64,000 nt of DNA from Heteronotia binoei (Eukaryota). Within the stretch, counting starts at the first letter, position 1. Each line of letters opens with the position of its first letter. Both the position numbers and the translations under genes were made by a program. Below are positions 1 through 64,000 of this stretch, one piece after another. The notes under the pieces were generated by a model. The model saw nothing but the letters and a program-made list of their open reading frames with translations, ran no database searches and was not told the DNA's origin. The stretch covers positions 19,654,001 through 19,718,000 of the forward strand of contig NC_083237.1 in NCBI RefSeq assembly GCF_032191835.1. Reading direction: 5' to 3'.

Positions 1-293
1 CCCGCGCCTGGGGATTGGCAACCCTATACTCTTAAGTACATGCAATCAACATGGCTCCCTTTAGGATGTGAGCAGGTATAACCTCATATCCAGAACTGGA
101 TATCCTGATACATTTCCTCTTTCAGAGCAGCTGCAATGTAGGGTGGCCTACCTCCAGGTGAGGCCTGAACTCCAGAACTGAACTCCAGGCTACAGAGATC
201 CGTTCCCCTGGACCACTGGCAGCTTTGGATGTGGACTGTATACTTAGCTAAGATCCTTTCCTCCCCTAAATTGGCCTGCTCTCCATTGGCTCC

Positions 294-845
294 GCAGCAG
301 TTTGGTGTAGTGGTTAAGTGTGCGGACTCTTATCTGGGAGAACCGGGTTTGATTCCCCACTCCTCCACTTGCACCTGCTGGAATGGCCTTGGGTCAGCCA
401 TAGCTCTCACAGGGCTGTCCTTGAAAGGGCAGCTTCTGGGAAAGCTCTCTCAGCCCCACTTACCTCACAGGATGTCTGTTGTGGGGGAAGAAGATAAAGG
501 AGATTGTGAGCCCCTCTGAGACTCTGAGATCGTTTTCGCACACAGCTTACCTTGCAGTCACAATCCTGTTCCCTCCACAGTGTCTGGTCAGATTTCCCAC
601 CATCTGCGCTGAAGTTACAGGAAGTGCCGCAGCTTTTGCGTAGCAAACGTAAACCGCTAAAACCCAGTTTACTTTTGCTACGCAAAAGCCCCGGCACTTC
701 CTGTAACTCCAGCGCAGATGGTGGGAAATCCGACAGACGCTGCAGAGGGAAGAGGATTGTGACTGCGAGGTAAGCTGTGTGTGAGAATGGTATGAGATTC
801 AGAGTGCAGAGCAGGGTATAAATCCAATATCCTCTTCTTCTTCAG
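294..845 (+). mobile_element. tRNA-derived SINE, Squam3-like (interrupted by the 528-792 MITE)
   Basis: Head tttggtgtagtggttaag...gggtttgattccccactcctcc with A/B-box-like motifs; tail gggtataaatccaatatcctcttcttc. The same family recurs many times in the window. Confidence 0.75.
528..792. mobile_element. Fold-back (palindromic) MITE, PIF/Harbinger-like, inserted in the tail of a Squam3-like SINE
   Basis: Arms of ~105 bp are near reverse complements (cacacagcttacc...gcttttgcgtagcaaa / tttgctacgcaaaagc...ggtaagctgtgtg). 3-bp TSD TGA at 525-527 and 793-795; removing the insert restores actctgagattcagagtg. Confidence 0.7.
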
Positions 846-1589
846 CCAAATCTTAGGGAGTTTCCAGCCTGGAGCTGGCAACCCTAAGTGTACGTGTCAG
901 CGTGATCATGGAAGCAGTGTTTGAGAAAGGGGTGTTTAGCCTCAATCATCCTCCTTCCCCAAAGCCAGTACCAGCTCCAATCTTCTTTCTTATTCTCAAC
1001 TATGGTTCCAGCTATTACTGTTAAGCAACCTGGACCATCACATCTTATATTTTCCTACGCCCTTTCTCCTGATGAATTTTACAGGTACCATGATGGACCG
1101 CCAAAATACAAACCAGCCGGTTCTAAATCAAAACAAGCCTGAATTCTCCTTGGAAGCTAAGCTGACTAAACTGAGGCTATTGGTCACTCCAGGAACAGAC
1201 AAGACTCACTGGAAAAGGCAACAATGCCAGGAAAGGCTGAAGCCTGCTGTAAGTTCCAGGAAGACAGGCTACATCAGGGGTGTGTGGCCTAATATGCAAA
1301 GGAGTTCCTGCTACAAAAAAGCCCTGATAGCAACAACAATATAATACAATAATGACACTGGAGATCTGTTCCCTGTGTCTCATCTGGTTTGTCTTTGAGT
1401 CAAATAACCCTGTGTTCTTGGGACTGTACAGGAAGAACGGGGGGGGGGGGGGGGAGGGGGGCTTGAAGCAACTGTAGAGGGTAACCAACTGTGGACCAGT
1501 CCCTATAGCTATCCCTTTATAGCGGCTCCCCCAAATTGAGTGTAGTAGCACATCGCGGGAGACATCTGTAAGTTAAGGAGACAGTGTGG

Positions 1590-2110
1590 TAGGCTTCCCA
1601 ATCCCCAGGTCCCAGCGGGGGATCCCCTGGTTTTACAGGCTTCCCCCCTCCCCCAGCCAGCTGGCCAGCGGGGGAAGCTCCACCCCCATAGCCATTATGC
1701 ACCTCCAGGAATGATTCCCATAGGGAATGATGGGGAATTGATCCGCGGGTGTCAGGGGCTCTGGGGGGGGGCTGTTTTTTGAGGTAGATGCGCCAAATTT
1801 TCAGTATAGCATCTAGTGCCTCTCCCCAAAATACCTCCCAAGTTTCAAAAATATTGGACCAGGGGGTCCAATTCTATGAGCCCCAAAAGAAGGTGCCCCT
1901 ATCCTTCATTATTTTCTATGGAAGGAAGGCATTCTAAAATGTGGGCTGTCCCTTTAAATGTGATGGCCAGAACTCCCTTGGAGTTCAATTATGCTTGTCA
2001 CACCCTTGCTCCTGGCTCCGCACCCAGTGTCTCCTGGCTCCACCCCCAAAGTCTCCTGGCTCCACCCCCAAAGTCCCCAGATATTTCTTGAATTGGACTT
2101 GGCAACCCTA
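1590..2110. mobile_element. Non-autonomous hAT element (TAGGGTTGCCA-type TIR)
   Basis: Ends taggcttccca / tggcaacccta; perfect 8-bp TSD CAGTGTGG at 1582-1589 and 2111-2118. Confidence 0.85.
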
Positions 2111-2683
2111 CAGTGTGGTGAATCCCAAGTTTCTCTCTCTCTCTCTCTTTCTGTCTCGGTTGTTCTGTGACAGGACCAGGCTGGACAGGGTTAAATGCAT
2201 TTTGAGGAGTGAGGGAAGGTGCAGCTGGTGTTGGAATGCAGGGACCCCCTCCCCCACAACACTAGCCACTCAATGGTTTTAACCACACACCCCCGGAGAA
2301 GATCTAGAAGTTCAGGGAGTTCCTTGTTCCCTTTGGAAACTTCAGCTCAGACCCTGAACTTAGACGGCACCCAGGAAAGTGACCTGCTGCTATTTGGGGT
2401 TCCTGCAGCTGAAAGGGACTAACTTTGCTATTCAGTTTAACCCGGACTTGCAAGCAACAGAGCAATTAACAGGCAGCATCTATTGCCTTAGGAGACTCTC
2501 GCCATCATTCTCCCATTCTGACATGTTATCGTTTGCTTGGTTTCCCACACAAGTGCTACCCAGATCAAATGTTTTGTTAATTTCACTATTTTGCCACTGG
2601 ATTCTAACTTTGTACCACTTTGCATTCTTAGCCACTGCCCACCAGCTGTATGTAGCTCTGCTCACTGTACCGCGTTCCAGTGT

Positions 2684-2780
2684 CTGATGAAGTGTGCTTA
2701 GAGCACACAAAAGCTGACATCCTGAATAAAACTTAAAGGTGTTACTGGACTCCTACTTTGTTCCTCTGCTATTCTCTGTT
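2684..2780 (+). mobile_element. Penelope-like pseudo-LTR remnant with a degenerate hammerhead ribozyme core
   Basis: CTGATGA, then stem GTGTGC/TTAGA/GCACAC, then AAAAG (canonical GAAAG), then aataaaacttaaaggtg...ggactcctactttg shared with copies at 44750 and 62521. Confidence 0.6.
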
Positions 2781-3828
2781 TAAGAATAAAACTATTTCCT
2801 TTCTAGCGCTGGTCTATTCATGGCTTTTGAAATCCCGAGAGGAAAAAAACAACGTTGGCACCTCAGCCATACAATGAGGAAGTGTTCCCCTTCAGCACCG
2901 TGCCATGAAATGTCTCCGCAACTTTCTGCTAATCTTCAGTTTCCCCGCCTTGCACTTCTGTTAAAAGGACCAGAGGCCACGTCTGGGTTTCATGTACGCT
3001 CTCGCTCTTTTGTTTCTGCCCCCAAACTCCCCGAAAGTCTGAAGTTTACATCATCTTGCCACGGAGGCAATACATCAGTGATGGTTTCTTTTGGGACACC
3101 AGGTCAGCTTGGGTGTGCCAAGAGAAAAGTGTTTTTTCATGGTTATTGAAAAAGATTCACAGACAAGACTGGAAGAAAGAAGCAAAATCTCTCCTGGATA
3201 ATCAGGGAAAGTGACAAAAATAGAAAGGATAATATAAAGGGGTCAAGAGAAACCCACCTTTTCCAGGGCCTGGAAGCAATCAGACTCTCAGCAGATCTGG
3301 TTGTCGCTGTTCAGTTTTCTTTCGCTTTTTGAGCCAATTAAAAAGTTTGCAAAATATTCCTCACTGGTTGCTGGGCAGAAATCTATGGATTGTCCTCAAA
3401 TGGGTTTTGTAGAAAGTCCATCCCCTTTTTCCAGATCCGAGCTGCTTTTCCATGGCACACAGATCTGAAACACCCACCTCCAAAATACGACCACTCTCTC
3501 TCTTACACATATGTGTTTCTGTGTGTGGAACTTGCAAGGGAAACTTTTGAAATAACAGTCTGGAGTCTCCATGACTTTCCTTGGAAAAACCTTTTCTGTG
3601 AGGCAGACTAAGCTGCTTGCACTTCTCACAGAATGGCCAAGCCAAGGGACTCAGTCCCGTGGGAACGTGACACTCAGTCAGTTAGTCAGTCAGTCAATCA
3701 AAAATTTATTGTATATAGCCATTGGCCGTTACAAAACCAAACCAAACCTGAACAACAAAGTTTCAAATTAACACCTTAAAAATTCCCCAGAAAGGCCAAC
3801 CTCTAGAAGTTACAGCATTTGAAATTAA

Positions 3829-4055
3829 AAAGGTAAGCACCAGTCATTTTTGACTTTTCACAACGTTTTCACGGCAGACTTTTTACGGGGTGGTTTTGCC
3901 ATTGCCTTCCCCAGTCATCTACACTCCCCCCCCCCAGCAAGCTGGGTACTCATTTTACCGACCTCAAAAGGATGGAAGGCTGAGTCAACCTGGAGCCGGC
4001 TACCTGAACCAGCTTCCGCTGGGATCGAGCTCAGGTCATGAGCAGAGGGCTCCGT
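3829..4055 (-). mobile_element. Sauria-type (Squam1-like) SINE with Bov-B-like tail
   Basis: Reverse complement of the element at 14307: gactcagccttccatcctt...ggggaaggcaatggcaaa(a)ccacccc. Confidence 0.7.
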
Positions 4056-4419
4056 CTTGCTCATATCTTCTTAGCTGTAAGGGCAAACAGAGAGACTCTA
4101 TAGGACACGTGAGCATCATTGTCAGATAACAGAAATATAATCTTTTCAGTTTCTGAATGTACTTTTAAGGAGGTTAGTACTCCAGACAGAAATTTTATTC
4201 TGGGGAACATGACAAAGATGTTATATAAGCAACAAAAACAAAGAGGGTTCTTATGACACTTTAAAGGCTAGCAAATTTTTTGTTCTAGCATAAACTGTCA
4301 GGATTTTACATCCAGGCGGGTAGCCATGTTGGTCTGAAACAGCAGAAAAATGTTGGAGTCCAGAGGCACCTTTAAGTGTTATTCAGTGCATGCACATGAA
4401 AGCTTATACCTTGAATAAA

Positions 4420-4740
4420 CATAAGAACATAAGAGAAGTCATGTTGGATCAGGCCAATGGCCCATCCAGTTCAACACTCTGTGTCACATAAGAACATAAG
4501 AGAACCCATGTTGGATCAGGCCAATGGCCCATCCAGTTCAACACTCTGTGTCACACAGTGGCCAAAAAAATCAAGTGCCATCAGGAGGTCCACCAGTGAG
4601 GCCAGGACACTAGAAGCCCTCCCACTCTTTTCCCCCCAAGCACCAAGAATACAGAGCTACACTGCCCCAGACAGAGAGTTCCAACAATAAGCTGTGGCTA
4701 ATAGCCACTGATGGACCTCTGCTCTATATGTTTATCCAAA
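4420..4740 (-). mobile_element. CR1 LINE 3' UTR fragment with duplicated terminal unit; contains the left edge of the duplicated segment
   Basis: Reverse complement of the 3' end of the CR1 at 50080-50737; cataagaacataag tail occurs twice (4420, 4487). Confidence 0.7.
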
Positions 4741-6052
4741 TAAAACTTTGTTGGACTTAAAGGTGCCACTGGAATCACACTTCGTTCTCATGGATTTTGT
4801 TTGTCTGATGTAATGGGATCTAGACTGTATGAAGGAAGGGATAATTCAGGCAGAGACTGGGGGAAATGGAAGGAATATTCAGTTAGCAGAGTGCTCAATG
4901 CACATAAAGCAGCAGTGACACTAAGAGTATATCTTTGCAAAAATAAAGTGAGCCCTTTATTGTTAGAAACTTCATTCTAGACAGGATAGAGTCAGGATTC
5001 TAATCTAGTCTTAACTAGCTATGATGGATAGAAATGCAGGAAGTGCGTCTTGCCCTCCTGGGGCCAAGATGGAGAAGAGTGTGGAGAGAAGGTGTCAGCT
5101 GGAAGAAAGGAAGATTCTCCAGAGAGTAAAAGGTGAGACGTTGAAGGAATAGCAGCACAGCAGCAGAACGGAAGGATGTTTGGCGTCCTGACCTCTCCAT
5201 CTTGCTGATTCACTATAGCCCCCTCCCCCGAAGTCCATGGCTCAGAGACAGTGCAAAGTTCTTCACTTCCAACAAAAACACAGTTGTGTGATTTGATGAT
5301 GTCATTTCCTGGTATCCATGTTATTCAATGACCTCCCCCTCCAAGTTTTCCCCTCATCACTCCATTGAGGGTGGGTGGGTGCCAAGCAGTGGGGACGGGA
5401 GGTGACAACCTGGTAAGACTAGCTCCAGGTAATGCAAACTTATGCTGGAATGTAGGTCTGTAGGCAGACACAAAATCCCCATTTAATTTCTTCTGCAAGA
5501 GAGGTGAACGCTGCAATGCTAAGGACTTTTCCTTGGAAATCAGGGTTGCCAACCTCCAGCTGGGTTCTGGAGAGCTCTCCAAATTATACCTGATCTCCAG
5601 ATGTCAGTTCCCCTGGAGAAAGTGGCTGCCAGGTCTACTTCAAATGCCCTCCAACGGAGCCCTGAGATTGCCTTTGCTGGGCATTTTTCAAATGTAAGAG
5701 CTTCTGAGGCAAGGGTGGCCAGTTCTGAGTTGGGAAATTCCAGGAGATTTAGGGGTGGAGCCCGGGGAGGGTGCAATTTGGAGAGGAGAGGGACCTCAGC
5801 AAGATATAATGCCACAGAGTCTGCCCTGCTAAGCAGTCATTTCCTCCAGAGGAATCGATCTGTGACGTCTGGAGATCTGTAGTTTGATCTTTGTGATTTT
5901 GGTAACAAAAATGAGGATCACACATACTGAACGGGGGGTTCACTTCTGGGTAGCGGTGTGTGTGAACGAGATCCAAGGTAAGGGTGGACCATAAGTTAAA
6001 TATGTCAGTGTGATGCAGCAATAAAAAAGGCTAACACTATCTTGGGTGTATC

Positions 6053-6256
6053 CAGGGCTTTTTTTGAGCAGGAACGCACAGGAACGCAGTCCCGGCTGGC
6101 TTGACGTCAGGGGGCATGGCCTGATATGCAAATGAGTTTGTGCCAGGCCTTTTCTACAAAAAGCCCTGTGTGAAACCATGGTGATGTCAGGGGGTGTGGC
6201 TTAATATACAAATGAGTTCCTGCTGGACTTTTTCCTACCCCCCCAAAAAAGGCTTG
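6053..6256. mobile_element. hAT MITE (CAGGGCTTTTTT TIR; octamer-bearing family) inside CR1
   Basis: TSD GGTGTATC / GGTGTATG; the paralogous site in unit D is empty (tgggtgtatcaacagag near 46471). Confidence 0.8.
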
Positions 6257-6631
6257 GGTGTATGAACAGAGCCATAACATCCAAATTGCAAGAGGTCCTT
6301 GTCCCACTATACCTTCATGGGTCAGGATGCAGCTGGAGTTCTGGAGGCCTCACTTCAAGAAGGATGTGGACAGAATGGAGGAAGTGCAGAGGAGAGTGAC
6401 CAGGATGATCAGGGGCCTGGAGACCAAGCCCTAGGAGAAAAGGCTGAGGGGAATGTTCTGTCTGGAGAAGAGGAGGTTGAGGGGGGACATGATGGTTCTC
6501 TTGAGGTATCTGAAGGGCTTGCTCTTGGAGGAGGGCAGGGAGTTATTCCTGTTGGCAGCAGAGAAGAAGACTTACAACAATGGGTTCCAACTAAGGGCAG
6601 GTAGGTACCGGCTGGACATTAGGAAAACCTA

Positions 6632-6915
6632 GGAGAGCCAGTTCGGTGTAGTGGTTAAGTGTGTGGACTCTTATCTGGGAGAACCAGGTTTGATTCCTCA
6701 CTCCTCCGCTGGCAGCTGCTAGCATGGCCTTGGCTCAGCCATAGCTCTGGCAGCGGTTGTTCTTGAAAGGGCAGCTGCTGTGAGAGCCCCCTCCAGACCC
6801 ACCCACCTCACAGGGTGTCTGTTGTGGGGGAGGAAGGTAAAGGAGATTGTGAACCTCTCTGAGACTCTTTGGAGTGGAGGGCGGGATATAAATCCAATAT
6901 CATCATCATCTTCTT
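6632..6915 (+). mobile_element. Squam3-like SINE shared by units A and B (18835-19120), absent in C and D
   Basis: Full head and tail present; unit C reads ggaaaaccctttttacagagttg with no insert. Confidence 0.8.
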
Positions 6916-7675
6916 TTTTACAGTCAGAGTTGTTCTCTGGAATGGACAGTGGAATGGACTAACGAGGGAGGTAGTGAGCCCCCCCCTCCTCACTGGCAGT
7001 CTTTAAACTGCGGCTGGACAAACCCTTGTCAGGGATGCTCTAGGCTGATCCTAAACTGAGCAGGGGGCTACACTAGAGGGCCTGTGTGCCCCTTCTAACT
7101 CTGTGATTCTATGAAATCACTTCTAATTCCGAGAAGTCTCCAGGGCCACCTGGGCATTGGCCACCCTCCTGAGGTTGTCTATGCTTTGTAGTTGTTGTCA
7201 TCAAATCGCAGCTCACTCACAGTGACCCCCAGTAGGATTTTCCAGGCAAGAGAGGTTCAGAGGTGGGTTGCTGTGGCCTGTCTTCGTGTCATGACCCTGG
7301 TCTTCCCTGGTCTGTGCTGGAACAAATTCAAGATATTCTTCATAACATGCCGTCCTCTCTAAACTTTAGAGAGAAGTGGGCAAAAGATCTAACCAGAGAG
7401 GAACCAAACCTTTTGTAACACCTAATTTGGGGAACTCTTTGTGTGTTCCAACACAGGTCAGTTGGTGGTTTACATAACCAACAGGAGAAGGTTGTAAAAG
7501 GAGGCTTCCGATATTTTTTCAGGAGGCAGGTCAGGAAACGGGAAGGATTAGCCCAGAGTGGGGGTTGTGACAAGACCTCTTGTGGGAAGATTCCACTGGA
7601 AGCCAGGGCCTGTTGGGGACATCATGGCCAGATGACTGCCAAATCATAGCCTTCCACATTCAACAGCCTCAGATT

Positions 7676-8090
7676 CAGGGCCAGTGCATGGGAGTAGGCA
7701 GTTGCCTAGGGCGCCACCTGGCCTGGGGGCACCACTGGATGCCCCCTCTCTGACGCATGACTCTGGCTCCTGACCGCTGTCCCCTTGTCCTCTCCCATCA
7801 CCAAGCTGCCCTCAACAAAGCCAAGCCACCCCCCTCTCCCTGATGTGTGACTTGGCCTCCCACCTCATCCTATCCTGCCACCCTCCTTCCTGGAGTGGCC
7901 GGTAAGCACTTATTCTCACAATTTTTTTTTATAACATTAGAATGTTTTTGAAAAATTAAAAATCAGTAAATTAAAAATTTGAAAAGTTTCAAGCTTGGTG
8001 CTCTTCAATTTCCCTATATTTTTTAATAATGGGGAGGGGGCGTTAGTGGGTGACTCGCCTACACTGCCCAAAAGCCAAGCACCGGCCCTG
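7676..8090. mobile_element. hAT MITE (CAGGGCCGGTGC TIR); paralogs at 19880-20293 and, truncated, from 31607
   Basis: TIRs cagggccagtgc / gcaccggccctg; perfect TSD CTCAGATT at 7668-7675 and 8091-8098; single CTCAGATT (empty site) at 48258-48265 in D. Confidence 0.9.
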
Positions 8091-9628
8091 CTCAGATTAG
8101 CTTAGACTCACTGCTCCTTTGACCTTTTTGCCAAACCAAAGAAAAGAAAACCAAAGAAAATCAAATAATCTGCATTCCTCCCAAAGGAAGATGACCCTGA
8201 ATGTAAAACGATCCTCCTCAACAAAGTTATTCACAAAACTGTAACTTGTACATGAATTTCAGTGGGTGCTGGGGTTGCCAAACTCCAGATGGGGTCTGGA
8301 GATCTCCTGGAATGATAGCCGAACTCCAGACTGCAGTGATAAGGTCCCCTGGAGAAAATGATTCTGCTGCTTTTAGGTGGGCTCTGTAGCACACTGAAGG
8401 TTTTCTAGCGGCTGTCAGAGCTGCCAACTCTGGGTGATTCCTGGAGATTTAGGGGGGGACCCTGGGGGGGGGAGAGGGGGGGTTTAGGGAGAGAAGGAAC
8501 CGCAGTAGGGTAGAATTCCATGAAGTCCACCCACTGAAGCAGCCATTTTCTTCATGGGAAGTGTCCTTTGGAGAACAGTTGTGATTTTGGAAGATCTCCA
8601 CGCCTTACCTAGTTGATAGCAACCCTAGGCTAAGGCAATGTACTAGGACCTAACCAGGGGTTGAATTCAGCAGGAGCTCACAGGAGCACCGCTCCTGAAC
8701 CTCCAGCCAGGGTCTGCATGCATTGGGGAGTTCTCTCCCTGCTTCACACAGATCCCGGGGTATATGCAAATGAGATATGCTACTGAGCTCCTGAACCTTT
8801 TTTTCTACAAAATGACTCCTGGACCTAACAAATCATTACGTATAAAATGAGAAAGAGAGGAGTAAATGAATATATGGAACTCTTTCATGCGATGGTGTAG
8901 TAGTGTAATGTAGTGGCTAAAAGCAGCAGACTCTAATATGGAGATCCGGCTTTGATTTCCCTCTCTTCTACATGAGGTCTGCTGGGTGACTTTGGGTCAG
9001 TCACAGTTCTCTCAGAACTCTCCCAGGCCGCCCTACAGCTCTCATTTTGGGCAGGAGCTCACAGGAACAGAGCTCTGGAACCCCTAAATTTTATTGTGTT
9101 CTTTCTTCTTAAGCCACCCCTCTCCCCTCCAAAAAATACATGCTTCTTGGCTCTATTGTTCAAATCCACTGTGAGAATTTTGCTGAACTCTAAGATATGA
9201 CAAACTTTTCTAATATTTCCCCCCACCAAAAATGGGAAAAAATAACCAAAACATATAAAGCAGATGGATGGAAATCTTCCTCATGCCACTGTGGCCACAG
9301 AGGGGAAAGCAAATTAAAAAGTAAGATGGGAGTAAGGTTTATTATGACCATTATAATTTGAGAAGCATTTTAAGGTAGACGCTGAGCTAATAGGATTTAG
9401 TACACCTTCGGGCGACGACTGGGGTGTGTGGCAAATGCAAATGAGTTGTGCTAATGAGCTCTGGCATCTCTTTTTCTATTAAATGACCCCTTCACAGGGT
9501 GTCTGTTGTGGTGAGAGGAAGGAAAGACTATTGTAAGCTGCTATGAGACTCATTCGGGTAGAGAAAAACAGGGTTTAAAAACCTTCTCTTTTTCTGTTCA
9601 ACTGAGAGCAAATTTTTTGCCACATCTT

Positions 9629-10525
9629 GACTGATAACAGACAGGCACTTTGGGCCGACTCAGAGACGTCTTTGAAATTGGCCCCAACCCCCCCTCCAGA
9701 CAGCAGCATCTGCCCCCCTTCCCTGACCTGTGCTCACCCTGTCCTCTGGGCCAATCCACCCAGCTCAAAAAGCTTCCACTGCCAAAGTGGTAGCAAACGT
9801 TTGGGCTGGCCACCATTTGCCTCCTGGATGTTTGGAAGGGGAAGGACACACATGAGGTGACTTGGCAGTGTGAAAGCGCCAAGCCGCCCCTAGCTGTTTC
9901 TGGCTTTTTTTCCTTTTCCTTTTTCAGTTTTATTTATACAAAATGCCTTGAGTGAAAATCAAACAGTAAGAGGAAAAACTGATGATCAGATTCCAAGCAA
10001 GTCAGTTCCTTTCCCCATCCAAAGGCAACCAGTAACTTGGCATTGTTTGCTCGTATTTTTTCCAGCCCTTTCTTGTAATGTTTCTTTGCAAAGCGCATGT
10101 TCCTCAGGAACTTGGGACCAACCCCCTTCAGAGATTCGTATCCATGTGATCTGGGCTTCTTAATGTCATTTCTGTGCCGTTTGCGAGACTGGTTGTGAGT
10201 GGTGTGGTTCTTGGCCATAGCTGAAACCTCCGTCTCCACTGCCGCTGGGACGGCAACCGGAAGAGCTGGGGTTTTTTTTCCCTTTAAAGGCCAGCCAGAG
10301 TGCTTGTGCTCATGAGCGCATGAGTGCTCAACCCATTACAAACAAAAACAAAAACAGAGCAGCGACTTCTGAGGTGCCTCCCCGTCTGGAGGTGCCTGGC
10401 CGCCTCACAGACGGGATGGGGCCACCTCGCTGGGGACCGTGTGGAGGCTCTGAGGTGACTCTTTTTGAGCAGTCCTGCTTTTGGCCACCTCCCAGCTGCC
10501 CCAGAATGTCCGTCTGTTCACAGCC
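9629..10525. mobile_element. TIR-bounded DNA element (Harbinger-like, 3-bp TSD) containing the RPL29 retrocopy; paralogs at 21839-22602 and 31828-36938
   Basis: Imperfect 26-bp TIRs match at 19/26 positions (gactgataacagacaggcactttggg vs reverse complement ggctgtgaacagacggacattctggg). TSD CTT on both sides; empty site cacacCTTgattaata at 49810 in D. Confidence 0.7.
9905..10265 (-). pseudogene. RPL29: Processed pseudogene of 60S ribosomal protein L29 (unit A copy)
   Basis: [61 protein letters not shown] at 10218-10036. Intronless; 5' TOP-like start CTCTTCCGGTT; AATAAA at 9934-9929 followed by a decayed poly(A). Substitutions at conserved residues (W16R, G20D, D36G). Confidence 0.92.
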
Positions 10526-10644
10526 CTTGATTAATAATTGGGAAGGCCACCCAATTGCTTCAGGGCCCCAATCAGCAGAGGAATGTGTGTAACGTAAGCA
10601 TATGCATCTTCCTCAGTTTGATCACTCATCTACTTAGCCTGCTA

Positions 10645-10757
10645 CATATGGGAACATATGAAGATGCCTTATGCTGAAGCAGACCCTCGGTCCAGCAGTC
10701 AGTATGGTCTGCTCAGACTGGCAGCAGCTCTCCAGGGTCTCAAGCTGAGGTTTCAAT
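10645..10757 (-). mobile_element. Squam2-like SINE 3' fragment (paralogs near 22725 and 37060)
   Basis: Reverse complement of the 3' half of the element at 60834. Confidence 0.65.
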
Positions 10758-11187
10758 GCCTATTTCAGTCCAGTTTAAATATATTACATTTAACCATCTG
10801 GTGATATCCCAGAAAACAGTGCGATAGTTGTCCTGACAGTAGCCATTTCAGACAGCTCTTCAGTTTAAAACTTCTTTGCTTTTGCTCTGGTCAGTGAACA
10901 GAAGCAGATCGTGAAGAAGTGTGACCAAAGCAAGCAGCTCTCTGAAGATTAAGCTATGGGGCCTCTGCCACAGTGAAGGTTGGTGCAAATTCAGTTTAGG
11001 CCCTGATATCTGGATAGGGATGCCAACCTCCAGGTGAGGCTTAGAGATCTCCTGGAAGTGTACCGTATCACCAGCCTTCAAAGTGCTCCAGAGATGCACA
11101 CTGGAAAGACAAGGCTCTGCCTTCAATACATGCTTGGAGAACATGACTGTGGGATTATTTCCTACTATTTAAAATCTCAATTTATAG

Positions 11188-11694
11188 TAGGGTTGCCAAG
11201 TCCAATTTAAGAAATATTTGGGGACTTTGGGGGTGGAGCCAGGAGACATTAGGGGTGGAGCCAAGATCAAGGCTGTGACAAACATAATTGAACTCCAAAG
11301 GGAGTTTTGGCCCTCACATTTAAAGGGACGGCACACCTATTCAATGCCTTCCTTCCATAGGAAATAATGAAGGATAGGGGCACCTTCTTTTGGGGCTCAT
11401 AAAATTGGACCCCCTGGTCCAATCTTTTTGAAGCTTGGGAGGTATTTTGGGAAGAGGCACTAGATGCTATACTGAAAATATGGTGCCTCTACCTCAAAAA
11501 ACAGCCCCCCAGAGCCCCAGATACTCGCAGATCAATTCTCCATTATTTTCTATGGGAATAAATATCCCTAGGAAATAATAGAGTTCCCAGCAGACATTTC
11601 CCTCCCCTCCCCCCGCTTTCTGATGACCCTGAAGAGCGGGGAGGGTCTCCAAACCGGGGGAACCCCTGCCCCCACTTGGGGATTGGCATCCCTA
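11188..11694. mobile_element. hAT MITE (TAGGGTTGCCA TIR) shared by A and B (23268-23774), absent in C
   Basis: TSD ATTTATAG / ACTTATAG; unit C reads aatttatagtgctgatg near 37600. Confidence 0.85.
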
Positions 11695-12480
11695 ACTTAT
11701 AGTGCTGATGCTCTGACAGAACGTACTCAAGAAAAATTTACTGTGTTCTGGTTCCAAATAGTGGAATATCTCACCAAACGTAAAATTCTCCCCCCAAAAA
11801 CCTGTTTTTATCATGATATGCTCTATTTCTAATATGTTCTGGGCTCACTTTCTCTCCTCTGGTCTGAATAAAAAAAAATAGTGAGCTCTAAATTGAGTTT
11901 GATTAACTGGATTTCTTAATAGAATATTGGGACAGTTCTTTGTACATTCCTACAGTAGAATCAGTCAATAGAATGTATTTTCACTGGATGCTCTTCAGTA
12001 TAACTGTATGACTGCTCCTTGGTTCTCTATTTTATGGGTTACTCTTTCTTTTTCTTGTTTTTTGTAAAAATGTGTTTATTATATCCTCACCAAGGCTGCA
12101 TTATCTGAGGTGACAGATTACAGTGTTCTTTATTGCAAACTGAAAATGTGTTAATCAAAATTTGATTAATTAAAAAAAAAAGTGATCCAGAGAAAATGGC
12201 ACCTTTGGACGGTGGACTCTATGGCTAGATTCCAGGTGGAATCCCTCCCCACATTCCCCTCTTCCCAGATTCCCCCCTCATATCTTTAGGAATTTCCCAA
12301 TTCAGAGCAGGCAACCCTCTCTTTAGGAGCAAGGGCTGAACATTTTTTTCCCTTTGGTGAGATTTCAAACCACCTAGGGCCACATCTCAGCTGCGCAGAA
12401 AGTTGCTACATGCCGGGTTACTTAATAGGGAACTTAGAGGGTTGGAACTTCTTCCGACAACCACAGGTTCCTTGTCACTG

Positions 12481-12595
12481 GTGAGTGCTGGCTGACCTTA
12501 TATAGCAGGAACCCTGGAAGGCAACCAGGCTTGAGAAGGGGATCCTCAACAGTTCTTCTTGAAGGAAGCTGAGAGCACACACATATCAGGTAAGT
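12481..12595 (+). promoter_or_regulatory. Predicted promoter and non-coding first exon of RNase gene 1
   Basis: TATATAG at 12499-12505; donor AG|GTAAGT at 12590; a second donor-like GTGAGT at 12481. All three motifs are kept in all four units. The predicted intron 12590-15665 ends at tttgcAG 30 nt before the ATG. Confidence 0.6.
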
Positions 12596-13305
12596 TCAAC
12601 GCCTTCATATCCCACTTCTAAAGAGGGCAAGAGACAGTGAGGGTAGATAAAGAAGCACTTTTCTCCCTTTCCCACTGTAAGAACTCATGGACACCCCATG
12701 AAATTGATGAGCAGTAGGCTTCAAACAGATCGAAGGAAGTCCTTCTTCACCTAAAGAGTCAGATGGAATTCACTGCTGCAGGGAGTGGTGGCAGATATGG
12801 GCATAGACAGCTTCAAGAGGGAATTGGATAAAGACATGGAGCAGTGTTCCATCTGTGCCCACAAGGTATAGATGGAACACTTTGTCCAGGGCAGTGATGT
12901 CCTTGAGTCTTGGGGGAATTACAACTGGCTACAGAGACGAATGCCCCAGGAGCATTTCAAAATGGCACTAAACTCCAAAAGGCTTGAGCCTTTTGAAATC
13001 TTACTGGAGACTTTCTGTCCCATTGTAGTATTTGGATGCACTGAAAAAAAAAATCGTGTGGATTTTGCTGCTGTTTGCAACTTATAGATGCATCAGAAAC
13101 ACTTTGATATTTTTTTCTGAGCTTTTGTCTTTGCTTGAGATACGTTGTTGGAGCCCCCTATGCTAGAAGAGGATTTGAAGCAGAAATAATCAAGTCGACC
13201 TGTTCATTGGGACTCCTTTGATGGAACTGTGAAACTTTTGTGGAATTGTTATTGCTATTTAGTCTTCTACTGAACATATTGTATGATTTTGTTTCAATAC
13301 ATTCT

Positions 13306-13871
13306 TAGAGAGCCACTTTGGAGTAGTGGTTAAGCGTGCGGACACTTATCTGGGAGAACCGGGTTTGATTCCCCCCTCCTCCACTTGCAGCTGCTGGAAT
13401 GGCCTTGGGTCAGCCATGGGCCTTGCAGAGAAGAAGAATAAGAAGAATTGCAGATTTATACCCCACACTTCTCCCTGAATCAGAGACTCAGAGTGTCTTA
13501 CAATCTCCCATATCTTCTCTCCCCACAACAGACACCCTGTGAGGCGGGTTGGGCTGAGAGGGCTCTCATAGCAGCTGCCCTTTCAACGACAACTCCTGAT
13601 ATAAGTATGGGTAACCCAAGTCCATTCCAACAAGTGCAGGTGGAGGAGTGGGGAATCAAAGCCGGTTCTTCCAGGTAAGAGTCCACCCACTTAACCACTA
13701 CACCAAACTGGCTCTCCACACCATACTGGCTCTCCTTTGAAAGGGCAGCTTCTGGGAGAACTCTCTCAGCCCCACCCACCTCACACTGCATCTGTATTGG
13801 TGGAGGAAGATAAAGGAGATTGTAAGGTGCTCTGATATTCAGAGTGAAGGGCAGTGTATAAATACAATATC
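13306..13871 (+). mobile_element. Squam3-like SINE with a nested reverse-orientation Squam3-like SINE (13431-13716)
   Basis: Forward head at 13306, reverse copy ending caccaaactggctctc, forward body resumes near 13737. Same nesting in B and C; the D copy (~53560-53820) is not interrupted. Confidence 0.8.
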
Positions 13872-14306
13872 CAGGGGTCATTTCGTATAAAAAGAGGTGC
13901 CAGAGTTAATTACTACAACTCATTTGAATATGCCAAACACCCCTGACATCACCAGAAGGTGCACTAAATTATATCAGCTTATTAGTCAAATCAAGCTCAG
14001 CATCTACCTTAAAATGTTTCTTTATAATTGCCACAATAAAACCTTACTCCCATCATCCTTTCTCAGTTACTTTCTCCTAGGTGGCCACAGTGGCATGATG
14101 AAGGTTTCCATCTCTCTGCTTTATCTGTTTTGGTTCTCCTTTTTTTGTGGGGGAAAAATATTAGAAAGTTTGTCAAATCTTAGAGCTCAGCAAAATTCTC
14201 ACAGGGGGTTTGAACAATGGAGCCCAGAAGCAAGTATGTTTTTTTGTTGGGAGGGGGTAAGAAAGAAAGAACACAATGAAATTCAGAGGTTCCTTTTACA
14301 GCTTAA

Positions 14307-14642
14307 GAGCCCCATGGCGCAGAGTGTTAAAGCTGCAGTACTGCAGTCTGAACTCTCTGCTCACGACCTGAGTTTGATCTCAGCAGAAGCTGGGTTTTCA
14401 GGTAGCTGGCTCAGGTTGACTCAGCCTTCCATCCTTCCGAGGTTGGTAAAACGAGTACCCAGCTTGCTGGGGGGAAAGTGTAGATGACTGGGGAAGGCAA
14501 TGGCAAACCATCCCGTAAAAAGTCTGCCATGAAAATGTTGTGGAAGCAACGTCACCCCAGAGTCGGAAACAACTGGGGCTTGCACAGGGGACCTTTCCTT
14601 TCCTTTCCTTTCCTTTCCTTTCCTTTCCTTTCCTTTCCTTTC
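14307..14642 (+). mobile_element. Sauria-type SINE with an expanded (TTTCC)n tail; paralog at 26383-26683, truncated in C; another copy at 52986-53252
   Basis: gagccccatggcgcagagtg head, Bov-B-like tail ggggaaggcaatggcaaacc, flanking CAGCTTAA duplication. Confidence 0.75.
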
Positions 14643-14903
14643 CAGCTTAATAGTATAAAACTATGCTTTTTTTGACAGTTTGATATCGTAAGATACGAAC
14701 ATGTTAACAGAACTATACATGACTTTGTTAAGTCTCACTTGTAGAGAAAAAAAATTAACTTGGAATGCTTTTTAAATGATCTATATTTTATGGAATGATG
14801 CAGATCAGAAATAGCGATATTCTACCTTACTCCCATTTCCTCTTTCCCTTTTCTTTTTTTCAAACTTGAATAAAAATATTTAAAACCAAAGTTTAGAAGT
14901 TCC

Positions 14904-15586
14904 CAGGGCTTTTCTTTGAGCAGGAACGCACAGGAACGCAGTTCTAGCTGGCCTGGTGTCAGGGGGTGTGACCTAATATGCAAATGAGTGTCTGCTGGGC
15001 TTTTTCTTCAAAACCCCTGTGTGAAACAATGGTGACATCAGGGGGTGTGACCTAATATGCAAATGAGTGTCTGCTGGACTTTTGCTACAAAACCCCTGGT
15101 GTGAACCAATGGTGACATCAGGGGCGTGGCCTGATATGCAAATGAGCTCCTGCTGGGATTTTTCAAAAAAAAAACCCTGTGTGAAACAATGGTGACATCA
15201 GGGGGTGTGGCCTAATATGCAAATGAGCGTCTGCTGGGCTTTTCCTACCCAAAAGCCCTGTGTGAAACAATGGTGACATCAGGGGATGTGGCCTGATATG
15301 CAAATGAGTTCCTGCTGGGCTTCTTCTACCAAACCCCCCCTGTGTGAAACAATGGTGACATCAGGGGGTGTGGCCTGATATGCAAATGAGTTCCTGCTGG
15401 GCTTTTTCTACCAACCCCCCCTGTGTGAAACAATGGTGACATCAGGGGGTGTGGCCTGATATGCAAATGAGTTCCTGCTGGGCTTCTTCTACCAAACCCC
15501 CCTGTGTGAAACAATGGTGACATCAGGCGGTGTGGCCTGATATGCAAATGAGTTCCTGCTGGGCTTTTTCTACCAAAAAAGCCCTG
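14904..15586. repeat. hAT MITE with an internal ~80-bp minisatellite carrying 8 ATGCAAAT octamers
   Basis: TIRs cagggctttt / aaaaaagccctg; TSD GAAGTTCC / GAGGTTCC; octamers at 14978, 15057, 15136, 15217, 15298, 15380, 15461 and 15542. Confidence 0.9.
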
Positions 15587-15695
15587 GAGGTTCCTCTCCT
15601 GTGAGCTCCTGCCCAAAAGGAGGCCTGCCAATTTCATCTTGTGTCTCCTTCTACCACCTTTGCAGGCCAGGAGCTCAGCTCCGAAGGTCCCAGCG

Positions 15696-16121
15696 ATGTC
15701 TCCCTCCGGCTACGCCCTTTGCCTCCTGCTCCTGGTGGCGGCCGTCTGGCTGTGGCTGCCCTGCTGCGAAGGCAAGCGCTTCCGACACTTCCTGAGCAAG
15801 CACCAGGACAACCCCAAGTCCTACTATGGCGATGACAACAACTACTGCAACAACATGATGCCCCGCAAGGGCCTTAGATGCCAGAGGAGAAACACCTTCA
15901 TCCATGCCACGGAGCGGCAGCTGAGGTCCATCTGCAATCGTGGAGGGCAGATCCAGAACGGCATCACCACCAGCAGGGACATATTCTCCATCACCACCTG
16001 CAAACGGAAGAGGAGGGGCTGGTTCAGGAGGCAGTGCAGGTACAACGGGAAGAGCAAGACAAGGAAAATCCGGGTCTTTTGCAGGAAAGGCAAGCCGGTC
16101 CGCTTCCTCTCCCACCTGTAG
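15696..16121 (+). CDS. RNase A superfamily protein 1 (141 aa; secreted, cationic, catalytic Lys/His replaced)
   Basis: Signal peptide MSPSG...CCEG; FLSKHQD (His12 motif), YCNNMM, CQRRNTFIH (CKxxNTF-like), six Cys, PVRF in place of PVHF. Single coding exon after acceptor AG at 15664-15665. Confidence 0.93.
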   Translation: MSPSGYALCLLLLVAAVWLWLPCCEGKRFRHFLSKHQDNPKSYYGDDNNYCNNMMPRKGLRCQRRNTFIHATERQLRSICNRGGQIQNGITTSRDIFSITTCKRKRRGWFRRQCRYNGKSKTRKIRVFCRKGKPVRFLSHL

Positions 16122-16431
16122 CCTCATGAGAAAGGCGGCTGCTCCTCCCATCGGGGAAATAAGAGCCCCTCTGGCTTCTCTGGCTCGCCGCTCGATGCCC
16201 TTGCATCTCTCACAGCACCCAGAGCTCATCATAATGCTCTGCAAATTCTTACCCATCCCTTCAAATATAAAGCACCAGCTAAGCAGCTGGTGATGTCTCC
16301 TCGCCTCTTTGGGATGAAGACAAAGCACGGTCATGGCGCTCGGCCACGGCAAAAGCCCCAGTTGCTCCTGCAGCCTCCAGAAGGTGTCTGTCTCGTTCCT
16401 GTTTCCCTGCTGCTGCTCCCCCCCCCTATAC

Positions 16432-16437
16432 AATAAA
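16432..16437 (+). terminator. Polyadenylation signal of gene 1
   Basis: AATAAA followed ~20 nt later by GT-rich tgttgtgttg; same context in genes 2-4. Confidence 0.75.
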
Positions 16438-16567
16438 GGCATTTATCATAATGAATGTTGTGTTGAATTCCTTGCACTGGACCACCCTGTGGTTTTTCCC
16501 AGGAAGATACGGTTTCAGAGATTAGCCGTGTTGGTCTGCAACAGAGCAGCTCGGTTTGAGGCCAGGA

Positions 16568-17234
16568 CGTCACCGTGTTGACAGGACCACGGAGGAGAAA
16601 CTCAGCCACAACAAAGAAAAAACTCTCTGCATAAAATACAATACTAGCTTGTTATGAATAATAAGTATCACAATACAAAAAAGAATATCGCCAGTACACA
16701 TCCTCTGAGTCATTCCAAGTTAAAACCTCATAAGGTCCACAATGCTCCTACGGGCCTTATGTGGCTCAAGGTCACTATATTAAATTCAGTACAGGGTTTG
16801 GAAAAAGGGTCCAACGGAGAACCAGTCTGCTTTGCAAGCCGTTTCGGATCTCAAATCCTTCTTCTAGGGACCAATCTTGTGAATATTGTACAGTTTTCTA
16901 GGTCCAGTAGTGCCAAAAATATTCAGTCATCAACTGTGTCAGTCCTGAGTTCCTAGCTTCCTCTAATTTTCATTCATAATAGCGGAAATGCCATAGTGAA
17001 ATACAATCCTTGTCAGCAATGCAGCAATATTGACATACTGGGGATGTGTGTGGGGGATGCCTGTGTTGTTGACAAGGATTCTATTTCACTATGGCATTCC
17101 CGCTATTAGGCATGAAAATTAGAGGAAGCTAGGAATTCAGGACCCACATGGTTGATGACTGATTATTTTTGGCACTACTGAACCTAAAAAATTGTATAAT
17201 ATTCTCAAGATTGGTCCCTAGAAGAAGGATTTGA
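16568..17234. mobile_element. Junction insert A/B: Penelope-like element remnant ending in a ~384-bp palindrome (16851-17234)
   Basis: Arms of ~165 bp (tcaaatccttcttctagggacc... / ...ggtccctagaagaaggatttga) around a ~50-bp spacer. Minus strand reads ccctagaagaaggatttgagatccgaaacgg, resembling a pLTR hammerhead motif. Confidence 0.6.
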
Positions 17235-20200
17235 CCCATCCAGTCCAACACTCTGTGTCACACAGTGGCCAAAAAACCCAAGTGCCATCAGGAGGTCCAC
17301 CAGTGGGGTCAGGAGAAGAGAAGTCCTCACACAATGGCCCCTCACAAGCACCAAGAATACGGAGCATCACTACCCGAGACAGAGAGTTCCAACGATAAGC
17401 TGTGGCTAATAGCCACTGATGGACCTCTGCTCCATATGTTTATCCAAATAAAACTTTGTTGGACTTAAAGGTGCCACTGGACTCACACTTTGTTCTCATG
17501 GATTTTGTTTGTCTGATGTAGTGGGATCTAGACTGTATGAAGGATGGGATAATTTGGGCAGAGACTGGGGAAAATGGAAGGAATATTCATTTAGCGGAGT
17601 GCTCAACGCAGCGGTGACACGAAGGGTATCGTTATCTTTGCAAAAACTAAAGTGAGCCCTTTATTCTTAGAAACTGAATTCTAGTCAGGGTAGAGACAGG
17701 ATTCTAATCTAACTAGGATGGACAGAGATGCAGAAAGTGTGTCTTGCCCTCCCAGGGTCAAGATGGAGAAGAGCGTGAAGAGAAGGCGTCAGCTGAAAGA
17801 AAGGAAGATTCTCCGAGAGTAAAAGGTGAGACATTGAAGGAATAGCAGCAGAAAGGAAGGATGTTTGGGGTCCTGACCTCTCCATCTTGCTGATTCTCTA
17901 TAGCCCCCTCCCCCGAAGTCCATGGCTCAGAGACAGTGCAAAGTTCTTCACTTCCAACAAAAACACAGTTGTGTGATTCCATGATGTCATTTCCTGGTAT
18001 CCATATTATTCAATGAACCCCCCCTCCTCCAAGTTTTCTCCTCATCACTCCATTGAGGGTGGGTGGGTGCCAAGCAGTGGGGACGGGAGGTGACAACCTG
18101 GTAAGACTAGCTCCAGGTAATGCAAACTTATGCTGGAATGTCAGTCTGTAGGCAGACACAAAATCCCAATTTAATTTCTTCTGCAAGAGAGGCAAATGCT
18201 GCAATGCTAAGGACTTTTTCTTGGAAATTAGGTTGCCAACCTCCTGCTTGGTTCTGGAGAGCTCTCCAAATTACACCTGATCTCCAGACATCAGTTCCCT
18301 TGGAGAAAGTGGCTGCCAGGTCTACTTCAAATGCCCTCCAACGGAGCCCTGAGATTGTCTTTGCTGGGCATTTTTCAAATGTAAGAGCTTCTGAGGCAAG
18401 GGTGCCCAGCTCTGAGTTGGGAAATTCCAGACGATTTAAGGGTGGAGCCAGGGGAGGGTTCAATTTGGAGAGGAGAGGGACCTCAGCAAGGTATAATGCC
18501 ACAGAGTCCAGCTGCATGGGTCAGGATGCAGCTGGAGTTCTGGAAGCCTCACTTCAAGAAGGATGTGGACAGAATGGAGGAAGTGCAGAGGAGAGTGACG
18601 AGGATGATCAGGGGCCTGGAGACCAAGCCCTAGGAGAAAAGGCTGAGGGAGTATGGAATGTCCAGTGTGGAGAAGAGGAGGTTGAGGGGGGACATGATGG
18701 TTCTCTTGAGGTATCTGAAGGGCTTGCTCTTGAGGAGGGCAGGGAGTTATTCCTGTTGGCAGCAGAGGAGATGACTTACAACAATGGGTTCCAACTAAGG
18801 GCAGGTAGGTACCGGCTGGACATTAGGAAAACCTAGGAGAGCCAGTTCGGTGTAGTGGTTAAGTGTGCGGACTCTTATCTGGGAGAACCAGGTTTGATTC
18901 CTCACTCCTCTGCTGGCAGCTGCTAGCATGGCCTTGGCTCAGCCATAGCTCTGGCAGCGGTTGTTCTTGAAAGGGCAGCTGCTGTGAGAGCCCCCTCCAG
19001 CCCCACCCACCTCACAGGGTGTCTGTTGTGGGGGAGGAAGGTAAAGGAGATTGTGAACCTCTCTGAGACTCTTTGGAGTGGAGGGCGGGATATAAATCCA
19101 ATATCATCATCATCTTCTTTTTTACAGTCAGAGTTGTTCTCTGGAATGGACAGTGGAATGGACTAACGAGGGAGGTAGTGAGCCCCCCCCTCCTCACTGG
19201 CAGTCTTTAAACTGCGGCTGGACAAACCCTTGTCAGGGATGCTCTAGGTTGATCCTAAACTGAGCAGGGGGCTACACTAGAGGGCCTGTGTGCCCCTTCT
19301 AACTCTGTGATTCTATGAAATCACTTCTAATTCCGAGAAGTCTCCAGGGCCACCTGGGCATTGGCCACCCTCCTGAGGTTGTCTATGCTTTGTAGTTGTT
19401 GTCATCAAATCGCAGCTCACTTACAGTGACCCCCAGTAGGATTTTCCAGGCGAGAGAGGTCCAGAGGTGGGTTGCTGTGGCCTGTCTTCGTGTCATGACC
19501 CTGGTCTTCCCTGGTCTGTGCTGGAACAAATTCAAGATATTCTTCATAACATGCCGTCCTCTCTAAACTTTAGAGAGAAGTGGGCAAAAGATCTAACCAG
19601 AGAGGAACCAAACCTTTTGTAACACCTAATTTGGGGAACTCTTTGTGTGTTCCAACACAGGTCAGTTGGTGGTTTACATAACCAACAGGAGAAGGTTGTA
19701 AAAGGAGGCTTCCGATATTTTTTCAGGAGGCAGGTCAGGAAACGGGAAGGATTAGCCCAGAGTGGGGGTTGTGACAAGACCTCTTGTGGGAAGATTCCAG
19801 TGGAAGCCAGGGCCTGTTGGGGACATCATGGCCAGATGACTGCCAAATCATAGCCTTCCACATTCAACAGCCTCAGATTCAGGGCCAGTGCATGGGAGTA
19901 GGCAGTTGCCTAGGGCGCCACCTGGCCTGGGGGCACCACTGGATGCCCCCTCTCTGACGCATGACTCTGGCTCCTGACCGCTGTCCCCTTGTCCTCTCCC
20001 ATCACCAAGCTGCCCTCAACAAAGCCAAGCCACCCCCCTCTCCCTGATGTGTGACTTGGCCTCCCACCTCATCCTATCCTGCCACCCTCCTTCCTGGAGT
20101 GGCCAGCAAGCACTTATTCTCACAATTTTTTTTATAACATTACAATGTTTTTGCAAAATTAAAAATCAGTAAATTAAAAATTTGAAAAGTTTCAAGTTTG

Positions 20201-22114
20201 GTGCTCTTCAATTTCCCTATATTTTTTAATAATGGGGAGGGGGCGTTAGTGGGTGACTCGCCTACACTGCCCAAAAGCCAAGCACCGGCCCTGCTCAGAT
20301 TAGCTTAGACTCACTGCTCCTTTGACCTTTTTGCCAAACCAAAGAAAAGAAAACCAAAGAAAAACAAATAATCTGCATTCCTCCCAAAGGAAGATGCCCC
20401 TGAATGTAAAACGATCCTCCTCAACAAAGTTATTCACAAAACTGTACAAAACTGTAACTTGTACATGAATTTCAGTGGGTGCTGGGGTTGCCAAACTCCA
20501 GATGGGGTCTGGAGATCTCCTGGAATGATAGCCGAACTCCGGACTGCAGTGATAAGGTCCCCTGGAGAAAATGATTCTGCTGCTTTTAGGTGGGCTCTGT
20601 AGCACACTGAAGGTTTTCTAGCGGCTGTCAGAGCTGCCAACTCTGGGTGATTCCTGGAGATTTAGGGGGGGGCCCTGGGGGGGAGGGGGGGTTTAGGGAG
20701 AGAAGGAACCGCAGTAGGGTAGAATTCCATGAAGTCCACCCACTGAAGCAGCCATTTTCTTCATGGGAAGTGTCCTTTGGAGAACAGTTGTGATTTTGGA
20801 AGATCTCCACGCCTTACCTAGTTGATAGCAACCCTAGGCTAAGGCAATGTACTAGGACCTAACCAGGGGTTGAATTCAGCAGGAGCTCACAGGAGCACCG
20901 CTCCTGAACCTCCAGCCAGGGTCTGCATGCATTGGGGAGTTCTCTCCCTGCTTCACACAGATCCCGGGGTATATGCAAATGAGATATGCTACTGAGCTCC
21001 TGAACCTTTTTTTCTACAAAATGACTCCTGGACCTAACAAATCATTACCTATAAAATGAGAAAGAGAGGAGTAAATGAATATATGGAGCTCTTTCATGCG
21101 ATGGTGTAGTAGTGTAATGTAGTGGCTAAAAGCAGCAGACTGTAATATGGAGATCCGGCTTTGATTTCCCTCTCTTCTACATGAGGCCTGCTGGGTGACT
21201 TTGGGTCAGTCACAGTTCTCTCAGAACTCTCCCAGGCCGCCCTACAGCTCTCATTTTGGGCAGGAGCTCACAGGAGCAGAGCTCTGGAACCCCTAAATTT
21301 TATTGTGTTCTTTCTTCTTAAGCCACCCCTCTCCCCTCCAAAAAATACATGCTTCTTGGCTCCATTGTTCAAATCCACTGTGAGAATTTTGCTGAACTCT
21401 AAGATATGACAAACTTTTCTAATATTTCCCCCCACCAAAAATGGGAAAAAATAACCAAAACATATAAAGCAGATGGATGGAAATCTTCCTCATGCCACTG
21501 TGGCCACAGAGGGGAAAGCAAATTAAAAAGTAAGATGGGAGTAAGGTTTTATTATGACCATTATAATTTGAGAAGCATTTTAAGGTATACGCTGAGCTAA
21601 TAGGATTTAGTACACCTTCGGGCGACGACTGGGGTGTGTGGCAAATGCAAATGAGTTGTGCTAATGAGCTCTGGCATCTCTTTTTCTATTAAATGACCCC
21701 TTCACAGGGTGTCTGTTGTGGTGAGAGGAAGGAAAGACTATTGTAAGCTGCTATGAGACTCATTTGGGTAGAGAAAAACAGGGTTTAAAAACCTTCTCTT
21801 TTTCTGTTCAACTGAGAGCAAATTTTTTGCCACATCTTGACTGATAACAGACAGGCACTTTGGGCCGACTCAGAGACGTCTTTGAAATTGGCCCCAACCC
21901 CCCCTCCAGACAGCAGCATCTGCCCCCCTTCCCTGACCTGTGCTCACCCTGTCCTCTGGGCCAATCCACCCAGCTCAAAAAGCTTCCACTGCCAAAGTGG
22001 TAGCAAACGTTTGGGCTGGCCACCATTTGCCTCCTGGATGTTTGGAAGGGGAAGGACACACATGAGGTGACTTGGCAGTGTGAAAGCGCCAAGCCGCCCC
22101 TAGCTGTTTCTGGC

Positions 22115-22472
22115 TTTTTTTCCTTTTCCTTTTTCAGTTTTATTTATACAAAATGCCTTGAGTGAAAATCAAACAGTAAGAGGAAAAACTGATGATCAGA
22201 TTCCAAGCAAGTCAGTTCCTTTCCCCATCCAAAGGCAACCAGTAACTTGGCATTGTTTGCTCGTATTTTTTCCAGCCCTTTCTTGTAATGTTTCTTTGCA
22301 AAGCGCATGTTCCTCAGGAACTTGGGACCAACCCCCTTCAGAGATTCGTATCCATGTGATCTGGGCTTCTTAATGTCATTTCTGTGCCGTTTGCGAGACT
22401 GGTTGTGAGTGGGGTGGTTCTTGGACTTGGCCATAGCTGAAACCTCCGTCGCCACTGCCGCTGGGACGGCAA
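22115..22472 (-). pseudogene. RPL29: RPL29 processed pseudogene (unit B copy)
   Basis: [20 protein letters not shown]...ANNAK from ATG at 22434; the 5' TOP end is deleted relative to A. Confidence 0.92.
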
Positions 22473-24554
22473 ACTGACGGCTCACAGACGGGATGGGGAC
22501 ACCTCGCTGGGGACCGTGTGGAGGCTCTGAGGTGACTCTTTTTGAGCAGTCCTGCTTTTGGCCACCTCCCAGCTGCCCCAGAATGCCCGTCTGTTCACAG
22601 CCCTTGATTAATAATTGGGAAGGCCACCCAATTGCTTCAGGGCCCCAATCCAGCAGAGGAATGTGTGTAACGTAAGCATATGCATCTTCCTCAGTTTGAT
22701 CACTCATCTACTTAGCCTGCTACATATGGGAACATATGAAGATGCCTTATGCTGAAGCAGACCCTCGGTCCATCAAAGTCAGTATGGTCTACTCAGACTG
22801 GCAGCAGCTCTCCAGGGTCTCAAGCTGAGGTTTTCATGCCTATTTCAGTCCAGCTTAAATATATTACATCTAACCATCTGGTGATATCCCAGAAAACAGT
22901 GCGATAGTTGTCCTGACAGTAGCCATTTCAGACAGGTCTTCTGTTTAAAACTTCTTTGCTTTTGCTCTGGTCAGTGAACAGAAGCAGATCGTGAAGAAGT
23001 GTGACCAAAGCAAGCAGCTCTCTGAAGATTAAGCTATGGGGCCTCTGCCACAGTGAAGGTTGGTGCAAATTCAGTTTAGGCCCTGATATCTGGATAGGGA
23101 TGCCAACCTCCAGGTGAGGCTTAGAGATCTCCTGGAAGTGTACCGTATCACCAGCCTTCAAAGTGCTCCAGAGATGCACACTGGAAAGACAAGGCTCTGC
23201 CTTCAATACATGCTTGGAGAACATGACTGTGGGATTATTTCCTACTATTTAAAATCTCAATTTATAGTAGGGTTGCCAAGTCCAATTTAAGAAATATTTG
23301 GGGACTTTGGGGGTGGAGCCAGGAGACATTAGGGGTGGAGCCAAGATCAAGGCTGTGACAAGCATAATTGAACTCCAAAGGGAGTTTTCGCCCTCACATT
23401 TAAAGGGATGGCACACCTATTCAATGCCTTCCTTCCATAGGAAATAATGAAGGATAGGGGGACCTTCTTTTGGGGCTCATAGAATTGGACCCCCTGGTCC
23501 AATCTTTTTGAAGCTTGGGAGGTATTTTGGGAAGAGGCAGTAGATGCTATACTGAAAATATGGTGCCTCTACCTTAAAAAACAGCCCCCCAGAGCCCCAG
23601 ATACTCGCAGATCAATTCTCCATTATTCTCTATGGGAATAAATCTCCCTAGGAAATAATAGAGTTCCCAGCAGACATTTCCCTCCCCTCCCCCCGCTTTC
23701 TGATGACCCTGAAGAGCGGGGAGGGTCTCCAAACCGGGGGATCACCTGCCCCCACCTGGGGATTGGCAACCCTAACTTATAGTGCTGATGCTCTGACAGA
23801 ACGTACTCAAGAAAAATTTACTGTGTTCTGGTTCCAAATAGTGGAATATCTCACCAAACATAAAATTCTCCCCCCAAAAACCTGTTTTTATCATGATATG
23901 CTCTATCTCTAATATGTTCTGGGCTCACTTTCTCTCCTCTGGTCTGAATAAAAAAAAAACTGTGAGCTCTAAATTGAGTTTGATTAACTGGATTTCTTAA
24001 TAGAATATTGGGACAGTTCTTTGTACATTCCTACAGTAGAATCAGTCAATAGAATGTATTGTCACGGGGTGCTCTTCAGTATAACTGTATGACTGCTCCT
24101 TGGTTCTCTATTTTATGGATTACTCTTTCTCTTTCTTGTTTTTTGTAAAAATGTGTTTATTATATCCTCAGCAAGGCTGCATTATTTGAGGTGACAGATT
24201 ACAGTGTTCTTTATTGCAAACTGAAAATGTGTTAATAAAAAATTGATTAATTAAAAAAAAAGTGCTCCAGAGAAAATGGCACCTTTGGACGGTGGACTCT
24301 ATGGCTAGATTCCAGGTGGAATCCCTCCCCACATTCCCCTCTTCCCAGGTTCCCCCCTCATATCTTTAGGAATTTCCCAATTCAGAGCAGGCAACCCTCT
24401 CTTTAGGAGCAAGGGCTGAACAATTTTTTTCCTTTGGTGAGATTTCAAACCACCTAGGGCCACATCTCAGCTGGGCAGAAAGTTGCTACATGCTGGGTTA
24501 CTAAATAGGGAACTTAGAGGGTTGGAACCGACAACCACAGGTTCTCTGCCGCCG

Positions 24555-24669
24555 GTGAGTGCTGGCTGGCCTTATATAGCAGGAACCCTGGAAGGCAACC
24601 AGGCCAGAGACGGGGATCCTCAACAGTTCTTCTTGAAGGAAGCTGAGAGCACACACATATCGGGTGAGT
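24555..24669 (+). promoter_or_regulatory. Predicted promoter and first exon of gene 2
   Basis: GTGAGT at 24555, TATATAG at 24573-24579, donor GG|GTGAGT at 24664; acceptor AG at 27221-27222. Confidence 0.6.
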
Positions 24670-26944
24670 TCAACGCCATCATGTCCCACATCTAAAGAGG
24701 GCAAGAGGACAGTGAGGGTAGAGAAAGAAGCACTTTTCTCCCTTTCCCACTGTAAGAACTCATGGACACCCCATGAAATTGATGAGCAGTAGGCTTCAAA
24801 CAGATCGAAGGAAGTTCTTCTTCACCTAAAGAGCCAGGTGGAATTCACTGCTGCAGGAAGTGGTGGCAGATATGGGCATAGACAGCTTCAAGAGGGGATT
24901 GGATAAAGATATGGAGCAGTGTTCCATCTGTGCCCACAAGGTATAGATGGAATACTTTGTCCAGGGCAGTGATGTCCTTGAGTCTTGGGCGAATTACAAC
25001 TGGCTACAGAGACGAATGCCCCAGGAGCATTTCAAAATGGCACTAAACTCCAAAAGGCTTGAGCCTTTTGAAATCTTACTGGAGACTTTCTGTCCCATTG
25101 TAGTCTTTGGATGCACTGAAAAAAAAATCCTGTGGGTTTTGCAGCTTTTTGCAACTTACAGATGCATCAGAAACACTTTGATATTTTTTCTGAGCTTTTG
25201 TCTTTGGTTGAGCTATGTTGTTGGAACCCCCTATGCTAGAAGAGGATTTGAAGCAGGAATAATCAAGTCGACCTCTTGTTCATTGGGACTCCTTTGATGG
25301 AACTGTGAAACTTTCGGGGAATTGTTATTGCTATTTAGTCTTCTACTGCACATATTGTATGATTTTGTTTCAATACATTCTTAGAGAGCCAGTTTGGAGT
25401 AGTGGTTAAGCGTGCGGACTCTTATCTGGGAGAACCGGGTTTGATTCCCCCCTCCTCCACTTGCAGCTGCTGGAATGGCCTTGGGTCAGCCATGGGCCTT
25501 GCAGAGAAGAAGAATAAGAAGAATTGCAGATTTATACCCCACCCTTCTCCCTGAATCAGAGACTCAGAGTGGCTTACAATCTCCTATATCTTCTCTCCCC
25601 ACAACAGACACCTTGTGAGGTGGGTGGGGCTGAGAGGGCTCTCACAGCAGCTGCCCTTTCAACGACAACTCCTGAGATAGCTACGGCTAACCCAAAGCCA
25701 TGCCAACAAGTGCAGGTGGAGGAGTGGAGAATCAAAGCCGGTTCTTCCAGATAAGAGTCCACCCACTTAACCACTACACCAAACTGGCTCTCCACACCAT
25801 ACTGGCTCTCCTTTGAAAGGGCAGCTTCTAGGAGAGCTCTCTCAGCCCCACCCACCTCACACTGCATCTGTATTGGGGGAGGAAGATAAAGGAGATTGTA
25901 AGGTGCTCTGATATTCAGAGTGAAGGGCAGTGTATAAATACAATATCCAGGGGTCATTTCGTATAAAAAGAGGTGCCAGAGTTCATTACTACAACTCATT
26001 TGAATATGCCAAACATTGACATCACCGGAAGGTGCACTAAATTATATCAGCTTATTAGCCAAATCAAGCTCAGCATCTACCTTAAAATATTTCTTTATAA
26101 TAGCCACAATAAAACCTTACTCCCATCATACTTTCTCAGTTACTTTCTCCTAGGTGGCCACAGTGGCATGATGAAGGTTTCCATCTCTCTGCTTTATCTG
26201 TTTTGGTTCTTCTCCTTTTTTTGTGAAGGAAAAATATTAGAATGTTTGTCAAATCTTAGAGCTCAGCAAAATTCTCACAGGGGGGTTGAACAATGGAGCC
26301 CAGAAGCAAGTATGTTTTTTTGTTGGGAGGGGGTAAGAAAGAGAGAGCACAATGAAATTCAGAGGTTCCTTTTACAGCTTAAGAGCCCCGTGGCGCAGAG
26401 TGGTAAAGCTGCAGTACTGCAGTCTGAACTCTCTGCTCACGACCTGAGTTTGATCTCAGCAGAAGCTGGGTTTTCAGGTAGCTGGCTCAGGTTGACTCAG
26501 CCTTCCATCCTTCTAAGGTCGGTAAAATGAGTACCCAGCTTGCTGGGGGGGGGGGGAAGTGTAGATAACTGGGGAAGGCAATGGCAAACCATCCCGTAAA
26601 AAGTCTGCCATGAAAATGTTGTGAAAGCAATGTCACCCCAGAGTCGGAAACAACTGGTGCTTGCACAGGGGACCTTTCCTTTCCAGCTTAATAGTATAAA
26701 GCTATGCTTTTTTTGACAGTTTGCTATCCTAAGATACGAACATGTTAACAGAACTATAAACGACTATGTTAAGACTCACTTGTAGAGAAAAAAAATTAAC
26801 TTGGAATGCTTTTTAAATGCTCTATATTTTATTGAATGATGCAGATCAGAAATAGCGATATTCTATCTTACTCCCATTTCCTCTTTCCCGTTTCTTTTTT
26901 TCAAAATTGAATAAAAATATTTAAAATCAAAATTTAGAACTTCC

Positions 26945-27143
26945 CAGGGCTTTTCTTTGAGCAGGAATGCACAGGAACGCAGTTCCAGCTGGCCTGGTGT
27001 CAGGGGGTGTGACCTAATTTGCAAATGAGTGCCTGCTGGGCTTTTTCTTCAACCCCCCCCGTGTGAAACAATGGTGACATCAGAGGGTGTGGCCTGATAC
27101 GCAAATGAGTGTCTGCTGGGCTTTTTCTACCAAAAAAGCCCTG
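26945..27143. mobile_element. Octamer-family hAT MITE, unit B allele (2 units, both octamers mutated)
   Basis: Orthologous to 14904; reads tttgcaaat and acgcaaat instead of atgcaaat. Confidence 0.85.
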
Positions 27144-27252
27144 GAGGTTCCGCTCCTGTGAGCTCCTGTCCAAAAGGAGGCCTGCCAATATCATCTTGTG
27201 TCTCCTTCTTCCACCTTTGCAGGCCAGGAGCTCAGCTCCGAAGGTCCCAGCG

Positions 27253-27678
27253 ATGTCTCCCTCTGGCTACACCCTTTGCCTCCTGCTCCTGGTGGCAGCC
27301 GTCTGGCTGTGGCTGCCCTGCTGCGAAGGCAAGCGCTTCCGACGCTTCCTGAGAAAGCACCAGGACTACCCCAAGTCCAACTATGGCGACGACAACAACT
27401 ACTGCAACAACGTGATGCCCCTCAAGGGCATGAGGTGCCGGAGGAGAAACACCTTCATCCATGCCACGCAGCAGCAGCTGAGGTTCATCTGCAGTCCCGA
27501 AGGGCAGATCCAGAATGGTATCACCACCAGCAGGGCCATCTTCTCCATCACCACCTGCAAACGGAAGAGGAGGGGCTGGTTCAGGAGGCAGTGCAGGTAC
27601 AAGGGGAAGAGCAAGACAAGGAAAATCCAGGTCTTATGCAGGAAAGGCCGGCCGGTCCGCTTCCTCTCCCACCTGTAG
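27253..27678 (+). CDS. RNase A superfamily protein 2 (141 aa; cationic, catalytic Lys/His replaced)
   Basis: FLRKHQD, CRRRNTFIH, six Cys, PVRF; 20 amino-acid differences from gene 1. Confidence 0.93.
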   Translation: MSPSGYTLCLLLLVAAVWLWLPCCEGKRFRRFLRKHQDYPKSNYGDDNNYCNNVMPLKGMRCRRRNTFIHATQQQLRFICSPEGQIQNGITTSRAIFSITTCKRKRRGWFRRQCRYKGKSKTRKIQVLCRKGRPVRFLSHL

Positions 27679-27968
27679 CCTCATGAGAAAACGGCCGCTC
27701 CTCCCATCGGGGAAATAAGAGCCCCCCTGGCTTCTCTGGCTCGCCGCTCCATGCCCTTGCATCTCTCACAGCACCCAGAGCTCGTCATAATGCTCTGCAA
27801 ATTCTTACCCATCCCTTCAAATATAAAGCACCAGCTAAGCAGCTGGTGATGTCTCCTCGCCTCTTTGGGACGAAGGCAAAGCACAGTCATGGTGCTCGGC
27901 CACGCCGAAAGGCTCAAGAAGGTGTCTGTCTCGTTTCTGTTTCCCTGATGCTGCTCCCCCCGCTATAC

Positions 27969-27974
27969 AATAAA
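27969..27974 (+). terminator. Polyadenylation signal of gene 2
   Basis: AATAAA in the context conserved with gene 1. Confidence 0.75.
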
Positions 27975-28106
27975 GGCATTTATCATAATGAATGTTGTGT
28001 TGATTCCCTTGCACTGGACCGCCCTGTGGTTTTCTCCAGGAAGATATGGTTTCAGAGATTAGCCGCATTGGTGTCTGCAGCAGAGCAGCTCGATTTGAAG
28101 CCAGGA

Positions 28107-28771
28107 TGTCACTGTGTTGACGGGACCACGGAGGAGAAACTCAGCCACAGCAAAGAAAAAATTCTCTGCGTAAAATACAATACTAGCTTGTTATGAATAA
28201 TAAGTATCACAATACAAAAAGAATATCGCCAGTACACATCATCTGAGTCATTCCAAGTTAAAACCTCATAAGGTCCACAATGCTCCTTTGGGCCTTATGT
28301 GGCTCAAGGCCACTATATTATATTCAGTACAGTGTTTGGGAAAAGGGTCCAATGGAGAACCAGTCTGCTTTGCAAGCCTTTTCAGATCTCAAATCCTTCT
28401 TCTAGGGACCAAGCTTGTGAATATTGTACAGTTTTCTAGGTCCAGTAGTGCTAAAAATATTCAGTCATCAACCGTGTCGGTCCTGAATTCCTAGCTTCCT
28501 CTAATTTTCATGCCTAATAGCGGGAACGCCATAGTGGAATACAATCCTTGTCAGCAATGCAGCAATGCTGACACACTGGGGATGTGTGTGTGGGACGCCT
28601 GCATTGTTGACAAGGATTCTATTTCACTTTGGGATTCCTGCTATTAGGCATTCAAATTAGAGGAAGCTAGGAATTCAGGACCGACACGGTTGATGACTGA
28701 ACATTTTTGGCACTACTGGACCTAAAAAACTGTACAAATTCACAAGATTGGTCCCTAGAAGAAGGATTTGA
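28107..28771. mobile_element. Junction insert B/C (Penelope-like palindrome at 28389-28771)
   Basis: Paralog of 16568-17234. Confidence 0.6.
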
Positions 28772-31700
28772 CCCATCCAGTCCAACACTCTGTGTCACAC
28801 AGTGGCCAAAAACCCCAAGTGCCATCAGGAGGTCCACCAGTGGGGTCAGGACAAGAGAAGTCCTCACACAGCGGCCCCCCACAAGCACCAAGAATACAGA
28901 GCATCACTACCCCAGAAAGTTCCAATGATAAGCTGTGGCTAATAGCCACTGATGGACCTCTGCTCTATATATTTATCCAAATAAAACTTTGTTGGACTTA
29001 AAGGTGCCACTGGAATCACACTTCGTTCTCATGGATTTTGTTTGTCTGATGTAGTGGGATCTAGACTGTATGAAGGAAGGGATAATTTGGACAGAGACTG
29101 GGGGAAATGGAAGGAGTACTCGTTTAGCAGAGTGTTCAACGCAGCAGTGACACGAAGGGTCTCTTTATCTTTGCAAAAACTAAAGTGAGCCCTTTATAGT
29201 TAGAAACTTCATTCTAGACAGGGTAGAGACAGGATTCTAATCTAACTAGGATGGACAGAGATGCAGAAAGTGTGTCTTGCCCTCCCAGGGTCAAGATGGA
29301 GAAAAGTGTGAAGAGAAGGTGTCAGCTGGAAGAAAGGAAGATTCTCTGAGAATAAAAGGTGAGACGTTGAAGGAATAGCAGCAGAGCAGCAGAAAGGAAG
29401 GATGTTTGGGGTCCTGACCTCTCCATCTTGCTGATTCTCTATAGCTCCCTCCCCGAAGTCCATGGCTCAGAGACAGTGCAAAGTTCTTCACTTCCAACAA
29501 AAACACAGTTGTGTGATTCCATGATGTCATTTCCTGGTATCCATATTATTCAATGACCCCCCCCCCCCACTCCCAGTCTTCCCCTCATCACTCCATTGAG
29601 GGTGGGTGGGTGCCAAGCAGTGGGGATGAGAGGTGGCAACCTGGTAAGACTAGCTCCAGGTAATGCAAACTTATGCTGGAATGTAGGTCTGTAGGCAGAC
29701 ACAAAATCCCCATTTAATTTCTTCTGCAAGAGAGGCAAATGCTGCAATGCTAAGGACTTTTTCTGGGAAATTAGGTTGCCAACCTCCTGCTTGGTTCTGG
29801 AGAGCTCTCCAAATTACACCAGATCTCCAGACATCAGTTCCCCTGGAGAAAGTGGCTGCCAGGTCTACTTCAAATGCCCTCCAACGGAGCCCTGAGATTG
29901 CCTTTGCTGGGCATTTTTCAAATCTAAGAGCTTCTGAGGCAAGGGTGCCCAGCTCTGAGTTGGGAGATTCCAGACGATTTAAGGGTGGAGCCCGGGGAGG
30001 GTTCAATTTGGAGAGGAGAGGGACCTCGGCAAGGAATAATGCCACAGAGTCCGCCCTGCTAAGCAGCCATTTCCTCCAGAGGAATCGATCTTTGACATCT
30101 GGAGATCTGTAGTTTGATCTTTGTGATTTTGGTAACTTAAATGAGGATCACACATACTGGACGGGGGATTCACTTCTGGGTAGCGGTGTGTGTGAACGAG
30201 ATCCAAGGTAAGGGTGGACCATAAGTTAAATATGTCAGTGTGATGCAGCAATAAGAAAGGCTAACACTATCTTGGGTGTTTCCAGTGCTTTTTTTGAGCA
30301 GGAACGCACAGGAATGCAGCTCTTGCTGGCTTGACGTCAAGAGGCATGGCCTAATATGCAAATGAGTTTGTGCCAGGCCTTTTCTACAAAAAGCCGTGTG
30401 TGAAACCAGGGTGATGTCAGGGGGTGTGGCTTAATATACAAATGAGTTCCTGCTGGACTTTTTCTACCCAAAAAAAGGCTTGGGTATATGAACAGAGCCA
30501 TAACATCCAAATCGCAAGAGGTCCTTGTCCCAATATACACTGCAGGGGTCAGGATGCACCTGGAGTTCTGGAGGCCTCACTTCAAGAAGGATGTGGACAG
30601 CATGGAGAAAGTGCAGAGGAGAGTAACCAGGATGATCAGGGGCCTGGAGACCAAGCCCTAGGAGAAAAGGCTGAGGGAGTTGGGAATGTTCAGTCTGGAG
30701 AAGAGGAGGTTGAGGGGGGACATGATGGTTCTCTTGAGGTATTTGTAGGGCTTGCTCTTGGAGGAGGGCAGGGAGTTATTCCTGTTGGCAGCAGAGAAGA
30801 AGACTTACAACAATGGGTTCCAACTAAAGGCAGGTAGGTACCAACTGGACATTAGGAAAACCCTTTTTACAGAGTTGTTCTCTGGAATGGTCAGTGGAAT
30901 GGACTAATGAGGGAGGTGGTGAGCCCCCCCCCACTGGCAGTCTTTAAATAGCAGCTGGACAAACCCTTGTCAGGGATGCTCTAGGCTGATCCTAAACTGA
31001 GCAGGGGGCTACACTAGAGGGCCTGTGTGGCCCCTTCTAACTCTGTGAGTCTATGAAATTACTTGTAATTTCGAGAAGTCTCCAGGGCCACCTGGGCGTT
31101 GGCCACCCTCCTGAGTTTGTCTATGCTTTGTAATTGTTGTCATCAAATCACAGTTCACTTACAGTGCCCCCCAGTAGGATTTACTAGGCAAGAGAGGTCT
31201 AGAGGTGGGTTGCTGTGGCCTGCCTTCGTGTCATGACCCTGGTCCATGCTGGAACAAATTCAAGATATTCTTGATGACACACCATTGAAGCCTAAACTTA
31301 GAGAGAAGTGGGCAAAAGATCTAACCAGAGAGGAACCAAACCTTTTGTAACACCTAATTTGGGGAACTCTTTTTGTGTTCCAACTCAGGTTAGTTGGTGG
31401 TTTACATAACCAACAGGAGAAGGTTGTAAAAGGAGGTTTCTGATATTTGTTCAGCAGGCAGGTCAGGAAACGGGAAGGATTAGCCCAGAGTGGGGGTTGT
31501 GACAGGACCTCTGCAGGAAGCTTCCAGTGGAAGCCAGGGCCTGTTGGGGACATCACGGCCAGATGACTCCCAAGTCATAGCCTTCCACATTTAACAGTCT
31601 CAGATTCAGGGCCGGTGCATGGGGGTAGGCAAAATAGGCTGTCGCCTAGGGTTGTGCCAATGAGCTCTGCACCTCTTTTTCCTATGAAATGACCCCTTCA

Positions 31701-31982
31701 CAGGGTGTCTGTTGTGGGGAGAGGAAGGAAAGACAATTGTAAGCTGCTATGAGACTCATTCGGGTAGAGAAAAACAGGGTTTAAAAACTTTTCTGTTCAA
31801 CTGAGAGCAAACTTTTTGCCACATCTTGACTGATAACAGACTGGCACTTTGGGCCGACTCAGAGACGTCTTTGAAATTGGCCCCAAACCCCCCTCCAGAC
31901 ACCAGCATCTGCCCCCCTTTCCTGACCTGTGCTCACCCTGTCCTCTGGGCCAATCCACCCAGCTCAAAAAGCTACCACTGCC

Positions 31983-34900
31983 GAGGGTTGGATAATGGAG
32001 TATTGAACTGCTTCTCACAAGGGGAGCGGACTGGGGCCTCTGTTCTGGGTAGAAAAGGCGATTTCAACGCCTGCTGCCTACTTTTCTCAGAAAGAGATCA
32101 GTCCAAGACATGATTGAAAAATTCTGAGGAGATTTACTTTGGCTGAAGAGGAGTTCCAGAGGGGCTCCTTTGAGGCTTTAAAGAATATGCGGCGATGAAT
32201 TGCATTCCAACATCTACAGAGGACTCCCAGTGTCATTAAATTGACTTAAATTCACCAGCATCCAAAGCTTCTTTGTTCTACTTAACATCTAAATCAACAT
32301 CAGAATGGTGTCTACGTGGGTAACTAATGCTGAAGGTACAGATTCTTAGCTATCATTCTGGGACTAAAATAAGAACTTTATGAAAAAAGTTAAAAGGTGG
32401 AAAGTTAATTATATTATGTCTACATAAAGAAGAAGAGGAGGGGGTGAAACTAATTTTGGTGGCCTCAAGAAGAAGAAAGGAAATTTTTTTTAAAAAGGTG
32501 CAGAAAAATTGCAGGCGCCATTTTGGATTAAATAAAGACTTTAAAAATTAATATCTTGACTTGGGAAGCTTCAGGAACGGCGATTTTGGGCTCATTGCAA
32601 AGGGCAAGTTTTTGTCTTCAAAACCTGATATTCAAAATTTAAATTGGTGAGATCAACTTTTTGAGTTTATTTTCATGTCAGACCATAAGCCAATACGTAC
32701 AAGAGCTGGCTCATTGGAAAAGATGCAGGAGCAATTGGATGCTATGGAAGCAAGAATGATGAAAGGGATGAAAGAGCTAATAACTGCTTGTAAGAAAGAA
32801 ATAAAGAAGGACATTGAATCTTGCACAGAAGCCTTGAAAAAAGAAATTGAGGATCTCAGAAATGATACTCAAGTAACATCAAATAAAGTACAGGAGGTGG
32901 AGGAGAAGGTGAAAGAGCATGATTCCACCTTAAAAAATGCAAGAGAAGGTAGTAATGCATAACTGCAAGTTGATGGAAAACCAGATATGCTTGAGAGGAG
33001 TACCTGAAAATGAACAAAGTGATTTGAAGGAATATATAATAAAAATCATTGCTGAATTTTTAGGTGAGGACCCAGAGGAGTCTTAGCATCTGTATGACTA
33101 TGTGTACAGGGTCAACTCACTTTTTGCTAAGAAGAACAAATTACCAAGAGATGTGGTAATAAGATTTGTGACAAGAGATATGGTGGGAAAGATCATGAGT
33201 AAACACTGAAAAAACATTAATGGTTGATGATAGCAGAATAAGAATCATGAAAGAGTTGCCAAGAAAAGTTACAAATGACAGAAGACTATACAAAAAATTA
33301 ACAGACAAGCTACGGGAGAATGAAACAAGGTATAGATGGATATTACCAGAAGGTTTGAGTTTTGAACACCAAGGAAGAAGGGTTACAATTACAAGCACAC
33401 AAGAACTGCAGAGATGTTTTGAAGAGCACAAAGAATTTGGGGATACAGAATAAATTAAAGAATCATGATGGATTACAAATTAATATCTTGGAATGTAAAT
33501 GGACTAAATTCACCACAAAAAAGGAAGGCAACATTTCATTGGATTAAAAAACAAAATTGTAATATAATTTGTTTACAAGAAGTTCATATCAAACAGAAGG
33601 ATTATAAACTTTTATGGAATAAACAATTGGGATTGGATATTTTTCGTTGGCTAAAGAGAAAAAAAGAGGTGTGCTTTTTTATATTAAGCAAGAACTAAAT
33701 CCAAAATTGATCTTTAAAGATGATGATAGGAGATACATAGCTGTGGAAATAATGGTGAATGATAAAAAAACGTTGCTATTGGGACTATATGCACCAAATG
33801 GAGCAAAAGACTCTTTCTTTAAAGATATTATGCAACAGCTTGACCAAGTGACAAATTATAATAGGAGATTATACTTGGAAGGAAGCAGTCATTTCTTTGA
33901 TTCCAAAAGAAGATAGAGATGTCACAAATGTAAAAAATTATAGACCAATTTCATTGCTAAATAATGACTATAAAATATATACACAGATACTAGCAGAGCG
34001 ACTTAAACAATATTTGATGAATCTTATTAAGGAGGAGCAAGCAGGATTTCTTCCCAGGAGACAAATTAGAGACAATACTAGAACTGTTGTAAATATTGTA
34101 GAGTAATACTAACAACATCCAGAAAAAGAAGTTGCATTATTCTTTGCAGATGCAGACAAAGCTTTTGATAATGTGAACTGGGGCTTTATGTTTGTGGTGA
34201 TGGAGAAATTGAAATTCGGAGAAAACTTTATAAGAATGGTGAAGGCGATATATACGGAACAACATGCAAGACTTTGTATAATGCAGACTTGACAGAGAAT
34301 ATGATAATTAGCAAAGGAACAATTCTCTCTCCATTGTTATTTATAATGACTTCAGAAATTTTGCTGATGCAAATCCAAGAAGATAAAGAAATAGAGGGAT
34401 TGAAATTGAGAGGTTTTTCCTACAAATACAGAGCATTTGCAGATGATGTAATGTTTATAAATGAAAATCCCATAAAGGTAACACCATTGTTACTGCACAA
34501 GATACAAGAATATGGAGAATTGGCGGGATTCTGTATAAATAAAGATAAGTCGAAAATCTTATGTAAAAATATGTTAATAGATAAGCAAAAAGAATTACAA
34601 CATCTAACAGAATGTGAAGTTACTTCTAAAGTAAAATATCTAGGAGTGGAAATTACAATGAAAAATATTGACTTCTATAAAAATAACTATGTAAAATTGA
34701 TGAAGATATGTTAAAATGGAATAAGCTCAATTTATCATTGTTAAGTAGAATAGCCGCAATCAAAATGAATGTTTTGCCAAGAATTATGTATTTGTTTCAA
34801 ACAATTCTGATAGTGAAGGATAATAAACAATTTAATAAATGGCAAAGGAAAATTTCAGAATTTGTATGGGCTGGGAAGAAACCAAGAATCAAAATGAAAA

Positions 34901-36394
34901 TTCTAACAGATGCAAAAGAAAGAGGAGGATTTCAATTACCAGATCTAAAGCTATACCACGAAGCAGTATGTTTGGTGTGGATAAAAGAATGGATAACATT
35001 GTTAAACAGGAAACTCTTAATATTGGAAGGGCAAGGAAATATATTTGGTTGGCACGCATATATGTATTATAGAAAAAATAAGATGGATGTTTTTTTCTCT
35101 CACCACTATATAAGAAGAAATTTATTAAATACATGGACAAAATACAAAAAATATGGAGATGAGAGGAAGCTGTTATGGATTGTGCCAACAGAAGTAATAA
35201 AAGTATCTTCAGAGATGGATGAAAGAAAGTGGTTACCGTAGTCAATTGTTAAAAATACAAGGCGGTAAGATAGAATTAAAAACGGCTGAAGAATTAAATA
35301 ATAAGTATGATTGGTTTTAAATGCAACAAATTAAGAGCTTGGTGGAAAATTACATTAAAAATGAAGGAATAAGAAAAGATCAAACTGAGTTGGAAAGAGT
35401 TCTGCTTGGTGATAATGACAAGTTGATTTCAAGAATGTATAAATTACTATTGAAATGGTCTACAGAAGATGAAGTAGTAAAGTCTCAAATGATCAAGTGG
35501 GCAATTAATATAAATAAAGAAATACAAATAGAATCTTGGGAATACTTATGGAAGAACTCTATGAAGATATTGACGTGTTATAATATTAAAGAAAATTGTT
35601 TTAAAATGCTGTATAGGTAGTATATGACACCTAAGAAACTGGCAAAAATAAATAATAAGATGTCAGATAGATGTTGGAAATGTAAAAAGCATGAAGGTTC
35701 TTTCTACCATATGTGGTGGACTTGTGAAAAAGTTAAACAGTTTTGGCAAATGATTCAACAAGAGATTTCAAAAATCTTGGGTTATGATTTTAAGAAAGTT
35801 CCAGAAACTTTTTTTTATTGGGATTACAAATGGAAAATTTTTCAAAACAAGATAGAACAATAATTTGGTACTTACTTTCAGCTGCTAGGACATTGTATGC
35901 GCAGTTGTGGAAACAAGATAAAATACAAGAAAAATGAGACTGGATTTTAAAAGTTATATCTTGGAGTGAAATGGACAAACTTACAAGAATCCTAAAAGAC
36001 TATGAGTTGGAGAAATTTAAAATTGAGTAGGAAAACATTAGAAGATATGTGGAAAAAGAATGGAAAATAAAGGGACACTGGGTGATTTTTGATAATTGAG
36101 TTTTTAAAAGAAGGATGAAGATGGACTATAATGATTAAGTTGGGTCTATAGAGGGTTTGTTTATTCTTTTGTAGGATATGTGGTTTTTTCTTTTTTAAAA
36201 TAAGATTCTTGAATTGTTAAGGTTACCTTTTTTTATTAGCAATTTAAGTAATTGACACAGGTGGGGGTCAGGATATGGGGGGAGGGAAGGAGGAAAAGAG
36301 TAAGATATTGGTTAGGCATTAAGGCTGTATTAATACTTTTTTTAGTATTGGATATTATTACCATATGTTACTGAAATAAAATTGTTTTAAAATT
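31983..36394 (+). mobile_element. L1-clade LINE with 5' end present, decayed and internally deleted
   Basis: Perfect 17-bp TSD AAAAAGCTACCACTGCC at 31966-31982 and 36395-36411; single copy in A and B. ORF1 remnants 32675-33453 (coiled coil, RYRWILPEGL). ORF2 EN motif ISWNVNGLN...CLQEVH, RT motifs NYRPISLLNND and FADD, C-terminal RCWKC...HMWWTC. AATAAA at 36375; many stops and frameshifts. Confidence 0.93.
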
Positions 36395-36531
36395 AAAAAG
36401 CTACCACTGCCAAAGTGGTAGCAAACATTTGGGCTGACCACCAGTCGCCTCCTGAATGTTTGGAAGGGGAAGGGCGCACACGAGGCGACTTGGCAGTGTG
36501 AAAGTGCCAAGCTGCCCCAAGCCGTTTCTGG

Positions 36532-36678
36532 CTTTTTTTTCTTTTTCTTTTTCAGTTTTATTTATACAAAATGCCTTGAGTGAAAATCAAACAGTGAGAG
36601 GAAAAACTGCTGATCAGATTGCAAGCAATCAGATTCCAACATCCATCTCCACTGCTACTGGGACTACAACCGGAAGAG
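36532..36678 (-). pseudogene. RPL29: RPL29 retrocopy remnant (unit C): UTRs kept, coding region deleted
   Basis: Poly(A) tract and 3' UTR joined (catcc|atctccactg) to the 5' UTR ending ccggaagag. Confidence 0.75.
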
Positions 36679-38397
36679 CTGGGGTTTTTTTTCCCTTTAA
36701 AGGCCAGCCAGAGTGCTTGCGCTCATGAGCGCATGAGTGCTCAACCCATTACAAACAAAAACAAACACAGAGCAGCGACTTCTGAGGTGCCTCCCTGTAT
36801 GGAGGTGCCTGGCCGCCTCACAGACGGGATGGGGCCACCTCGCTGGGGACCGTGTGGAGGCTCTGAGATGGCTCTTTTTGAGCAGTCCTGCTTTTAGCCA
36901 CTTCCCAACTGCCCCAGAATGCCCATCTGCTCTCAGCGCTTGAGTAATAATTGGGAAGGCCACCCAATTGCTTCAGGGCCCCAATCCAGCAGAGGAATGT
37001 GTGTAACGTAAGCATATGCATCTTCCTCAGCTTGATCACTCATCTGCTTATCCTGCTACATATGTGAACATATGAAGATGCCTTATACTGAATCAGATCC
37101 TCGGTCCATCAAAGTCAGTATGGTCTACTCAGACTGGCAACAGCCCTCCAGAGTCTCAAGCTGAGGTTTTCACGCCTATTTCAGTCCAGCTTAAATATAT
37201 CACATCTAACCATCTGGTGATATCCCAGAAAACAGTGTGATAATTGTCCTGACAGGTAGCCATTTTAGACAGGTCTTCTGTTTAAAACATCTTTGCTTTT
37301 GCTCTGGTCAGTGAACAGAAGCAGATCCTGGTGTTCAAGAAGTGAGACCAAAGCAAGCAGCTCTCTGAAGATTAAACTATGGGGCCTCTGGCTCAGTGAA
37401 GGTTGGTGCAAATTCAGTTTAGGCCCTGATATTTGGATAGGGATGTCAACCTCCAGGTGAGGCTTCGAGGTCTCCTGGAAGTGCACCGTATCACCAGACT
37501 TCAAAGTGCTCCAGAGATGCACACTGGAAAGACAGGGCTCTGCTTTCAATGTATGCTTGGAGAACACGACTGTGGGATTATTTCCTACTAAGTAAAATCT
37601 GAATTTATAGTGCTGATGCTCTGACAGAACGTACTCAAGAAAAATTTACTGTGTTCTGGTTCCAAATAGTGGAATATCTCACCAAACATAATATTCTCCC
37701 CCCCCCCCCCAATTCTCTGTTTTTATCAAGATATGCTCTATTTCTAATATGTTCTGGGCTCACTTTCTCTCCTCTTGTCTGAATACAAAAAACTGTGATC
37801 TCTAAATTGAGTTTGATTAACTGGATGTCTTAATAGAATATTGGGACAGTTCTTTGTACATTCATACAGTAGAATCAGTCAATAGAATGTATTTTCACTG
37901 GATGCTCTTCAGTATAACTGTATGACTGCTCCTTGGTTCTCTATTTTATGGATTACTCTTTCTTTTTCTTATTTTTTTGTAAAAATGTGTTTATTATATC
38001 CTCACTAAGGCTGCATTATTTGAGGTGACAGATTATAGTGTTCTTTATTGCAAACTGAAAATCTGTTAATAAAAATCTGATTAATTAAAAAAAAAAAGTG
38101 CTCCAGAGAAAATGGCACCTTTGGACGGTGGACTCTATGGCTAGATTCCAGGTGGAATCCCTCCCTAAATTCCCCCCTTCCCAGGTTCCACCTTCAAATC
38201 TTTAGGAATTTCCCAATTCAGAGCAGGCAACCCTCTCTTTAGGAGCACGGGCTGAACAATTTTTTTTCCTTTGGTGAGATTTCAAACCACCTAGGGCCAC
38301 ATCTCAGCTGGGCAGAAAGTTGCTGCATGCCGGGTTACTAAACAGGGAACTTAGAGGGTTGGAACTTCTTCCAACAACCGCACGTTCTCTGCCACCG

Positions 38398-38509
38398 GTG
38401 AGTGCTGGCTGGCCTTATATAGCAGGAACCCTGGAAGGCAACCAGGCCAGAGACGGAGATCCTCAACAGTTCTTGAAGGAAGCCGAGAGCACACACAGAT
38501 CGGGTGAGT
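38398..38509 (+). promoter_or_regulatory. Predicted promoter and first exon of gene 3
   Basis: GTGAGT at 38398, TATATAG at 38416-38422, donor at 38504; acceptor AG at 41757-41758. Confidence 0.6.
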
Positions 38510-38794
38510 TCAACACCATCATGTCCCATTTCTAAAGAGGGCAACTGAGAGGACAGCGAAGGTAGAGAAAGAAGTACTTTTCTCACTTCCCCACTATAAG
38601 ATGGACACTCCATGAAATTGATGAGCAGTAGGCTTCAAACAGATTGAAGGAAGTCTTTTTTCACCCAAAGAGTCATTAACAGGTGGAATTCACTGCTGCA
38701 GGAAGTGGTGGCAGATATGGGCATAGATAGCTTCAAGAGGGGATTGGATAAAGATATGGAGCAGTGTTCCATCTGTGCCCACAAGGTATAGATG

Positions 38795-39721
38795 TAGGGT
38801 TGCCAAGTCCAATTCAAGAAATATCTGGGGACTTTGGGGGTGGAGCCAGGAGACATTGGGGCGGAGGCAAGAACAAGGGTGTGACAAGCATAATTGAACT
38901 CCAAGAGAGTTCTGGCCATCACATTTAAAGGGACAGCACACTTTTTAAAAATGTCTTCCTTCCATAGGAAATAATGAAGAATAGGGGCACCTTCTTTTGG
39001 GGCTCATAGAATTGGACCCCCTGGTCCAATCGTTTTGAAACTTGGAGGGTACTTTGGGGAGAGGCACTAGATACTATATTGAAAATTTGGTGCCTCTACC
39101 TCAAAAAACAGCTCCCCCAGAGCCTCCAAAGCCTCCAGATCAATTCCCTATTATACCCTATGAGAATTGATCTCCACATAGGGAATAATGAAGACGTTTC
39201 CCTCTCCTCCTCCCTCCCCCCCCCCGTTTCTGGCAAATCTGATGCAGGGACTGGCCTCTCCACTCACGAGTTGCTGCCAGCTTCTTTACAGCAACAGTCA
39301 CACCATCCCAAAGTGAAGCCTTGCAATCAAGCCTCTGGAGGTGCAAAGGCACATGGTCCTTTGCAGGTGGGGCTTCTCTCCCCCTCCCCAGCCAGCTGAC
39401 TGGGCGCGGGAAGCAGCTTGGGAAAAGGAAGAACGGCTGCTGCAACGGGGCTGGGTGGGAAGGGAAGGGAGGAGGGGAAGCATCGGGGATCGGAGTCTGT
39501 CAAGACCCGCCTGCGTTCGGCAGCCACCTCCACCCGCTCGCTGGCCAGCCAGCCTCCCTTCTCAAGAATCCCTTGCCAGGCTCAGCGCCTCCTCCCCGGA
39601 CGACGCAAATGCTCCTTGGCGCCGTTCCCCCCTCCCCTCCTGCTTCCAGAGTTTTGGAAAGCGGGAAAAGAGGCTGAAAATCCAGGGGTCTCCTGTCAGG
39701 GTGGGAGGCTTGGGAAGCCTA
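38795..39721. mobile_element. C-specific hAT element (TAGGGTTGCCA TIR) with a GC/CpG-rich interior
   Basis: Perfect TSD TATAGATG at 38787-38794 and 39722-39729; empty in A (near 12867) and B. Confidence 0.88.
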
Positions 39722-41470
39722 TATAGATGGAACACTTTGTCCAGGGCAGTGATGTCCTTGAGTCTTGGGGGAATTACAACTGGCTACAGAGACGAATGCC
39801 CCAGGAGCATTTCAAAATGACTTGAGCCTTTTGGAGTTTAGTGGCATTTTGAAATCTTACTGGAGACTTCTGAAAAAAAATCTTGTGGGTTTTGTAGCTT
39901 TTTGCAACTTACGGATGCATCAGAAACACTTTGATATTTTTTTCTGAGCTTTTGTCTATGGTTGAGATATGTTGTTGGAGCACCCTATGCTAGAAGAGGA
40001 TTTGAAGCAGGAATAATCAAGTCGATTATTGGGACTCCTTTGATGGAACTGTGAAACTTTAGGGGAATTGTTATTGCTATTTAGTCTTCTACTGCACATA
40101 TTGTATGATTTTGTTTCAATACATTCTTAGTTATTTCAATACATCCTTAGTTGTTTCAATACATTCTTAGAGAGCCAGTTTGGTGTAGTGGTTAAGTGTT
40201 CGGACTCTTATCTGGGAGAACTGGGTTTGATTCCCCCCTCCTCCACTTGCAGCTGCTAGAATGACCTTGAGTCAGCCATGGGCCTTGCAGAGAAGAAAAA
40301 TAAGAATTGCAGATTTATACCACGCCCTTCTCCCTGAATCAGAGACTCAGAGCTGCTTACAATCTCCTATATCTTCTCCCCCCACAACAGACACCCTGTG
40401 AGGTGGGTGGGGCTGAGAGGGCTCTCACAGCTGCTGCCCTTTCAAGGACAACTCCTGAGATAGCTATGGCTAACCCAAGGCCATTCCAACAGGTGCAGGT
40501 GGAGGAGTGGGGAATCAAAGCCGGTTCTTCCAGATAAGAGTCCACGGACTTAACCATTACACCAAACTGGCTCTTCTTTGAAAGGGCAGCTTCTGGGAGA
40601 GCTTTCTCAGCCCCACCCACCTCACAGGGCGTCTGTATTGGGGGAGGAAGATAAAGGAGATTGTAAGCTGCTCTGAGATTTAGAGTGAAGGACAGGGTAT
40701 AAATGCAATATCCAGGGGTCATTTCGTATAAAATGAGGTGCCAGAGTTCATTACTACAACTCATTTGAATATGCGAAACATTGACATCACCGGAAGATGC
40801 ACTAAATTACCTATATCAGCTTATTAGCCAAATCAAGCTCAGCATCTACCTTAAAATGTTTCTTTATAATTGCCACAATAGAACCTTACTCCCATCATAC
40901 TTTCTCAGTTACTTTCTCCTAGGTGGCCACAGTGGCATGATGAAGATTTCCATCTCTCTGCTTTATCTGTTTTGGTTCTTTCCCCTTTTTTGTGGGGGAA
41001 AAATATTAGAAAATTTGTCAAATCTTAGAGCTCAGCAAAATTCTCACAGGGGGTTTGAACAATGGAGCCCAGAAGCAAATATGTTTTTTTGTTGGGAGGG
41101 GGTAAGAAAGAAAGAGCACAATGAAATTCAGAGGTTCCTTTTACAGCTTAAGAGCCCCATGGTGCAGAGTGTTAAAGCTGCAGTACTGCAGTCTGAACTC
41201 TCTGCTCACGACCTGACTTTGATCCCAACTATGTATTTTTTGACAGCTTGATATCCTAAGATAAGAGCATGTTAACTGAACTATAAACGACTATGTTAAG
41301 TCTCACTCGTAGAGAAAAAAAAATAACTTGGAATGCTTTTTAAATGATCTATATTTTATTGAATGATGCAGAGCAGAAATAGCGATATTCTACCTTACTC
41401 CCATTTCCCCTTTCCCTTTTCTTTTTTCAAAATTGAGTAAATATATTTTAAACCAAAATTTAGAAGTTCC

Positions 41471-41671
41471 CAGGGCTTTTCTTTGAGCAGAAATGCACAG
41501 GAATGCAGTTCCGGCTGGCCTGGTGTCAGGCGGTGTGGCCTAATATGCAAATGAGTGTCTGCTGGGCTTTTCCTACAAAACCCCCCTGTGTGAAACAATT
41601 GTGGCATCAGGGGGTGTGGCCTGAAATGCAAATGAGTTCTTGCTGGGCTTTTTTTAACCAAAAAAGCCCTG
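41471..41671. mobile_element. Octamer-family hAT MITE, unit C allele (2 intact octamers)
   Basis: TSD GAAGTTCC / GAGGTTCC; ATGCAAAT at 41545 and 41626. Confidence 0.85.
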
Positions 41672-41788
41672 GAGGTTCCAGAGTTCTGCTCCTGTGAGCT
41701 CCTGCCCAAAAGGAGGCCTGCCAATATCATCTTGTGTCTCCTTCTCTCGCTTTTGCAGGCCAGGAGCTCAGCTCCGAAGGTCCCAGCG

Positions 41789-42196
41789 ATGTCTCCCTCC
41801 GGCTACACCCTTTGTCTCCTGCTCCTGGTGGCGGCCGTCTGGCTGTGGCTGCCCTGCTGCGAAGGCAAGGACTACCCAGGCTTCCTGAGGAGGCACCAGG
41901 ACTACCCCAAGTCGAACTACGGCAACGACAAGAAGTACTGCAACAAAATGATGCCCCGCAAGGGTTTGATGTGCCGGAGGAGAAATGCCTTCATCCATGC
42001 CACGGAGCAGCAGCTGAGGTCCATCTGCAATCCCGGAGGGCAGATCCAGAACGGCATCACCACCAGCAGGGCCATCTTCTCCATCACCACCTGCAAGCGG
42101 AAGAAGCGGTGCAGGTACAAGGGGGAGAGCAAGACCAGGAGGATCCAGGTCATTTGCAAGAATGGCCTGCCGGTCCGCTACATCTCCCACCTGTAG
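41789..42196 (+). CDS. RNase A superfamily protein 3 (135 aa; 6-aa loop deletion, catalytic Lys/His replaced)
   Basis: FLRRHQD, CRRRNAFIH, six Cys, PVRY. Confidence 0.93.
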   Translation: MSPSGYTLCLLLLVAAVWLWLPCCEGKDYPGFLRRHQDYPKSNYGNDKKYCNKMMPRKGLMCRRRNAFIHATEQQLRSICNPGGQIQNGITTSRAIFSITTCKRKKRCRYKGESKTRRIQVICKNGLPVRYISHL

Positions 42197-42502
42197 CCTC
42201 ATGAGAAAGGCGGCTGCTCCTCCCATCGGGGAAATAAGAGCCCCCCTGGCTTCTCTAGCTCGCCGCTCGATGCCCTTGCATCTCTCACAGCACCCAGAGC
42301 ACTCATAATGCTCTGCAAATTCTTACCCATTCCTTCAAATATAAAGCACCAGCTAAGCTGCTGGTGATGTCTCCTCGCCTCTTTGGGACAAGGACGTAGT
42401 ACGGTCGTGGTGCTCGGCCACGGTGAAAGCCCCAGTTGCTCTTGCAGCCTCCGGAAGGTGTCTGTCTCGTTCCTGTTTCCCTGCTGCTGCTCCCCCCCAT
42501 AC

Positions 42503-42508
42503 AATAAA
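42503..42508 (+). terminator. Polyadenylation signal of gene 3
   Basis: AATAAA in the conserved context. Confidence 0.75.
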
Positions 42509-42638
42509 GGCATTTATCATAATGAATGTTGTGTTGATTTCCTTGCACTGGACCGCCCTGTGGTTTTCTCCAGGAAGATACTGTTTCAGAGATTAGTCAC
42601 GTCGGTCTGCAGCAGAGCAGCTCGATTTGAGGCCAGGA

Positions 42639-44093
42639 CATCACCGTGTTGACGGGACCACGGAGGAGAAACTCAGCCACAACAAAGAAAAAACTCTCTG
42701 TTTAAAATACAATACTAGCTTGTTATGAATAATAAGTATCACAATACAAAAAGAATATCACCAATACACATCATCTGAGTCATTCCAAGTTAAAACCTCA
42801 TAAGGTCCTCATTGGTCCTACTGGCCTTATGTGGATCAAGGCCACTATATTATATTCAGTACAGTGTTTGAAAAAAGGATCCAACGAAGGACCAGTTTGC
42901 TTTGTAAGCCGTTTCGGATCTCAAATCCTTCTTCTAGGGACCAATCTTGTGAATATTGTACAGTTTTCTAGGTCCAAGGGTGCGGTCACACGTCACATTA
43001 ATAGCGGGTGTGTAGTGCTCAAATTTGAACTGCTGAATATTGATTTGATGCAGGGCCGATCAGACGAGCATCCAAGAATGCAACTCATTCTGTTGTTGAG
43101 CGATCAGACATCCAATACTATCATGCTCTTTTCTTGGCGCATGCGTGATCAGATGGTGATTTCTTGGGGGGGAGGGTCCATTGAACATGCGCCCAACTGT
43201 TTGGAGGTGAGAAATCAAACATTGCTTCAGAGGCGTGGGTGGGGGGAAGGAGGGAAAGTTTCCGGAATTAATGTTGCTGATTCAAACCAGGGAACTGCCA
43301 GGAATTACTTTCCTAGAAATTGGCAGTGACAATGATATCTGGAAATCCTCCACATAGAAAAAAAGATTTTTTTCCTGTTCTGAATAGTGGGATAATGCCC
43401 CCCCCCCCCCGATCCTGTGTTGATTGGAGAAGCAGAAGTGTCACCTCAGATTCCCGGATGATCTGGCAATGCGCATGTCTGCTGGGGCTTTTTTTTTTAA
43501 AAAAAAAGGTGGGAGGGGCGGTAAACATTCTAAGGGGCAGTATCACGCGTGAGCTGTCCATAATGGAAAAAACGATCTTGTGCCGCTTTTTTGAAAAAGG
43601 GCTGGACTTTCTGCACTATCAAATTAATGCGGCATTGATTCGCAGCAAGCCGGGATGACCCTGGATGACGCTCAATTGCCAGATGTGGATGTCTGAATGA
43701 ACATATTTAATCCATCAGCAAAATGAAGCTGTGTCGCCACTAATGGTACGTCTGACTGCATCCCAGTAGTGCCAAAAATATTCAGTAATCAACCGTGTTG
43801 GTTCTGAGTTCCTAGCTTCCTCTAATTTTCATGCATAATAGTGGGAACGCCATTGTGAAATACAATCCTTGTCAGCAATGCAGCAATGCTGACATACTGG
43901 GGATGTGTGTGTGGGATGCCTGCATTGCTGACAAGGATTCTATTTCACTATGGGATTCCCGCTATTAGGCGTGAAAATTAGAGGAAGCTAGGAATTCAGG
44001 ACCGACACAGTTGATGACTGAATATTTTTGGCAGTACTGAACCTAGAAAATTGTACAATATTCACAAGATCGGTCCCTAGAAGAAGGATTTGA
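42639..44093. mobile_element. Junction insert C/D (Penelope-like palindrome) split by a 786-bp insertion
   Basis: Paralog of 16568-17234; right arm ends ggatttga at 44093. Confidence 0.6.
42978..43763. mobile_element. Harbinger-like non-autonomous element, specific to the C/D junction
   Basis: Ends gggtgcggtcacacgt / acgtctgactgcatcc; 3-bp TSD CAA / CAG; empty site ggtccagtagtgcc at the other two junctions. Confidence 0.65.
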
Positions 44094-44749
44094 CACATCC
44101 AGTCCAACACTCCGTGTCACACAGTGGCCAAAAAACCCAAGTGCCATCAGGAGGTCCACCAGTGGGGTCAGGACAAGAGACGTCCTCACACAGTGCCCCC
44201 CTGCAAGCACCAAGAATACAGAGCATCACTGCCCCAGATAGAGAGTTCCAACGATAAGCTGTGGCTAATAGCCACTGATGGACCGCTGCTCTATATGTTT
44301 ATCCAAATAAAACTTTGTTGGACTTAAAGGTGCCACTGGAATCACACTTCGTTCTCATGGATTTTGTTTGTCTGATGTAATGGGATCTAGACTGTATGAA
44401 GGATGGGATAATTCGGGCAGAGACTGGGGAAAATGGAAGGAATATTCAGTTAGCGGAGAACTCAAGGCACTTAAAGCAGCAGTGAAACAAAGGGTCCCTT
44501 ATCTTTGCAAAAACTAAAGTGAGCCCTTTCTTGTTAGAAACTCCATTTCAGACAAGGTAGAGACAGGATTCTAATCTAGTCTAACTAGCTAGGATGGACA
44601 GAGATGCAGGAAGCGTGTCTTGCCCTTCCGGGGCCAAGATGGAGAAGAGGGTGGAAAGAAGGTGTCAGATGGCAGGAAGGAAGATTCTCTGAGAGTAGAA
44701 GGCTAGACATCAAAGGAAGAGCATCAGAGCAGCAGAAAGGAAGGATTAG

Positions 44750-44838
44750 AACAAAGTAGGAGTCCAGTGGCAGCTTTAAGACCAGCAAAGTTTTATTTGG
44801 AATGTAAGCTTTTGTATGCATGCCAACGTCTTCAGACA
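44750..44838 (-). mobile_element. Penelope-like pLTR remnant with degenerate hammerhead core (D-specific)
   Basis: Minus strand gtCTGAAGAcgttggcatgcatacAAAAGcttacattccaaataaaac. Confidence 0.55.
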
Positions 44839-45019
44839 AGGAATGAGGTACAGTGAGCAGAGCTATTTATAGCTGGTGGGCAGTGGTTTAGAATGCAAAA
44901 TGGTGCAGTGTTAAAATCCAATGGCAAAATAGCGTAACTAACAAATTGAAAGAACGTTTGGTCTGGATAGCATTTGCATGGGAAATGATCGGCAGTCGAC
45001 ATCTCCTGACCATCCCTGA

Positions 45020-45512
45020 CCCAAGGGACAGCCGGCTTGCCTCGACCAGGGCCAGGACCTTTTTGGCCCTGGCCCTGACCTGGTGGAATCAGCTCCCTGT
45101 GGAGGTTTGGGCCCTACCAGATTTCCTGCCATTCCGGAGGGCCTGTAAGACGGAGCTGTTCCGCCAGGCCTATGGCTGAGGCAGGTGGATGTCCTTATCC
45201 TATTATACCATCTAAATTGTCCTCCCTGCACTGATTGCTCAAAATCGGCCGATACAGTTGACATTTTTGGACACCTTGGCTCGGACAAGTATTCCTTAAT
45301 TGATATGCCCACATCATCCATGCTGCCTTAAAACTAATTTGAGAGGTGGCTTAACTGTTTTACTTTTAATCTGTTTTAACTGTTTGATTGTTTTACTGTT
45401 TATCTGTTAGATTGCCTATTGTTAGTTTTAATTGTTTTACCATGTTGGAATCTGCCCTGAGCCCACCATGGGAAAGGGCGGGCTACAAATTGACAGAAAT
45501 AAATAAATAAAC
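45020..45512 (+). mobile_element. L2-like LINE 3' fragment
   Basis: WWNQLPVEVWALPDFLPFRRACKTELFRQAYG resembles the L2 ORF2 C-terminus; (AAAT)n tail. Similar fragment near 62270-62450. Confidence 0.55.
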
Positions 45513-47134
45513 AAACCAATAAAAGGTAATAAAAGCAGAAAGGAAGAATGTTCGGGATCCTGACCTTTCTGTCTCGCTGATTCTCTATAGCCCCCTCCCC
45601 CGAAGTCCATGGCTAAGGAACAGTGCAAAGTTCTTCACTTCCAACAAAAACACAATTGTATGATGCCATGATGTCATTTCCTGGTATCCATGATGTCATG
45701 GTATCCATGATGCCATGGATGTCATGGTATCCATGATGCCATGATGTCATTTCCTGGTATCCCCCCCCTCCAAGTTTTCTCCTCATCACTCCATTGAGGG
45801 TGGGTGAGTGCCAAACAGTGGGGACGGGAGGTGACAACCTGGTAAGACTAGCTCCAGGTAATGCAAACTTATGCTGGAATGTCAGTCTGTAGGCAGACAC
45901 AAAAATCCCCATTTATTTTCTTCTGCAAGAGAGGCAAATGCTGCAATGCTAAGGACTTTTACTTGGAAATCAGGGTTGCCAACCTCCAGCTGGGTTCTGG
46001 AGAGCTCTCCAAATTACACCTGATCTCCAGACGTCAGTTCCCCTGGAGAAAATGGCTGCCGGGTCTACTTCAAATGTCCTCCAATGGAGCCCTGAGATTG
46101 CCTTTGCTGGGTATTTTTCAAATGCAAGAGCTTTGGAGGCCAAAGGTGGCCAGCTCTGAGTTAGGAAATTCCAGGAGATTTAGGGGTGGAGCCAGGGGAG
46201 GGTGGGATTTGGGGAGGGGAGGGACCTCAGCAAGATACAATGCCGTAGACTCCACCCTCCTAAGCAGCCATTTTCTCCAGGGGAACCGATCTCTGACATC
46301 TGGCGACCTGTAGTTTGATCTGGGTAACAAAAATGAGGAACGCATATACTGGATGGGGGATCCACTTCTGGTTAGCAGTGTGCATGAATAAGGTCTGGGG
46401 GTAAGGGTGGACTGTTAGTTCAATATGAGCAGTCAGTGTGGTGCAGCAATAAAAATGGCTAACGCAATCTTGGGTGTATCAACAGAGACATAACATCCAG
46501 ATTGGAAGAGGTCCTAGTCCCATTGCACGCTGCATGGGTCAGGCCGCACCTGGAGTGTTGTGTGCAGTTCTGGAGGCCTCACTCCAAGAAGGATGTGGAC
46601 AGACTGGAGCGGGTGCAGAGGAGAGTGACGAGAATGGTCAGGAGCCTGGAGACCAAGTCCTAGGAGGAAATCTGAGGGACTTTGGGGAATGTTCAGTTTG
46701 GAGAAGAGGAAGCTGAGGGGTGGGGTGGGGGGCATGATTGCTCTCTTGATGGATTAGAAGGGCTGTCGGTTACAGGAGGGCAGGGAGCTGTTCCTGCTGG
46801 CAGCGGAGGAGAGGACTCACGATCATGGGTCACGATAATGGGTTTGGGCATGGAGCAGGGGTCACTGGGGATGTGTGTGTTGGGAGATTTATTAAGTTCC
46901 TGCACAATGCGGGGGGTCAGACTAGATGACCTTGGAGGTCCCTTCCAACTTTATGATTCCATGGTTCTAAATTAAGGGCGGGAAGGTACTGGCTGGATAT
47001 TAGGAAAAAAAGCTTTTGTTACAGTCAGAGTTGTTCAGCAGTGGAATCAGAGACTAAGGAAGGTGGGTGAGTTCCCCTTCACTGGCAGCCTTGAAGCAAC
47101 AGCTGGACAGACCCTTTTCAGGGATGCTCTAGGC

Positions 47135-47270
47135 CAGGAGTGGCCAATGTTAGCTCTCCAGATGTTTTTTGCCTACAACTCCTATCAACCCCAGCCATTG
47201 GCTTTGCTGGCTGGGGCTGATGGGAGTTGTAGGCAAAAAACAACTAGAGAGCTACTGCTGGCCACCCCTG
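47135..47270. mobile_element. Hairpin hAT MITE (CAGGGGTGGCCAA TIR); further copies at 58112-58249, 58895-59030 and 59609-59742
   Basis: Self-complementary ~136 bp; TSDs CTCTAGGC, ACCT(G/A)TCA, CCTAATC and CTATAGAG respectively. Confidence 0.85.
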
Positions 47271-48066
47271 CTCTAGGCTGATCCTGTGTTGAGCAGGTAG
47301 GTTGGACTAGATGGCCTGTATGGTCCCTTCCAGCTCTGTGATTCTATGAAATCACTTGTAATTCCTAGAAGTCTCCAAAGCCACCTGGGGGTTGGCAACC
47401 CTACAGAGGTCATCTATGCTTTGAAGTTGTCATCAGGGGTGGAATTCTTGCAGGAGTTCCTTTGCATATTAGGCCACACCCCCTGATGTAGCCAATCCTC
47501 CAAGAGCTTACAGTAGGCCCTGTGCTAAGAGCCCTGTAAGCTCCAGGAGGATTGGCTACATCAGGGGTGTGTGGCCTAATATTCAAAGGAGCTCCTGCTA
47601 GAATCCCACCCTTGGTTGTTATCAAATCACAGCTCACTCACAGTGACCCCCAGTAGGATTTCCCAGGCAAGAGAGGTCCAGAGGTGGGTTGCCATGGCCT
47701 GCCTTCATGTCATGACCCTGGTCTTCCCTGGTCCGTACTGGAACAAATTCAAGATATTCTTGATAACATGTCGTTGGAGCCTAAACTTCAGAGAGAAGCC
47801 GGCGAAAGATCTAACCAAACCTTTTGTAACACCTAATTCAGGGAACTCTTTGTGTGTCCCAACTCAGGTCCGTTGGTGGTTTAGCTACCCAACAGGAGAA
47901 GGTTGCAAAAGGAGGCTTCCGATATTTGTTCAGGAGGCAGGTCAGGAAACTGGAAGGATTAGCCTAATGTGGGGGTTGTGACAGGACCTCTGCGGGAAGC
48001 TTCCAGTGGAAGCCTGGACTTGTTGGGGACACCACGGCCAGATGACTCCCAAATCATAGCCGTCCA

Positions 48067-48238
48067 CAGGGCTTTTTTTTGTAGCAGGAACTCCTTTGCC
48101 TGTTAGGCCACCACCCCTGATGTAGCCAATCCTCCAGGGCTCTTAGTACAGGGCCTACTGTAAACTCCAGGAGAATTGGCTACATCAGTGGGGTGTGGCC
48201 TAATATGCAAAGGAGTTCCTGCTACAAAAAAAGCCCTG
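48067..48238. mobile_element. hAT MITE (CAGGGCTTTTTT TIR), D-specific
   Basis: Perfect TSD GCCGTCCA; empty site in A, B and C. Confidence 0.85.
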
Positions 48239-48809
48239 GCCGTCCACATTCAACAGCCTCAGATTAGCTCAGACTCACAGCTTCTTTGGAAAAGAAGGCA
48301 AACAAATAATCTGCATTCCTCCCAAAGGAAGATGACCCTGAATGTAAAATGATCCTCCCCAGCAAAGTTATACACAAAGGGTTTTTAAAAGAAAAACTGC
48401 TTACATAACTGTAACTTGTACACAAATTTCAGTGGGTACTGGGGTTGCCAGCCTCCAGGTGATACCTGGAAATCTGGAATGACAGCCGATCTCCAGACTG
48501 CAGTTATAAGGTCCCCTGCAGAAAGGGATTCTGCTGCTTTTGGGTGGGTTCTGTAGCACACGGAAGGTTTTCTAGTGGCTGTCAGGGTTGCCAACTCTGA
48601 GTTGGGTGATTTCTGGAGATTTAGGGGTGGGGAGGGAGGGAGGGGTTTAGGGAGAGGAGGGACTGCAGTAAGGTAGAAGTCCATGAAGCCCACACTCTGA
48701 AGCCGCCGTTTTCTCCATAGCAAAGTTCTTTGGAGATCAATTGTGATTCCGGGAGATCTCCACACCCTACCTGGTTGATGGCAACCCTAGGCTTTGGGAA
48801 TGTACTCGG

Positions 48810-49418
48810 TAGGGTTGCCAAGTCCAATTCAAGAAATATCTGGGGACTTTGGGGGTGGAGCCAGGAGACTTTGGGGGTGGAGCCAGGAGACATTGGGGCG
48901 GAGCCAGGAACAAGAGTGTGACAAGCATAATTGAACTCCAAGAGAGTTCTGGCCATCACATTTAAAGGGACAGCACACCTTTTTAAATGTCTTCCTTCCA
49001 TAGGAAATAATGAAGGATAAGGGCACCTTCTTTTGGGGCTCATAGAATTGGACCCCCTGGTCCAATCGTTTTGAAATTTGGGGGATACTTTGGGGAGAGG
49101 CACTAGATACTATATTGAAAATTTGGTGCCTCTACCTCAAAAAACAGCTCCCCCAGAGCCCCCGAAACCTCCAGATCAATTCCCCATTATACCCTATGAG
49201 AAGACGTTTCCCTCTCCACCCCCCTCCCCCCCCGCCCCCCCCCCCTTTCTGGGAAATCTGATGCAGGAGACAGTACTCACTCACCTCCGGAGGTGCAAAG
49301 GCACATGGTCCTTTGGGGGCCGTTCTCCCCCCCCCCCCGCTTTCCCTTTTATGGCCAGCGGGAGGAGGAGGCTCCAAATCGGGGGTCTCCAGGCCTAGCG
49401 GGGGATTTGGGACCCCTA
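48810..49418. mobile_element. hAT element (TAGGGTTGCCA TIR), D-specific
   Basis: Perfect TSD GTACTCGG. Confidence 0.85.
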
Positions 49419-50079
49419 GTACTCGGGCCTAACAAATCACTACCTACAAAATGCGAAAGAGAGGAGTAAATGAAAATATGGAACTCTCTCTCTCTTTTTA
49501 CCACTAGAAGACATTTGTCTTTTTCATAGAATGGCATAGTGGTGTGGTGTAGTGGTTAGGACTGTAATGTGGAGAACTGTGTTTGATTCCCACTGTCTTC
49601 CACATGAGGCCTGCTGGGTGACCTTCGGCTAGTCACAGTTCTCCCAGAGCTCTCTCGGCCCCACCTATCTCACAGGGTGCCTGTTGTGGGGAGAGGAAGG
49701 GAAGGAGATTGTAAGCCGCTCTGAGACTCCTTCAGGGAGAGAAAAGCAGCGTATAAAAACCGTCTCTTTTTCTGGTCTTCTTCAACGGTGGGCAAGCTTT
49801 CTGCCACACCTTGATTAATAATTGAGAAGGCCACCAAATTGCTTCAGGGGCCCAATCCAGCCCAGGGATCCCAGGGGAACGCGAGCATCCCTTCAGCTTG
49901 ACCACTGGTCTACTTAGCCCACTACAGTCTACTCTTGCTGGGGGCTGGCCTCCCTTGCCCGAGGTAGTAGAGACCTTCTCAGTCCCCTTCCCCAGATTCT
50001 TACTGCCGGGGCTAGACAGATTCTGACAGGTAGCAGTTTTGACTGACAATCTATCCAAAACAAGCTGTTAGCTTTTTCT

Positions 50080-50737
50080 TTGGGCTCTTTAGCTTGGAGA
50101 AATGAAGACTGAGGGGCGACATGAAAGAGGTTTACAAGATTATGCAAGCGATAGAGAAGGTAGAGAGAGATGGACTTTTCACCCTTTCACTCAATGCAAG
50201 AACTTGTGGACACTCAATGAAATCACTGAGCAGTCGGGTTAGAACGGATAAGGAAGTACTTCTTCACCCAAAGGGTGATTAACACATGGAATTTACTGCC
50301 ACAGAAGGTGGCGGCTGCCTGCAAGCATAGATGGCTGCAAGAGGGGATTGGATAAACATATGGAGCAGAGGTCCATCAGTGGCTATTAGCCACAATGTAT
50401 TGATGAAACTCTCTGTCTGGGCAGTAATGCTCTGTATTCTTGGTGCTTGGGAGGGGCAACAGTGTGAGGACTTCTAGTGTCCTGGCCCCACTGATGGACC
50501 TCCTGATGGCACCTGGGTGTTTGTTTGTTTTTTGGCCACTGTGCGACACAGAGTATTGGACTGGATGGGCCATTGGCCTGATCCAACATGGCTCCTCTTA
50601 TGTTCTTACGTGACACAGAGTGTTGGACTGGATGGGCCATTGGCTTGATCCAACATGGCTTCTCTTATGTTCTTGCGTGACACAGAGTGTTGGACTGGAT
50701 GGGCCATTGGCCTGATCCAACATGGCTTCTCTTATGT
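50080..50737 (+). mobile_element. CR1 3' fragment with a triplicated ~64-bp terminal unit, D-specific
   Basis: Decayed ORF2 end (FSLE..RLRGDM..VYKIMQ...YFFTQRVINTWNLLP); three copies of gacacagagt(g/a)ttggactggatgggccattgg...cttatgt. Confidence 0.8.
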
Positions 50738-51383
50738 ACCTTTGGATGAAGCAAACAAGTTGAAAGTTAAATATATCCCATGTAAACATCTGGTTATATC
50801 CCAGGAAACAATGAGATGGTTGTCCTGACAGGTAGCTATTTCAAACAGGTCTTCCGTTAAAAACATCTCTACTTTTGCTCTGGTCAGTGAACAGAAGCAG
50901 ATCCTGGTGGTGAAGAAGTGTGACTGAAGCAAGCAGCCCTCTGAAGATTAAGCTATGGGGCCTCTGCCTCAGTGAAGGTTGATGCAAATTCAGGTTAGGC
51001 CCTGGTTTTTAGATAAGGATGCCAATGTCCAGGTGAGGTTTAGAGGTCTCCAAGAACTGCAATGTATCACCAGACTTCAGAGTGCTCCAGAGAAAATGGC
51101 ACCTTTGGAGGGTGGACTCTATGGCTGGATACCAGCTGAAATCCCTCCCCAAATTTCCCCCTTCCCAGGTTCCACCCTCAAATCTTTAGAATTTCCCAAT
51201 CTAGAGCAGGCAACCCTCTCTTTAGGAGCAAGGGCTGACCTTTTTCTTCTCTTCCTTTTGTGAGATTTCAAACCACCTAGGGCCACATTTCAACTGGGCA
51301 GAAAGTTGCTACATGCCGGGTTACTAAACGGGGAACTTAGAGGGCTGGAACTTCTTCTGACAACCACAGGCTCTCCACCACTG

Positions 51384-51498
51384 GTAAGTGCTGACTGGCC
51401 TTATATAGCAGGAACCCTAGAAGGCAGCCAGGCCTAAGACTGGGATTCTCAGCAGTTCTTCTTGAAGGAAGCCGAGAGCGCACACAGATTGGGTGAGT
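51384..51498 (+). promoter_or_regulatory. Predicted promoter and first exon of gene 4
   Basis: GTAAGT at 51384, TATATAG at 51402-51408, donor GG|GTGAGT at 51493; acceptor AG at 55679-55680. Confidence 0.6.
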
Positions 51499-51684
51499 TC
51501 AATGCCCTCATTCATGTCCTATTTCTAAAGAGGTTGCGCTTGTGGTGGACAACTGACAGGACAGCGAAGGTAGAGAAAGAAGTACTTTTATCCCTTTCCC
51601 ACCATATAAGAACTCATGAGCACCCCAAAAAGTTGCTGAGCAGTAGACTTAGAACAGAGCAAAGGAAGTGCTTCTTCATCCAAA

Positions 51685-51836
51685 GGCTGTAATCACACAC
51701 ACTTAATAGTGCACTTCCAATCCACTTTCAGTGCACTTTCCAACTGGATGTTGCCAGTTCACACAGTCAAATCCAGTTAGAAAGTGCACTGAAAGGTGGA
51801 CTGAAAGTTCACTATTTAGTATGGATGATTGCAGCC
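51685..51836. mobile_element. Palindromic Harbinger-like MITE
   Basis: Ends ggctgtaatc / gattgcagcc; internal dyad symmetry; 3-bp TSD AAA. Confidence 0.65.
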
Positions 51837-54007
51837 AAAGAGTCATTAACAGGTAGAATTCATTGCCAGAGGAAATGGTGGTGGCTACAAGCATAGAGAA
51901 CTTCAAGAGGGATTAGATAAACATATGGATCAGAGGTCCATCAGAAGAACAGATGGAACTGTGTCTGGGGGCAGTGACGCTCCAGATGCTCGGAGGGATT
52001 GCAAGTGATCTCCAGACTACAGAGATCAACTCCCCTGGAGAGAACGGCTGCTTTGAAGGGTGCACTCTATGGTACTCTACCCCAGAAGGGCCCCGTCTCT
52101 TCCCAACTCCCCTCCCCAGGCCCCACCCCCAATTCACCAGGAATTTCCCAGCCTGAAGTTGGCAACCCTGTGTCTCCACCTGCATTCACCATGGCCTGGG
52201 ATTTCAGTAGCTGAGCAGTATTATTTATCTATTTGGGACACTGCCGGCCAGTGTAGACCAATTGTAGAGGGTGGTGGATCAGTCATCTGGGTCTCTATGA
52301 AGCAGCTTCATATATTTACTTCTGGGGGTGCCAGTGGGGGGGGGGATGCAGGAGGGTTCCCCCCTGAGATTCTAGCATGATGTTGGGTTGCCAGCTCCTG
52401 ACCGGGAAATTCCTGGAGATTTGGGGATGCAGCCTGGGGAGGGCAGGGACCTCATTGGGATACAATGTCACAGAGTCCACCCTCCAAGGCAGCCATTTTC
52501 TCCAGGGAAACTGATCTCTGTTGTCTGGAGATCAGTTATAATTCTGGGAGATCTCCAGGTTCTACCTGGAAGATGGCAACCGTAAACAAGAGAGGTTGGT
52601 TGGTATGAAAGGAATCAAATAGCCCCTCTTATTTCTGACAGAACCCTTATGTCCAGGGTCAAAGATTAAGATCTTTGTCAAGTTTAACAGCCCTCCATGG
52701 TATTTCAGTAATTTTTAGGAGTGGGGGATAGGGTTGCCACATCTGTGTTGGAAAATACCTGGAGATGTTGGGGATGGAGATGGAAGAGGGCAGGGTTTGG
52801 GGGAGAGCAGGGGTCACAGTCTAGAGCAATGCCCTAGAATCCACCCTCCAAAGCCACCATTTTCTCCAGGGGAGCTGATCTCTGCCAGCTGGAGATCAGT
52901 TGTAAAAGTGGAGATCTCCAGATCCCACTGGGAGGTTGTTGGTACTGTGACCCTCATAATATCAGCCCCCTAAACTGTAGCTTACAGCTCCATGGCTTAG
53001 AGTGATAAAGCTGCAGTACTGCAGTTTGAGCTCTCTGCTCACGTTCAATTCCAGCGGAAGCTGGGTTCAGATAGATGGCTCCAGGTTGCCGCAGCCTTCC
53101 ATCCTTCCGAGGTTGGTAAAATGAGTACCCAGCTTGCTGGAAGGCAAGGGCAAACCACCCCGTAAAAAAGTCTGCCGTGAAAACAGCATGATGCGATGTT
53201 ACTCCAAAGTCGGAAATGACTGGTGCTTGCACAGGGGATTACCTGTACCTTTTAAAACTGTAGCTTACTTAGTTTGTGCAAAAATCTTAGGGTTGCCAAC
53301 TCCAGTCTGAGAAGTTCCTGGAAATTTGGAGGCAGTGCCTGGGGAAGGCAGTATTTGGGGATGGAGCTCAGAATGATGGATAGGGTGCTGCTGATCCCAC
53401 TATGCAAAGCTGCTATTCCCCTCCCCCCCTGGAGAACAGGTCTCTATAGTTTGGAGTCCAGTTGTAATTCCAGGAGGCCTCCAGCTCCTGCCTGGAATTT
53501 GGCAAAACTTCCTTGCAGTAATTCCGGCAGCATAGGCTGAGGGTCTTTCCTTCTCTGTCCGTTTGGTGTAGTGGTTAAGTGAGCTGGACTGCTGTCTGGG
53601 AGAACCAGGTTTGATTCCCCAGTTCTCCACTTGCAGCTGCTGGAATGGCCTTGGGTCAGCCGTAGCTCTTGCAGAGCTGTCCCTGAAAGGGCAGCTTCTG
53701 GGAGAGCTCTCTAAGCCCCACCTCACTCACAGGGTGTCTGTCGTGGGGGCGTAAAGTGAAGGAGATTGTAAACCACTGTGAGATTCAGAGCGAAGGGCAG
53801 AATATCAATCCGATATCCAGGGGTCGTTTAATAGAAAAAGAGGTGCTGGAGCTCATTGCCACAACTCATTTGCATATGCCACACAGCCCTGACATCACCG
53901 GAAGGTGCACTAAATTATATCAGCTCAGCGTCAAACTTAAAATGTTTCTGTATAATTGCCACAATAAAACCTTGCTCACGTCATACTTTTTCATTTACTT
54001 TCTCCTT

Positions 54008-54475
54008 CAGGGCCGACGCGTGGAAGTAGCCCAAGCAGGCAGCTGCTTAGGGTGCCACTTGGCCTCGGGGTGCCACAAAGTGCCCCCTCTCCCCACGCCT
54101 GCTGCTGTCCTGACTTAGCCGAGGCTTCCCGACGCTTGGGAGGCCTCGGCAAAGTTGGGGCGGGGGGCAGCAGCAAGTGCACTCAGAGCCGGCTCCGTGT
54201 GTTCTAGACTTTGCTGAGGCCTCCCAAGGCTCAGGAGGCCTCGGCAAAGTCATGGGACATTGCAGCGAGCATCCTCAGAGCTGGCTCTGAGCGTGCCTGC
54301 TGCCTTCTGGACTTTGCTGAGGCCTCCCTTGGCAAAGTCAGGGGGTGGGTGACAGTTACGTCATCATGATGTCATTGGGTTGTGCATGCAAAGCGTGTGC
54401 ATATATATTGATTGGGGGGGGGGCAGAGAAGTGGAGTTCGGCCTAGGGTTGCAGGCACCCCTAGCACTGGGCCTG
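54008..54475. mobile_element. hAT MITE (CAGGGCC TIR) with internal tandem subrepeats, D-specific
   Basis: Ends cagggccgacgc / gcactgggcctg; degenerate TSD of ttctccta, which is single in A-C. Confidence 0.7.
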
Positions 54476-54746
54476 TTCTTCTAGGTGGCCACAGTGGCAT
54501 GAGGAAGATTTCCATCTGTCTGCTTTAGATGTTTTGCTTATTTCCCCATTTTTTTGTGGGGAAAAATATGAGAAAGTTTGTCAAATCTTAGGGCTCAGCA
54601 AAATTCTCACAGGGGGTTTGAAAAAGGGAGCCCAGAAGCAAGTATGTTTTTTTATTGGGAGGGGGGAAGAAAGAAGGAGCACAATGAAATGTAGTGGTTC
54701 TGGAGCTCCGCTCCTGGGAGCTCCTGCCCAAAATGAGGCCTGCCAA

Positions 54747-54945
54747 CAGTGCTTTTTTTGTAGAAAAAGTTCAGCAGGAAGTCATTTGCATTGCACATCT
54801 GTAGCATCACCATTGTTTTGCACAGGCCTTTTAAAAAGGAAAAGCCCAGCAAGAACTCATTTGCGTATCAGGCCACACCTCCTGACACCAAGCCAGTCAG
54901 AACTGCATTCCTATGCGTTCCTGCTTAAAAAAAAAAAAAGCCCTG
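54747..54945. mobile_element. Octamer-family hAT MITE, independent reverse-orientation insertion in D
   Basis: TSD CCTGCCAA; one intact ATTTGCAT at 54784. Confidence 0.8.
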
Positions 54946-54952
54946 CCTGCCA

Positions 54953-55644
54953 TAGGCTTGCCAATCCCCAGGTCCTAGTGGGGGTTCTTCCGCTTTCCCA
55001 GGCTCCTTCCCGCCCCCAGTCAGCTGGCAGGAAGGGGAAGCCCCGCCCCCAGAGGACCATGTGCCTTTCCCCCTCCGGTGGCTTCAGTCTCCAATTGAAA
55101 GGCTTCCTCTTGGGATGGTGTGTCTGTGTTACTTTGGAGAAGTTGGCAGCAACTTGTGAGTAGAGAGGCTAATCCCTCGCTTCAGAGTTGCCAGAAATGG
55201 GGGTGGGGGGAGGAAACGGAAACGTCTGCTGAGCATTTCATTATTCCTTTTGTGGAGATCGATTCTCATAGGGAATTGATCTGGAGTTTCGGGGGCTCTG
55301 GGGGAGCTGTTTTTTGAGGTAGAGGAACTAAATTTTCAGTATAGTATCTAGTGCCTATCCCCATAGTACCCCCAAGGTTCAAAAAAATTGGACCAGGGGG
55401 TCCAATTCTATGAGCCCCCAAAGAAGGTGCCCCTATCCTTCATTATTTCCTATGGAAGGAAGACATCTAAAAAGGTGTGCTGTCTCTTTAAATGTGATGG
55501 CCAGAACTCCCTTGGAGTTCAATTCTGCGTGTCATACCCTTGTTCCTGGCTCCATCCCCAACGTCTCCTGGCTCCACCCCCAATGTCTCCTGGCTCCACC
55601 CCCAAAGTCCCCAGATATTTCTTGATTTGGACTTGGCAACCCTA
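54953..55644. mobile_element. hAT element (TAGGGTTGCCA-type TIR) ending 36 bp before exon 2 of gene 4
   Basis: Perfect TSD GCCTGCCA at 54945-54952 and 55645-55652. Confidence 0.85.
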
Positions 55645-55710
55645 GCCTGCCAATATCATCTTCTTCTCTCGCCTTTGCAGGCCAGGAGCTCAGCTCCGAA
55701 GGTCCCGGGG

Positions 55711-56136
55711 ATGTCGCCCTCTGGCTACACCCTTTGCCTCCTGCTCCTGGTGGCGGCCGTCTGGCTGTGGCTGCCCTGCTGCGAAGGCAAGGACTACCGA
55801 GGCTTCCTGAAGAGGCACCAAGACAACCCCAAGTCGAACTACGGCGGCAACAACAACTACTGCTACAACATGATGCGCCGCAAGGGTCTGAAGTGCGCGG
55901 GGAGCAACACCTTCATCCACGCCAGCGAGGAGCAGCTGAAGTCCATCTGCAACTCCAGGGGGCAGATCCTGAAGGGGATCACCACCAGCAAGACCCTCTT
56001 TGCTATCACCGTCTGCCAGCGGCGGAGGAGGGGCTTGCGCTGGAGGCTGTGCAGGTACAAGGGAAAGAGCAAGATCAGGAGGATCCGGGTCATTTGCAAG
56101 AAAGGCCTGCCGGTCCGCTACATCTCCTACCTGTAG
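55711..56136 (+). CDS. RNase A superfamily protein 4 (141 aa; cationic, catalytic Lys/His replaced)
   Basis: FLKRHQD, MMRRKGL, CAGSNTFIH, six Cys, PVRY. Confidence 0.93.
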   Translation: MSPSGYTLCLLLLVAAVWLWLPCCEGKDYRGFLKRHQDNPKSNYGGNNNYCYNMMRRKGLKCAGSNTFIHASEEQLKSICNSRGQILKGITTSKTLFAITVCQRRRRGLRWRLCRYKGKSKIRRIRVICKKGLPVRYISYL

Positions 56137-56441
56137 CCTCATGGGAAAGGTGGCCGCTCCTCCCATTGGGCAGATCAGAGCCCTTGGCTTCTCTGGCCCA
56201 CCGCTCCATGCCCTTGCATCTCTCGCAGCACCCAGAGCTCATCGTAACACTCTGCAGATTATTACCCATTCCTTCAAATATAAGGCCCCAGCTAAGCTGC
56301 TGGCGATGCCTCCTTGCCTCTTTGGGACAAGGACGTAGCACGGCCATGGCGCTCGGCCACGGCGAAAGCCCCAGTTGCTCCTGCAGCCTCCTGAAGGCGT
56401 CTGTCTCGTTCCTGCTTTCCTGCTGCTGCTCCCCCCCATAC

Positions 56442-56447
56442 AATAAA
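56442..56447 (+). terminator. Polyadenylation signal of gene 4
   Basis: AATAAA in the conserved context. Confidence 0.75.
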
Positions 56448-58424
56448 GGCATTTATCATAATGAATGTTGTGTTGATTTCCTTGCACTGGACCGCCCTGT
56501 GGTTTTCTCCCGGAAGATTCGGTTTCAGAATCATAGATTAGCTGTGTCAGTCTGCAGCAGAGCAGCTCGATTTGAGGCTAGGAGCAGCCCATAGAGTCCG
56601 GTAGGTGGTGTCCTAGAGAGGACATTTAGCCCAACCACCTCCTCCATCCAGGAATTCTAAAGCTCCCAACAGAAAACAGTCCAGTTATGATAATGTACTG
56701 TGACCTACAAGATGTAAAAATGGGAGACAAAGGTGGAGAGAAGTGATGTACAGCAGGACTTCTACATTTCAAATGTGAGTTTGAAAAAAAGTCTTAAGGG
56801 GAATGGGGAAGAGGTAGAGGGTTTGCCCTTGGACTTGGAAATGACATCACAGGACAAGAAATCCCAGGGTGTGACATCACATCTGCCTTCTTCCTAGGCT
56901 GCTCCCTCAATGCCACCCTCCCCAGGCAGTGCCCCCAAATCCATATGTTTATCCAATCCCCACAGAGCCCCTCTGGCTTCTCTGGTTCCAGGAAGTTCCC
57001 TGAGCCAGAGTTGGGCCAATGAGGAGTGCAAGCAGACACACAGCCCCTCTTTGGTGACTGGACACCTATCCCTTTAACCAGGGCGCTGGGTGACAGGCAG
57101 GAATTCAGCAGAGGAAAACAGGCCCAGTGGGTGGTCATGATGAGGAAAACTTCACCTGAAGAATTTTTTAAATCCAGAGTGGTCTTGCCAAAGAATACGA
57201 CAACAGCAATGCCCAAGGCCCATACAGGGTCGCCGGCTTCCAGGTGGGTGTAGCACATAGACCCAAGGTATTGTAACCTAATAACTCTAGAACTCAAATG
57301 AATTACAAAACATATACTTCTTAGATCAAAATTCATAACACACCAACAATCAATGCTGAATATAAATGCCCATATATACAGGCGTACAGTATGAAGTTCT
57401 CATGCAAAATGTCTCTCTGTATGAATGAAAAGTCTTTCTACGTACATAAAGAACTTTTAATGCAAAAAAGTCTCTCCATGTTAATGAAGAATCACTCCAA
57501 GTTCATCCAATACCAAAACGGTCGATATCTTCAGTTTTTCATGATACCTTAGGTTAAGTCAAGTCAAGTCAAATTGTATTGTATTAGCCGTTGGCCATAA
57601 CAAGATTGCAAAACTTTCAAGTACTACAAAAAAATATTACAGTAAAATACCAGAAATCTAAAACTACAATTGCATGAGTAAAATGATAGACAATAAGATA
57701 GGAATAAGATAAACTGGTTTACAGGTTAACCCTTATGAGACTGCCCTGGCTCTGATCTTCTTAGCAGCAAAAGCAAAAAGAGCAGCTGTACAGGATGCAA
57801 ATTCATCTATATCTGATAACAAGTACATATGTGTTGCAGTCACTTTGGTGTAACCTTCTCCCTAAGCCTGCAGGTGGGACCTGGAGATCTCCAGCGTTTA
57901 CAACTGCTCTCCAGCTGGCAGAGATCAGCTCCCCTGGAGAAAATGGCTGCTTGGAAGGGTGGCCTCTAGGGCCCCTCCCCAAACCCCGCCCTCTCCCAGC
58001 TCCACCCCCAAGGTCTCCAGGTATTTTCCAACACAGACCTGGCAACCCTAGATGAGAGCCATGATGGGGACCAGGCCAGGATAAAGTTACAATTTCCATG
58101 TTCACCTGTCACAGGGGTGGCCAACGGCAGCTCTCCAGATGTTTTTTTGCCTACAACTCCCATCAGCCCCCAGCCATTGGCCATGCTGGCTGGGGCTGAT
58201 GGGAGTTGTAGGCAAAAAACATCTGGAGAGCTACCATTGGCCACCCCTGACCTATCACATGAAATAACTCATAAAATTAACACAATTGACAAACTGATCT
58301 GTGGTTTTAGAGTTACTAACCTCCTGATGGGGCTTGGAGGTCTCCTGGAATCCCAACTGATCTCCAGTTGACAAAGATCAGCTCCTCTGGAGAATATGGC
58401 TGCTTTAGAAGGTAGCCTCTATGC

Positions 58425-58736
58425 CAGGGGTGGCTACACTGTGGCTCTTTCACACGCATGGTGTGGCTCTTGAAACCCCCACTGCCCCACTGGCTGACTT
58501 GGAGATGGCATTTGTCTCTTAAAATCACTTCTCCAAGGCAGCTTGGAGAATGCATTTGAAGTTAAAGTTGTTTTCTTCCTACACCTCTCTCTTCCCCTTC
58601 CTTCCTTCCTTCCTTCCTTCCTTCCTTCCTTCCTTCCTTGTGGCTCTCAAACATCTGACATTCATGCTTTGTGGCTCTCAAACATTTGACATTTATTCTA
58701 TGTGGCTCTTACTTTAAGCAAGTTTGGCCACCCCTG
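58425..58736. mobile_element. hAT MITE containing a (TTCC)n microsatellite (~58597-58638)
   Basis: Ends caggggtggc / gccacccctg; perfect TSD CTCTATGC. Confidence 0.8.
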
Positions 58737-60240
58737 CTCTATGCCTTAATACCCTGCTGAGGTCCCTTGCTTTCCCCAAATCCCACCCCCAAATCTCAAG
58801 GAATTTCCTAACCTAGCCTAACCAGATGTTCCCAGGGAGCCCACGAACAAGGCATGAAGTAATTGCCCCCTGGCCTAGATGTATTGCCCTAATCCAGGGG
58901 TGGCCAGCGGTAGCTCTCCAGATGTTTTTTGCCTACAACTCCTATCAGCCCCACCCAGCTTGGCTGATGGCTGGGGTTGATGGGAATTGTAGGCAAAAAA
59001 CATCTGGAGAGCTACCTTTGGCCACCCCTGCCTAATCTATCTAGGCTAACCCGATCTAATCAGATCTCAGAAGCTCAATTGGGTGGGCCCTGGATGGTAT
59101 TTGGATGGGAGACCACCAAGGAAGTCCAGGGGAGTGACACGGAGGCAGGCAATGGCAAACCACCCTGAATGTCTCTTGCCTTGAAAAGCCCACCAGGGCT
59201 GTGACTCAACAGTAAACTACCACAACGGCTACTACTGTGGGTCTTATTTAGAAATCTACTGCCTCTAAACCTGGAGGTTCCATTCTGCTGTTGTGACTAA
59301 TATGATCCTTTGGTAGACTCCATGAATTTCCCTGATCCTAGGGTTGCCAACGATGGGCTGGAAAATTCCTGGAGATTTGTGGGCGGACCCTGGGGAGGGT
59401 GGAGTTTGAGGTGGAGAAGGAGCCATCTCAGTGAAGCATAAGGCTGCAGAGTCCACCCTCCAAAGCAACCATTTTATCTGGAGGGGGGCATTCCCCAGGT
59501 GGGGGCAGGGGATCCCCTGGTTTGGAAGCCCTCCCCCCACTTCAGGGTTATCAGAAAGAGTGGGGTTTTTTTGAATGTCCGCAGGGCACTCCATTATACC
59601 CTATAGAGCAGGGGTGGCCAACAGTAGCTCTCCAGATGTTTTTGCCTACAACTCCCATCAGCTCCAGCCAATGACCATGCTGGCTGGGGCTGATGGGAGT
59701 TGTAAGCAAAAAACATCTGGAGAGCTACCGTTGGCCACCTTGCTATAGAGACTGGTCCCCATAGGGAATAATGGAGAATTGATCTGTGAGAATCTGGGAC
59801 TGAGGGGGGTGGGGTCTGTTTTTTGAGCTAGCAGCACCAAATTTTCATCATAGCATCTGGTGCCACTGCTCAAAAAACACTCCAAATTTAAAAAAAGATT
59901 GGAGCAGAGGGTCCAATTCTATGAGCCCCCAAAGAAGGTGCCCCTGTTCTCCATTATTTCCAGTGAAGATAAGGCATTAAAAAGGATCATGGCCCCTTTA
60001 AATGTCATGGCCAGAAGTCCTTTTAGAGTTCAATTGTGCTTGTCACACCCTTGCTCCTGGCTCCACCCCCAAAGTCTCCTGGTTCCACCCTCAAAGTCTC
60101 CTGGCTCCACCCCCAAAGTCCTCAGGTATTTCCTGAGTTGGGCCTGGCAACCCTAAGGGGGACCGATCTCCATTATCGGGAGAAGAAGAAGAAGAATCCC
60201 AGCAAATCTGTAAGCTGCGCCTGGAGGCTGGCTACCCTCT

Positions 60241-60520
60241 GAGAGCCAGTTTGGTGCCGTGGTTAAGTGCGTGGACTCTTATCCGGGAGAACCGGGTTTG
60301 ATTCCCCACTCCTCCACTTGCATCTGCTGGAATGGCCGTGGGTCAGCCATAGCTGTAGCAGAGATTGTCCTCGAAAGGGCAGCTGCTGTGAGAGCCCTCT
60401 CAGCCCCTCCCACTTCACAGGATGTCTGTTGTGGGGGAGGAAGGCAAAGGAGATTGTGAGTTGAGACTCTGATTCAGGGAGAAGGGCTGGGTATAAATCT
60501 GCAATTCTTCTTCTTCTTTT
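60241..60520 (+). mobile_element. Squam3-like SINE
   Basis: gagagccagtttggt head; tataaatctgcaattcttcttc tail. Confidence 0.8.
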
Positions 60521-60833
60521 TACTTCTGGGTAATTACTGGTAACTGGTCTAGATCCCTCCTCATGCTAAACAAACACAATCCTTTATTGGCATATATCAG
60601 ATTATAATTAAGGCAAAAAAAGAGATACAGAAATAACAAAATAAACCAGTCACATACAGCTATAATTGGACAATCGATCCTTGATTACCAGACTCAAGAA
60701 TAAAGCGACCTTTTCAGTCATTTCAGAAGATGGCATACTTTTGCAGCATTTGAGCAACTTGTCATATTGAGCACAATTGGGTCTACAAACCTAAGGCGTA
60801 CAGAATCATATGGGGAGCAGTAAAGAAGAACAT

Positions 60834-61045
60834 GGGGCGGTGGCTCAGTGGTAGAGCATCTGCTTGGTAAGCAGAAGGTTGCAGGTTCAATCCCCGGCAT
60901 CTCCAAATAAAAAGGGTCCAGGCAAATAGGTGTGAAAAACCTCAGCTTGAGACCCTGGAGAGTCGCTGCCAGTCTGAGTAGACAATACTGACTTTGATGG
61001 ACTGAGGGTCTGATTCAGTAGAAGGCAGCTTCACATGTTCACATG
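60834..61045 (+). mobile_element. Full-length Squam2-like tRNA-derived SINE
   Basis: ggggcggtggctcagtggtagagc...ggttcaatccccggcatctcc head; ttcacatg tail. Confidence 0.75.
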
Positions 61046-61114
61046 AATCAACTTGTTTGAAGTTGCATGTACAAAGTTTTAATGAGAGTGGGATTTTCTT
61101 TTATCTGCCAAAGG

Positions 61115-61300
61115 CAGGGCTTTTTTGGTAGAAAAAACCCTGGCGGGACTCATTTGCATAATAGGCCACACACCCCTGAGGTCACCATTGTTTTGCACAG
61201 GTCTTCTTTGCAGAAAAAGCCCAGCAGGGACTCATTTGCATATTGGGCCACACCCCCTGACACCAAGCCAGCTGGAACTGCGTTCCTGTGTGTTCCTGCT
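61115..61300. mobile_element. Octamer-family hAT MITE (reverse orientation) ~150 bp upstream of gene 5
   Basis: cagggctttttt left end; ATTTGCAT at 61152 and 61234; right TIR degraded. Confidence 0.75.
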
Positions 61301-61454
61301 AACCCCCCAACCATAGGTAACTGCTGATGGAATAGTATTACATCTGGCAAGAGTAAATGCTCTACGCAATTGTCCTCACAGGGTATCTCCGGGTGAGGCT
61401 CAACGCTCAATCCCTCTGTCTTTGTTCTCTTGCCTTTGCAATCCACAGGGCCCC

Positions 61455-61871
61455 ATGATGTCACCCAAGGGCCAGACCCTTTGCCTCCTGCTAACGGTGG
61501 CCTGCCCGTGGCTGCCCTGTGAGGCCATCGAGTATGTTGAGTTCCTGAAAAGGCACCTGGACTACCCCAAGTCCACCTTTGGAAATGACAACGCCTATTG
61601 CGAGGCGATGATGCACGACAGAGGCATGTTGTGTTGGCAGAGCAACACCTTCGTCCACGCCAGCGAGTACGAGGTGCAGTCCCTCTGCAGCTCCAGGGGG
61701 CACCTGGTGGCAGAACTGGAGAGGAGCTCCATCCCCTTCCCCATCACCGTCTGCTCCAGGAGAGGGAAGAAGCCCCAAGGGGCTTGCAGCTACGAGGGGA
61801 AGAGCCTGACCAAGGAGATCTGGGTCACCTGCCTGAAAGGCCTCCCCGTCTACTTCAACAAATATGGGTAG
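61455..61871 (+). CDS. Divergent RNase A superfamily protein 5 (138 aa; near neutral, catalytic Lys/His replaced)
   Basis: Signal peptide MMSPKG...PCEA; FLKRHLD, YCEAMM, CWQSNTFVH, six Cys, PVYF; pyrimidine tract and acceptor AG at 61447-61448. Confidence 0.9.
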   Translation: MMSPKGQTLCLLLTVACPWLPCEAIEYVEFLKRHLDYPKSTFGNDNAYCEAMMHDRGMLCWQSNTFVHASEYEVQSLCSSRGHLVAELERSSIPFPITVCSRRGKKPQGACSYEGKSLTKEIWVTCLKGLPVYFNKYG

Positions 61872-62163
61872 CCCCCGTGGGGGGGGGGGGAGCGTGGCAC
61901 CTCGTACGTGACAGATTCTACCGCTCTGCTTTGCCTTGTTCCCGCTTCATTGCCTCTCTTGCACTCAGAGCTGTTTGCTGCGCAGCGTGAAATGCCATGC
62001 GCCTGCTTCAGATATAAGCCACGACTTAAGTCGTTTGTGATGTCCCCTTTGGCCAGGGCTCAGCACTAATTCTGGTGCCAGGGCAGGGTTAAGGCCACAG
62101 TGCTCCTGCACACTCCAGAAGGTGCCGATCCCCTTCCAGCTTCCCCGCTGCTTCCCCTTGTGC

Positions 62164-62169
62164 AATAAA
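62164..62169 (+). terminator. Polyadenylation signal of gene 5
   Basis: AATAAA ~290 nt after the stop, similar 3' UTR length to genes 1-4. Confidence 0.65.
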
Positions 62170-62520
62170 CCCTTTTGTTAGAGCGACTTCTGTGTTTCTT
62201 TCCTTGTCCTCCATTGCCCTCTGGTGTTCCTGTTGCGCTATGACAAATCTTTCTCTCGGCTGCGTTGGAAGAGATAGTGGGGACCCTCCCCAGATATGGG
62301 CTTGCTGTCCTTAAGCAAGACCAGGGCTTTCTTGGCCCTGGCCCCCTGCCTGGTGGAGCTCTGCTGGAGAATATCTATGGCTTGTGGGATCTGTTACCTT
62401 TCCACAGGGCATGTAAGGCAGAGGTGTTTTGCCAGGCATTTGGTGAGGACAGCGACAGTACAGCATGTAGATAGATCCAAGTGGGCAGCCGTGTTGGTCT
62501 GAAGCAGTAGAACAACGTAG

Positions 62521-62690
62521 GGGTCAAGTTGCACCTTTAAGACCAACCAAGTTTTATTCAGAATGTAAGCTTTTGAATGCATGCATACTTCTTCAGACGA
62601 GGCTTTGTCTGAAGAAATATGCATGCATACAAAAGCTTACATTCTGAATAGAATTCGGTTGGTCTTAAAGGTGCAACTTGACTCCTACTG
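62521..62690. mobile_element. Head-to-head inverted pair of Penelope-like pLTRs, each with a degenerate hammerhead core
   Basis: Arms 62521-62598 and 62607-62683 around an 8-nt spacer; CTGAAGA...gcatgcat...AAAAGC on both strands. Confidence 0.65.
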
Positions 62691-62773
62691 TGTAGTACAG
62701 CATGTAGTTTGACACTCTCATACCCCCCCCCATTCTCCCCCCAGAAAGCCTGTGAAACTTGACACTTTTCTGC

Positions 62774-63028
62774 TGTAGTGTACTGAGAGACGAGTCGTGG
62801 TGAAGGCATAAGTATTTAATAGCTAGCACACTACCGAACTGGTTAACACGCGGTCGGGTCCGCTAATATATACAAGCATCCCGGAACATCCCCTTTGCTG
62901 GCCAGCCCAATCCTGGCCAGTTGAACTTCCCGCCCTTGGAGCTGATTGGGGTGGCTTTCCCGCGCTGCGCAAGGCGACCCGCGGGCGGCTCGGGTTGCGC
63001 GGCGCTGTGCTGATTCCAATACTCTACA
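62774..63028 (-). mobile_element. 3' LTR (255 bp) of a Ty3/Gypsy retrotransposon
   Basis: TGTAGAGT...ACACTACA termini; polypurine tract AGGAGGGGAGGAG at 63041-63029; TATATA near 62870 and ATTAAA at 62820-62815 on the minus strand. Confidence 0.85.
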
Positions 63029-63044
63029 CTCCTCCCCTCCTAGT

Positions 63045-64000
63045 TTAAACTACATAATCCTGTAGGTACGTTGGTGCCCTGCGTTCCCGGGTTGATCTCC
63101 TCGGGGTTGCTATTGGTGTGGAGCCCGACCCAGCTGCGGGTGGCTCCGTTTCTGGCGGTGGATGGTCCGGGTCGGGTAGCGGCTCTGGTACGGGTTCCGC
63201 GGCCCCGGGGACCTCGTATATGGGCTGTTCTTGAGTCGGCGGGGCCCCTTCTGGGGACTCCGTTTCCGGCAGTTCCCTGATCCCGGCTGCCTCCGGCTCT
63301 TCGGGCAGGGTGCGGCGGCGCAGCTGATCGATGTGTCGCCGCAGTACTTGGCCCCCTGCTGTGGTCACTTCGTAGGATCGGGAGCCGGTTACTCTCAGGA
63401 CCCTCCCGGCTACCCACTCCGGGCCGCTTGCGAAGTTTTTCGCGTACACCGGGTCGCCCGGAAAGAATCCCCTTACTGCCTCGCGAACCTCGGGGGACCC
63501 GCGGACCTCCGGCGCCCTGTCCGGGTGGAGCCTATCTAACCGGGTGGTCAGTTTCCTCCCCATGAGCAGCTCGGCGGGGCTGAAACCAGTTGTGGGGTTT
63601 GGGGTGATCCTGTTGTGGAACAGGAACGCGGAGAGGCGGTGGTCCCAATCCCCCTGGACAATGCGCCCTAGGGCTTCCTTGGTGGTCCGCACCATCCGCT
63701 CCGCCTGGCCGTTGGTGGCTGGATGGAAGGGAGCGGACCTTATGTGCCTTATCAGGTACCTCTCGGTGAACTCTCGGAATTCCCGGGAGGTGAAGGCCGT
63801 GCCGTTGTCCGTCACTAGGGTGTCAGGGATCCCGTGTGTGCAGAGAACCCTTCTGAGCGCCCGGACGGCTGCTGCGGTGGAGGTCGAGGTGACCGGGATC
63901 ACCTCCAACCATTTTGTGTGAGCATCTACCAGTATAAAGAAGAGTTGCCCCTGATGCGGCCCCGCGAAGTCTAAATGGAGGCGGGACCACGGCCGCCCGT
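63045..64000 (-). CDS. Gypsy pol, integrase core plus C-terminus (open to the window edge)
   Basis: RPWSRLHLDFAGP...LVDAHTKWLEV...LVTDNGTAF...NGQAERMV (D,D,E triad) and FFPGDPVYAK (GPY/F-like motif); no stops or frameshifts seen. Confidence 0.92.
   Translation of the reverse strand, partial: GRPWSRLHLDFAGPHQGQLFFILVDAHTKWLEVIPVTSTSTAAAVRALRRVLCTHGIPDTLVTDNGTAFTSREFREFTERYLIRHIRSAPFHPATNGQAERMVRTTKEALGRIVQGDWDHRLSAFLFHNRITPNPTTGFSPAELLMGRKLTTRLDRLHPDRAPEVRGSPEVREAVRGFFPGDPVYAKNFASGPEWVAGRVLRVTGSRSYEVTTAGGQVLRRHIDQLRRRTLPEEPEAAGIRELPETESPEGAPPTQEQPIYEVPGAAEPVPEPLPDPDHPPPETEPPAAGSGSTPIATPRRSTRERRAPTYLQDYVV

Follow-up and report, generated by a model that had tools for sequence, protein, structure and literature searches.

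A window of 64,000 nucleotides of Heteronotia binoei DNA contains five RNase-like coding exons, all on the plus strand. Four of them encode type A proteins: g1 (15696 to 16121; 141 amino acids), g2 (27253 to 27678; 141 amino acids), g3 (41789 to 42196; 135 amino acids), and g4 (55711 to 56136; 141 amino acids). The fifth, g5 (61455 to 61871), is separated from g4 by 5.3 kb and encodes a type B protein of 138 amino acids (137 from the second ATG). In each case the coding region is a single open reading frame (ORF) with no intron, stop, or frameshift; g3 carries an in-frame 18-nt deletion, and g4 is the least diverged of the type A copies. NCBI gene models of H. binoei agree exactly with ORFs of the window; the C-terminal 135 residues of one such model (P0003) are identical to g3. 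A tblastn search with all five queries (E < 0.01) retrieved no extra copy or fragment from the window, which contains no N, and likewise no further gene ("g0") upstream of position 4525, the outer edge of the first tandem unit.

All five products matched the Pfam RnaseA family (PF00074) at 60 to 69 bits, against a cutoff of 23.1 (E values of 1e-16 to 1e-19). A highly conserved hydrophobic leader can be read at each N terminus, and every mature part has six Cys residues in invariant alignment columns. An AlphaFold2 model of g1 (pLDDT 92.6) is predicted to adopt the RNase A fold, with the turtle RNase 2zpo as the best Foldseek match (TM 0.90; rmsd 1.9 Å), followed by angiogenins. The sequence-only reading of this locus, which had described five intact RNase A-fold genes and proposed structural modeling, is borne out on this point. 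The mature type A products are strongly basic, with pI values of 10.5 to 11.6 and net charges of +21 to +27 (+26, +27, +21, and +25 for g1 to g4); g1 and g2 contain 20 Arg residues each. By the high-cationicity criterion for antimicrobial RNases, g1 to g4 group with such proteins, whereas g5 (pI 8.25; net charge +2) does not.

Self-BLAST resolved four plus-strand tandem duplication units of ∼12 to 14 kb each between 4525 and 56583 (approximately 4525 to 16567, 17232 to 28444, 28769 to 42976, and 43763 to 56583). Unit-to-unit identity is 83 to 98%, and each unit ends in one type A coding exon. A 3′ splice site and 30-nt 5′ untranslated region (UTR) of g1 are predicted from the sequence alone at 15645 to 15695 (pyrimidine tract, with the AG at 15664 to 15665). 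Acceptors are likewise predicted for the other genes, located 30 nt upstream of the start codon in g2 (27253), g3 (41789), and g4 (55711) and 6 nt upstream in g5 (61455). A candidate AATAAA signal lies 311 nt past the g1 stop (16432 to 16437), with equivalents for g2 to g5 at 27969 to 27974, 42503 to 42508, 56442 to 56447, and 62164 to 62169, all on the plus strand; the predicted acceptor and the AATAAA are each preserved across the five genes. In the NCBI model of g3, the putative exon 1 (30554 to 30622, plus strand) falls within sequence derived from a retroelement and has a GT donor, and homologues of it with the GT occur in the other units (6327 to 6395, 18526 to 18594, and 46562 to 46624). 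A type A unit would then comprise a putative noncoding exon 1, an intron of 9 to 11 kb, and a single coding exon. The NCBI models of g1 and g3 begin with unusual N-terminal extensions, and the g1 model leaves out the leader. Three metatranscriptomic runs matched the window, only through short contigs that are 90 to 95% alike and fall on interspersed repeats. From 55800 onward, the g4 coding exon had a read depth of zero, and the preceding bins overlap a stretch rich in repeats; such repeat-only matches (with no run listed for g5) say nothing either way on the expression of g1 to g5.

In the catalytic triad of RNase A (His12-Lys41-His119), only His12 is left in these genes, encoded by CAC in all five. 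Position 41 is occupied by Gln in g1 (CAG, 15882 to 15884), Arg in g2 (CGG, 27439 to 27441) and g3 (CGG, 41975 to 41977), Ala in g4 (GCG, 55897 to 55899), and Trp in g5 (TGG, 61635 to 61637). Position 119 is Arg in g1 to g4 (CGC at 16101, 27658, 42176, and 56116) and Tyr in g5 (TAC at 61851). The CKxxNTF signature is accordingly replaced by CQRRNTF, CRRRNTF, CRRRNAF, CAGSNTF, and CWQSNTF in g1 to g5, respectively. Asn44 is retained throughout, and Thr45 is retained except in g3, which has Ala (GCC). Alignment by phmmer to the green-turtle RNase 2zpo and to angiogenins similarly placed Q at the CK lysine and R at the PVH histidine. The codons at positions 41 and 119 and the T45A change in g3 are thus exactly those first reported. 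A later His within a C-terminal SHL motif had been raised as a possible substitute for His119; it is Tyr in g4 and Ser, Tyr, or His in orthologues and, because it is not conserved, is unlikely to serve in this role. By analogy with angiogenin, we infer that none of the five proteins would cleave RNA to a meaningful extent, with Lys41 and the His119 general acid both gone, because the angiogenin variant K40Q is reported to have no enzymatic activity (PMC3973227), while K40I retains 0.7% and H114R 1.6% of activity (PMC3493651).

Phylogenetic analysis separated the five genes into two lineages. The type A clade comprises sequences from geckos, a skink, a lacertid, an amphisbaenian, and snakes (SH-aLRT of 96 in one tree; support of 81/95 in another), and its gene tree follows the species tree. 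Within the gecko part of this clade, g1 to g4 are monophyletic (support of 100/99). The type B clade consists of g5 and sequences from Gekko and Eublepharis (100/98). Gene order agrees with this assignment: in Gekko japonicus (L001) and Eublepharis (L002), a type B gene comes after type A in the same orientation, as g5 does after g4. For Sphaerodactylus, Zootoca, and Rhineura, the 10-kb range searched yielded no type B gene. In a range of ∼10 kb to each side, the other species sampled showed a single type A copy each, apart from Gekko japonicus with two; H. binoei has four. Type A is therefore a pan-squamate, angiogenin-like, strongly basic RNase A-fold protein with three disulfides; g1 to g4 are a lineage-specific, 4-fold tandem amplification of this single gene, and g5 represents, in H. 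binoei, an older, gecko-wide paralogue (type B) of near-neutral charge. With the phylogeny and gecko synteny comparisons suggested by the sequence-only reading, its separately expanding family of five is reduced to the tandem expansion of g1 to g4, with g5 belonging to a separate lineage that has orthologues in Gekko and Eublepharis.

The same comparison indicates when the catalytic residues were lost. Gln41 occurs in every type A gene examined outside Heteronotia (gecko, skink, lacertid, amphisbaenian, and snake), and Trp41 is shared by the type B genes of Heteronotia, Gekko, and Eublepharis, the three that were found. The loss of Lys41 is therefore ancient: it predates g1 to g5 and was already present in their ancestors. 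Loss of Lys41 can no longer be taken as a mark of the expansion, as had been proposed. Type A genes of every squamate examined also have Arg or Lys in place of Gln11. In contrast, His119 is kept in type A and type B genes outside Heteronotia, except for an Arg in the extra Gekko japonicus copy. What is new in H. binoei is the loss of His119, twice and independently, by CAC to CGC on the g1-g4 stem and by CAC to TAC in g5. Three independent His119 losses are seen among the geckos sampled, tandem duplicates accounting for two. Net charge of the mature protein also differs, at +12 to +21 in type A orthologues versus +21 to +27 in g1 to g4.

Outside Heteronotia, type A is under purifying selection despite Gln41 (NG86 ω of 0.13 to 0.39 among orthologues; P < 1e-4). 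For the H. binoei copies, ω estimates depended strongly on the codon-frequency model, and our statements are limited to those robust to model choice; pairwise YN00 and maximum-likelihood estimates (Biopython) were unstable. In branch models, ω of the g1-g4 clade was 1.7 to 2.1 times the background under all six codon-frequency models, a difference that was significant in five (p of 0.0009 to 0.025) and not significant under GY F3x4 (p = 0.076). The best-fitting model, MG94-F3x4, gave 0.45 for g1 to g4 versus 0.26 for the background, and the former was below 1 at p = 6e-4; over all models the clade estimate ranged from 0.27 to 0.94, and whether it falls below 1 depends on the model. Pairwise NG86 ω among g1 to g4 was 0.63 to 0.87, not significantly below 1. 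The g5 branch gave values of 0.85 to 2.1 across models, indistinguishable from 1, and comparison of g5 with Gekko type B gave an NG86 ω of ∼0.9 to 1.0, again not significantly below 1.

The state of the exons speaks for maintenance of g1 to g4. In neutral simulations at the observed divergence, the probability of four ORFs remaining open was 0.005, that of all 24 Cys being kept was 0.013, and that of both was ∼1e-4, although gene conversion between copies may contribute to open frames and lowers the independence of the simulated lineages. No frameshifting indel is present in the type A coding exons, whereas the 3′ flanks show 1 to 8 indel events per 300 nt. Between g1-g4 copies, divergence is 2.6 to 3.8% in the putative signal-peptide part, where dN is 0 to 0.018, versus 7.8 to 20.7% in the mature part. 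Since the joint retention of frames and Cys residues is very unlikely under neutrality, g1 to g4 are maintained proteins. The earlier claim of maintenance thus holds for these four and not for g5, whose terminal-branch ω is ∼1. For g5, the probability of a frame still being open under neutrality is ∼0.3 (a rough estimate without simulation); this gene may be functional or newly released from constraint. Mature-peptide divergence among type A copies is 1.3 to 2.4 times that of the 3′ flank and ∼1.6 to 2.1 times that of kilobase-scale intron blocks. We do not claim positive selection from this yardstick: synonymous sites are raised too, the first 300 nt of the flank are probably 3′ UTR, divergence in the 120 nt immediately before the exon matches that of the mature part, and gene conversion of the flanks would be another explanation.

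Taken as a whole, the data incline us, with some reserve, toward an old, basic RNase-fold lineage whose H. binoei copies were amplified and kept as noncatalytic, secreted proteins of a host-defense type. Its type A ancestor was basic and constrained, with Lys41 already replaced by Gln. In H. binoei, His119 changed to Arg before the amplification, protein change became faster, and the basicity of the type A copies rose further. The four proteins, kept folded and with secretion leaders, would act through their cationic surface, either by binding and disrupting microbial membranes or by binding polyanions. Such activity would never have depended on catalysis, as in eosinophil cationic protein (ECP) and zebrafish RNases, and duplication may have allowed or favored loss of the remaining catalytic apparatus. 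Antimicrobial action that does not rely on catalysis is on record for this superfamily (PMC5964141), and judged from charge and from this analogy, host defense is the most likely role of g1 to g4.

The proteins could instead be maintained as noncatalytic binders outside immunity, such as reproductive-tract or egg proteins, in the manner of mammalian RNases 9 and 10 or the turtle egg-white RNase, or secreted chemical signals, a possibility we consider unlikely though worth keeping in view. Mammalian noncanonical RNases are mainly tied to male reproduction (PMC5964141; PMC3845642), the closest solved structure to the g1 model is an egg-white RNase, and a 7tm_3 receptor gene adjoins the cluster in Eublepharis, although this neighbor may be a coincidence. 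The faster divergence of the mature part relative to the leader and the kilobase-scale noncoding flanks would fit reproductive or signaling proteins too. The extreme Arg-rich charge of g1 to g4, however, is seen more typically in antimicrobial RNases, for example ECP.

A further reading, which we also regard as a minority prospect, is that type A proteins are working enzymes whose transition-state cation is now supplied by position 11 instead of position 41 (Gln in place of Lys41 together with Arg or Lys in place of Gln11), with catalysis dropped only after tandem duplication. This shift would explain the constraint on His12 and His119 across squamates after the loss of Lys41. The series on which it would draw consists of His119 to Arg on the g1-g4 stem, the same change arising independently in the additional Gekko japonicus copy, and the replacement of His119 by Tyr in g5. 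Superfamily-wide, loss of Lys41 showed no tendency to go with loss of His119.

Relaxed constraint would instead have the genes functionless since the loss of His119, drifting toward pseudogenes and intact only for lack of time. The pairwise ω values for g1 to g4 and for g5 versus Gekko type B, the g5 branch estimate of ∼1 in all models, the T45A change in g3, and the apparently free variation at position 41 (Q, R, R, A) are all in keeping with such drift. We nevertheless find it quite improbable, though it may hold for g5 alone, given, for g1 to g4, the joint simulation probability, the absence of frameshifting indels from exons flanked by indel-bearing sequence, the low signal-peptide dN, the rejection of ω = 1 by the best-fitting codon model, and the intact predicted splice and poly(A) signals. 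Least credible, and very improbable in our view, is that the five proteins are still ribonucleases with an active site rebuilt from Arg/Lys11, Arg at 41 to 43, Arg119, or the C-terminal His: His12, Asn44, and Thr45 (not in g3) are kept, constraint on His12 and His119 in type A outlasted Lys41 by a long time, a persistence suggesting continued use of the site by the Gln41 form, and Arg or Lys at 11 accompanies Lys41 loss across the superfamily (24/46 versus 4/68), but this association is not significant on phylogenetically independent pairs (median p = 0.25; underpowered), Arg or Tyr cannot stand in for the His119 general acid (H114R keeping its 1.6% of an already weak angiogenin activity), K40Q is called inactive, the C-terminal His is variable, and position 41 diversified (Q, R, A) after His119 was lost, as expected of an unused site.

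With respect to novelty, no description of squamate noncanonical RNases was found in the literature searched. Nonmammalian vertebrates are said to have only 3 to 5 RNase genes (PMC3845642), and the RNase literature consulted describes noncanonical RNases only in mammals. Loss of Lys41 or His119 is nonetheless common in sauropsid RNase A genes, occurring in turtles, tuatara, galliforms (including a cluster, P0043 and P0169, without catalytic residues), other geckos, and a snake venom-gland RNase. Because such losses recur, the gecko case is less singular than first suggested, while the lack of an earlier description in the literature searched still stands. The locus opens no new category of biology; it would be an enzyme fold kept for a nonenzymatic job, and dead members of enzyme families inform on other uses of a fold. 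What it adds is that squamates possess an ancient noncanonical RNase lineage that lacks Lys41 yet is strongly conserved. If inactivity and antimicrobial or other binding prove true, the progression from Zootoca and Gekko type A to Gekko copy 2 to g1-g4 would be a convenient natural series that could separate catalytic from noncatalytic functions of secretory RNases. Were the cation-shift reading true, it would be a replicated natural series of an RNase scaffold going from catalysis dependent to catalysis independent.

The nearest known relatives are the automated NCBI "ribonuclease-like" models of type A from Zootoca vivipara, Rhineura floridana, Crotalus, Gekko japonicus, and Eublepharis macularius. 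These squamate orthologues resemble g1 to g4 in sequence (51 to 70% identity), single coding exon, three disulfides, Arg/Lys11, high charge, and locus arrangement. They differ in keeping His119 (bar the extra Gekko copy), in evolving slowly, and in their lower charge and fewer copies. The "Toxicofera" venom-gland ribonuclease (10.1101/006031) was considered as a counterpart and rejected as belonging to a different lineage.

Angiogenin (RNase 5) shares with g1 the three-disulfide subfamily and fold (TM 0.80 to 0.87; 33 to 39% identity), and its variants K40Q, K40I, and H114R coincide with natural gecko substitutions. In contrast to the gecko proteins, which are much more basic and have lost two of the catalytic residues, angiogenin is an active though weak tRNA-cleaving enzyme whose biology is mostly catalysis dependent. 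The textbook examples of catalytically dead RNase A superfamily members are mammalian RNases 9 to 13. Unlike these, the gecko genes keep His12, the NTF part, and a canonical N-terminal helix, and g1 to g4 are highly cationic and recently amplified. The five gecko genes nest among sauropsid angiogenin-like RNases, in trees without labeled RNases 9 to 13, and their best hits are to sauropsid RNases and angiogenins, which argues for an independent origin.

Finally, ECP (RNase 3), the zebrafish RNases, chicken RNase A-2, and RSFR are Arg-rich, fast-evolving, tandemly duplicated host-defense RNases, as are g1 to g4 in the first three respects. Of these, RSFR, termed a "ribonuclease homolog," is located in the heterophil granules of chicken (PMC5473982). 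Unlike the gecko proteins, ECP, the zebrafish RNases, and chicken RNase A-2 retain the catalytic triad. Even so, the membrane-directed bactericidal action of ECP and the zebrafish RNases does not need catalysis (PMC5964141), and the shift of the gecko copies to extreme positive charge parallels that of primate ECP.

The five RNase A-family genes of the window (g1 to g5) lie on the forward strand at 15696-16121, 27253-27678, 41789-42196, 55711-56136, and 61455-61871, respectively, and none contains a stop or frameshift. Their products (135 to 141 residues) match the Pfam RnaseA model with 60 to 69 bits (cutoff, 23.1), and the mature part of each has six cysteines. By sequence, the closest solved structures are green-turtle egg-white RNase (2zpo; E value, 2e-20) and the angiogenins. 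The RNase A fold was borne out for g1, whose AlphaFold2 model (pLDDT, 92.6) has a TM score of 0.90 on 2zpo, with angiogenins next best. A tblastn scan across the window, which contains no N bases, retrieved no extra RNase copies or fragments. Of the His12/Lys41/His119 triad, His12 is encoded by CAC in 5/5 genes. Position 41 reads CAG (Gln), CGG (Arg), CGG (Arg), GCG (Ala), and TGG (Trp) from g1 to g5; position 119 is CGC (Arg) in g1 to g4 and TAC (Tyr) in g5, and Thr45 is replaced by Ala in g3 only. A previous sequence-only reading had reported exactly these residue and codon states, and its description of intact RNase-fold genes with lost catalytic residues agrees with the open frames, Pfam matches, and codons.

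That reading treated the five genes as one separately expanding family, which holds for g1 to g4 but not for g5. A HMMER search of the full library gave 243 RNase A relatives; closer ones came from word-index searches and names from cluster look-ups. g1 to g4 cluster with gecko "ribonuclease-like" genes (Euleptes, Gekko japonicus, G. kuhli, Eublepharis, and Sphaerodactylus) in a clade, here type A, that also takes in a skink, a lacertid, an amphisbaenian, and snakes (SH-aLRT, 96 in one tree; support of 81/95 in another). The type A tree is largely unresolved and compatible with the species tree, with the non-gecko squamates as one clade and the gecko genes as a polytomy. Phylogeny upheld g1 to g4 as an expanding tandem group: they are monophyletic (100/99), and the Heteronotia lineage therefore acquired the four-fold amplification after diverging from Gekko. 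g5 belongs to a second lineage, type B, which a scan of the genomic loci of six orthologues brought to light. It forms a clade (100/98) with a Gekko japonicus orthologue (L001:21028-21576; 70% identity) and one from Eublepharis (L002:14134-14691; 64% identity). In both species, the synteny check proposed with that reading found type B a few kilobases downstream of type A, with both genes in the same orientation; g5 thus represents a paralogue that is separate and older.

Joint absence of Lys41 and His119 had been read as the hallmark of the family. Both residues are indeed missing from g1 to g5, but the loss of Lys41 is ancient and pan-squamate. All type A genes outside H. binoei read C-Q-x-x-N-T-F, with Gln41 encoded by CAG or CAA, and Lys41 was therefore lost in type A before the squamate radiation. 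Similarly, all type B genes share C-W (Trp41), which places their loss before the Eublepharis/Gekkonidae split. All other type A and type B genes keep His119 (CAC), apart from an additional copy in Gekko japonicus, a species in which two tandem type A copies precede type B. This long-branched copy (P0183; L008:14641-15207) reads PVR (CGC), while its sister about 16 kb downstream (L001:12649-13146) keeps His119; the His119-to-Arg change in a duplicate parallels the H. binoei history. H. binoei has lost His119 in both paralogues, by His to Arg on the g1 to g4 stem and by His to Tyr in g5. The sampled geckos thereby show three independent losses, two of them in tandemly duplicated genes. After the loss of His119, position 41 of type A diversified (Q, R, R, and A) and Thr45 disappeared from g3, as expected if the catalytic site were no longer used.

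Such losses are widespread in sauropsids, and the case is less singular than it first seemed. On a superfamily tree of 140 representatives, the state at position 41 changed at least 22 times and that at position 119 at least 15 times. Affected genes occur in turtles, tuatara, galliform birds, and other geckos, and a Psammophis venom-gland ribonuclease has also lost catalytic residues. Loss of Lys41 and His119 is thus recurrent in sauropsid RNases. A second H. binoei gene, annotated "ribonuclease pancreatic-like" (P0041; L007:10001-10444) and located elsewhere on the same 68-Mb scaffold, has Met41 and Arg119. In Rhineura floridana, a third noncanonical RNase A-like gene (L006:19949-20350, minus strand; Leu41 and Glu119) adjoins type A. 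Representatives P0080 and P0110 are nearest to it, and it shares 35% identity with P0051, the "venom-gland ribonuclease" of Psammophis, which places the "Toxicofera" RNase in yet another lineage without catalytic residues. In Eublepharis (L002:2-508, minus strand), Sphaerodactylus (L003:1009-1494, minus strand), and Rhineura (L006:3-404, minus strand), type A is preceded at a distance of about 9 kb by a canonical RNase (CKE[IV]NTF) in the reverse orientation. Its PVHY motif is visible only in Sphaerodactylus, as the other two ORFs are cut by the locus end. The 15 kb of the window that precede g1 contain no counterpart. In Eublepharis, a 7tm_3/NCD3G gene (class C GPCR, V2R/CaSR-like; L002:17739-20429, minus strand) flanks the RNase cluster.

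The K40Q variant of angiogenin has been called enzymatically inactive (PMC3973227); K40I and H114R leave 0.7% and 1.6%, respectively, of an already low activity (PMC3493651). g1 to g5 combine both kinds of change (positions 41 and 119), so meaningful RNase activity would be very unlikely. The His of the C-terminal SHL, once considered as a catalytic stand-in, is Tyr in g4 and Ser, Tyr, or His in orthologues and is not a credible substitute. Immediately before His12, at the position of Gln11 in RNase A, every type A and type B gene has Arg or Lys. In an alignment of 143 RNase A representatives, Arg/Lys11 co-occurs with a residue other than Lys at position 41 (24/46, versus 4/68 with Gln11). An underpowered comparison of 11 phylogenetically independent pairs gave 3.6 in the same direction versus 0.1 opposite (median p, 0.25). 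As a lead only, relocation of the cation from position 41 to 11 could explain why other squamates conserved His12 and His119 after losing Lys41.

Purifying selection on type A orthologues outside Heteronotia is clear (NG86 omega, 0.13 to 0.39; P = 1e-4 to 1e-13). For the mature parts of g1 to g4, pairwise omega is 0.63 to 0.87, not significantly below 1. Branch codon models on a 13-gene tree gave the g1 to g4 clade an omega 1.7 to 2.1 times the background under all six codon-frequency variants, a rise that was significant in five (p = 0.0009 to 0.025) and not in GY F3x4 (p = 0.076). Absolute clade omega depends on the variant (0.27 to 0.94). The best-fitting variant, MG94-F3x4, gave 0.26 for the background, 0.45 for g1 to g4 (omega = 1 rejected, p = 6e-4), and 1.17 for g5, whose branch omega was not distinguishable from 1 in any variant. 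In a model-independent check, unconstrained evolution was simulated along the g1 to g4 tree, with as much nucleotide change as was observed; four open frames had P = 0.005, retention of all 24 cysteines P = 0.013, and both together P of about 1e-4. Frameshifting indels are present in the flanks and absent from the coding exons. The leader part is nearly frozen between copies (2.6 to 3.8% difference; dN, 0 to 0.018), against 7.8 to 20.7% for the mature part. Given the simulation, indels, and leader conservation, we conclude that g1 to g4 are kept as folded, leader-bearing proteins whose mature surface is under relaxed selection, diversifying selection, or both. Maintenance, proposed for all five genes, thus stands for g1 to g4, while the g5 branch is not distinct from neutrality in omega. 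Divergence of the mature part exceeds that of the 3' flank and of kilobase-scale intron blocks (g1 versus g3 nonsynonymous p-distance, 0.130, versus 0.059 in the flank; P = 6e-4). This excess hints at positive selection, which we do not claim: divergence is raised at synonymous sites too, the adjacent flank probably represents 3' untranslated region, and gene conversion of the flank would lead to the same pattern.

RNase A genes usually have just one coding exon, which an intron separates from a noncoding exon 1. A pyrimidine tract and AG precede every coding exon (AG-to-ATG distance, 30 nt in g1 to g4 and 6 nt in g5), and AATAAA follows each stop by 291 to 311 nt. From these sequence signals, the layout of g1 to g5 would be the usual plan with a predicted noncoding exon 1. 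Self-BLAST resolved four tandem units of about 12 to 14 kb (83 to 98% identity between units) ending in g1 to g4, at approximately 4525-16567, 17232-28444, 28769-42976, and 43763-56583, respectively; g5 lies outside them, 5.3 kb downstream of g4. Unit 3 is longer because an AT-rich block (32000-36000; GC, 0.32, with strong GC and AT skew) is inserted in its intron; the insertion carries LINE reverse-transcriptase-like ORFs (34274-35241). A minisatellite (14959-15577; internal repeats about 80 bp apart) shortly before the coding exon of g1 is expanded in unit 1 relative to the other units, and a minus-strand ORF there (15326-15637) encodes a repeated peptide. NCBI models named "ribonuclease-like [Heteronotia binoei]" include the sequences of g1 and g3, and the first exon of the g3 model maps with 100% identity to 30554-30622; the window thus comes from Bynoe's gecko (Gekkonidae). 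That exon sits in a retroelement-derived ORF fragment with an in-frame ATG and GT donor, and homologues occur in each of the other units (6327-6395, 18526-18594, and 46562-46624). The g3 model (P0003) has a 33-residue N-terminal extension and the g1 model (P0002) skips the leader; both look like annotation artifacts or unusual transcripts. In three metatranscriptomic runs, about 8% of sampled words of 55400-61900 were present. Their contigs on 55400-61399 were short, 90 to 95% alike, and confined to interspersed repeats. From 55800 on, the g4 coding exon had no read depth, and its first 90 bp share a bin with repeat-derived depth. The run search with g5 listed no RNA run.

Net charge is +12 to +21 in type A orthologues across squamates, with H. 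binoei g1 to g4 at the extreme (+21 to +27; pI, 10.5 to 11.6; 20 Arg in both g1 and g2), and near neutral in type B. Antimicrobial action directed at membranes rests on high cationicity in the RNase A superfamily, and ECP and zebrafish RNases do not need catalysis for it (PMC5964141). Noncanonical RNases of mammals likewise function without catalysis (PMC5964141, PMC3845642), and RSFR, a "ribonuclease homolog" of the chicken, belongs to the proteins of heterophil granules (PMC5473982). The best-supported reading of g1 to g4, from their charge and these precedents, is a noncatalytic, secreted, cationic family of host-defense type that was amplified in H. binoei and pushed further toward positive charge. 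Alternatively, their role may be reproductive, egg related, or in signaling. The literature searched contained no published description of this squamate noncanonical lineage, whose genes are annotated just "ribonuclease-like." It adds a member to an already known kind, the noncatalytic RNase A paralogues, and the squamate type A and type B genes form a useful series, provided by nature, in which the active site is lost step by step.

Follow-up and report, generated by a model that had tools for sequence, protein, structure and literature searches.

What does the ribonuclease fold do in proteins that carry an extreme positive charge and have lost a catalytic histidine? This question is raised by a 64-kb window (the whole stretch of DNA analysed) from the gecko Heteronotia binoei, which contains four closely related genes, g1 to g4, all on the + strand. 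From their charge, an initial annotation had proposed that they encode host-defence or nucleic-acid-binding proteins whose action does not depend on catalysis.

Family, fold and organization of the array

The proteins encoded by g1–g4 all match the Pfam family PF00074 (RnaseA), with E-values of 2.9e-16 to 7.8e-19 and 60–69 bits against a cutoff of 23.1, and their six cysteines, invariant in the alignment, lie at angiogenin-type positions. They belong to the RNase A family, with cysteines arranged as in angiogenin, by descent and fold and not as canonical enzymes, since they lack the full catalytic triad and the CKxxNTF signature. The closest PDB sequence match is the green turtle egg-white RNase (2zpo; E 1.5e-20, 36% identity), with which they have the three-disulfide fold in common, followed by angiogenins. 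An AF2 model of g2 (mean pLDDT 85.1) likewise has 2zpo and angiogenins as its best Foldseek matches, with a probability of 1.00 and, for 2zpo, a TM of 0.84 on target. The pLDDT drops to 75–82 across the basic segment, as expected for an exposed loop.

Each protein begins with a hydrophobic leader of 26 residues that has small residues at −3/−1 and is strongly conserved between paralogues, and this predicted signal peptide suggests that g1–g4 are secreted. The cleavage site (after ...LPCCEG) was placed by the −3/−1 small-residue rule and by aligning the chains with mature turtle RNase; moving the cut a few residues towards the N-terminus would cost each protein no more than one unit of net charge. 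In g1 the splice acceptor consists of a polypyrimidine tract followed by cag/GCCAGG (the slash marking the junction), and the NCBI model P0003 uses the conserved acceptor in g3. The coordinates are collected in Table 1.

Table 1. Features of the cationic RNase-like array, in window coordinates.
Feature	Position	Strand	Remarks
Tandem segmental duplication giving g1–g4	4525–56583	.	self-BLAST; units ~11.5–14 kb
g1 5′UTR portion of coding exon	15666–15695	+	immediately 3′ of conserved splice acceptor
g1 precursor (ATG to stop)	15696–16121	+	
g1 signal peptide	15696–15773	+	26 aa, MSPSGYALCLLLLVAAVWLWLPCCEG
g1 mature chain	15774–16121	+	115 aa + stop; net +26; pI 11.47; six Cys
g1 His12 equivalent	15801–15803	+	H10
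g1 Lys41 equivalent	15882–15884	+	Q37
g1 His119 equivalent	16101–16103	+	R110
g1 most basic segment	16002–16076	+	KRKRRGWFRRQCRYNGKSKTRKIRV; net +13 over 25 aa
g1 AATAAA poly(A) signal	16432–16437	+	~310 nt past g1 stop
g2 acceptor junction	27223	+	equivalent to g1 acceptor
g2 precursor	27253–27678	+	
g2 signal peptide	27253–27330	+	
g2 mature chain	27331–27675	+	115 aa; net +27; pI 11.57
g2 Lys41 position	27439–27441	+	R37
g2 His119 position	27658–27660	+	R110
g2 basic segment	27559–27633	+	counterpart of g1 segment
g2 AATAAA	27969	+	
g3 acceptor junction	41759	+	equivalent to g1 acceptor
g3 precursor	41789–42196	+	
g3 signal peptide	41789–41866	+	
g3 mature chain	41867–42193	+	109 aa; net +21; pI 10.51
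g3 Lys41 position		+	R37
g3 Thr45 position	41987–41989	+	A41
g3 His119 position	42176–42178	+	R104
g3 basic segment	42095–42169	+	net +10; shortened by 18-nt in-frame deletion (6 aa)
g3 AATAAA	42503	+	
g4 acceptor junction	55681	+	equivalent to g1 acceptor
g4 precursor	55711–56136	+	
g4 signal peptide	55711–55788	+	
g4 mature chain	55789–56133	+	115 aa; net +25; pI 10.78
g4 Lys41 position	55897–55899	+	A37
g4 His119 position	56116–56118	+	R110
g4 basic segment	56020–56094	+	counterpart of g1 segment
g4 AATAAA	56442	+	
g5, older non-cationic paralogue	61458–61871	+	137 aa; net +2; pI 8.25

By self-BLAST, the duplication units are 82–98% identical to each other, and their intergenic divergence is 5–9.5%. 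A codon ML tree resolves the genes as (((g1,g2)100,g3)100,g4)100, with g4 as the earliest-branching of the four and the Gekko copies as the sister group. Eublepharis and Sphaerodactylus have one copy, with a canonical RNase on one side and a g5-like gene on the other, and Gekko has two, which marks the Heteronotia array as lineage-specific. A canonical RNase with intact catalytic residues lies 0.55 kb left of the window. In the neighbouring g5, which served as the local outgroup, positions 41 and 119 are W and Y; in Eublepharis and Gekko its orthologues adjoin the cationic gene.

The close relatives found are all squamate “ribonuclease-like” proteins. These orthologues, from Eublepharis, Sphaerodactylus, Gekko, Zootoca, snakes and other squamates, fall into one clade with g1–g4, at 45–70% identity, and have R/K11, six cysteines and the genomic neighbourhood in common with them; their Q41 is kept only in g1. 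They differ from the Heteronotia proteins in their lower charge, in mostly keeping His119 and in copy number, which is one or two. None has a described function, all being predicted database entries, and their clusters contain only genome-predicted “ribonuclease-like” names, with no transcript-derived entries. The protein clusters of g1–g4 themselves likewise hold just the sequence derived from the genome. In the literature on squamate and gecko RNase function nothing was found about the g1–g4 clade; only turtle and iguana RNases are characterised there.

Charge of the mature chains

The mature chains contain 31/5 (g1), 31/4 (g2), 26/5 (g3) and 29/4 (g4) K+R/D+E residues, which reproduces exactly the net charges of +26, +27, +21 and +25 that had been counted by hand in the initial annotation. 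The computed pI values (Table 1) can be set beside the range of 9–11 given for the RNase A family (PMC8745102). That the charge is extreme also bears out, with “most cationic” holding within the approximately 35 squamate orthologues (+6 to +21) and two local paralogues, g5 (+2) and the canonical neighbour (+7). However, the step taken in Heteronotia itself is a modest +4 to +9, given that the proteins of other geckos already have +18 to +21.

The charge clusters in two regions, an amphipathic stretch near the N-terminus and a loop that contains Trp/Phe and reaches a net +13 over 25 residues. At the mature N-terminus, g3 has KDYPG and g4 KDYRG, and g1 and g2 have KRFRH and KRFRR. The replacement of KDY(P/R)G by KRFR(H/R) reported earlier for g1 and g2 is therefore real, and the D-to-R substitution that it includes, at mature residue 2, requires two nucleotide changes (GAC to CGC). 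The rise in charge looks directional, since random replacement simulated from six extant gecko relatives predicts only +14 ± 4, whereas +25 to +27 is observed (P ≤ 0.01), with starting points that are extant and not ancestral, so that the simulation overstates the changes on the Heteronotia branch. For g3, the same simulation gives P = 0.01–0.03.

Proposed role and comparison with known systems

On balance, though with confidence only slightly tipped in its favour, we read g1–g4 as secreted RNase A-fold polycations with a charge-driven host-defence role, in which catalysis has likely been lost. The array arose within the Heteronotia lineage through stepwise tandem duplication of one gecko “ribonuclease-like” gene that was itself cationic; the general-acid histidine, His119, is replaced by Arg in all copies, and the remaining active site is loosening. 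Selection appears to have kept the disulfide scaffold and the secretion signal and to have raised the surface charge to +21 to +27. Gathered in the N-terminal amphipathic segment and in an Arg/Lys/Trp/Phe loop, this charge would bind polyanions electrostatically (LPS, teichoic acids, anionic membranes, heparan sulfate and nucleic acids), and such binding could result in microbial membrane damage or agglutination, as for ECP, RNase 7 and chicken RNase A-2.

The charge-driven, catalysis-independent effector that was first suggested is plausible in this light: the conserved and constrained signal peptide, the intact scaffold, the loss of His119, the variable position 41, a charge above mutational expectation and the clustering of that charge all fit it. 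It is weakened in one part, as the high charge is to some extent gecko-wide. The precedent to which it appealed holds, in that ECP, RNase 7 and avian RNase A-2 act on bacteria without requiring RNase activity (PMC6313885; PMC3295680).

ECP resembles g1–g4 in being an Arg-rich RNase A paralogue from a recent tandem duplication, with a rise in charge after duplication (PMC6313885). Unlike the gecko proteins, which have six cysteines and lack His119, it is mammalian, has eight cysteines and keeps the catalytic triad complete. We take the net charge of g1–g4 to be higher than that of ECP, in a shorter chain. Chicken RNase A-2 is a sauropsid, angiogenin-like, six-cysteine, Arg-rich protein, a duplicate of a less cationic neighbour, and bactericidal without catalysis (PMC3295680; PMC7597696). 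It is a single extra copy, whereas the gecko array has four genes. Chicken RNase A-2 also keeps its catalytic residues and a measurable RNase activity. Cationic RNase A paralogues are already known, then, and the gecko array appears comparable to ECP and chicken RNase A-2; by this analogy, we infer that g1–g4 may bind polyanions and membranes and serve in host defence.

The standard cases of an enzyme fold recruited to host defence, ECP, RNase 7 and chicken RNase A-2 among them, retain their catalytic site, so the role of catalysis in them is still argued. The gecko array offers a natural experiment on this point, being young and present in four copies, with the catalytic histidine gone and the charge still rising; the canonical, modestly charged RNase next door is a built-in control. 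If the gecko proteins are microbicidal, the RNase fold alone would suffice as a scaffold for a polycationic effector, and they would represent a new innate-immunity family for reptiles, whose antimicrobial proteins are little studied.

More tentatively, and as a possibility that we would not rate as probable, the squamate R/K11 and Q41 clade may be an old lineage with a rearranged active site, in which gekkonids repeatedly dropped catalysis to become pure polycation effectors. The RNase fold would then only provide stable support for an Arg/Trp loop with antimicrobial or cell-penetrating activity, and g1 and g2 (+26 and +27 in 115 residues) would rank with the most cationic folded proteins known in the RNase family.

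Polyanion binding could also serve a role outside immunity, which we consider unlikely. Candidates include an egg or oviduct protein similar to the turtle egg-white RNase, a reproductive-tract protein similar to the non-catalytic mammalian RNases 9/10, an angiogenin-like signalling or heparan-sulfate-binding factor, and an extracellular RNA/DNA scavenger. The order of the solved structures, with an egg-white RNase first and angiogenins second, is consistent with such a role, as are the BBXB-type heparin-binding patterns within the basic loops. The loss of catalytic residues also recalls mammalian RNases 9–13, which are RNase A-family members without the elements required for catalysis (PMC6313885; PMC3295680). 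The turtle protein is an active RNase with Q11, K41 and H119, and its aligned loop is much less basic than that of the gecko proteins. RNases 9–13 are, to our knowledge, not hyper-cationic, and orthology of g1–g4 to them is unlikely, since the clade is squamate-specific in the tree, with all close relatives squamate, and the closest solved structures are of angiogenin type. Against a role outside immunity, a mature chain that evolves fast behind a conserved signal peptide, expansion within one lineage and an increasing charge are features more often typical of families in host defence.

Active site

His12 is kept in all four proteins, and the position of His119 is Arg in all four, a replacement also found in one Gekko copy per species. 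The CKxxNTF signature reads CQRRNTF in g1, CRRRNTF in g2, CRRRNAF in g3 and CAGSNTF in g4; position 41 is thus Q, R, R and A, and the NTF motif is intact in all but g3, which has T45A. Across the approximately 35 other squamate orthologues, Q41 and R/K11 are invariant, and most retain both His12 and His119. In human angiogenin, the residual activity is 1.6% for H114R and 6.3% for K40R (PMC5296752). Angiogenin variants with H114R, K40R and K40Q (PDB 5m9t, 5m9c and 1b1e) are among the closest structural matches and carry gecko-type substitutions at the equivalent catalytic positions, but these are single disease or engineered changes in an otherwise intact enzyme, whereas the gecko proteins evolved. 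With His119 changed to Arg throughout and the rest of the active site loosening, g1–g4 most likely have very little RNase activity or none. Arg119 and Lys/Arg11 could still bind phosphate, so a role in RNA binding, or weak cleavage, may persist.

It is improbable, in our estimate, that g1–g4 remain functional ribonucleases whose active site has merely changed and whose charge mainly aids RNA binding. The invariant R/K11 and Q41 of the squamate clade, mostly in the company of His12 and His119, suggest a conserved active-site function, possibly through a Q11R/K41Q swap, and Arg119 may partly substitute for the histidine; the retained His12 and NTF motifs point in the same direction. This is opposed by the low activity of angiogenin H114R and by the change of Q41 to R, R and A, which is confined to Heteronotia and, together with T45A in g3, is the pattern to be expected if active-site constraint was relaxed once catalysis had been lost. 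The squamate-wide R11/Q41 pattern is itself a testable question in RNase enzymology.

Gene integrity and selection

Were g1–g4 redundant young duplicates drifting to pseudogenes, their charge could be a by-product of AGG/AAG-rich sequence. The NG86 omega of the mature chain (0.63–0.87) is not significantly below 1, Arg is encoded mostly by AGG, and the basic loop has AGG repeats and the 18-nt indel, all of which would fit; we nevertheless regard this reading as very unlikely. All four reading frames are intact, with no stops and no frameshifts, against approximately five stops and six frameshifts expected under neutrality, and approximately 4% of point changes in the CDS would give a stop. The CDS has one in-frame indel, whereas an equal length of 3′ flank (450 nt) has 11 gap blocks, 7 of them frame-breaking. 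The six cysteines, splice acceptor, 5′UTR, AATAAA and signal peptide are conserved across the four genes, GC3 is 0.87–0.92 against approximately 47% GC in the surrounding genome region, and the charge shift runs opposite to mutational expectation. The pseudogene reading was rejected on the ORF, indel, splice-signal and signal-peptide evidence, and by these sequence features g1–g4 are functional genes, not decaying ones.

That the proteins are components of an oral-gland or “toxicoferan” secretion acting as toxins is highly improbable: RNase A-family transcripts are reported from some lizards and snakes, in their oral glands (bioRxiv 10.1101/006031), but that study doubts that they are conserved toxins, has none in its salivary and venom gland data, leopard gecko included, and gives no expression data on the g1–g4 clade, and no sequence link is established between the reported transcripts and the g1–g4 clade.

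The signal region and the mature chain evolve differently. Among the paralogues, the signal region has a dN of 0–0.018 and an ML omega of 0.08, and the mature chain has an ML omega of 0.47, against 0.38 in other geckos. Gene-wide positive selection was considered and is unsupported, as this omega is below 1 and similar to that of other geckos. Nonsynonymous divergence of the mature chain is 1.1–2.2 times that of flanking and intergenic DNA, and this excess may in part reflect a higher mutation rate of the GC- and CpG-rich exon, since dS is even higher.

Genes, Family, and Fold

The window contains five RNase A-family genes, all on the plus strand and each with a single coding exon: the cationic genes g1-g4 and a fifth, non-cationic paralogue, g5. 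All five match Pfam PF00074 (E 1e-16 to 1e-19 for g1-g4), and the six cysteines of the mature chains follow the three-disulfide layout of angiogenin type, with no variation across the alignment. By sequence, the closest solved structure is the egg-white RNase of the green turtle (2zpo, E 1.5e-20), with angiogenins next; a Foldseek search with an AlphaFold2 model of g2 (21 homologues, mean pLDDT 85.1) likewise retrieves 2zpo and angiogenins, with probability 1.00.

RNase A-family genes and related features (Gekko and flanking loci in their own coordinates)
Feature	Location	Strand	Assignment	Mature length (aa)	K+R / D+E	Net charge	pI
g1	15696-16121	+	RNase A family, PF00074	115	31/5	+26	11.47
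g2	27253-27678	+	RNase A family, PF00074	115	31/4	+27	11.57
g3	41789-42196	+	RNase A family, PF00074	109	26/5	+21	10.51
g4	55711-56136	+	RNase A family, PF00074	115	29/4	+25	10.78
g5	61458-61871	+	RNase A family, PF00074; absent from the initial annotation				
Canonical RNase A gene	L007 (left flank) 2486-2956, ~0.55-1.0 kb left of window position 1	-	156 aa; FLNQH, CKEVNTF, PVHYD				
Gekko japonicus 'B' copy	L002:14776-15204		His119-to-Arg				
Gekko kuhli 'B' copy	L006:23142-23570		His119-to-Arg				

The array lies in genomic record CM063339.1 (assembly GCA_032191835.1). NCBI names the Heteronotia binoei genes "ribonuclease-like", and their protein-collection entries are genome-derived copies only. 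Two NCBI gene models, P0002 (g1, 222 aa) and P0003 (g3, 168 aa), extend upstream to additional coding exons that lie 5-11 kb off, within repeat-like sequence (window 6528-6599, 9924-10139, and 30554-30625, plus strand), and P0002 bypasses the signal peptide. These exons look like annotation artefacts, or genuine 5′ non-coding exons taken as coding.

Profile search and cluster look-up gathered ~35 squamate orthologues from geckos, lacertids, skinks, iguanians, anguids, an amphisbaenian, and snakes, all of them genome predictions named "ribonuclease-like" and nothing else. A literature search returned nothing on this squamate clade, the characterised RNases being those of turtle and iguana only.

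The Active Site

The catalytic residues of RNase A are His12, Lys41, and His119. The His12 equivalent is present in all four cationic genes, while position 41 is occupied by Gln, Arg, Arg, and Ala in g1, g2, g3, and g4, respectively, and position 119 by Arg in every copy; g3 additionally has Ala at the Thr45 position. All other orthologues examined (~35 squamate sequences) combine Gln41 with Arg11 (rarely Lys11), and most have His12 and His119. Position 11 is Gln in RNase A, and Q11, K41, and H119 occur together both in the turtle enzyme and in the canonical RNase next to the gecko array. This distribution suggests that the squamate clade underwent a Q11R/K41Q rearrangement long ago, which may represent an active-site charge swap, and that Heteronotia afterwards lost the general-acid histidine and relaxed the constraint on position 41.

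Arg119 also occurs in one Gekko copy per species (the 'B' copies); in an Anolis paralogue this residue is Gln or Lys. Because the Gekko copies cluster by species on the tree (support 88-91), their Arg119 points either to gene conversion or to parallel change on more than one occasion. In g5, positions 41 and 119 are Trp and Tyr; its orthologues in Gekko and Eublepharis retain His119, and the catalytic histidine of g5 was therefore lost independently too. Since human angiogenin variants with the same substitutions keep 6.3% (K40R) and 1.6% (H114R) of their activity on tRNA (PMC5296752), there are good grounds to infer that g1-g4 lack efficient catalysis.

Charge of the Mature Chains

The initial annotation had counted an extreme excess of basic residues in g1-g4, and a recount gave identical numbers; the calculated pI values are listed with them (see the table), for chains cut after ...LPCCEG, the putative cleavage site. 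The N-terminal difference that it described, KDY(P/R)G in g3 and g4 versus KRFR(H/R) in g1 and g2, was likewise confirmed, the D-to-R change requiring two bases (GAC to CGC). Charge is concentrated at two sites, the N-terminal segment and one 25-residue segment. Over the first 13 mature residues the net charge is +3 for g1 and +5 for g2, compared with -1 to +2 in orthologues outside Heteronotia, and the g2 segment reaches a hydrophobic moment of 0.86. The second segment, KRKRRGWFRRQCRY(N/K)GKSKTRKI, has a net charge of +13 over its 25 residues.

Mature orthologues from the ~35 squamate sequences range from +6 to +21, with other geckos at +18 to +21; the local controls are much less basic (g5, +2; the neighbouring canonical RNase, +7, pI 9.4), and a review gives a family pI range of 9-11 (PMC8745102). 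The charge of g1, g2, and g4 is thus the highest among the squamate orthologues and local paralogues examined. Approximately two thirds of it is an inheritance common to geckos.

An N-Q-T glycosylation sequon (…DGNQTSK…, mature residues ~66-70), aligning with window 15969-15983 in g1, is kept in most non-gekkonid squamate orthologues and is missing from the Gekko copies (GNT(L/V/R)S) and from g1-g4 (NGITTS or KGITTS). Inspection by eye found no N-X-S/T sequon in the four mature chains.

Constraint and Selection

The open reading frame is complete in all four cationic genes. In each of them the same splice acceptor (cag|GCCAGG) precedes the ATG by 30 nt, the 5′UTR is almost unchanged, and an AATAAA stands ~300 nt past the stop; GC3 is 0.87-0.92, against a regional GC of ~47%. 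The signal peptide is under strong constraint (dN 0-0.018, ML omega 0.08). With an ML omega of 0.47 and NG86 pairwise omega of 0.63-0.87, the mature chain is fast-evolving, yet under net constraint. The coding sequences differ by one indel, of 18 nt and in frame, and the 450-nt 3′ flank has 11 gap blocks, seven of them not multiples of three. Given this flank gap rate and the ~4% of possible point changes that create stops, neutral evolution should have produced about five stops and six frameshifts.

The nonsynonymous proportion in the mature chain is 1.1-2.2 times the 3′-flank divergence (significant in three of six pairs) and about 1.3-2 times the intergenic divergence, and no gene-wide omega >1 was found in g1-g4. 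Since synonymous divergence in the exon exceeds even the nonsynonymous, a raised local mutation rate in this GC-/CpG-rich exon may contribute. Forward simulations started from each of six extant gecko relatives, proxies that assign too many changes to the Heteronotia branch, and made as many replacements as were observed, at random but without creating stops or touching cysteines. They reached a net charge of ~+14 ± 4 vs. the observed +25 to +27 (P ≤ 0.01 in 18 of 18 comparisons; P 0.01-0.03 for g3). This proxy caveat notwithstanding, the charge change in Heteronotia (+4 to +9) runs against mutational expectation as modelled from these sequences.

Functional Interpretation

In the cationic genes the leader is conserved and the disulfide scaffold intact, the active site is probably disabled, amplification was lineage-specific, and Arg and Lys, along with aromatic residues, appear to have been gained directionally in putatively exposed segments. 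This pattern fits a secreted effector that would act through electrostatic polyanion binding. In this, g1-g4 resemble known cationic RNase A paralogues that took on functions outside catalysis; ECP, RNase 7, and avian RNase A-2 act on bacteria without a need for catalysis (PMC6313885, PMC3295680, PMC7597696). What is unusual in g1-g4 is that the catalytic histidine is gone in every copy while charge climbs to the highest seen in the clade. The proposal of the initial annotation, that such charge marks host-defence or nucleic-acid-binding proteins perhaps independent of catalysis, is plausible and supported in part at the sequence level.

By analogy with these proteins, a host-defence role is the reading we lean toward, by a little over even chances. 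The evidence favours no target among membrane, LPS, heparan sulfate, and nucleic acid, and polyanion binding in a non-immune setting (egg, reproductive tract, or signalling) is an appreciable but lesser prospect. Partly retained RNase function, with His12 still in place and Arg at position 119, is rather improbable. Decay toward pseudogenes was rejected, the reading frames being intact against the neutral expectation of stops and frameshifts, and we consider it very unlikely. A role as an oral-gland toxin is the most doubtful proposal of all.

Origin of the Array and Its Neighbourhood

Self-comparison of the window places g1-g4 in tandem units of ~11.5-14 kb. The codon ML tree, (((g1,g2)100,g3)100,g4)100, has the Gekko copies as sister and g5-like genes as outgroup, and its branching matches gene order along the DNA. 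In Eublepharis, a canonical RNase on the minus strand is followed by a single cationic gene, then by a g5-like gene, and last by a 7tm_3 receptor gene. As Eublepharis and Sphaerodactylus have one cationic copy and the Gekko species two, the four-copy array is a product of the Heteronotia lineage.

A canonical RNase flanks the cationic gene(s) in Eublepharis, Sphaerodactylus, and Gekko kuhli as well. The Eublepharis receptor gene (L004:17739-20429; 7tm_3/NCD3G, V2R- or CaSR-type) is the immediate downstream neighbour of the RNase cluster. In Heteronotia, gene calling over the 10 kb downstream of g5 (L001) yielded none. Within a duplicated unit, a minus-strand ORF at window 22144-22707 has, by eye, a ribosomal-protein-L29-like N-terminus and a duplicate at ~9.9-10.3 kb, and is probably a processed retrocopy copied along with the array. 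Unit 3 is broken by an AT-rich block (window ~32000-36600, GC 0.30-0.35) with reverse-transcriptase-like ORFs at 34274-35241, which looks like a LINE insertion. Finally, a 287-aa minus-strand ORF at 63045-63908, with the integrase-core-like motif …LVTDNGTAFTSREF…, looks like an LTR-retroelement integrase fragment.

Follow-up and report, generated by a model that had tools for sequence, protein, structure and literature searches.

The window that we analysed is a 64-kb stretch of Heteronotia DNA with no runs of N and a G+C content of 47%. Self-BLAST of the window identified four head-to-tail units (A to D) of about 11-14 kb each, and every unit contains an intact ORF of the RNase A family (PF00074). 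Because the annotated upstream exons of the RNase gene map inside the units as well, each unit is a whole gene; the unit ends about 120 bp past the AATAAA of its gene. A fifth RNase gene, the older paralogue E, lies downstream of D. Alignments of the junctions show that a spacer of about 665 bp is common to all three internal junctions (J1 to J3). Table 1 gives the coordinates; the start of the unit is ambiguous by about 3 nt.

Table 1. Coordinates of features in the 64-kb window
Feature	Position	Strand	Description
Nested palindrome	520-800		Arms 587-654/667-734 within arms 520-586/734-800
CR1-like tail in head-to-tail units	4420-4560		Units of ~68 bp
Upstream continuation of CR1-like tail repeat	4420-4524	.	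Only before unit A
Unit A (S)	4525-16567	+	Complete RNase gene: coding exon and the annotated exons upstream of it; ORF 15696-16121 (self-BLAST, Pfam PF00074, exon matches of the annotated protein)
Minisatellite	14959-15586		~80-bp period
Old 3'-terminal fragment, taken to be Penelope-like	16524-16567	+	Last ~45 bp of every unit; right breakpoint at or near fragment end
Spacer J1	16568-17234	+	283 nt non-palindromic; left arm 16851-17024, loop 17025-17060, right arm 17061-17234
Unit B	17235-28106	+	ORF 27253-27678; mosaic (self-BLAST, ORF list)
Spacer J2	28107-28771	+	Arms 28389-28562 and 28599-28771
Unit C	28772-42638	+	ORF 41789-42196, 135 aa, 6-residue deletion (self-BLAST, PF00074)
Spacer J3	42639-44093	+	Left arm 42921-43883, interrupted by 789-bp element; right arm 43920-44093
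789-bp element	42974-43762		Within the left arm of J3
Unit D	44094-56583	+	ORF 55711-56136; slowest-evolving copy; no spacer after D
Fold-back MITE	47129-47276		Same family as the next MITE
CR1-like tail copy	50348-50744		Tail runs on upstream, as in A
CR1-like tail in head-to-tail units	50540-50745		Units of ~68 bp
Right flank R of the array	56584-61457	+	Leads to paralogue E; no similarity to spacer
Fold-back MITE	58895-59030		CCTAATC target duplication, hAT-like
tRNA-Thr(GGU)-like sequence	60833-60905		Rfam 49.9 bits; ARAGORN
RNase paralogue E	61458-61871		Older, fifth copy; downstream of D
Penelope-like hairpin insertion	62471-62693		Within 62457-62707
ORF with integrase core	63045-63908	-	PF00665, E = 1.3e-09

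The catalytic histidine near the C-terminus is missing from all five RNase A-like proteins, which have PVRF, PVRY or PVYF at this site; the proteins of Zootoca and Rhineura and some of the Gekko copies have PVHF or PVHY. After the cysteine, the counterpart of Lys41 is Q, R or A, and all five proteins are very basic. The RNases may be non-catalytic and of the host-defence type. The pairwise dN/dS among the four genes of the array is 0.5-0.8, which gives no signal of positive selection among them. The array is a Heteronotia-specific expansion of a fast-evolving and strongly basic protein of the RNase A type, and may interest those who work on host-defence RNases. Just upstream of the coding exon, there is a minisatellite with a period of about 80 bp, which is expanded in unit A alone. 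About 550 bp upstream of gene E, there is a tRNA-Thr(GGU)-like sequence, which could be a real tRNA gene or the head of a SINE.

Growth of the array

A tree of the proteins strongly supports the branching order (D,(C,(A,B))) for the Heteronotia genes of the array, and the branch to D is short. The Gekko copies form a separate clade, and E groups with domain 2 of a fused gene model from Gekko kuhli. D is next to E, which is the same order as in the fused model. A protein search found orthologues in Gekko, Eublepharis, Euleptes, and Sphaerodactylus, and those of other geckos share 62-71% identity with D, as compared to 46-58% with A-C. D is the conservative, parent-like copy.

Across the 3,521 columns that are reliably aligned, the K2P distance is 0.116-0.129 between D and A, B, or C, 0.061-0.075 between C and A or B, and 0.047 between A and B. 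(Just 3.5 kb or so of the roughly 12-kb unit can be aligned reliably across all four copies.) About half of the unit's sequence, as judged from A-C, has been lost or replaced in D.

The identity between units is mosaic. The first 0.65 kb or so of B is closer to C, and the region at 6.6-10.7 kb in A (18.8-22.8 kb in B) is 99-100% identical between A and B, with 93-97% identity for the remainder. Mosaic identity is the signature of unequal crossing-over together with conversion, and one and the same junction is therefore found at every internal boundary. The mosaic units and the match between gene tree and physical order support later copying of the junction by unequal crossing-over or conversion; unequal crossing-over had been proposed in the preliminary description of this DNA. 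More broadly, what is expected of a tandem array that expanded by non-allelic homologous recombination (NAHR) is all present: identical internal junctions, mosaic neighbours, and a tree whose order is the physical order. Nothing is unusual in this respect. NAHR explains only how the junction was copied, not how it originated.

The spacer and its breakpoints

The last 384 bp of the spacer in J1 is an inverted repeat with arms of 174 nt, which are 90% complementary, and a loop of 36 nt; the same is true of J2 and J3. Viewed as a whole, the spacer consists of a long copy (16568-17024, 457 nt), the 36-nt loop, and an inverted partial copy of 174 nt. As single-stranded DNA, the inverted repeat of J1 has a folding energy of -156.5 kcal/mol (z = -28.8 as compared to shuffled sequences). 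No base separates the right arm of the palindrome from the start of the next unit. J3 is longer than J1 or J2 only because an element of 789 bp sits in its left arm. This element has imperfect inverted ends of about 26 nt and a direct repeat of CCA, has no match in Pfam, and is present only in the third copy of the junction.

When we compared the spacer to the whole 64-kb window with a word size of 7, BLAST found only the three junction copies and the spacer's own arms. In particular, the spacer is absent before 4525 and after 56583. The homology of unit D runs up to GCTAGGA (56583) and is followed by complete divergence. So the layout is S-[spacer]-S, where S is the unit: each of the three internal junctions has a spacer, and the two outer edges have none. 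As to the spacer, its palindrome, and the edges, the preliminary description was accurate in every particular; its comparison to a 12-kb target-site duplication describes the shape only. The three copies of the spacer differ from one another by 6-10%, which marks them as true paralogues rather than a duplication made by the assembly.

The divergence between the arms indicates the age of the palindrome. The arm-to-arm distance averages 0.095 (K2P; range 0.073-0.119), and the distances between like arms of different junction copies are 0.060-0.092. The average lies between 0.068, which is the midpoint for C versus A or B, and 0.123, which is the mean for D versus A, B, or C. If we compare the consensus of the left arms to the consensus of the right arms (the majority of three), then 9 of 174 sites differ. 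If the palindrome was perfect when D split from A-C, we would expect 9.6 differences, counted to the separation of the junction copies. These counts suggest that the palindrome was near-perfect at the first duplication and arose at roughly that time, but the sample is small (174 sites only), and gene conversion between the arms would make the palindrome look younger.

At the left breakpoint, every unit starts inside a CR1-like tail repeat that has a very high copy number. In A, the tail continues upstream, as it also does in another copy in the window (Table 1). In B, C, and D, it is cut at CCCATCC. Similarly, the consensus of loose ends before 17235, from 1131 contigs of a relative, has the same upstream sequence as A. 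Because the tail continues in A and in about 1,100 contigs of the family, the spacer meets the unit start at a rearrangement breakpoint, and the ancestral left flank is preserved in A. The uninterrupted tail in A and in the family at large thus shows that this junction is derived. In two places in the window, the CR1-like tail is arranged in head-to-tail units of about 68 bp.

At the right breakpoint, every unit ends with an old fragment of a repeat, which we take to be the 3' terminus of a Penelope-like element, based on its architecture and on what is known of these elements. The junction between the unit and the spacer may be derived as well. If the flank after D were ancestral, then the Penelope-like body might continue into R. 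With one copy from the family, the similarity of this body to the sequence past 56583 has p = 0.04-0.10 for R alone and p = 0.001-0.009 for a colinear alignment across the boundary; the same continuity test with the spacer gives p = 0.5-1.0. A second copy from the family and an nhmmer profile did not confirm the continuity into R, and the register of the profile ends the old fragment near the boundary. Also, with one Penelope-like copy, the unit-end fragment aligns 7 nt into the spacer in A. At most, the match to one copy is a hint that D's flank might be ancestral, which the second copy and the profile do not repeat.

We also looked for microhomology at the breakpoints. The candidate GCCCAT..AGTCC is near both breakpoints, but it was dropped as it would also be found in 25% of random pairs of regions. 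No microhomology at the breakpoints was significant above chance.

Searches for the source of the spacer

The preliminary description called the spacer Penelope-like, and our searches argue against this label. The spacer has no ORF of over 100 amino acids, no match in Pfam, and no remnant of a reverse transcriptase or an endonuclease (RT or GIY-YIG coding). A word search with its ORF of 100 amino acids found no relatives, which is weak evidence, as such ORFs are rarely annotated. The spacer has no short target-site duplication (TSD) and no tail, the spacer as a whole has no terminal repeats, and the end and the start of the unit share no direct repeat. We used Smith-Waterman alignment to compare the spacer to the Penelope-like copies in the window, which were the members of the family that this comparison covered, and the scores were no better than for shuffled sequences (p = 0.4-0.6). 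An 8-mer from the Penelope-like 3' terminus, CCGTGTTG, does recur in J1 and J3, 6 nt inside the spacer. However, this is a post hoc observation, and the alignment as a whole lacks significance. The Penelope-like motif behind the earlier label may be the fragment at the unit end (16524-16567), which is outside of the spacer.

Rfam said little about the origin of the spacer. There was no hammerhead in the spacer, but there was none in the control Penelope-like copies either, so this test has no power. The weak matches to miRNAs in the spacer merely reflect the hairpin.

The depth of coverage by contigs from a relative (run X1), taken over a stretch of 2,401 nt, was 0 across 16572-17138 and 0.67 across 17139-17219. 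To the left of the spacer, it was 6525 in the bin at 16491-16571, which holds the Penelope-like fragment, and directly to the right, about 59,500 contigs fell on the repeat at 17220-17543. Because these contigs cover repeats and some coding sequence, but not the unique DNA of the locus, the depth excludes only a high-copy family that is shared with the relative, and not a low-copy or species-specific element.

The preliminary description had also proposed that the first duplication arose with the insertion or repair of a Penelope element. The timing is consistent with this proposal (9 differences between the arms versus 9.6 expected), but the Penelope identity of the spacer is not supported. 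The spacer does contain a 5'-truncated long copy with an adjacent inverted copy, and this would also be expected of any snap-back synthesis.

The window also contains other hairpins, whose positions are given in Table 1. A Penelope-like hairpin insertion has a copy of 128 nt, a loop of 8 nt, and an inverted partial copy of 87 nt. It is flanked by a TSD of 14 bp (AGTACAGCATGTAG), and the 3' end of the 128-nt copy abuts the target. This insertion is a clean example of snap-back architecture. Two fold-back MITEs belong to one family, whose ends begin with CAGGGGTGGCC; they have arms of 63-69 nt and loops of 10 nt.

Explanations for the first duplication

We tentatively prefer to read the spacer as junction filler that includes a snap-back copy, arose in the first duplication, and was then amplified. 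A plus-strand end that was broken or stalled about 120 bp past the polyadenylation signal (after 16567 or 56583) would have been extended by about 0.49 kb on a foreign template. The extended end would then have snapped back and copied 174 nt of its own new DNA, which would give the palindrome. This end would have been joined, without useful homology, to a break in the CR1-like tail at the unit start, and the unit would have been replicated or ligated a second time, so that L-S-R became L-S-I-S-R (where I is the spacer, and L and R are the flanks). Unequal crossing-over and gene conversion would have taken two units to four. Each step of growth would have carried one period of S+I, which would place the spacer at all internal junctions and leave both outer edges free of it. 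We infer both the single event and the strand-level steps. No donor for the 0.49 kb was found within the 64-kb window.

This kind of event is already known: a tandem duplication with an insertion and a fold-back at the junction, followed by NAHR. The closest likeness is to template switching (FoSTeS/MMBIR) or to end-joining with captured DNA (cf. PMC7025897, PMC3907307, PMC2671141). As in junctions of this type, the extra DNA is exactly at the junction of the duplication, part of the insert is an inverted copy of the adjacent insert, with a short spacer in between, and the outer edges are free. The gecko junction differs in that no microhomology and no donor within the window were detected, and in that it is old, germline, fixed, and amplified to four units. 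It is a well-preserved new example of the known kind.

In the main alternative, the spacer would be the ancestral 3' flank of the unit, which was lost or replaced after D. The original arrangement would be L-S-I-R', with I as a full palindromic element, and the first duplication would have copied S and part of I, with its breakpoint inside the right arm of a longer palindrome. If the breakpoint was within the right arm, then both the apparent left edge (16851) and the exact stop of the arm where the next unit begins are mere mirror images of the breakpoint. Ordinary events would suffice for this history, and hairpin elements are common in the window. Palindromes are fragile sites. The turnover of sequence in D is large, and given that about half of the unit is gone or replaced in D, the loss of the spacer after D is not far-fetched. 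The alignment of the unit-end fragment to one Penelope-like copy, which extends 7 nt into the spacer in A, is another point in its favour. Against this, an extra deletion of the whole of I after D is required, and the palindrome must have been still near-perfect when it was duplicated. Also, no further member of the implied family of palindromic elements turned up in the window or among the contigs of the relative, and R has the weak colinear match to the Penelope-like body, which the spacer does not. Altogether, we consider an ancestral flank to be possible but rather unlikely.

Another explanation, of the class that the preliminary description proposed, is that the cDNA of a retroelement, Penelope-like or other, was primed at a nick past the unit end, that reverse transcriptase snapped back to make the second strand, and that the product was bridged to a break in the sister chromatid 12 kb upstream. 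The duplicated unit would then resemble a giant target-site duplication. If so, a germline product of reverse transcription bridged two breaks in sister chromatids and founded the lineage-specific expansion of this gene family, which we think improbable. The architecture of the spacer, with a long copy and an adjacent inverted partial copy, does match the Penelope-like hairpin insertion in the window, and Penelope-like elements typically have inverted copies with a 5' truncation (PMC8557442). The recurrence of the 8-mer in J1 and J3 would fit as well, if it were not a post hoc observation. In contrast to known Penelope-like insertions, the spacer lacks similarity to the copies in the window (it scores like shuffled sequence), a short TSD, a remnant of RT or endonuclease coding, and signs of dispersal as a family: neither the window nor the relative's contigs contain a further copy, even though the adjoining Penelope-like and CR1-like repeats pile up in those contigs.

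There is a precedent for such a bridge. In tumours, L1 insertions have been found to bridge tandem duplications (PMC7058536, Fig. 7), which gives the same S-[insert]-S layout with free outer edges. However, those junctions have a recognisable L1, poly(A), and an endonuclease motif, while the gecko spacer has no identity, no tail, and no target motif. If reverse transcription did bridge the gecko duplication, then this would be the fixed evolutionary counterpart of events that have been seen so far in tumours only, and the first for a Penelope-type element.

It is very doubtful that a fold-back MITE caused the junction, by aberrant transposition at the MITE's end, or landed at a plain S|S boundary before the array grew: although the window has fold-back MITEs with hAT-like TSDs of 7-8 bp and a DNA-transposon-like element did land in J3, the spacer has no TSD, no termini like those of the family, and no other copy, its arms and loop (174 nt and 36 nt) are unlike those of the window's MITEs (63-69 nt and 10 nt), its 283-nt non-palindromic part is left unexplained, and for a later landing to hit precisely the junction would take a coincidence of about 1 in 1000. 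Transposition of Ac by reversed ends does yield tandem direct duplications with the element at the junction (PMC3744419), and the gecko array is like these in that its tandem duplication has, at the junction, an insert resembling a mobile element. But that model predicts that the element is also at one outer edge, with 8-bp TSDs at the breakpoints, and in the gecko array, the spacer is missing from both outer edges and the breakpoints have no TSDs. The transposase-based models fail their own predictions.

Old tandem arrays rarely keep a founding junction that is still readable. Here, what we take to be the scar of the first duplication is present in three diverged copies, so the founding of the array can be separated from its later growth by recombination, and can be roughly dated. 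If the template for the spacer was the RNA of a retroelement, then the origin of a gene family would be tied directly to the activity of a retroelement. If the template was not a retroelement, then this complex duplication junction is a clean case but not an unusual one.

Two other features of the window are listed in Table 1. One is a nested palindrome, in which one pair of arms lies within another. The other, at the right end of the window, is an ORF on the minus strand with an integrase core, which is a remnant of an LTR retroelement.
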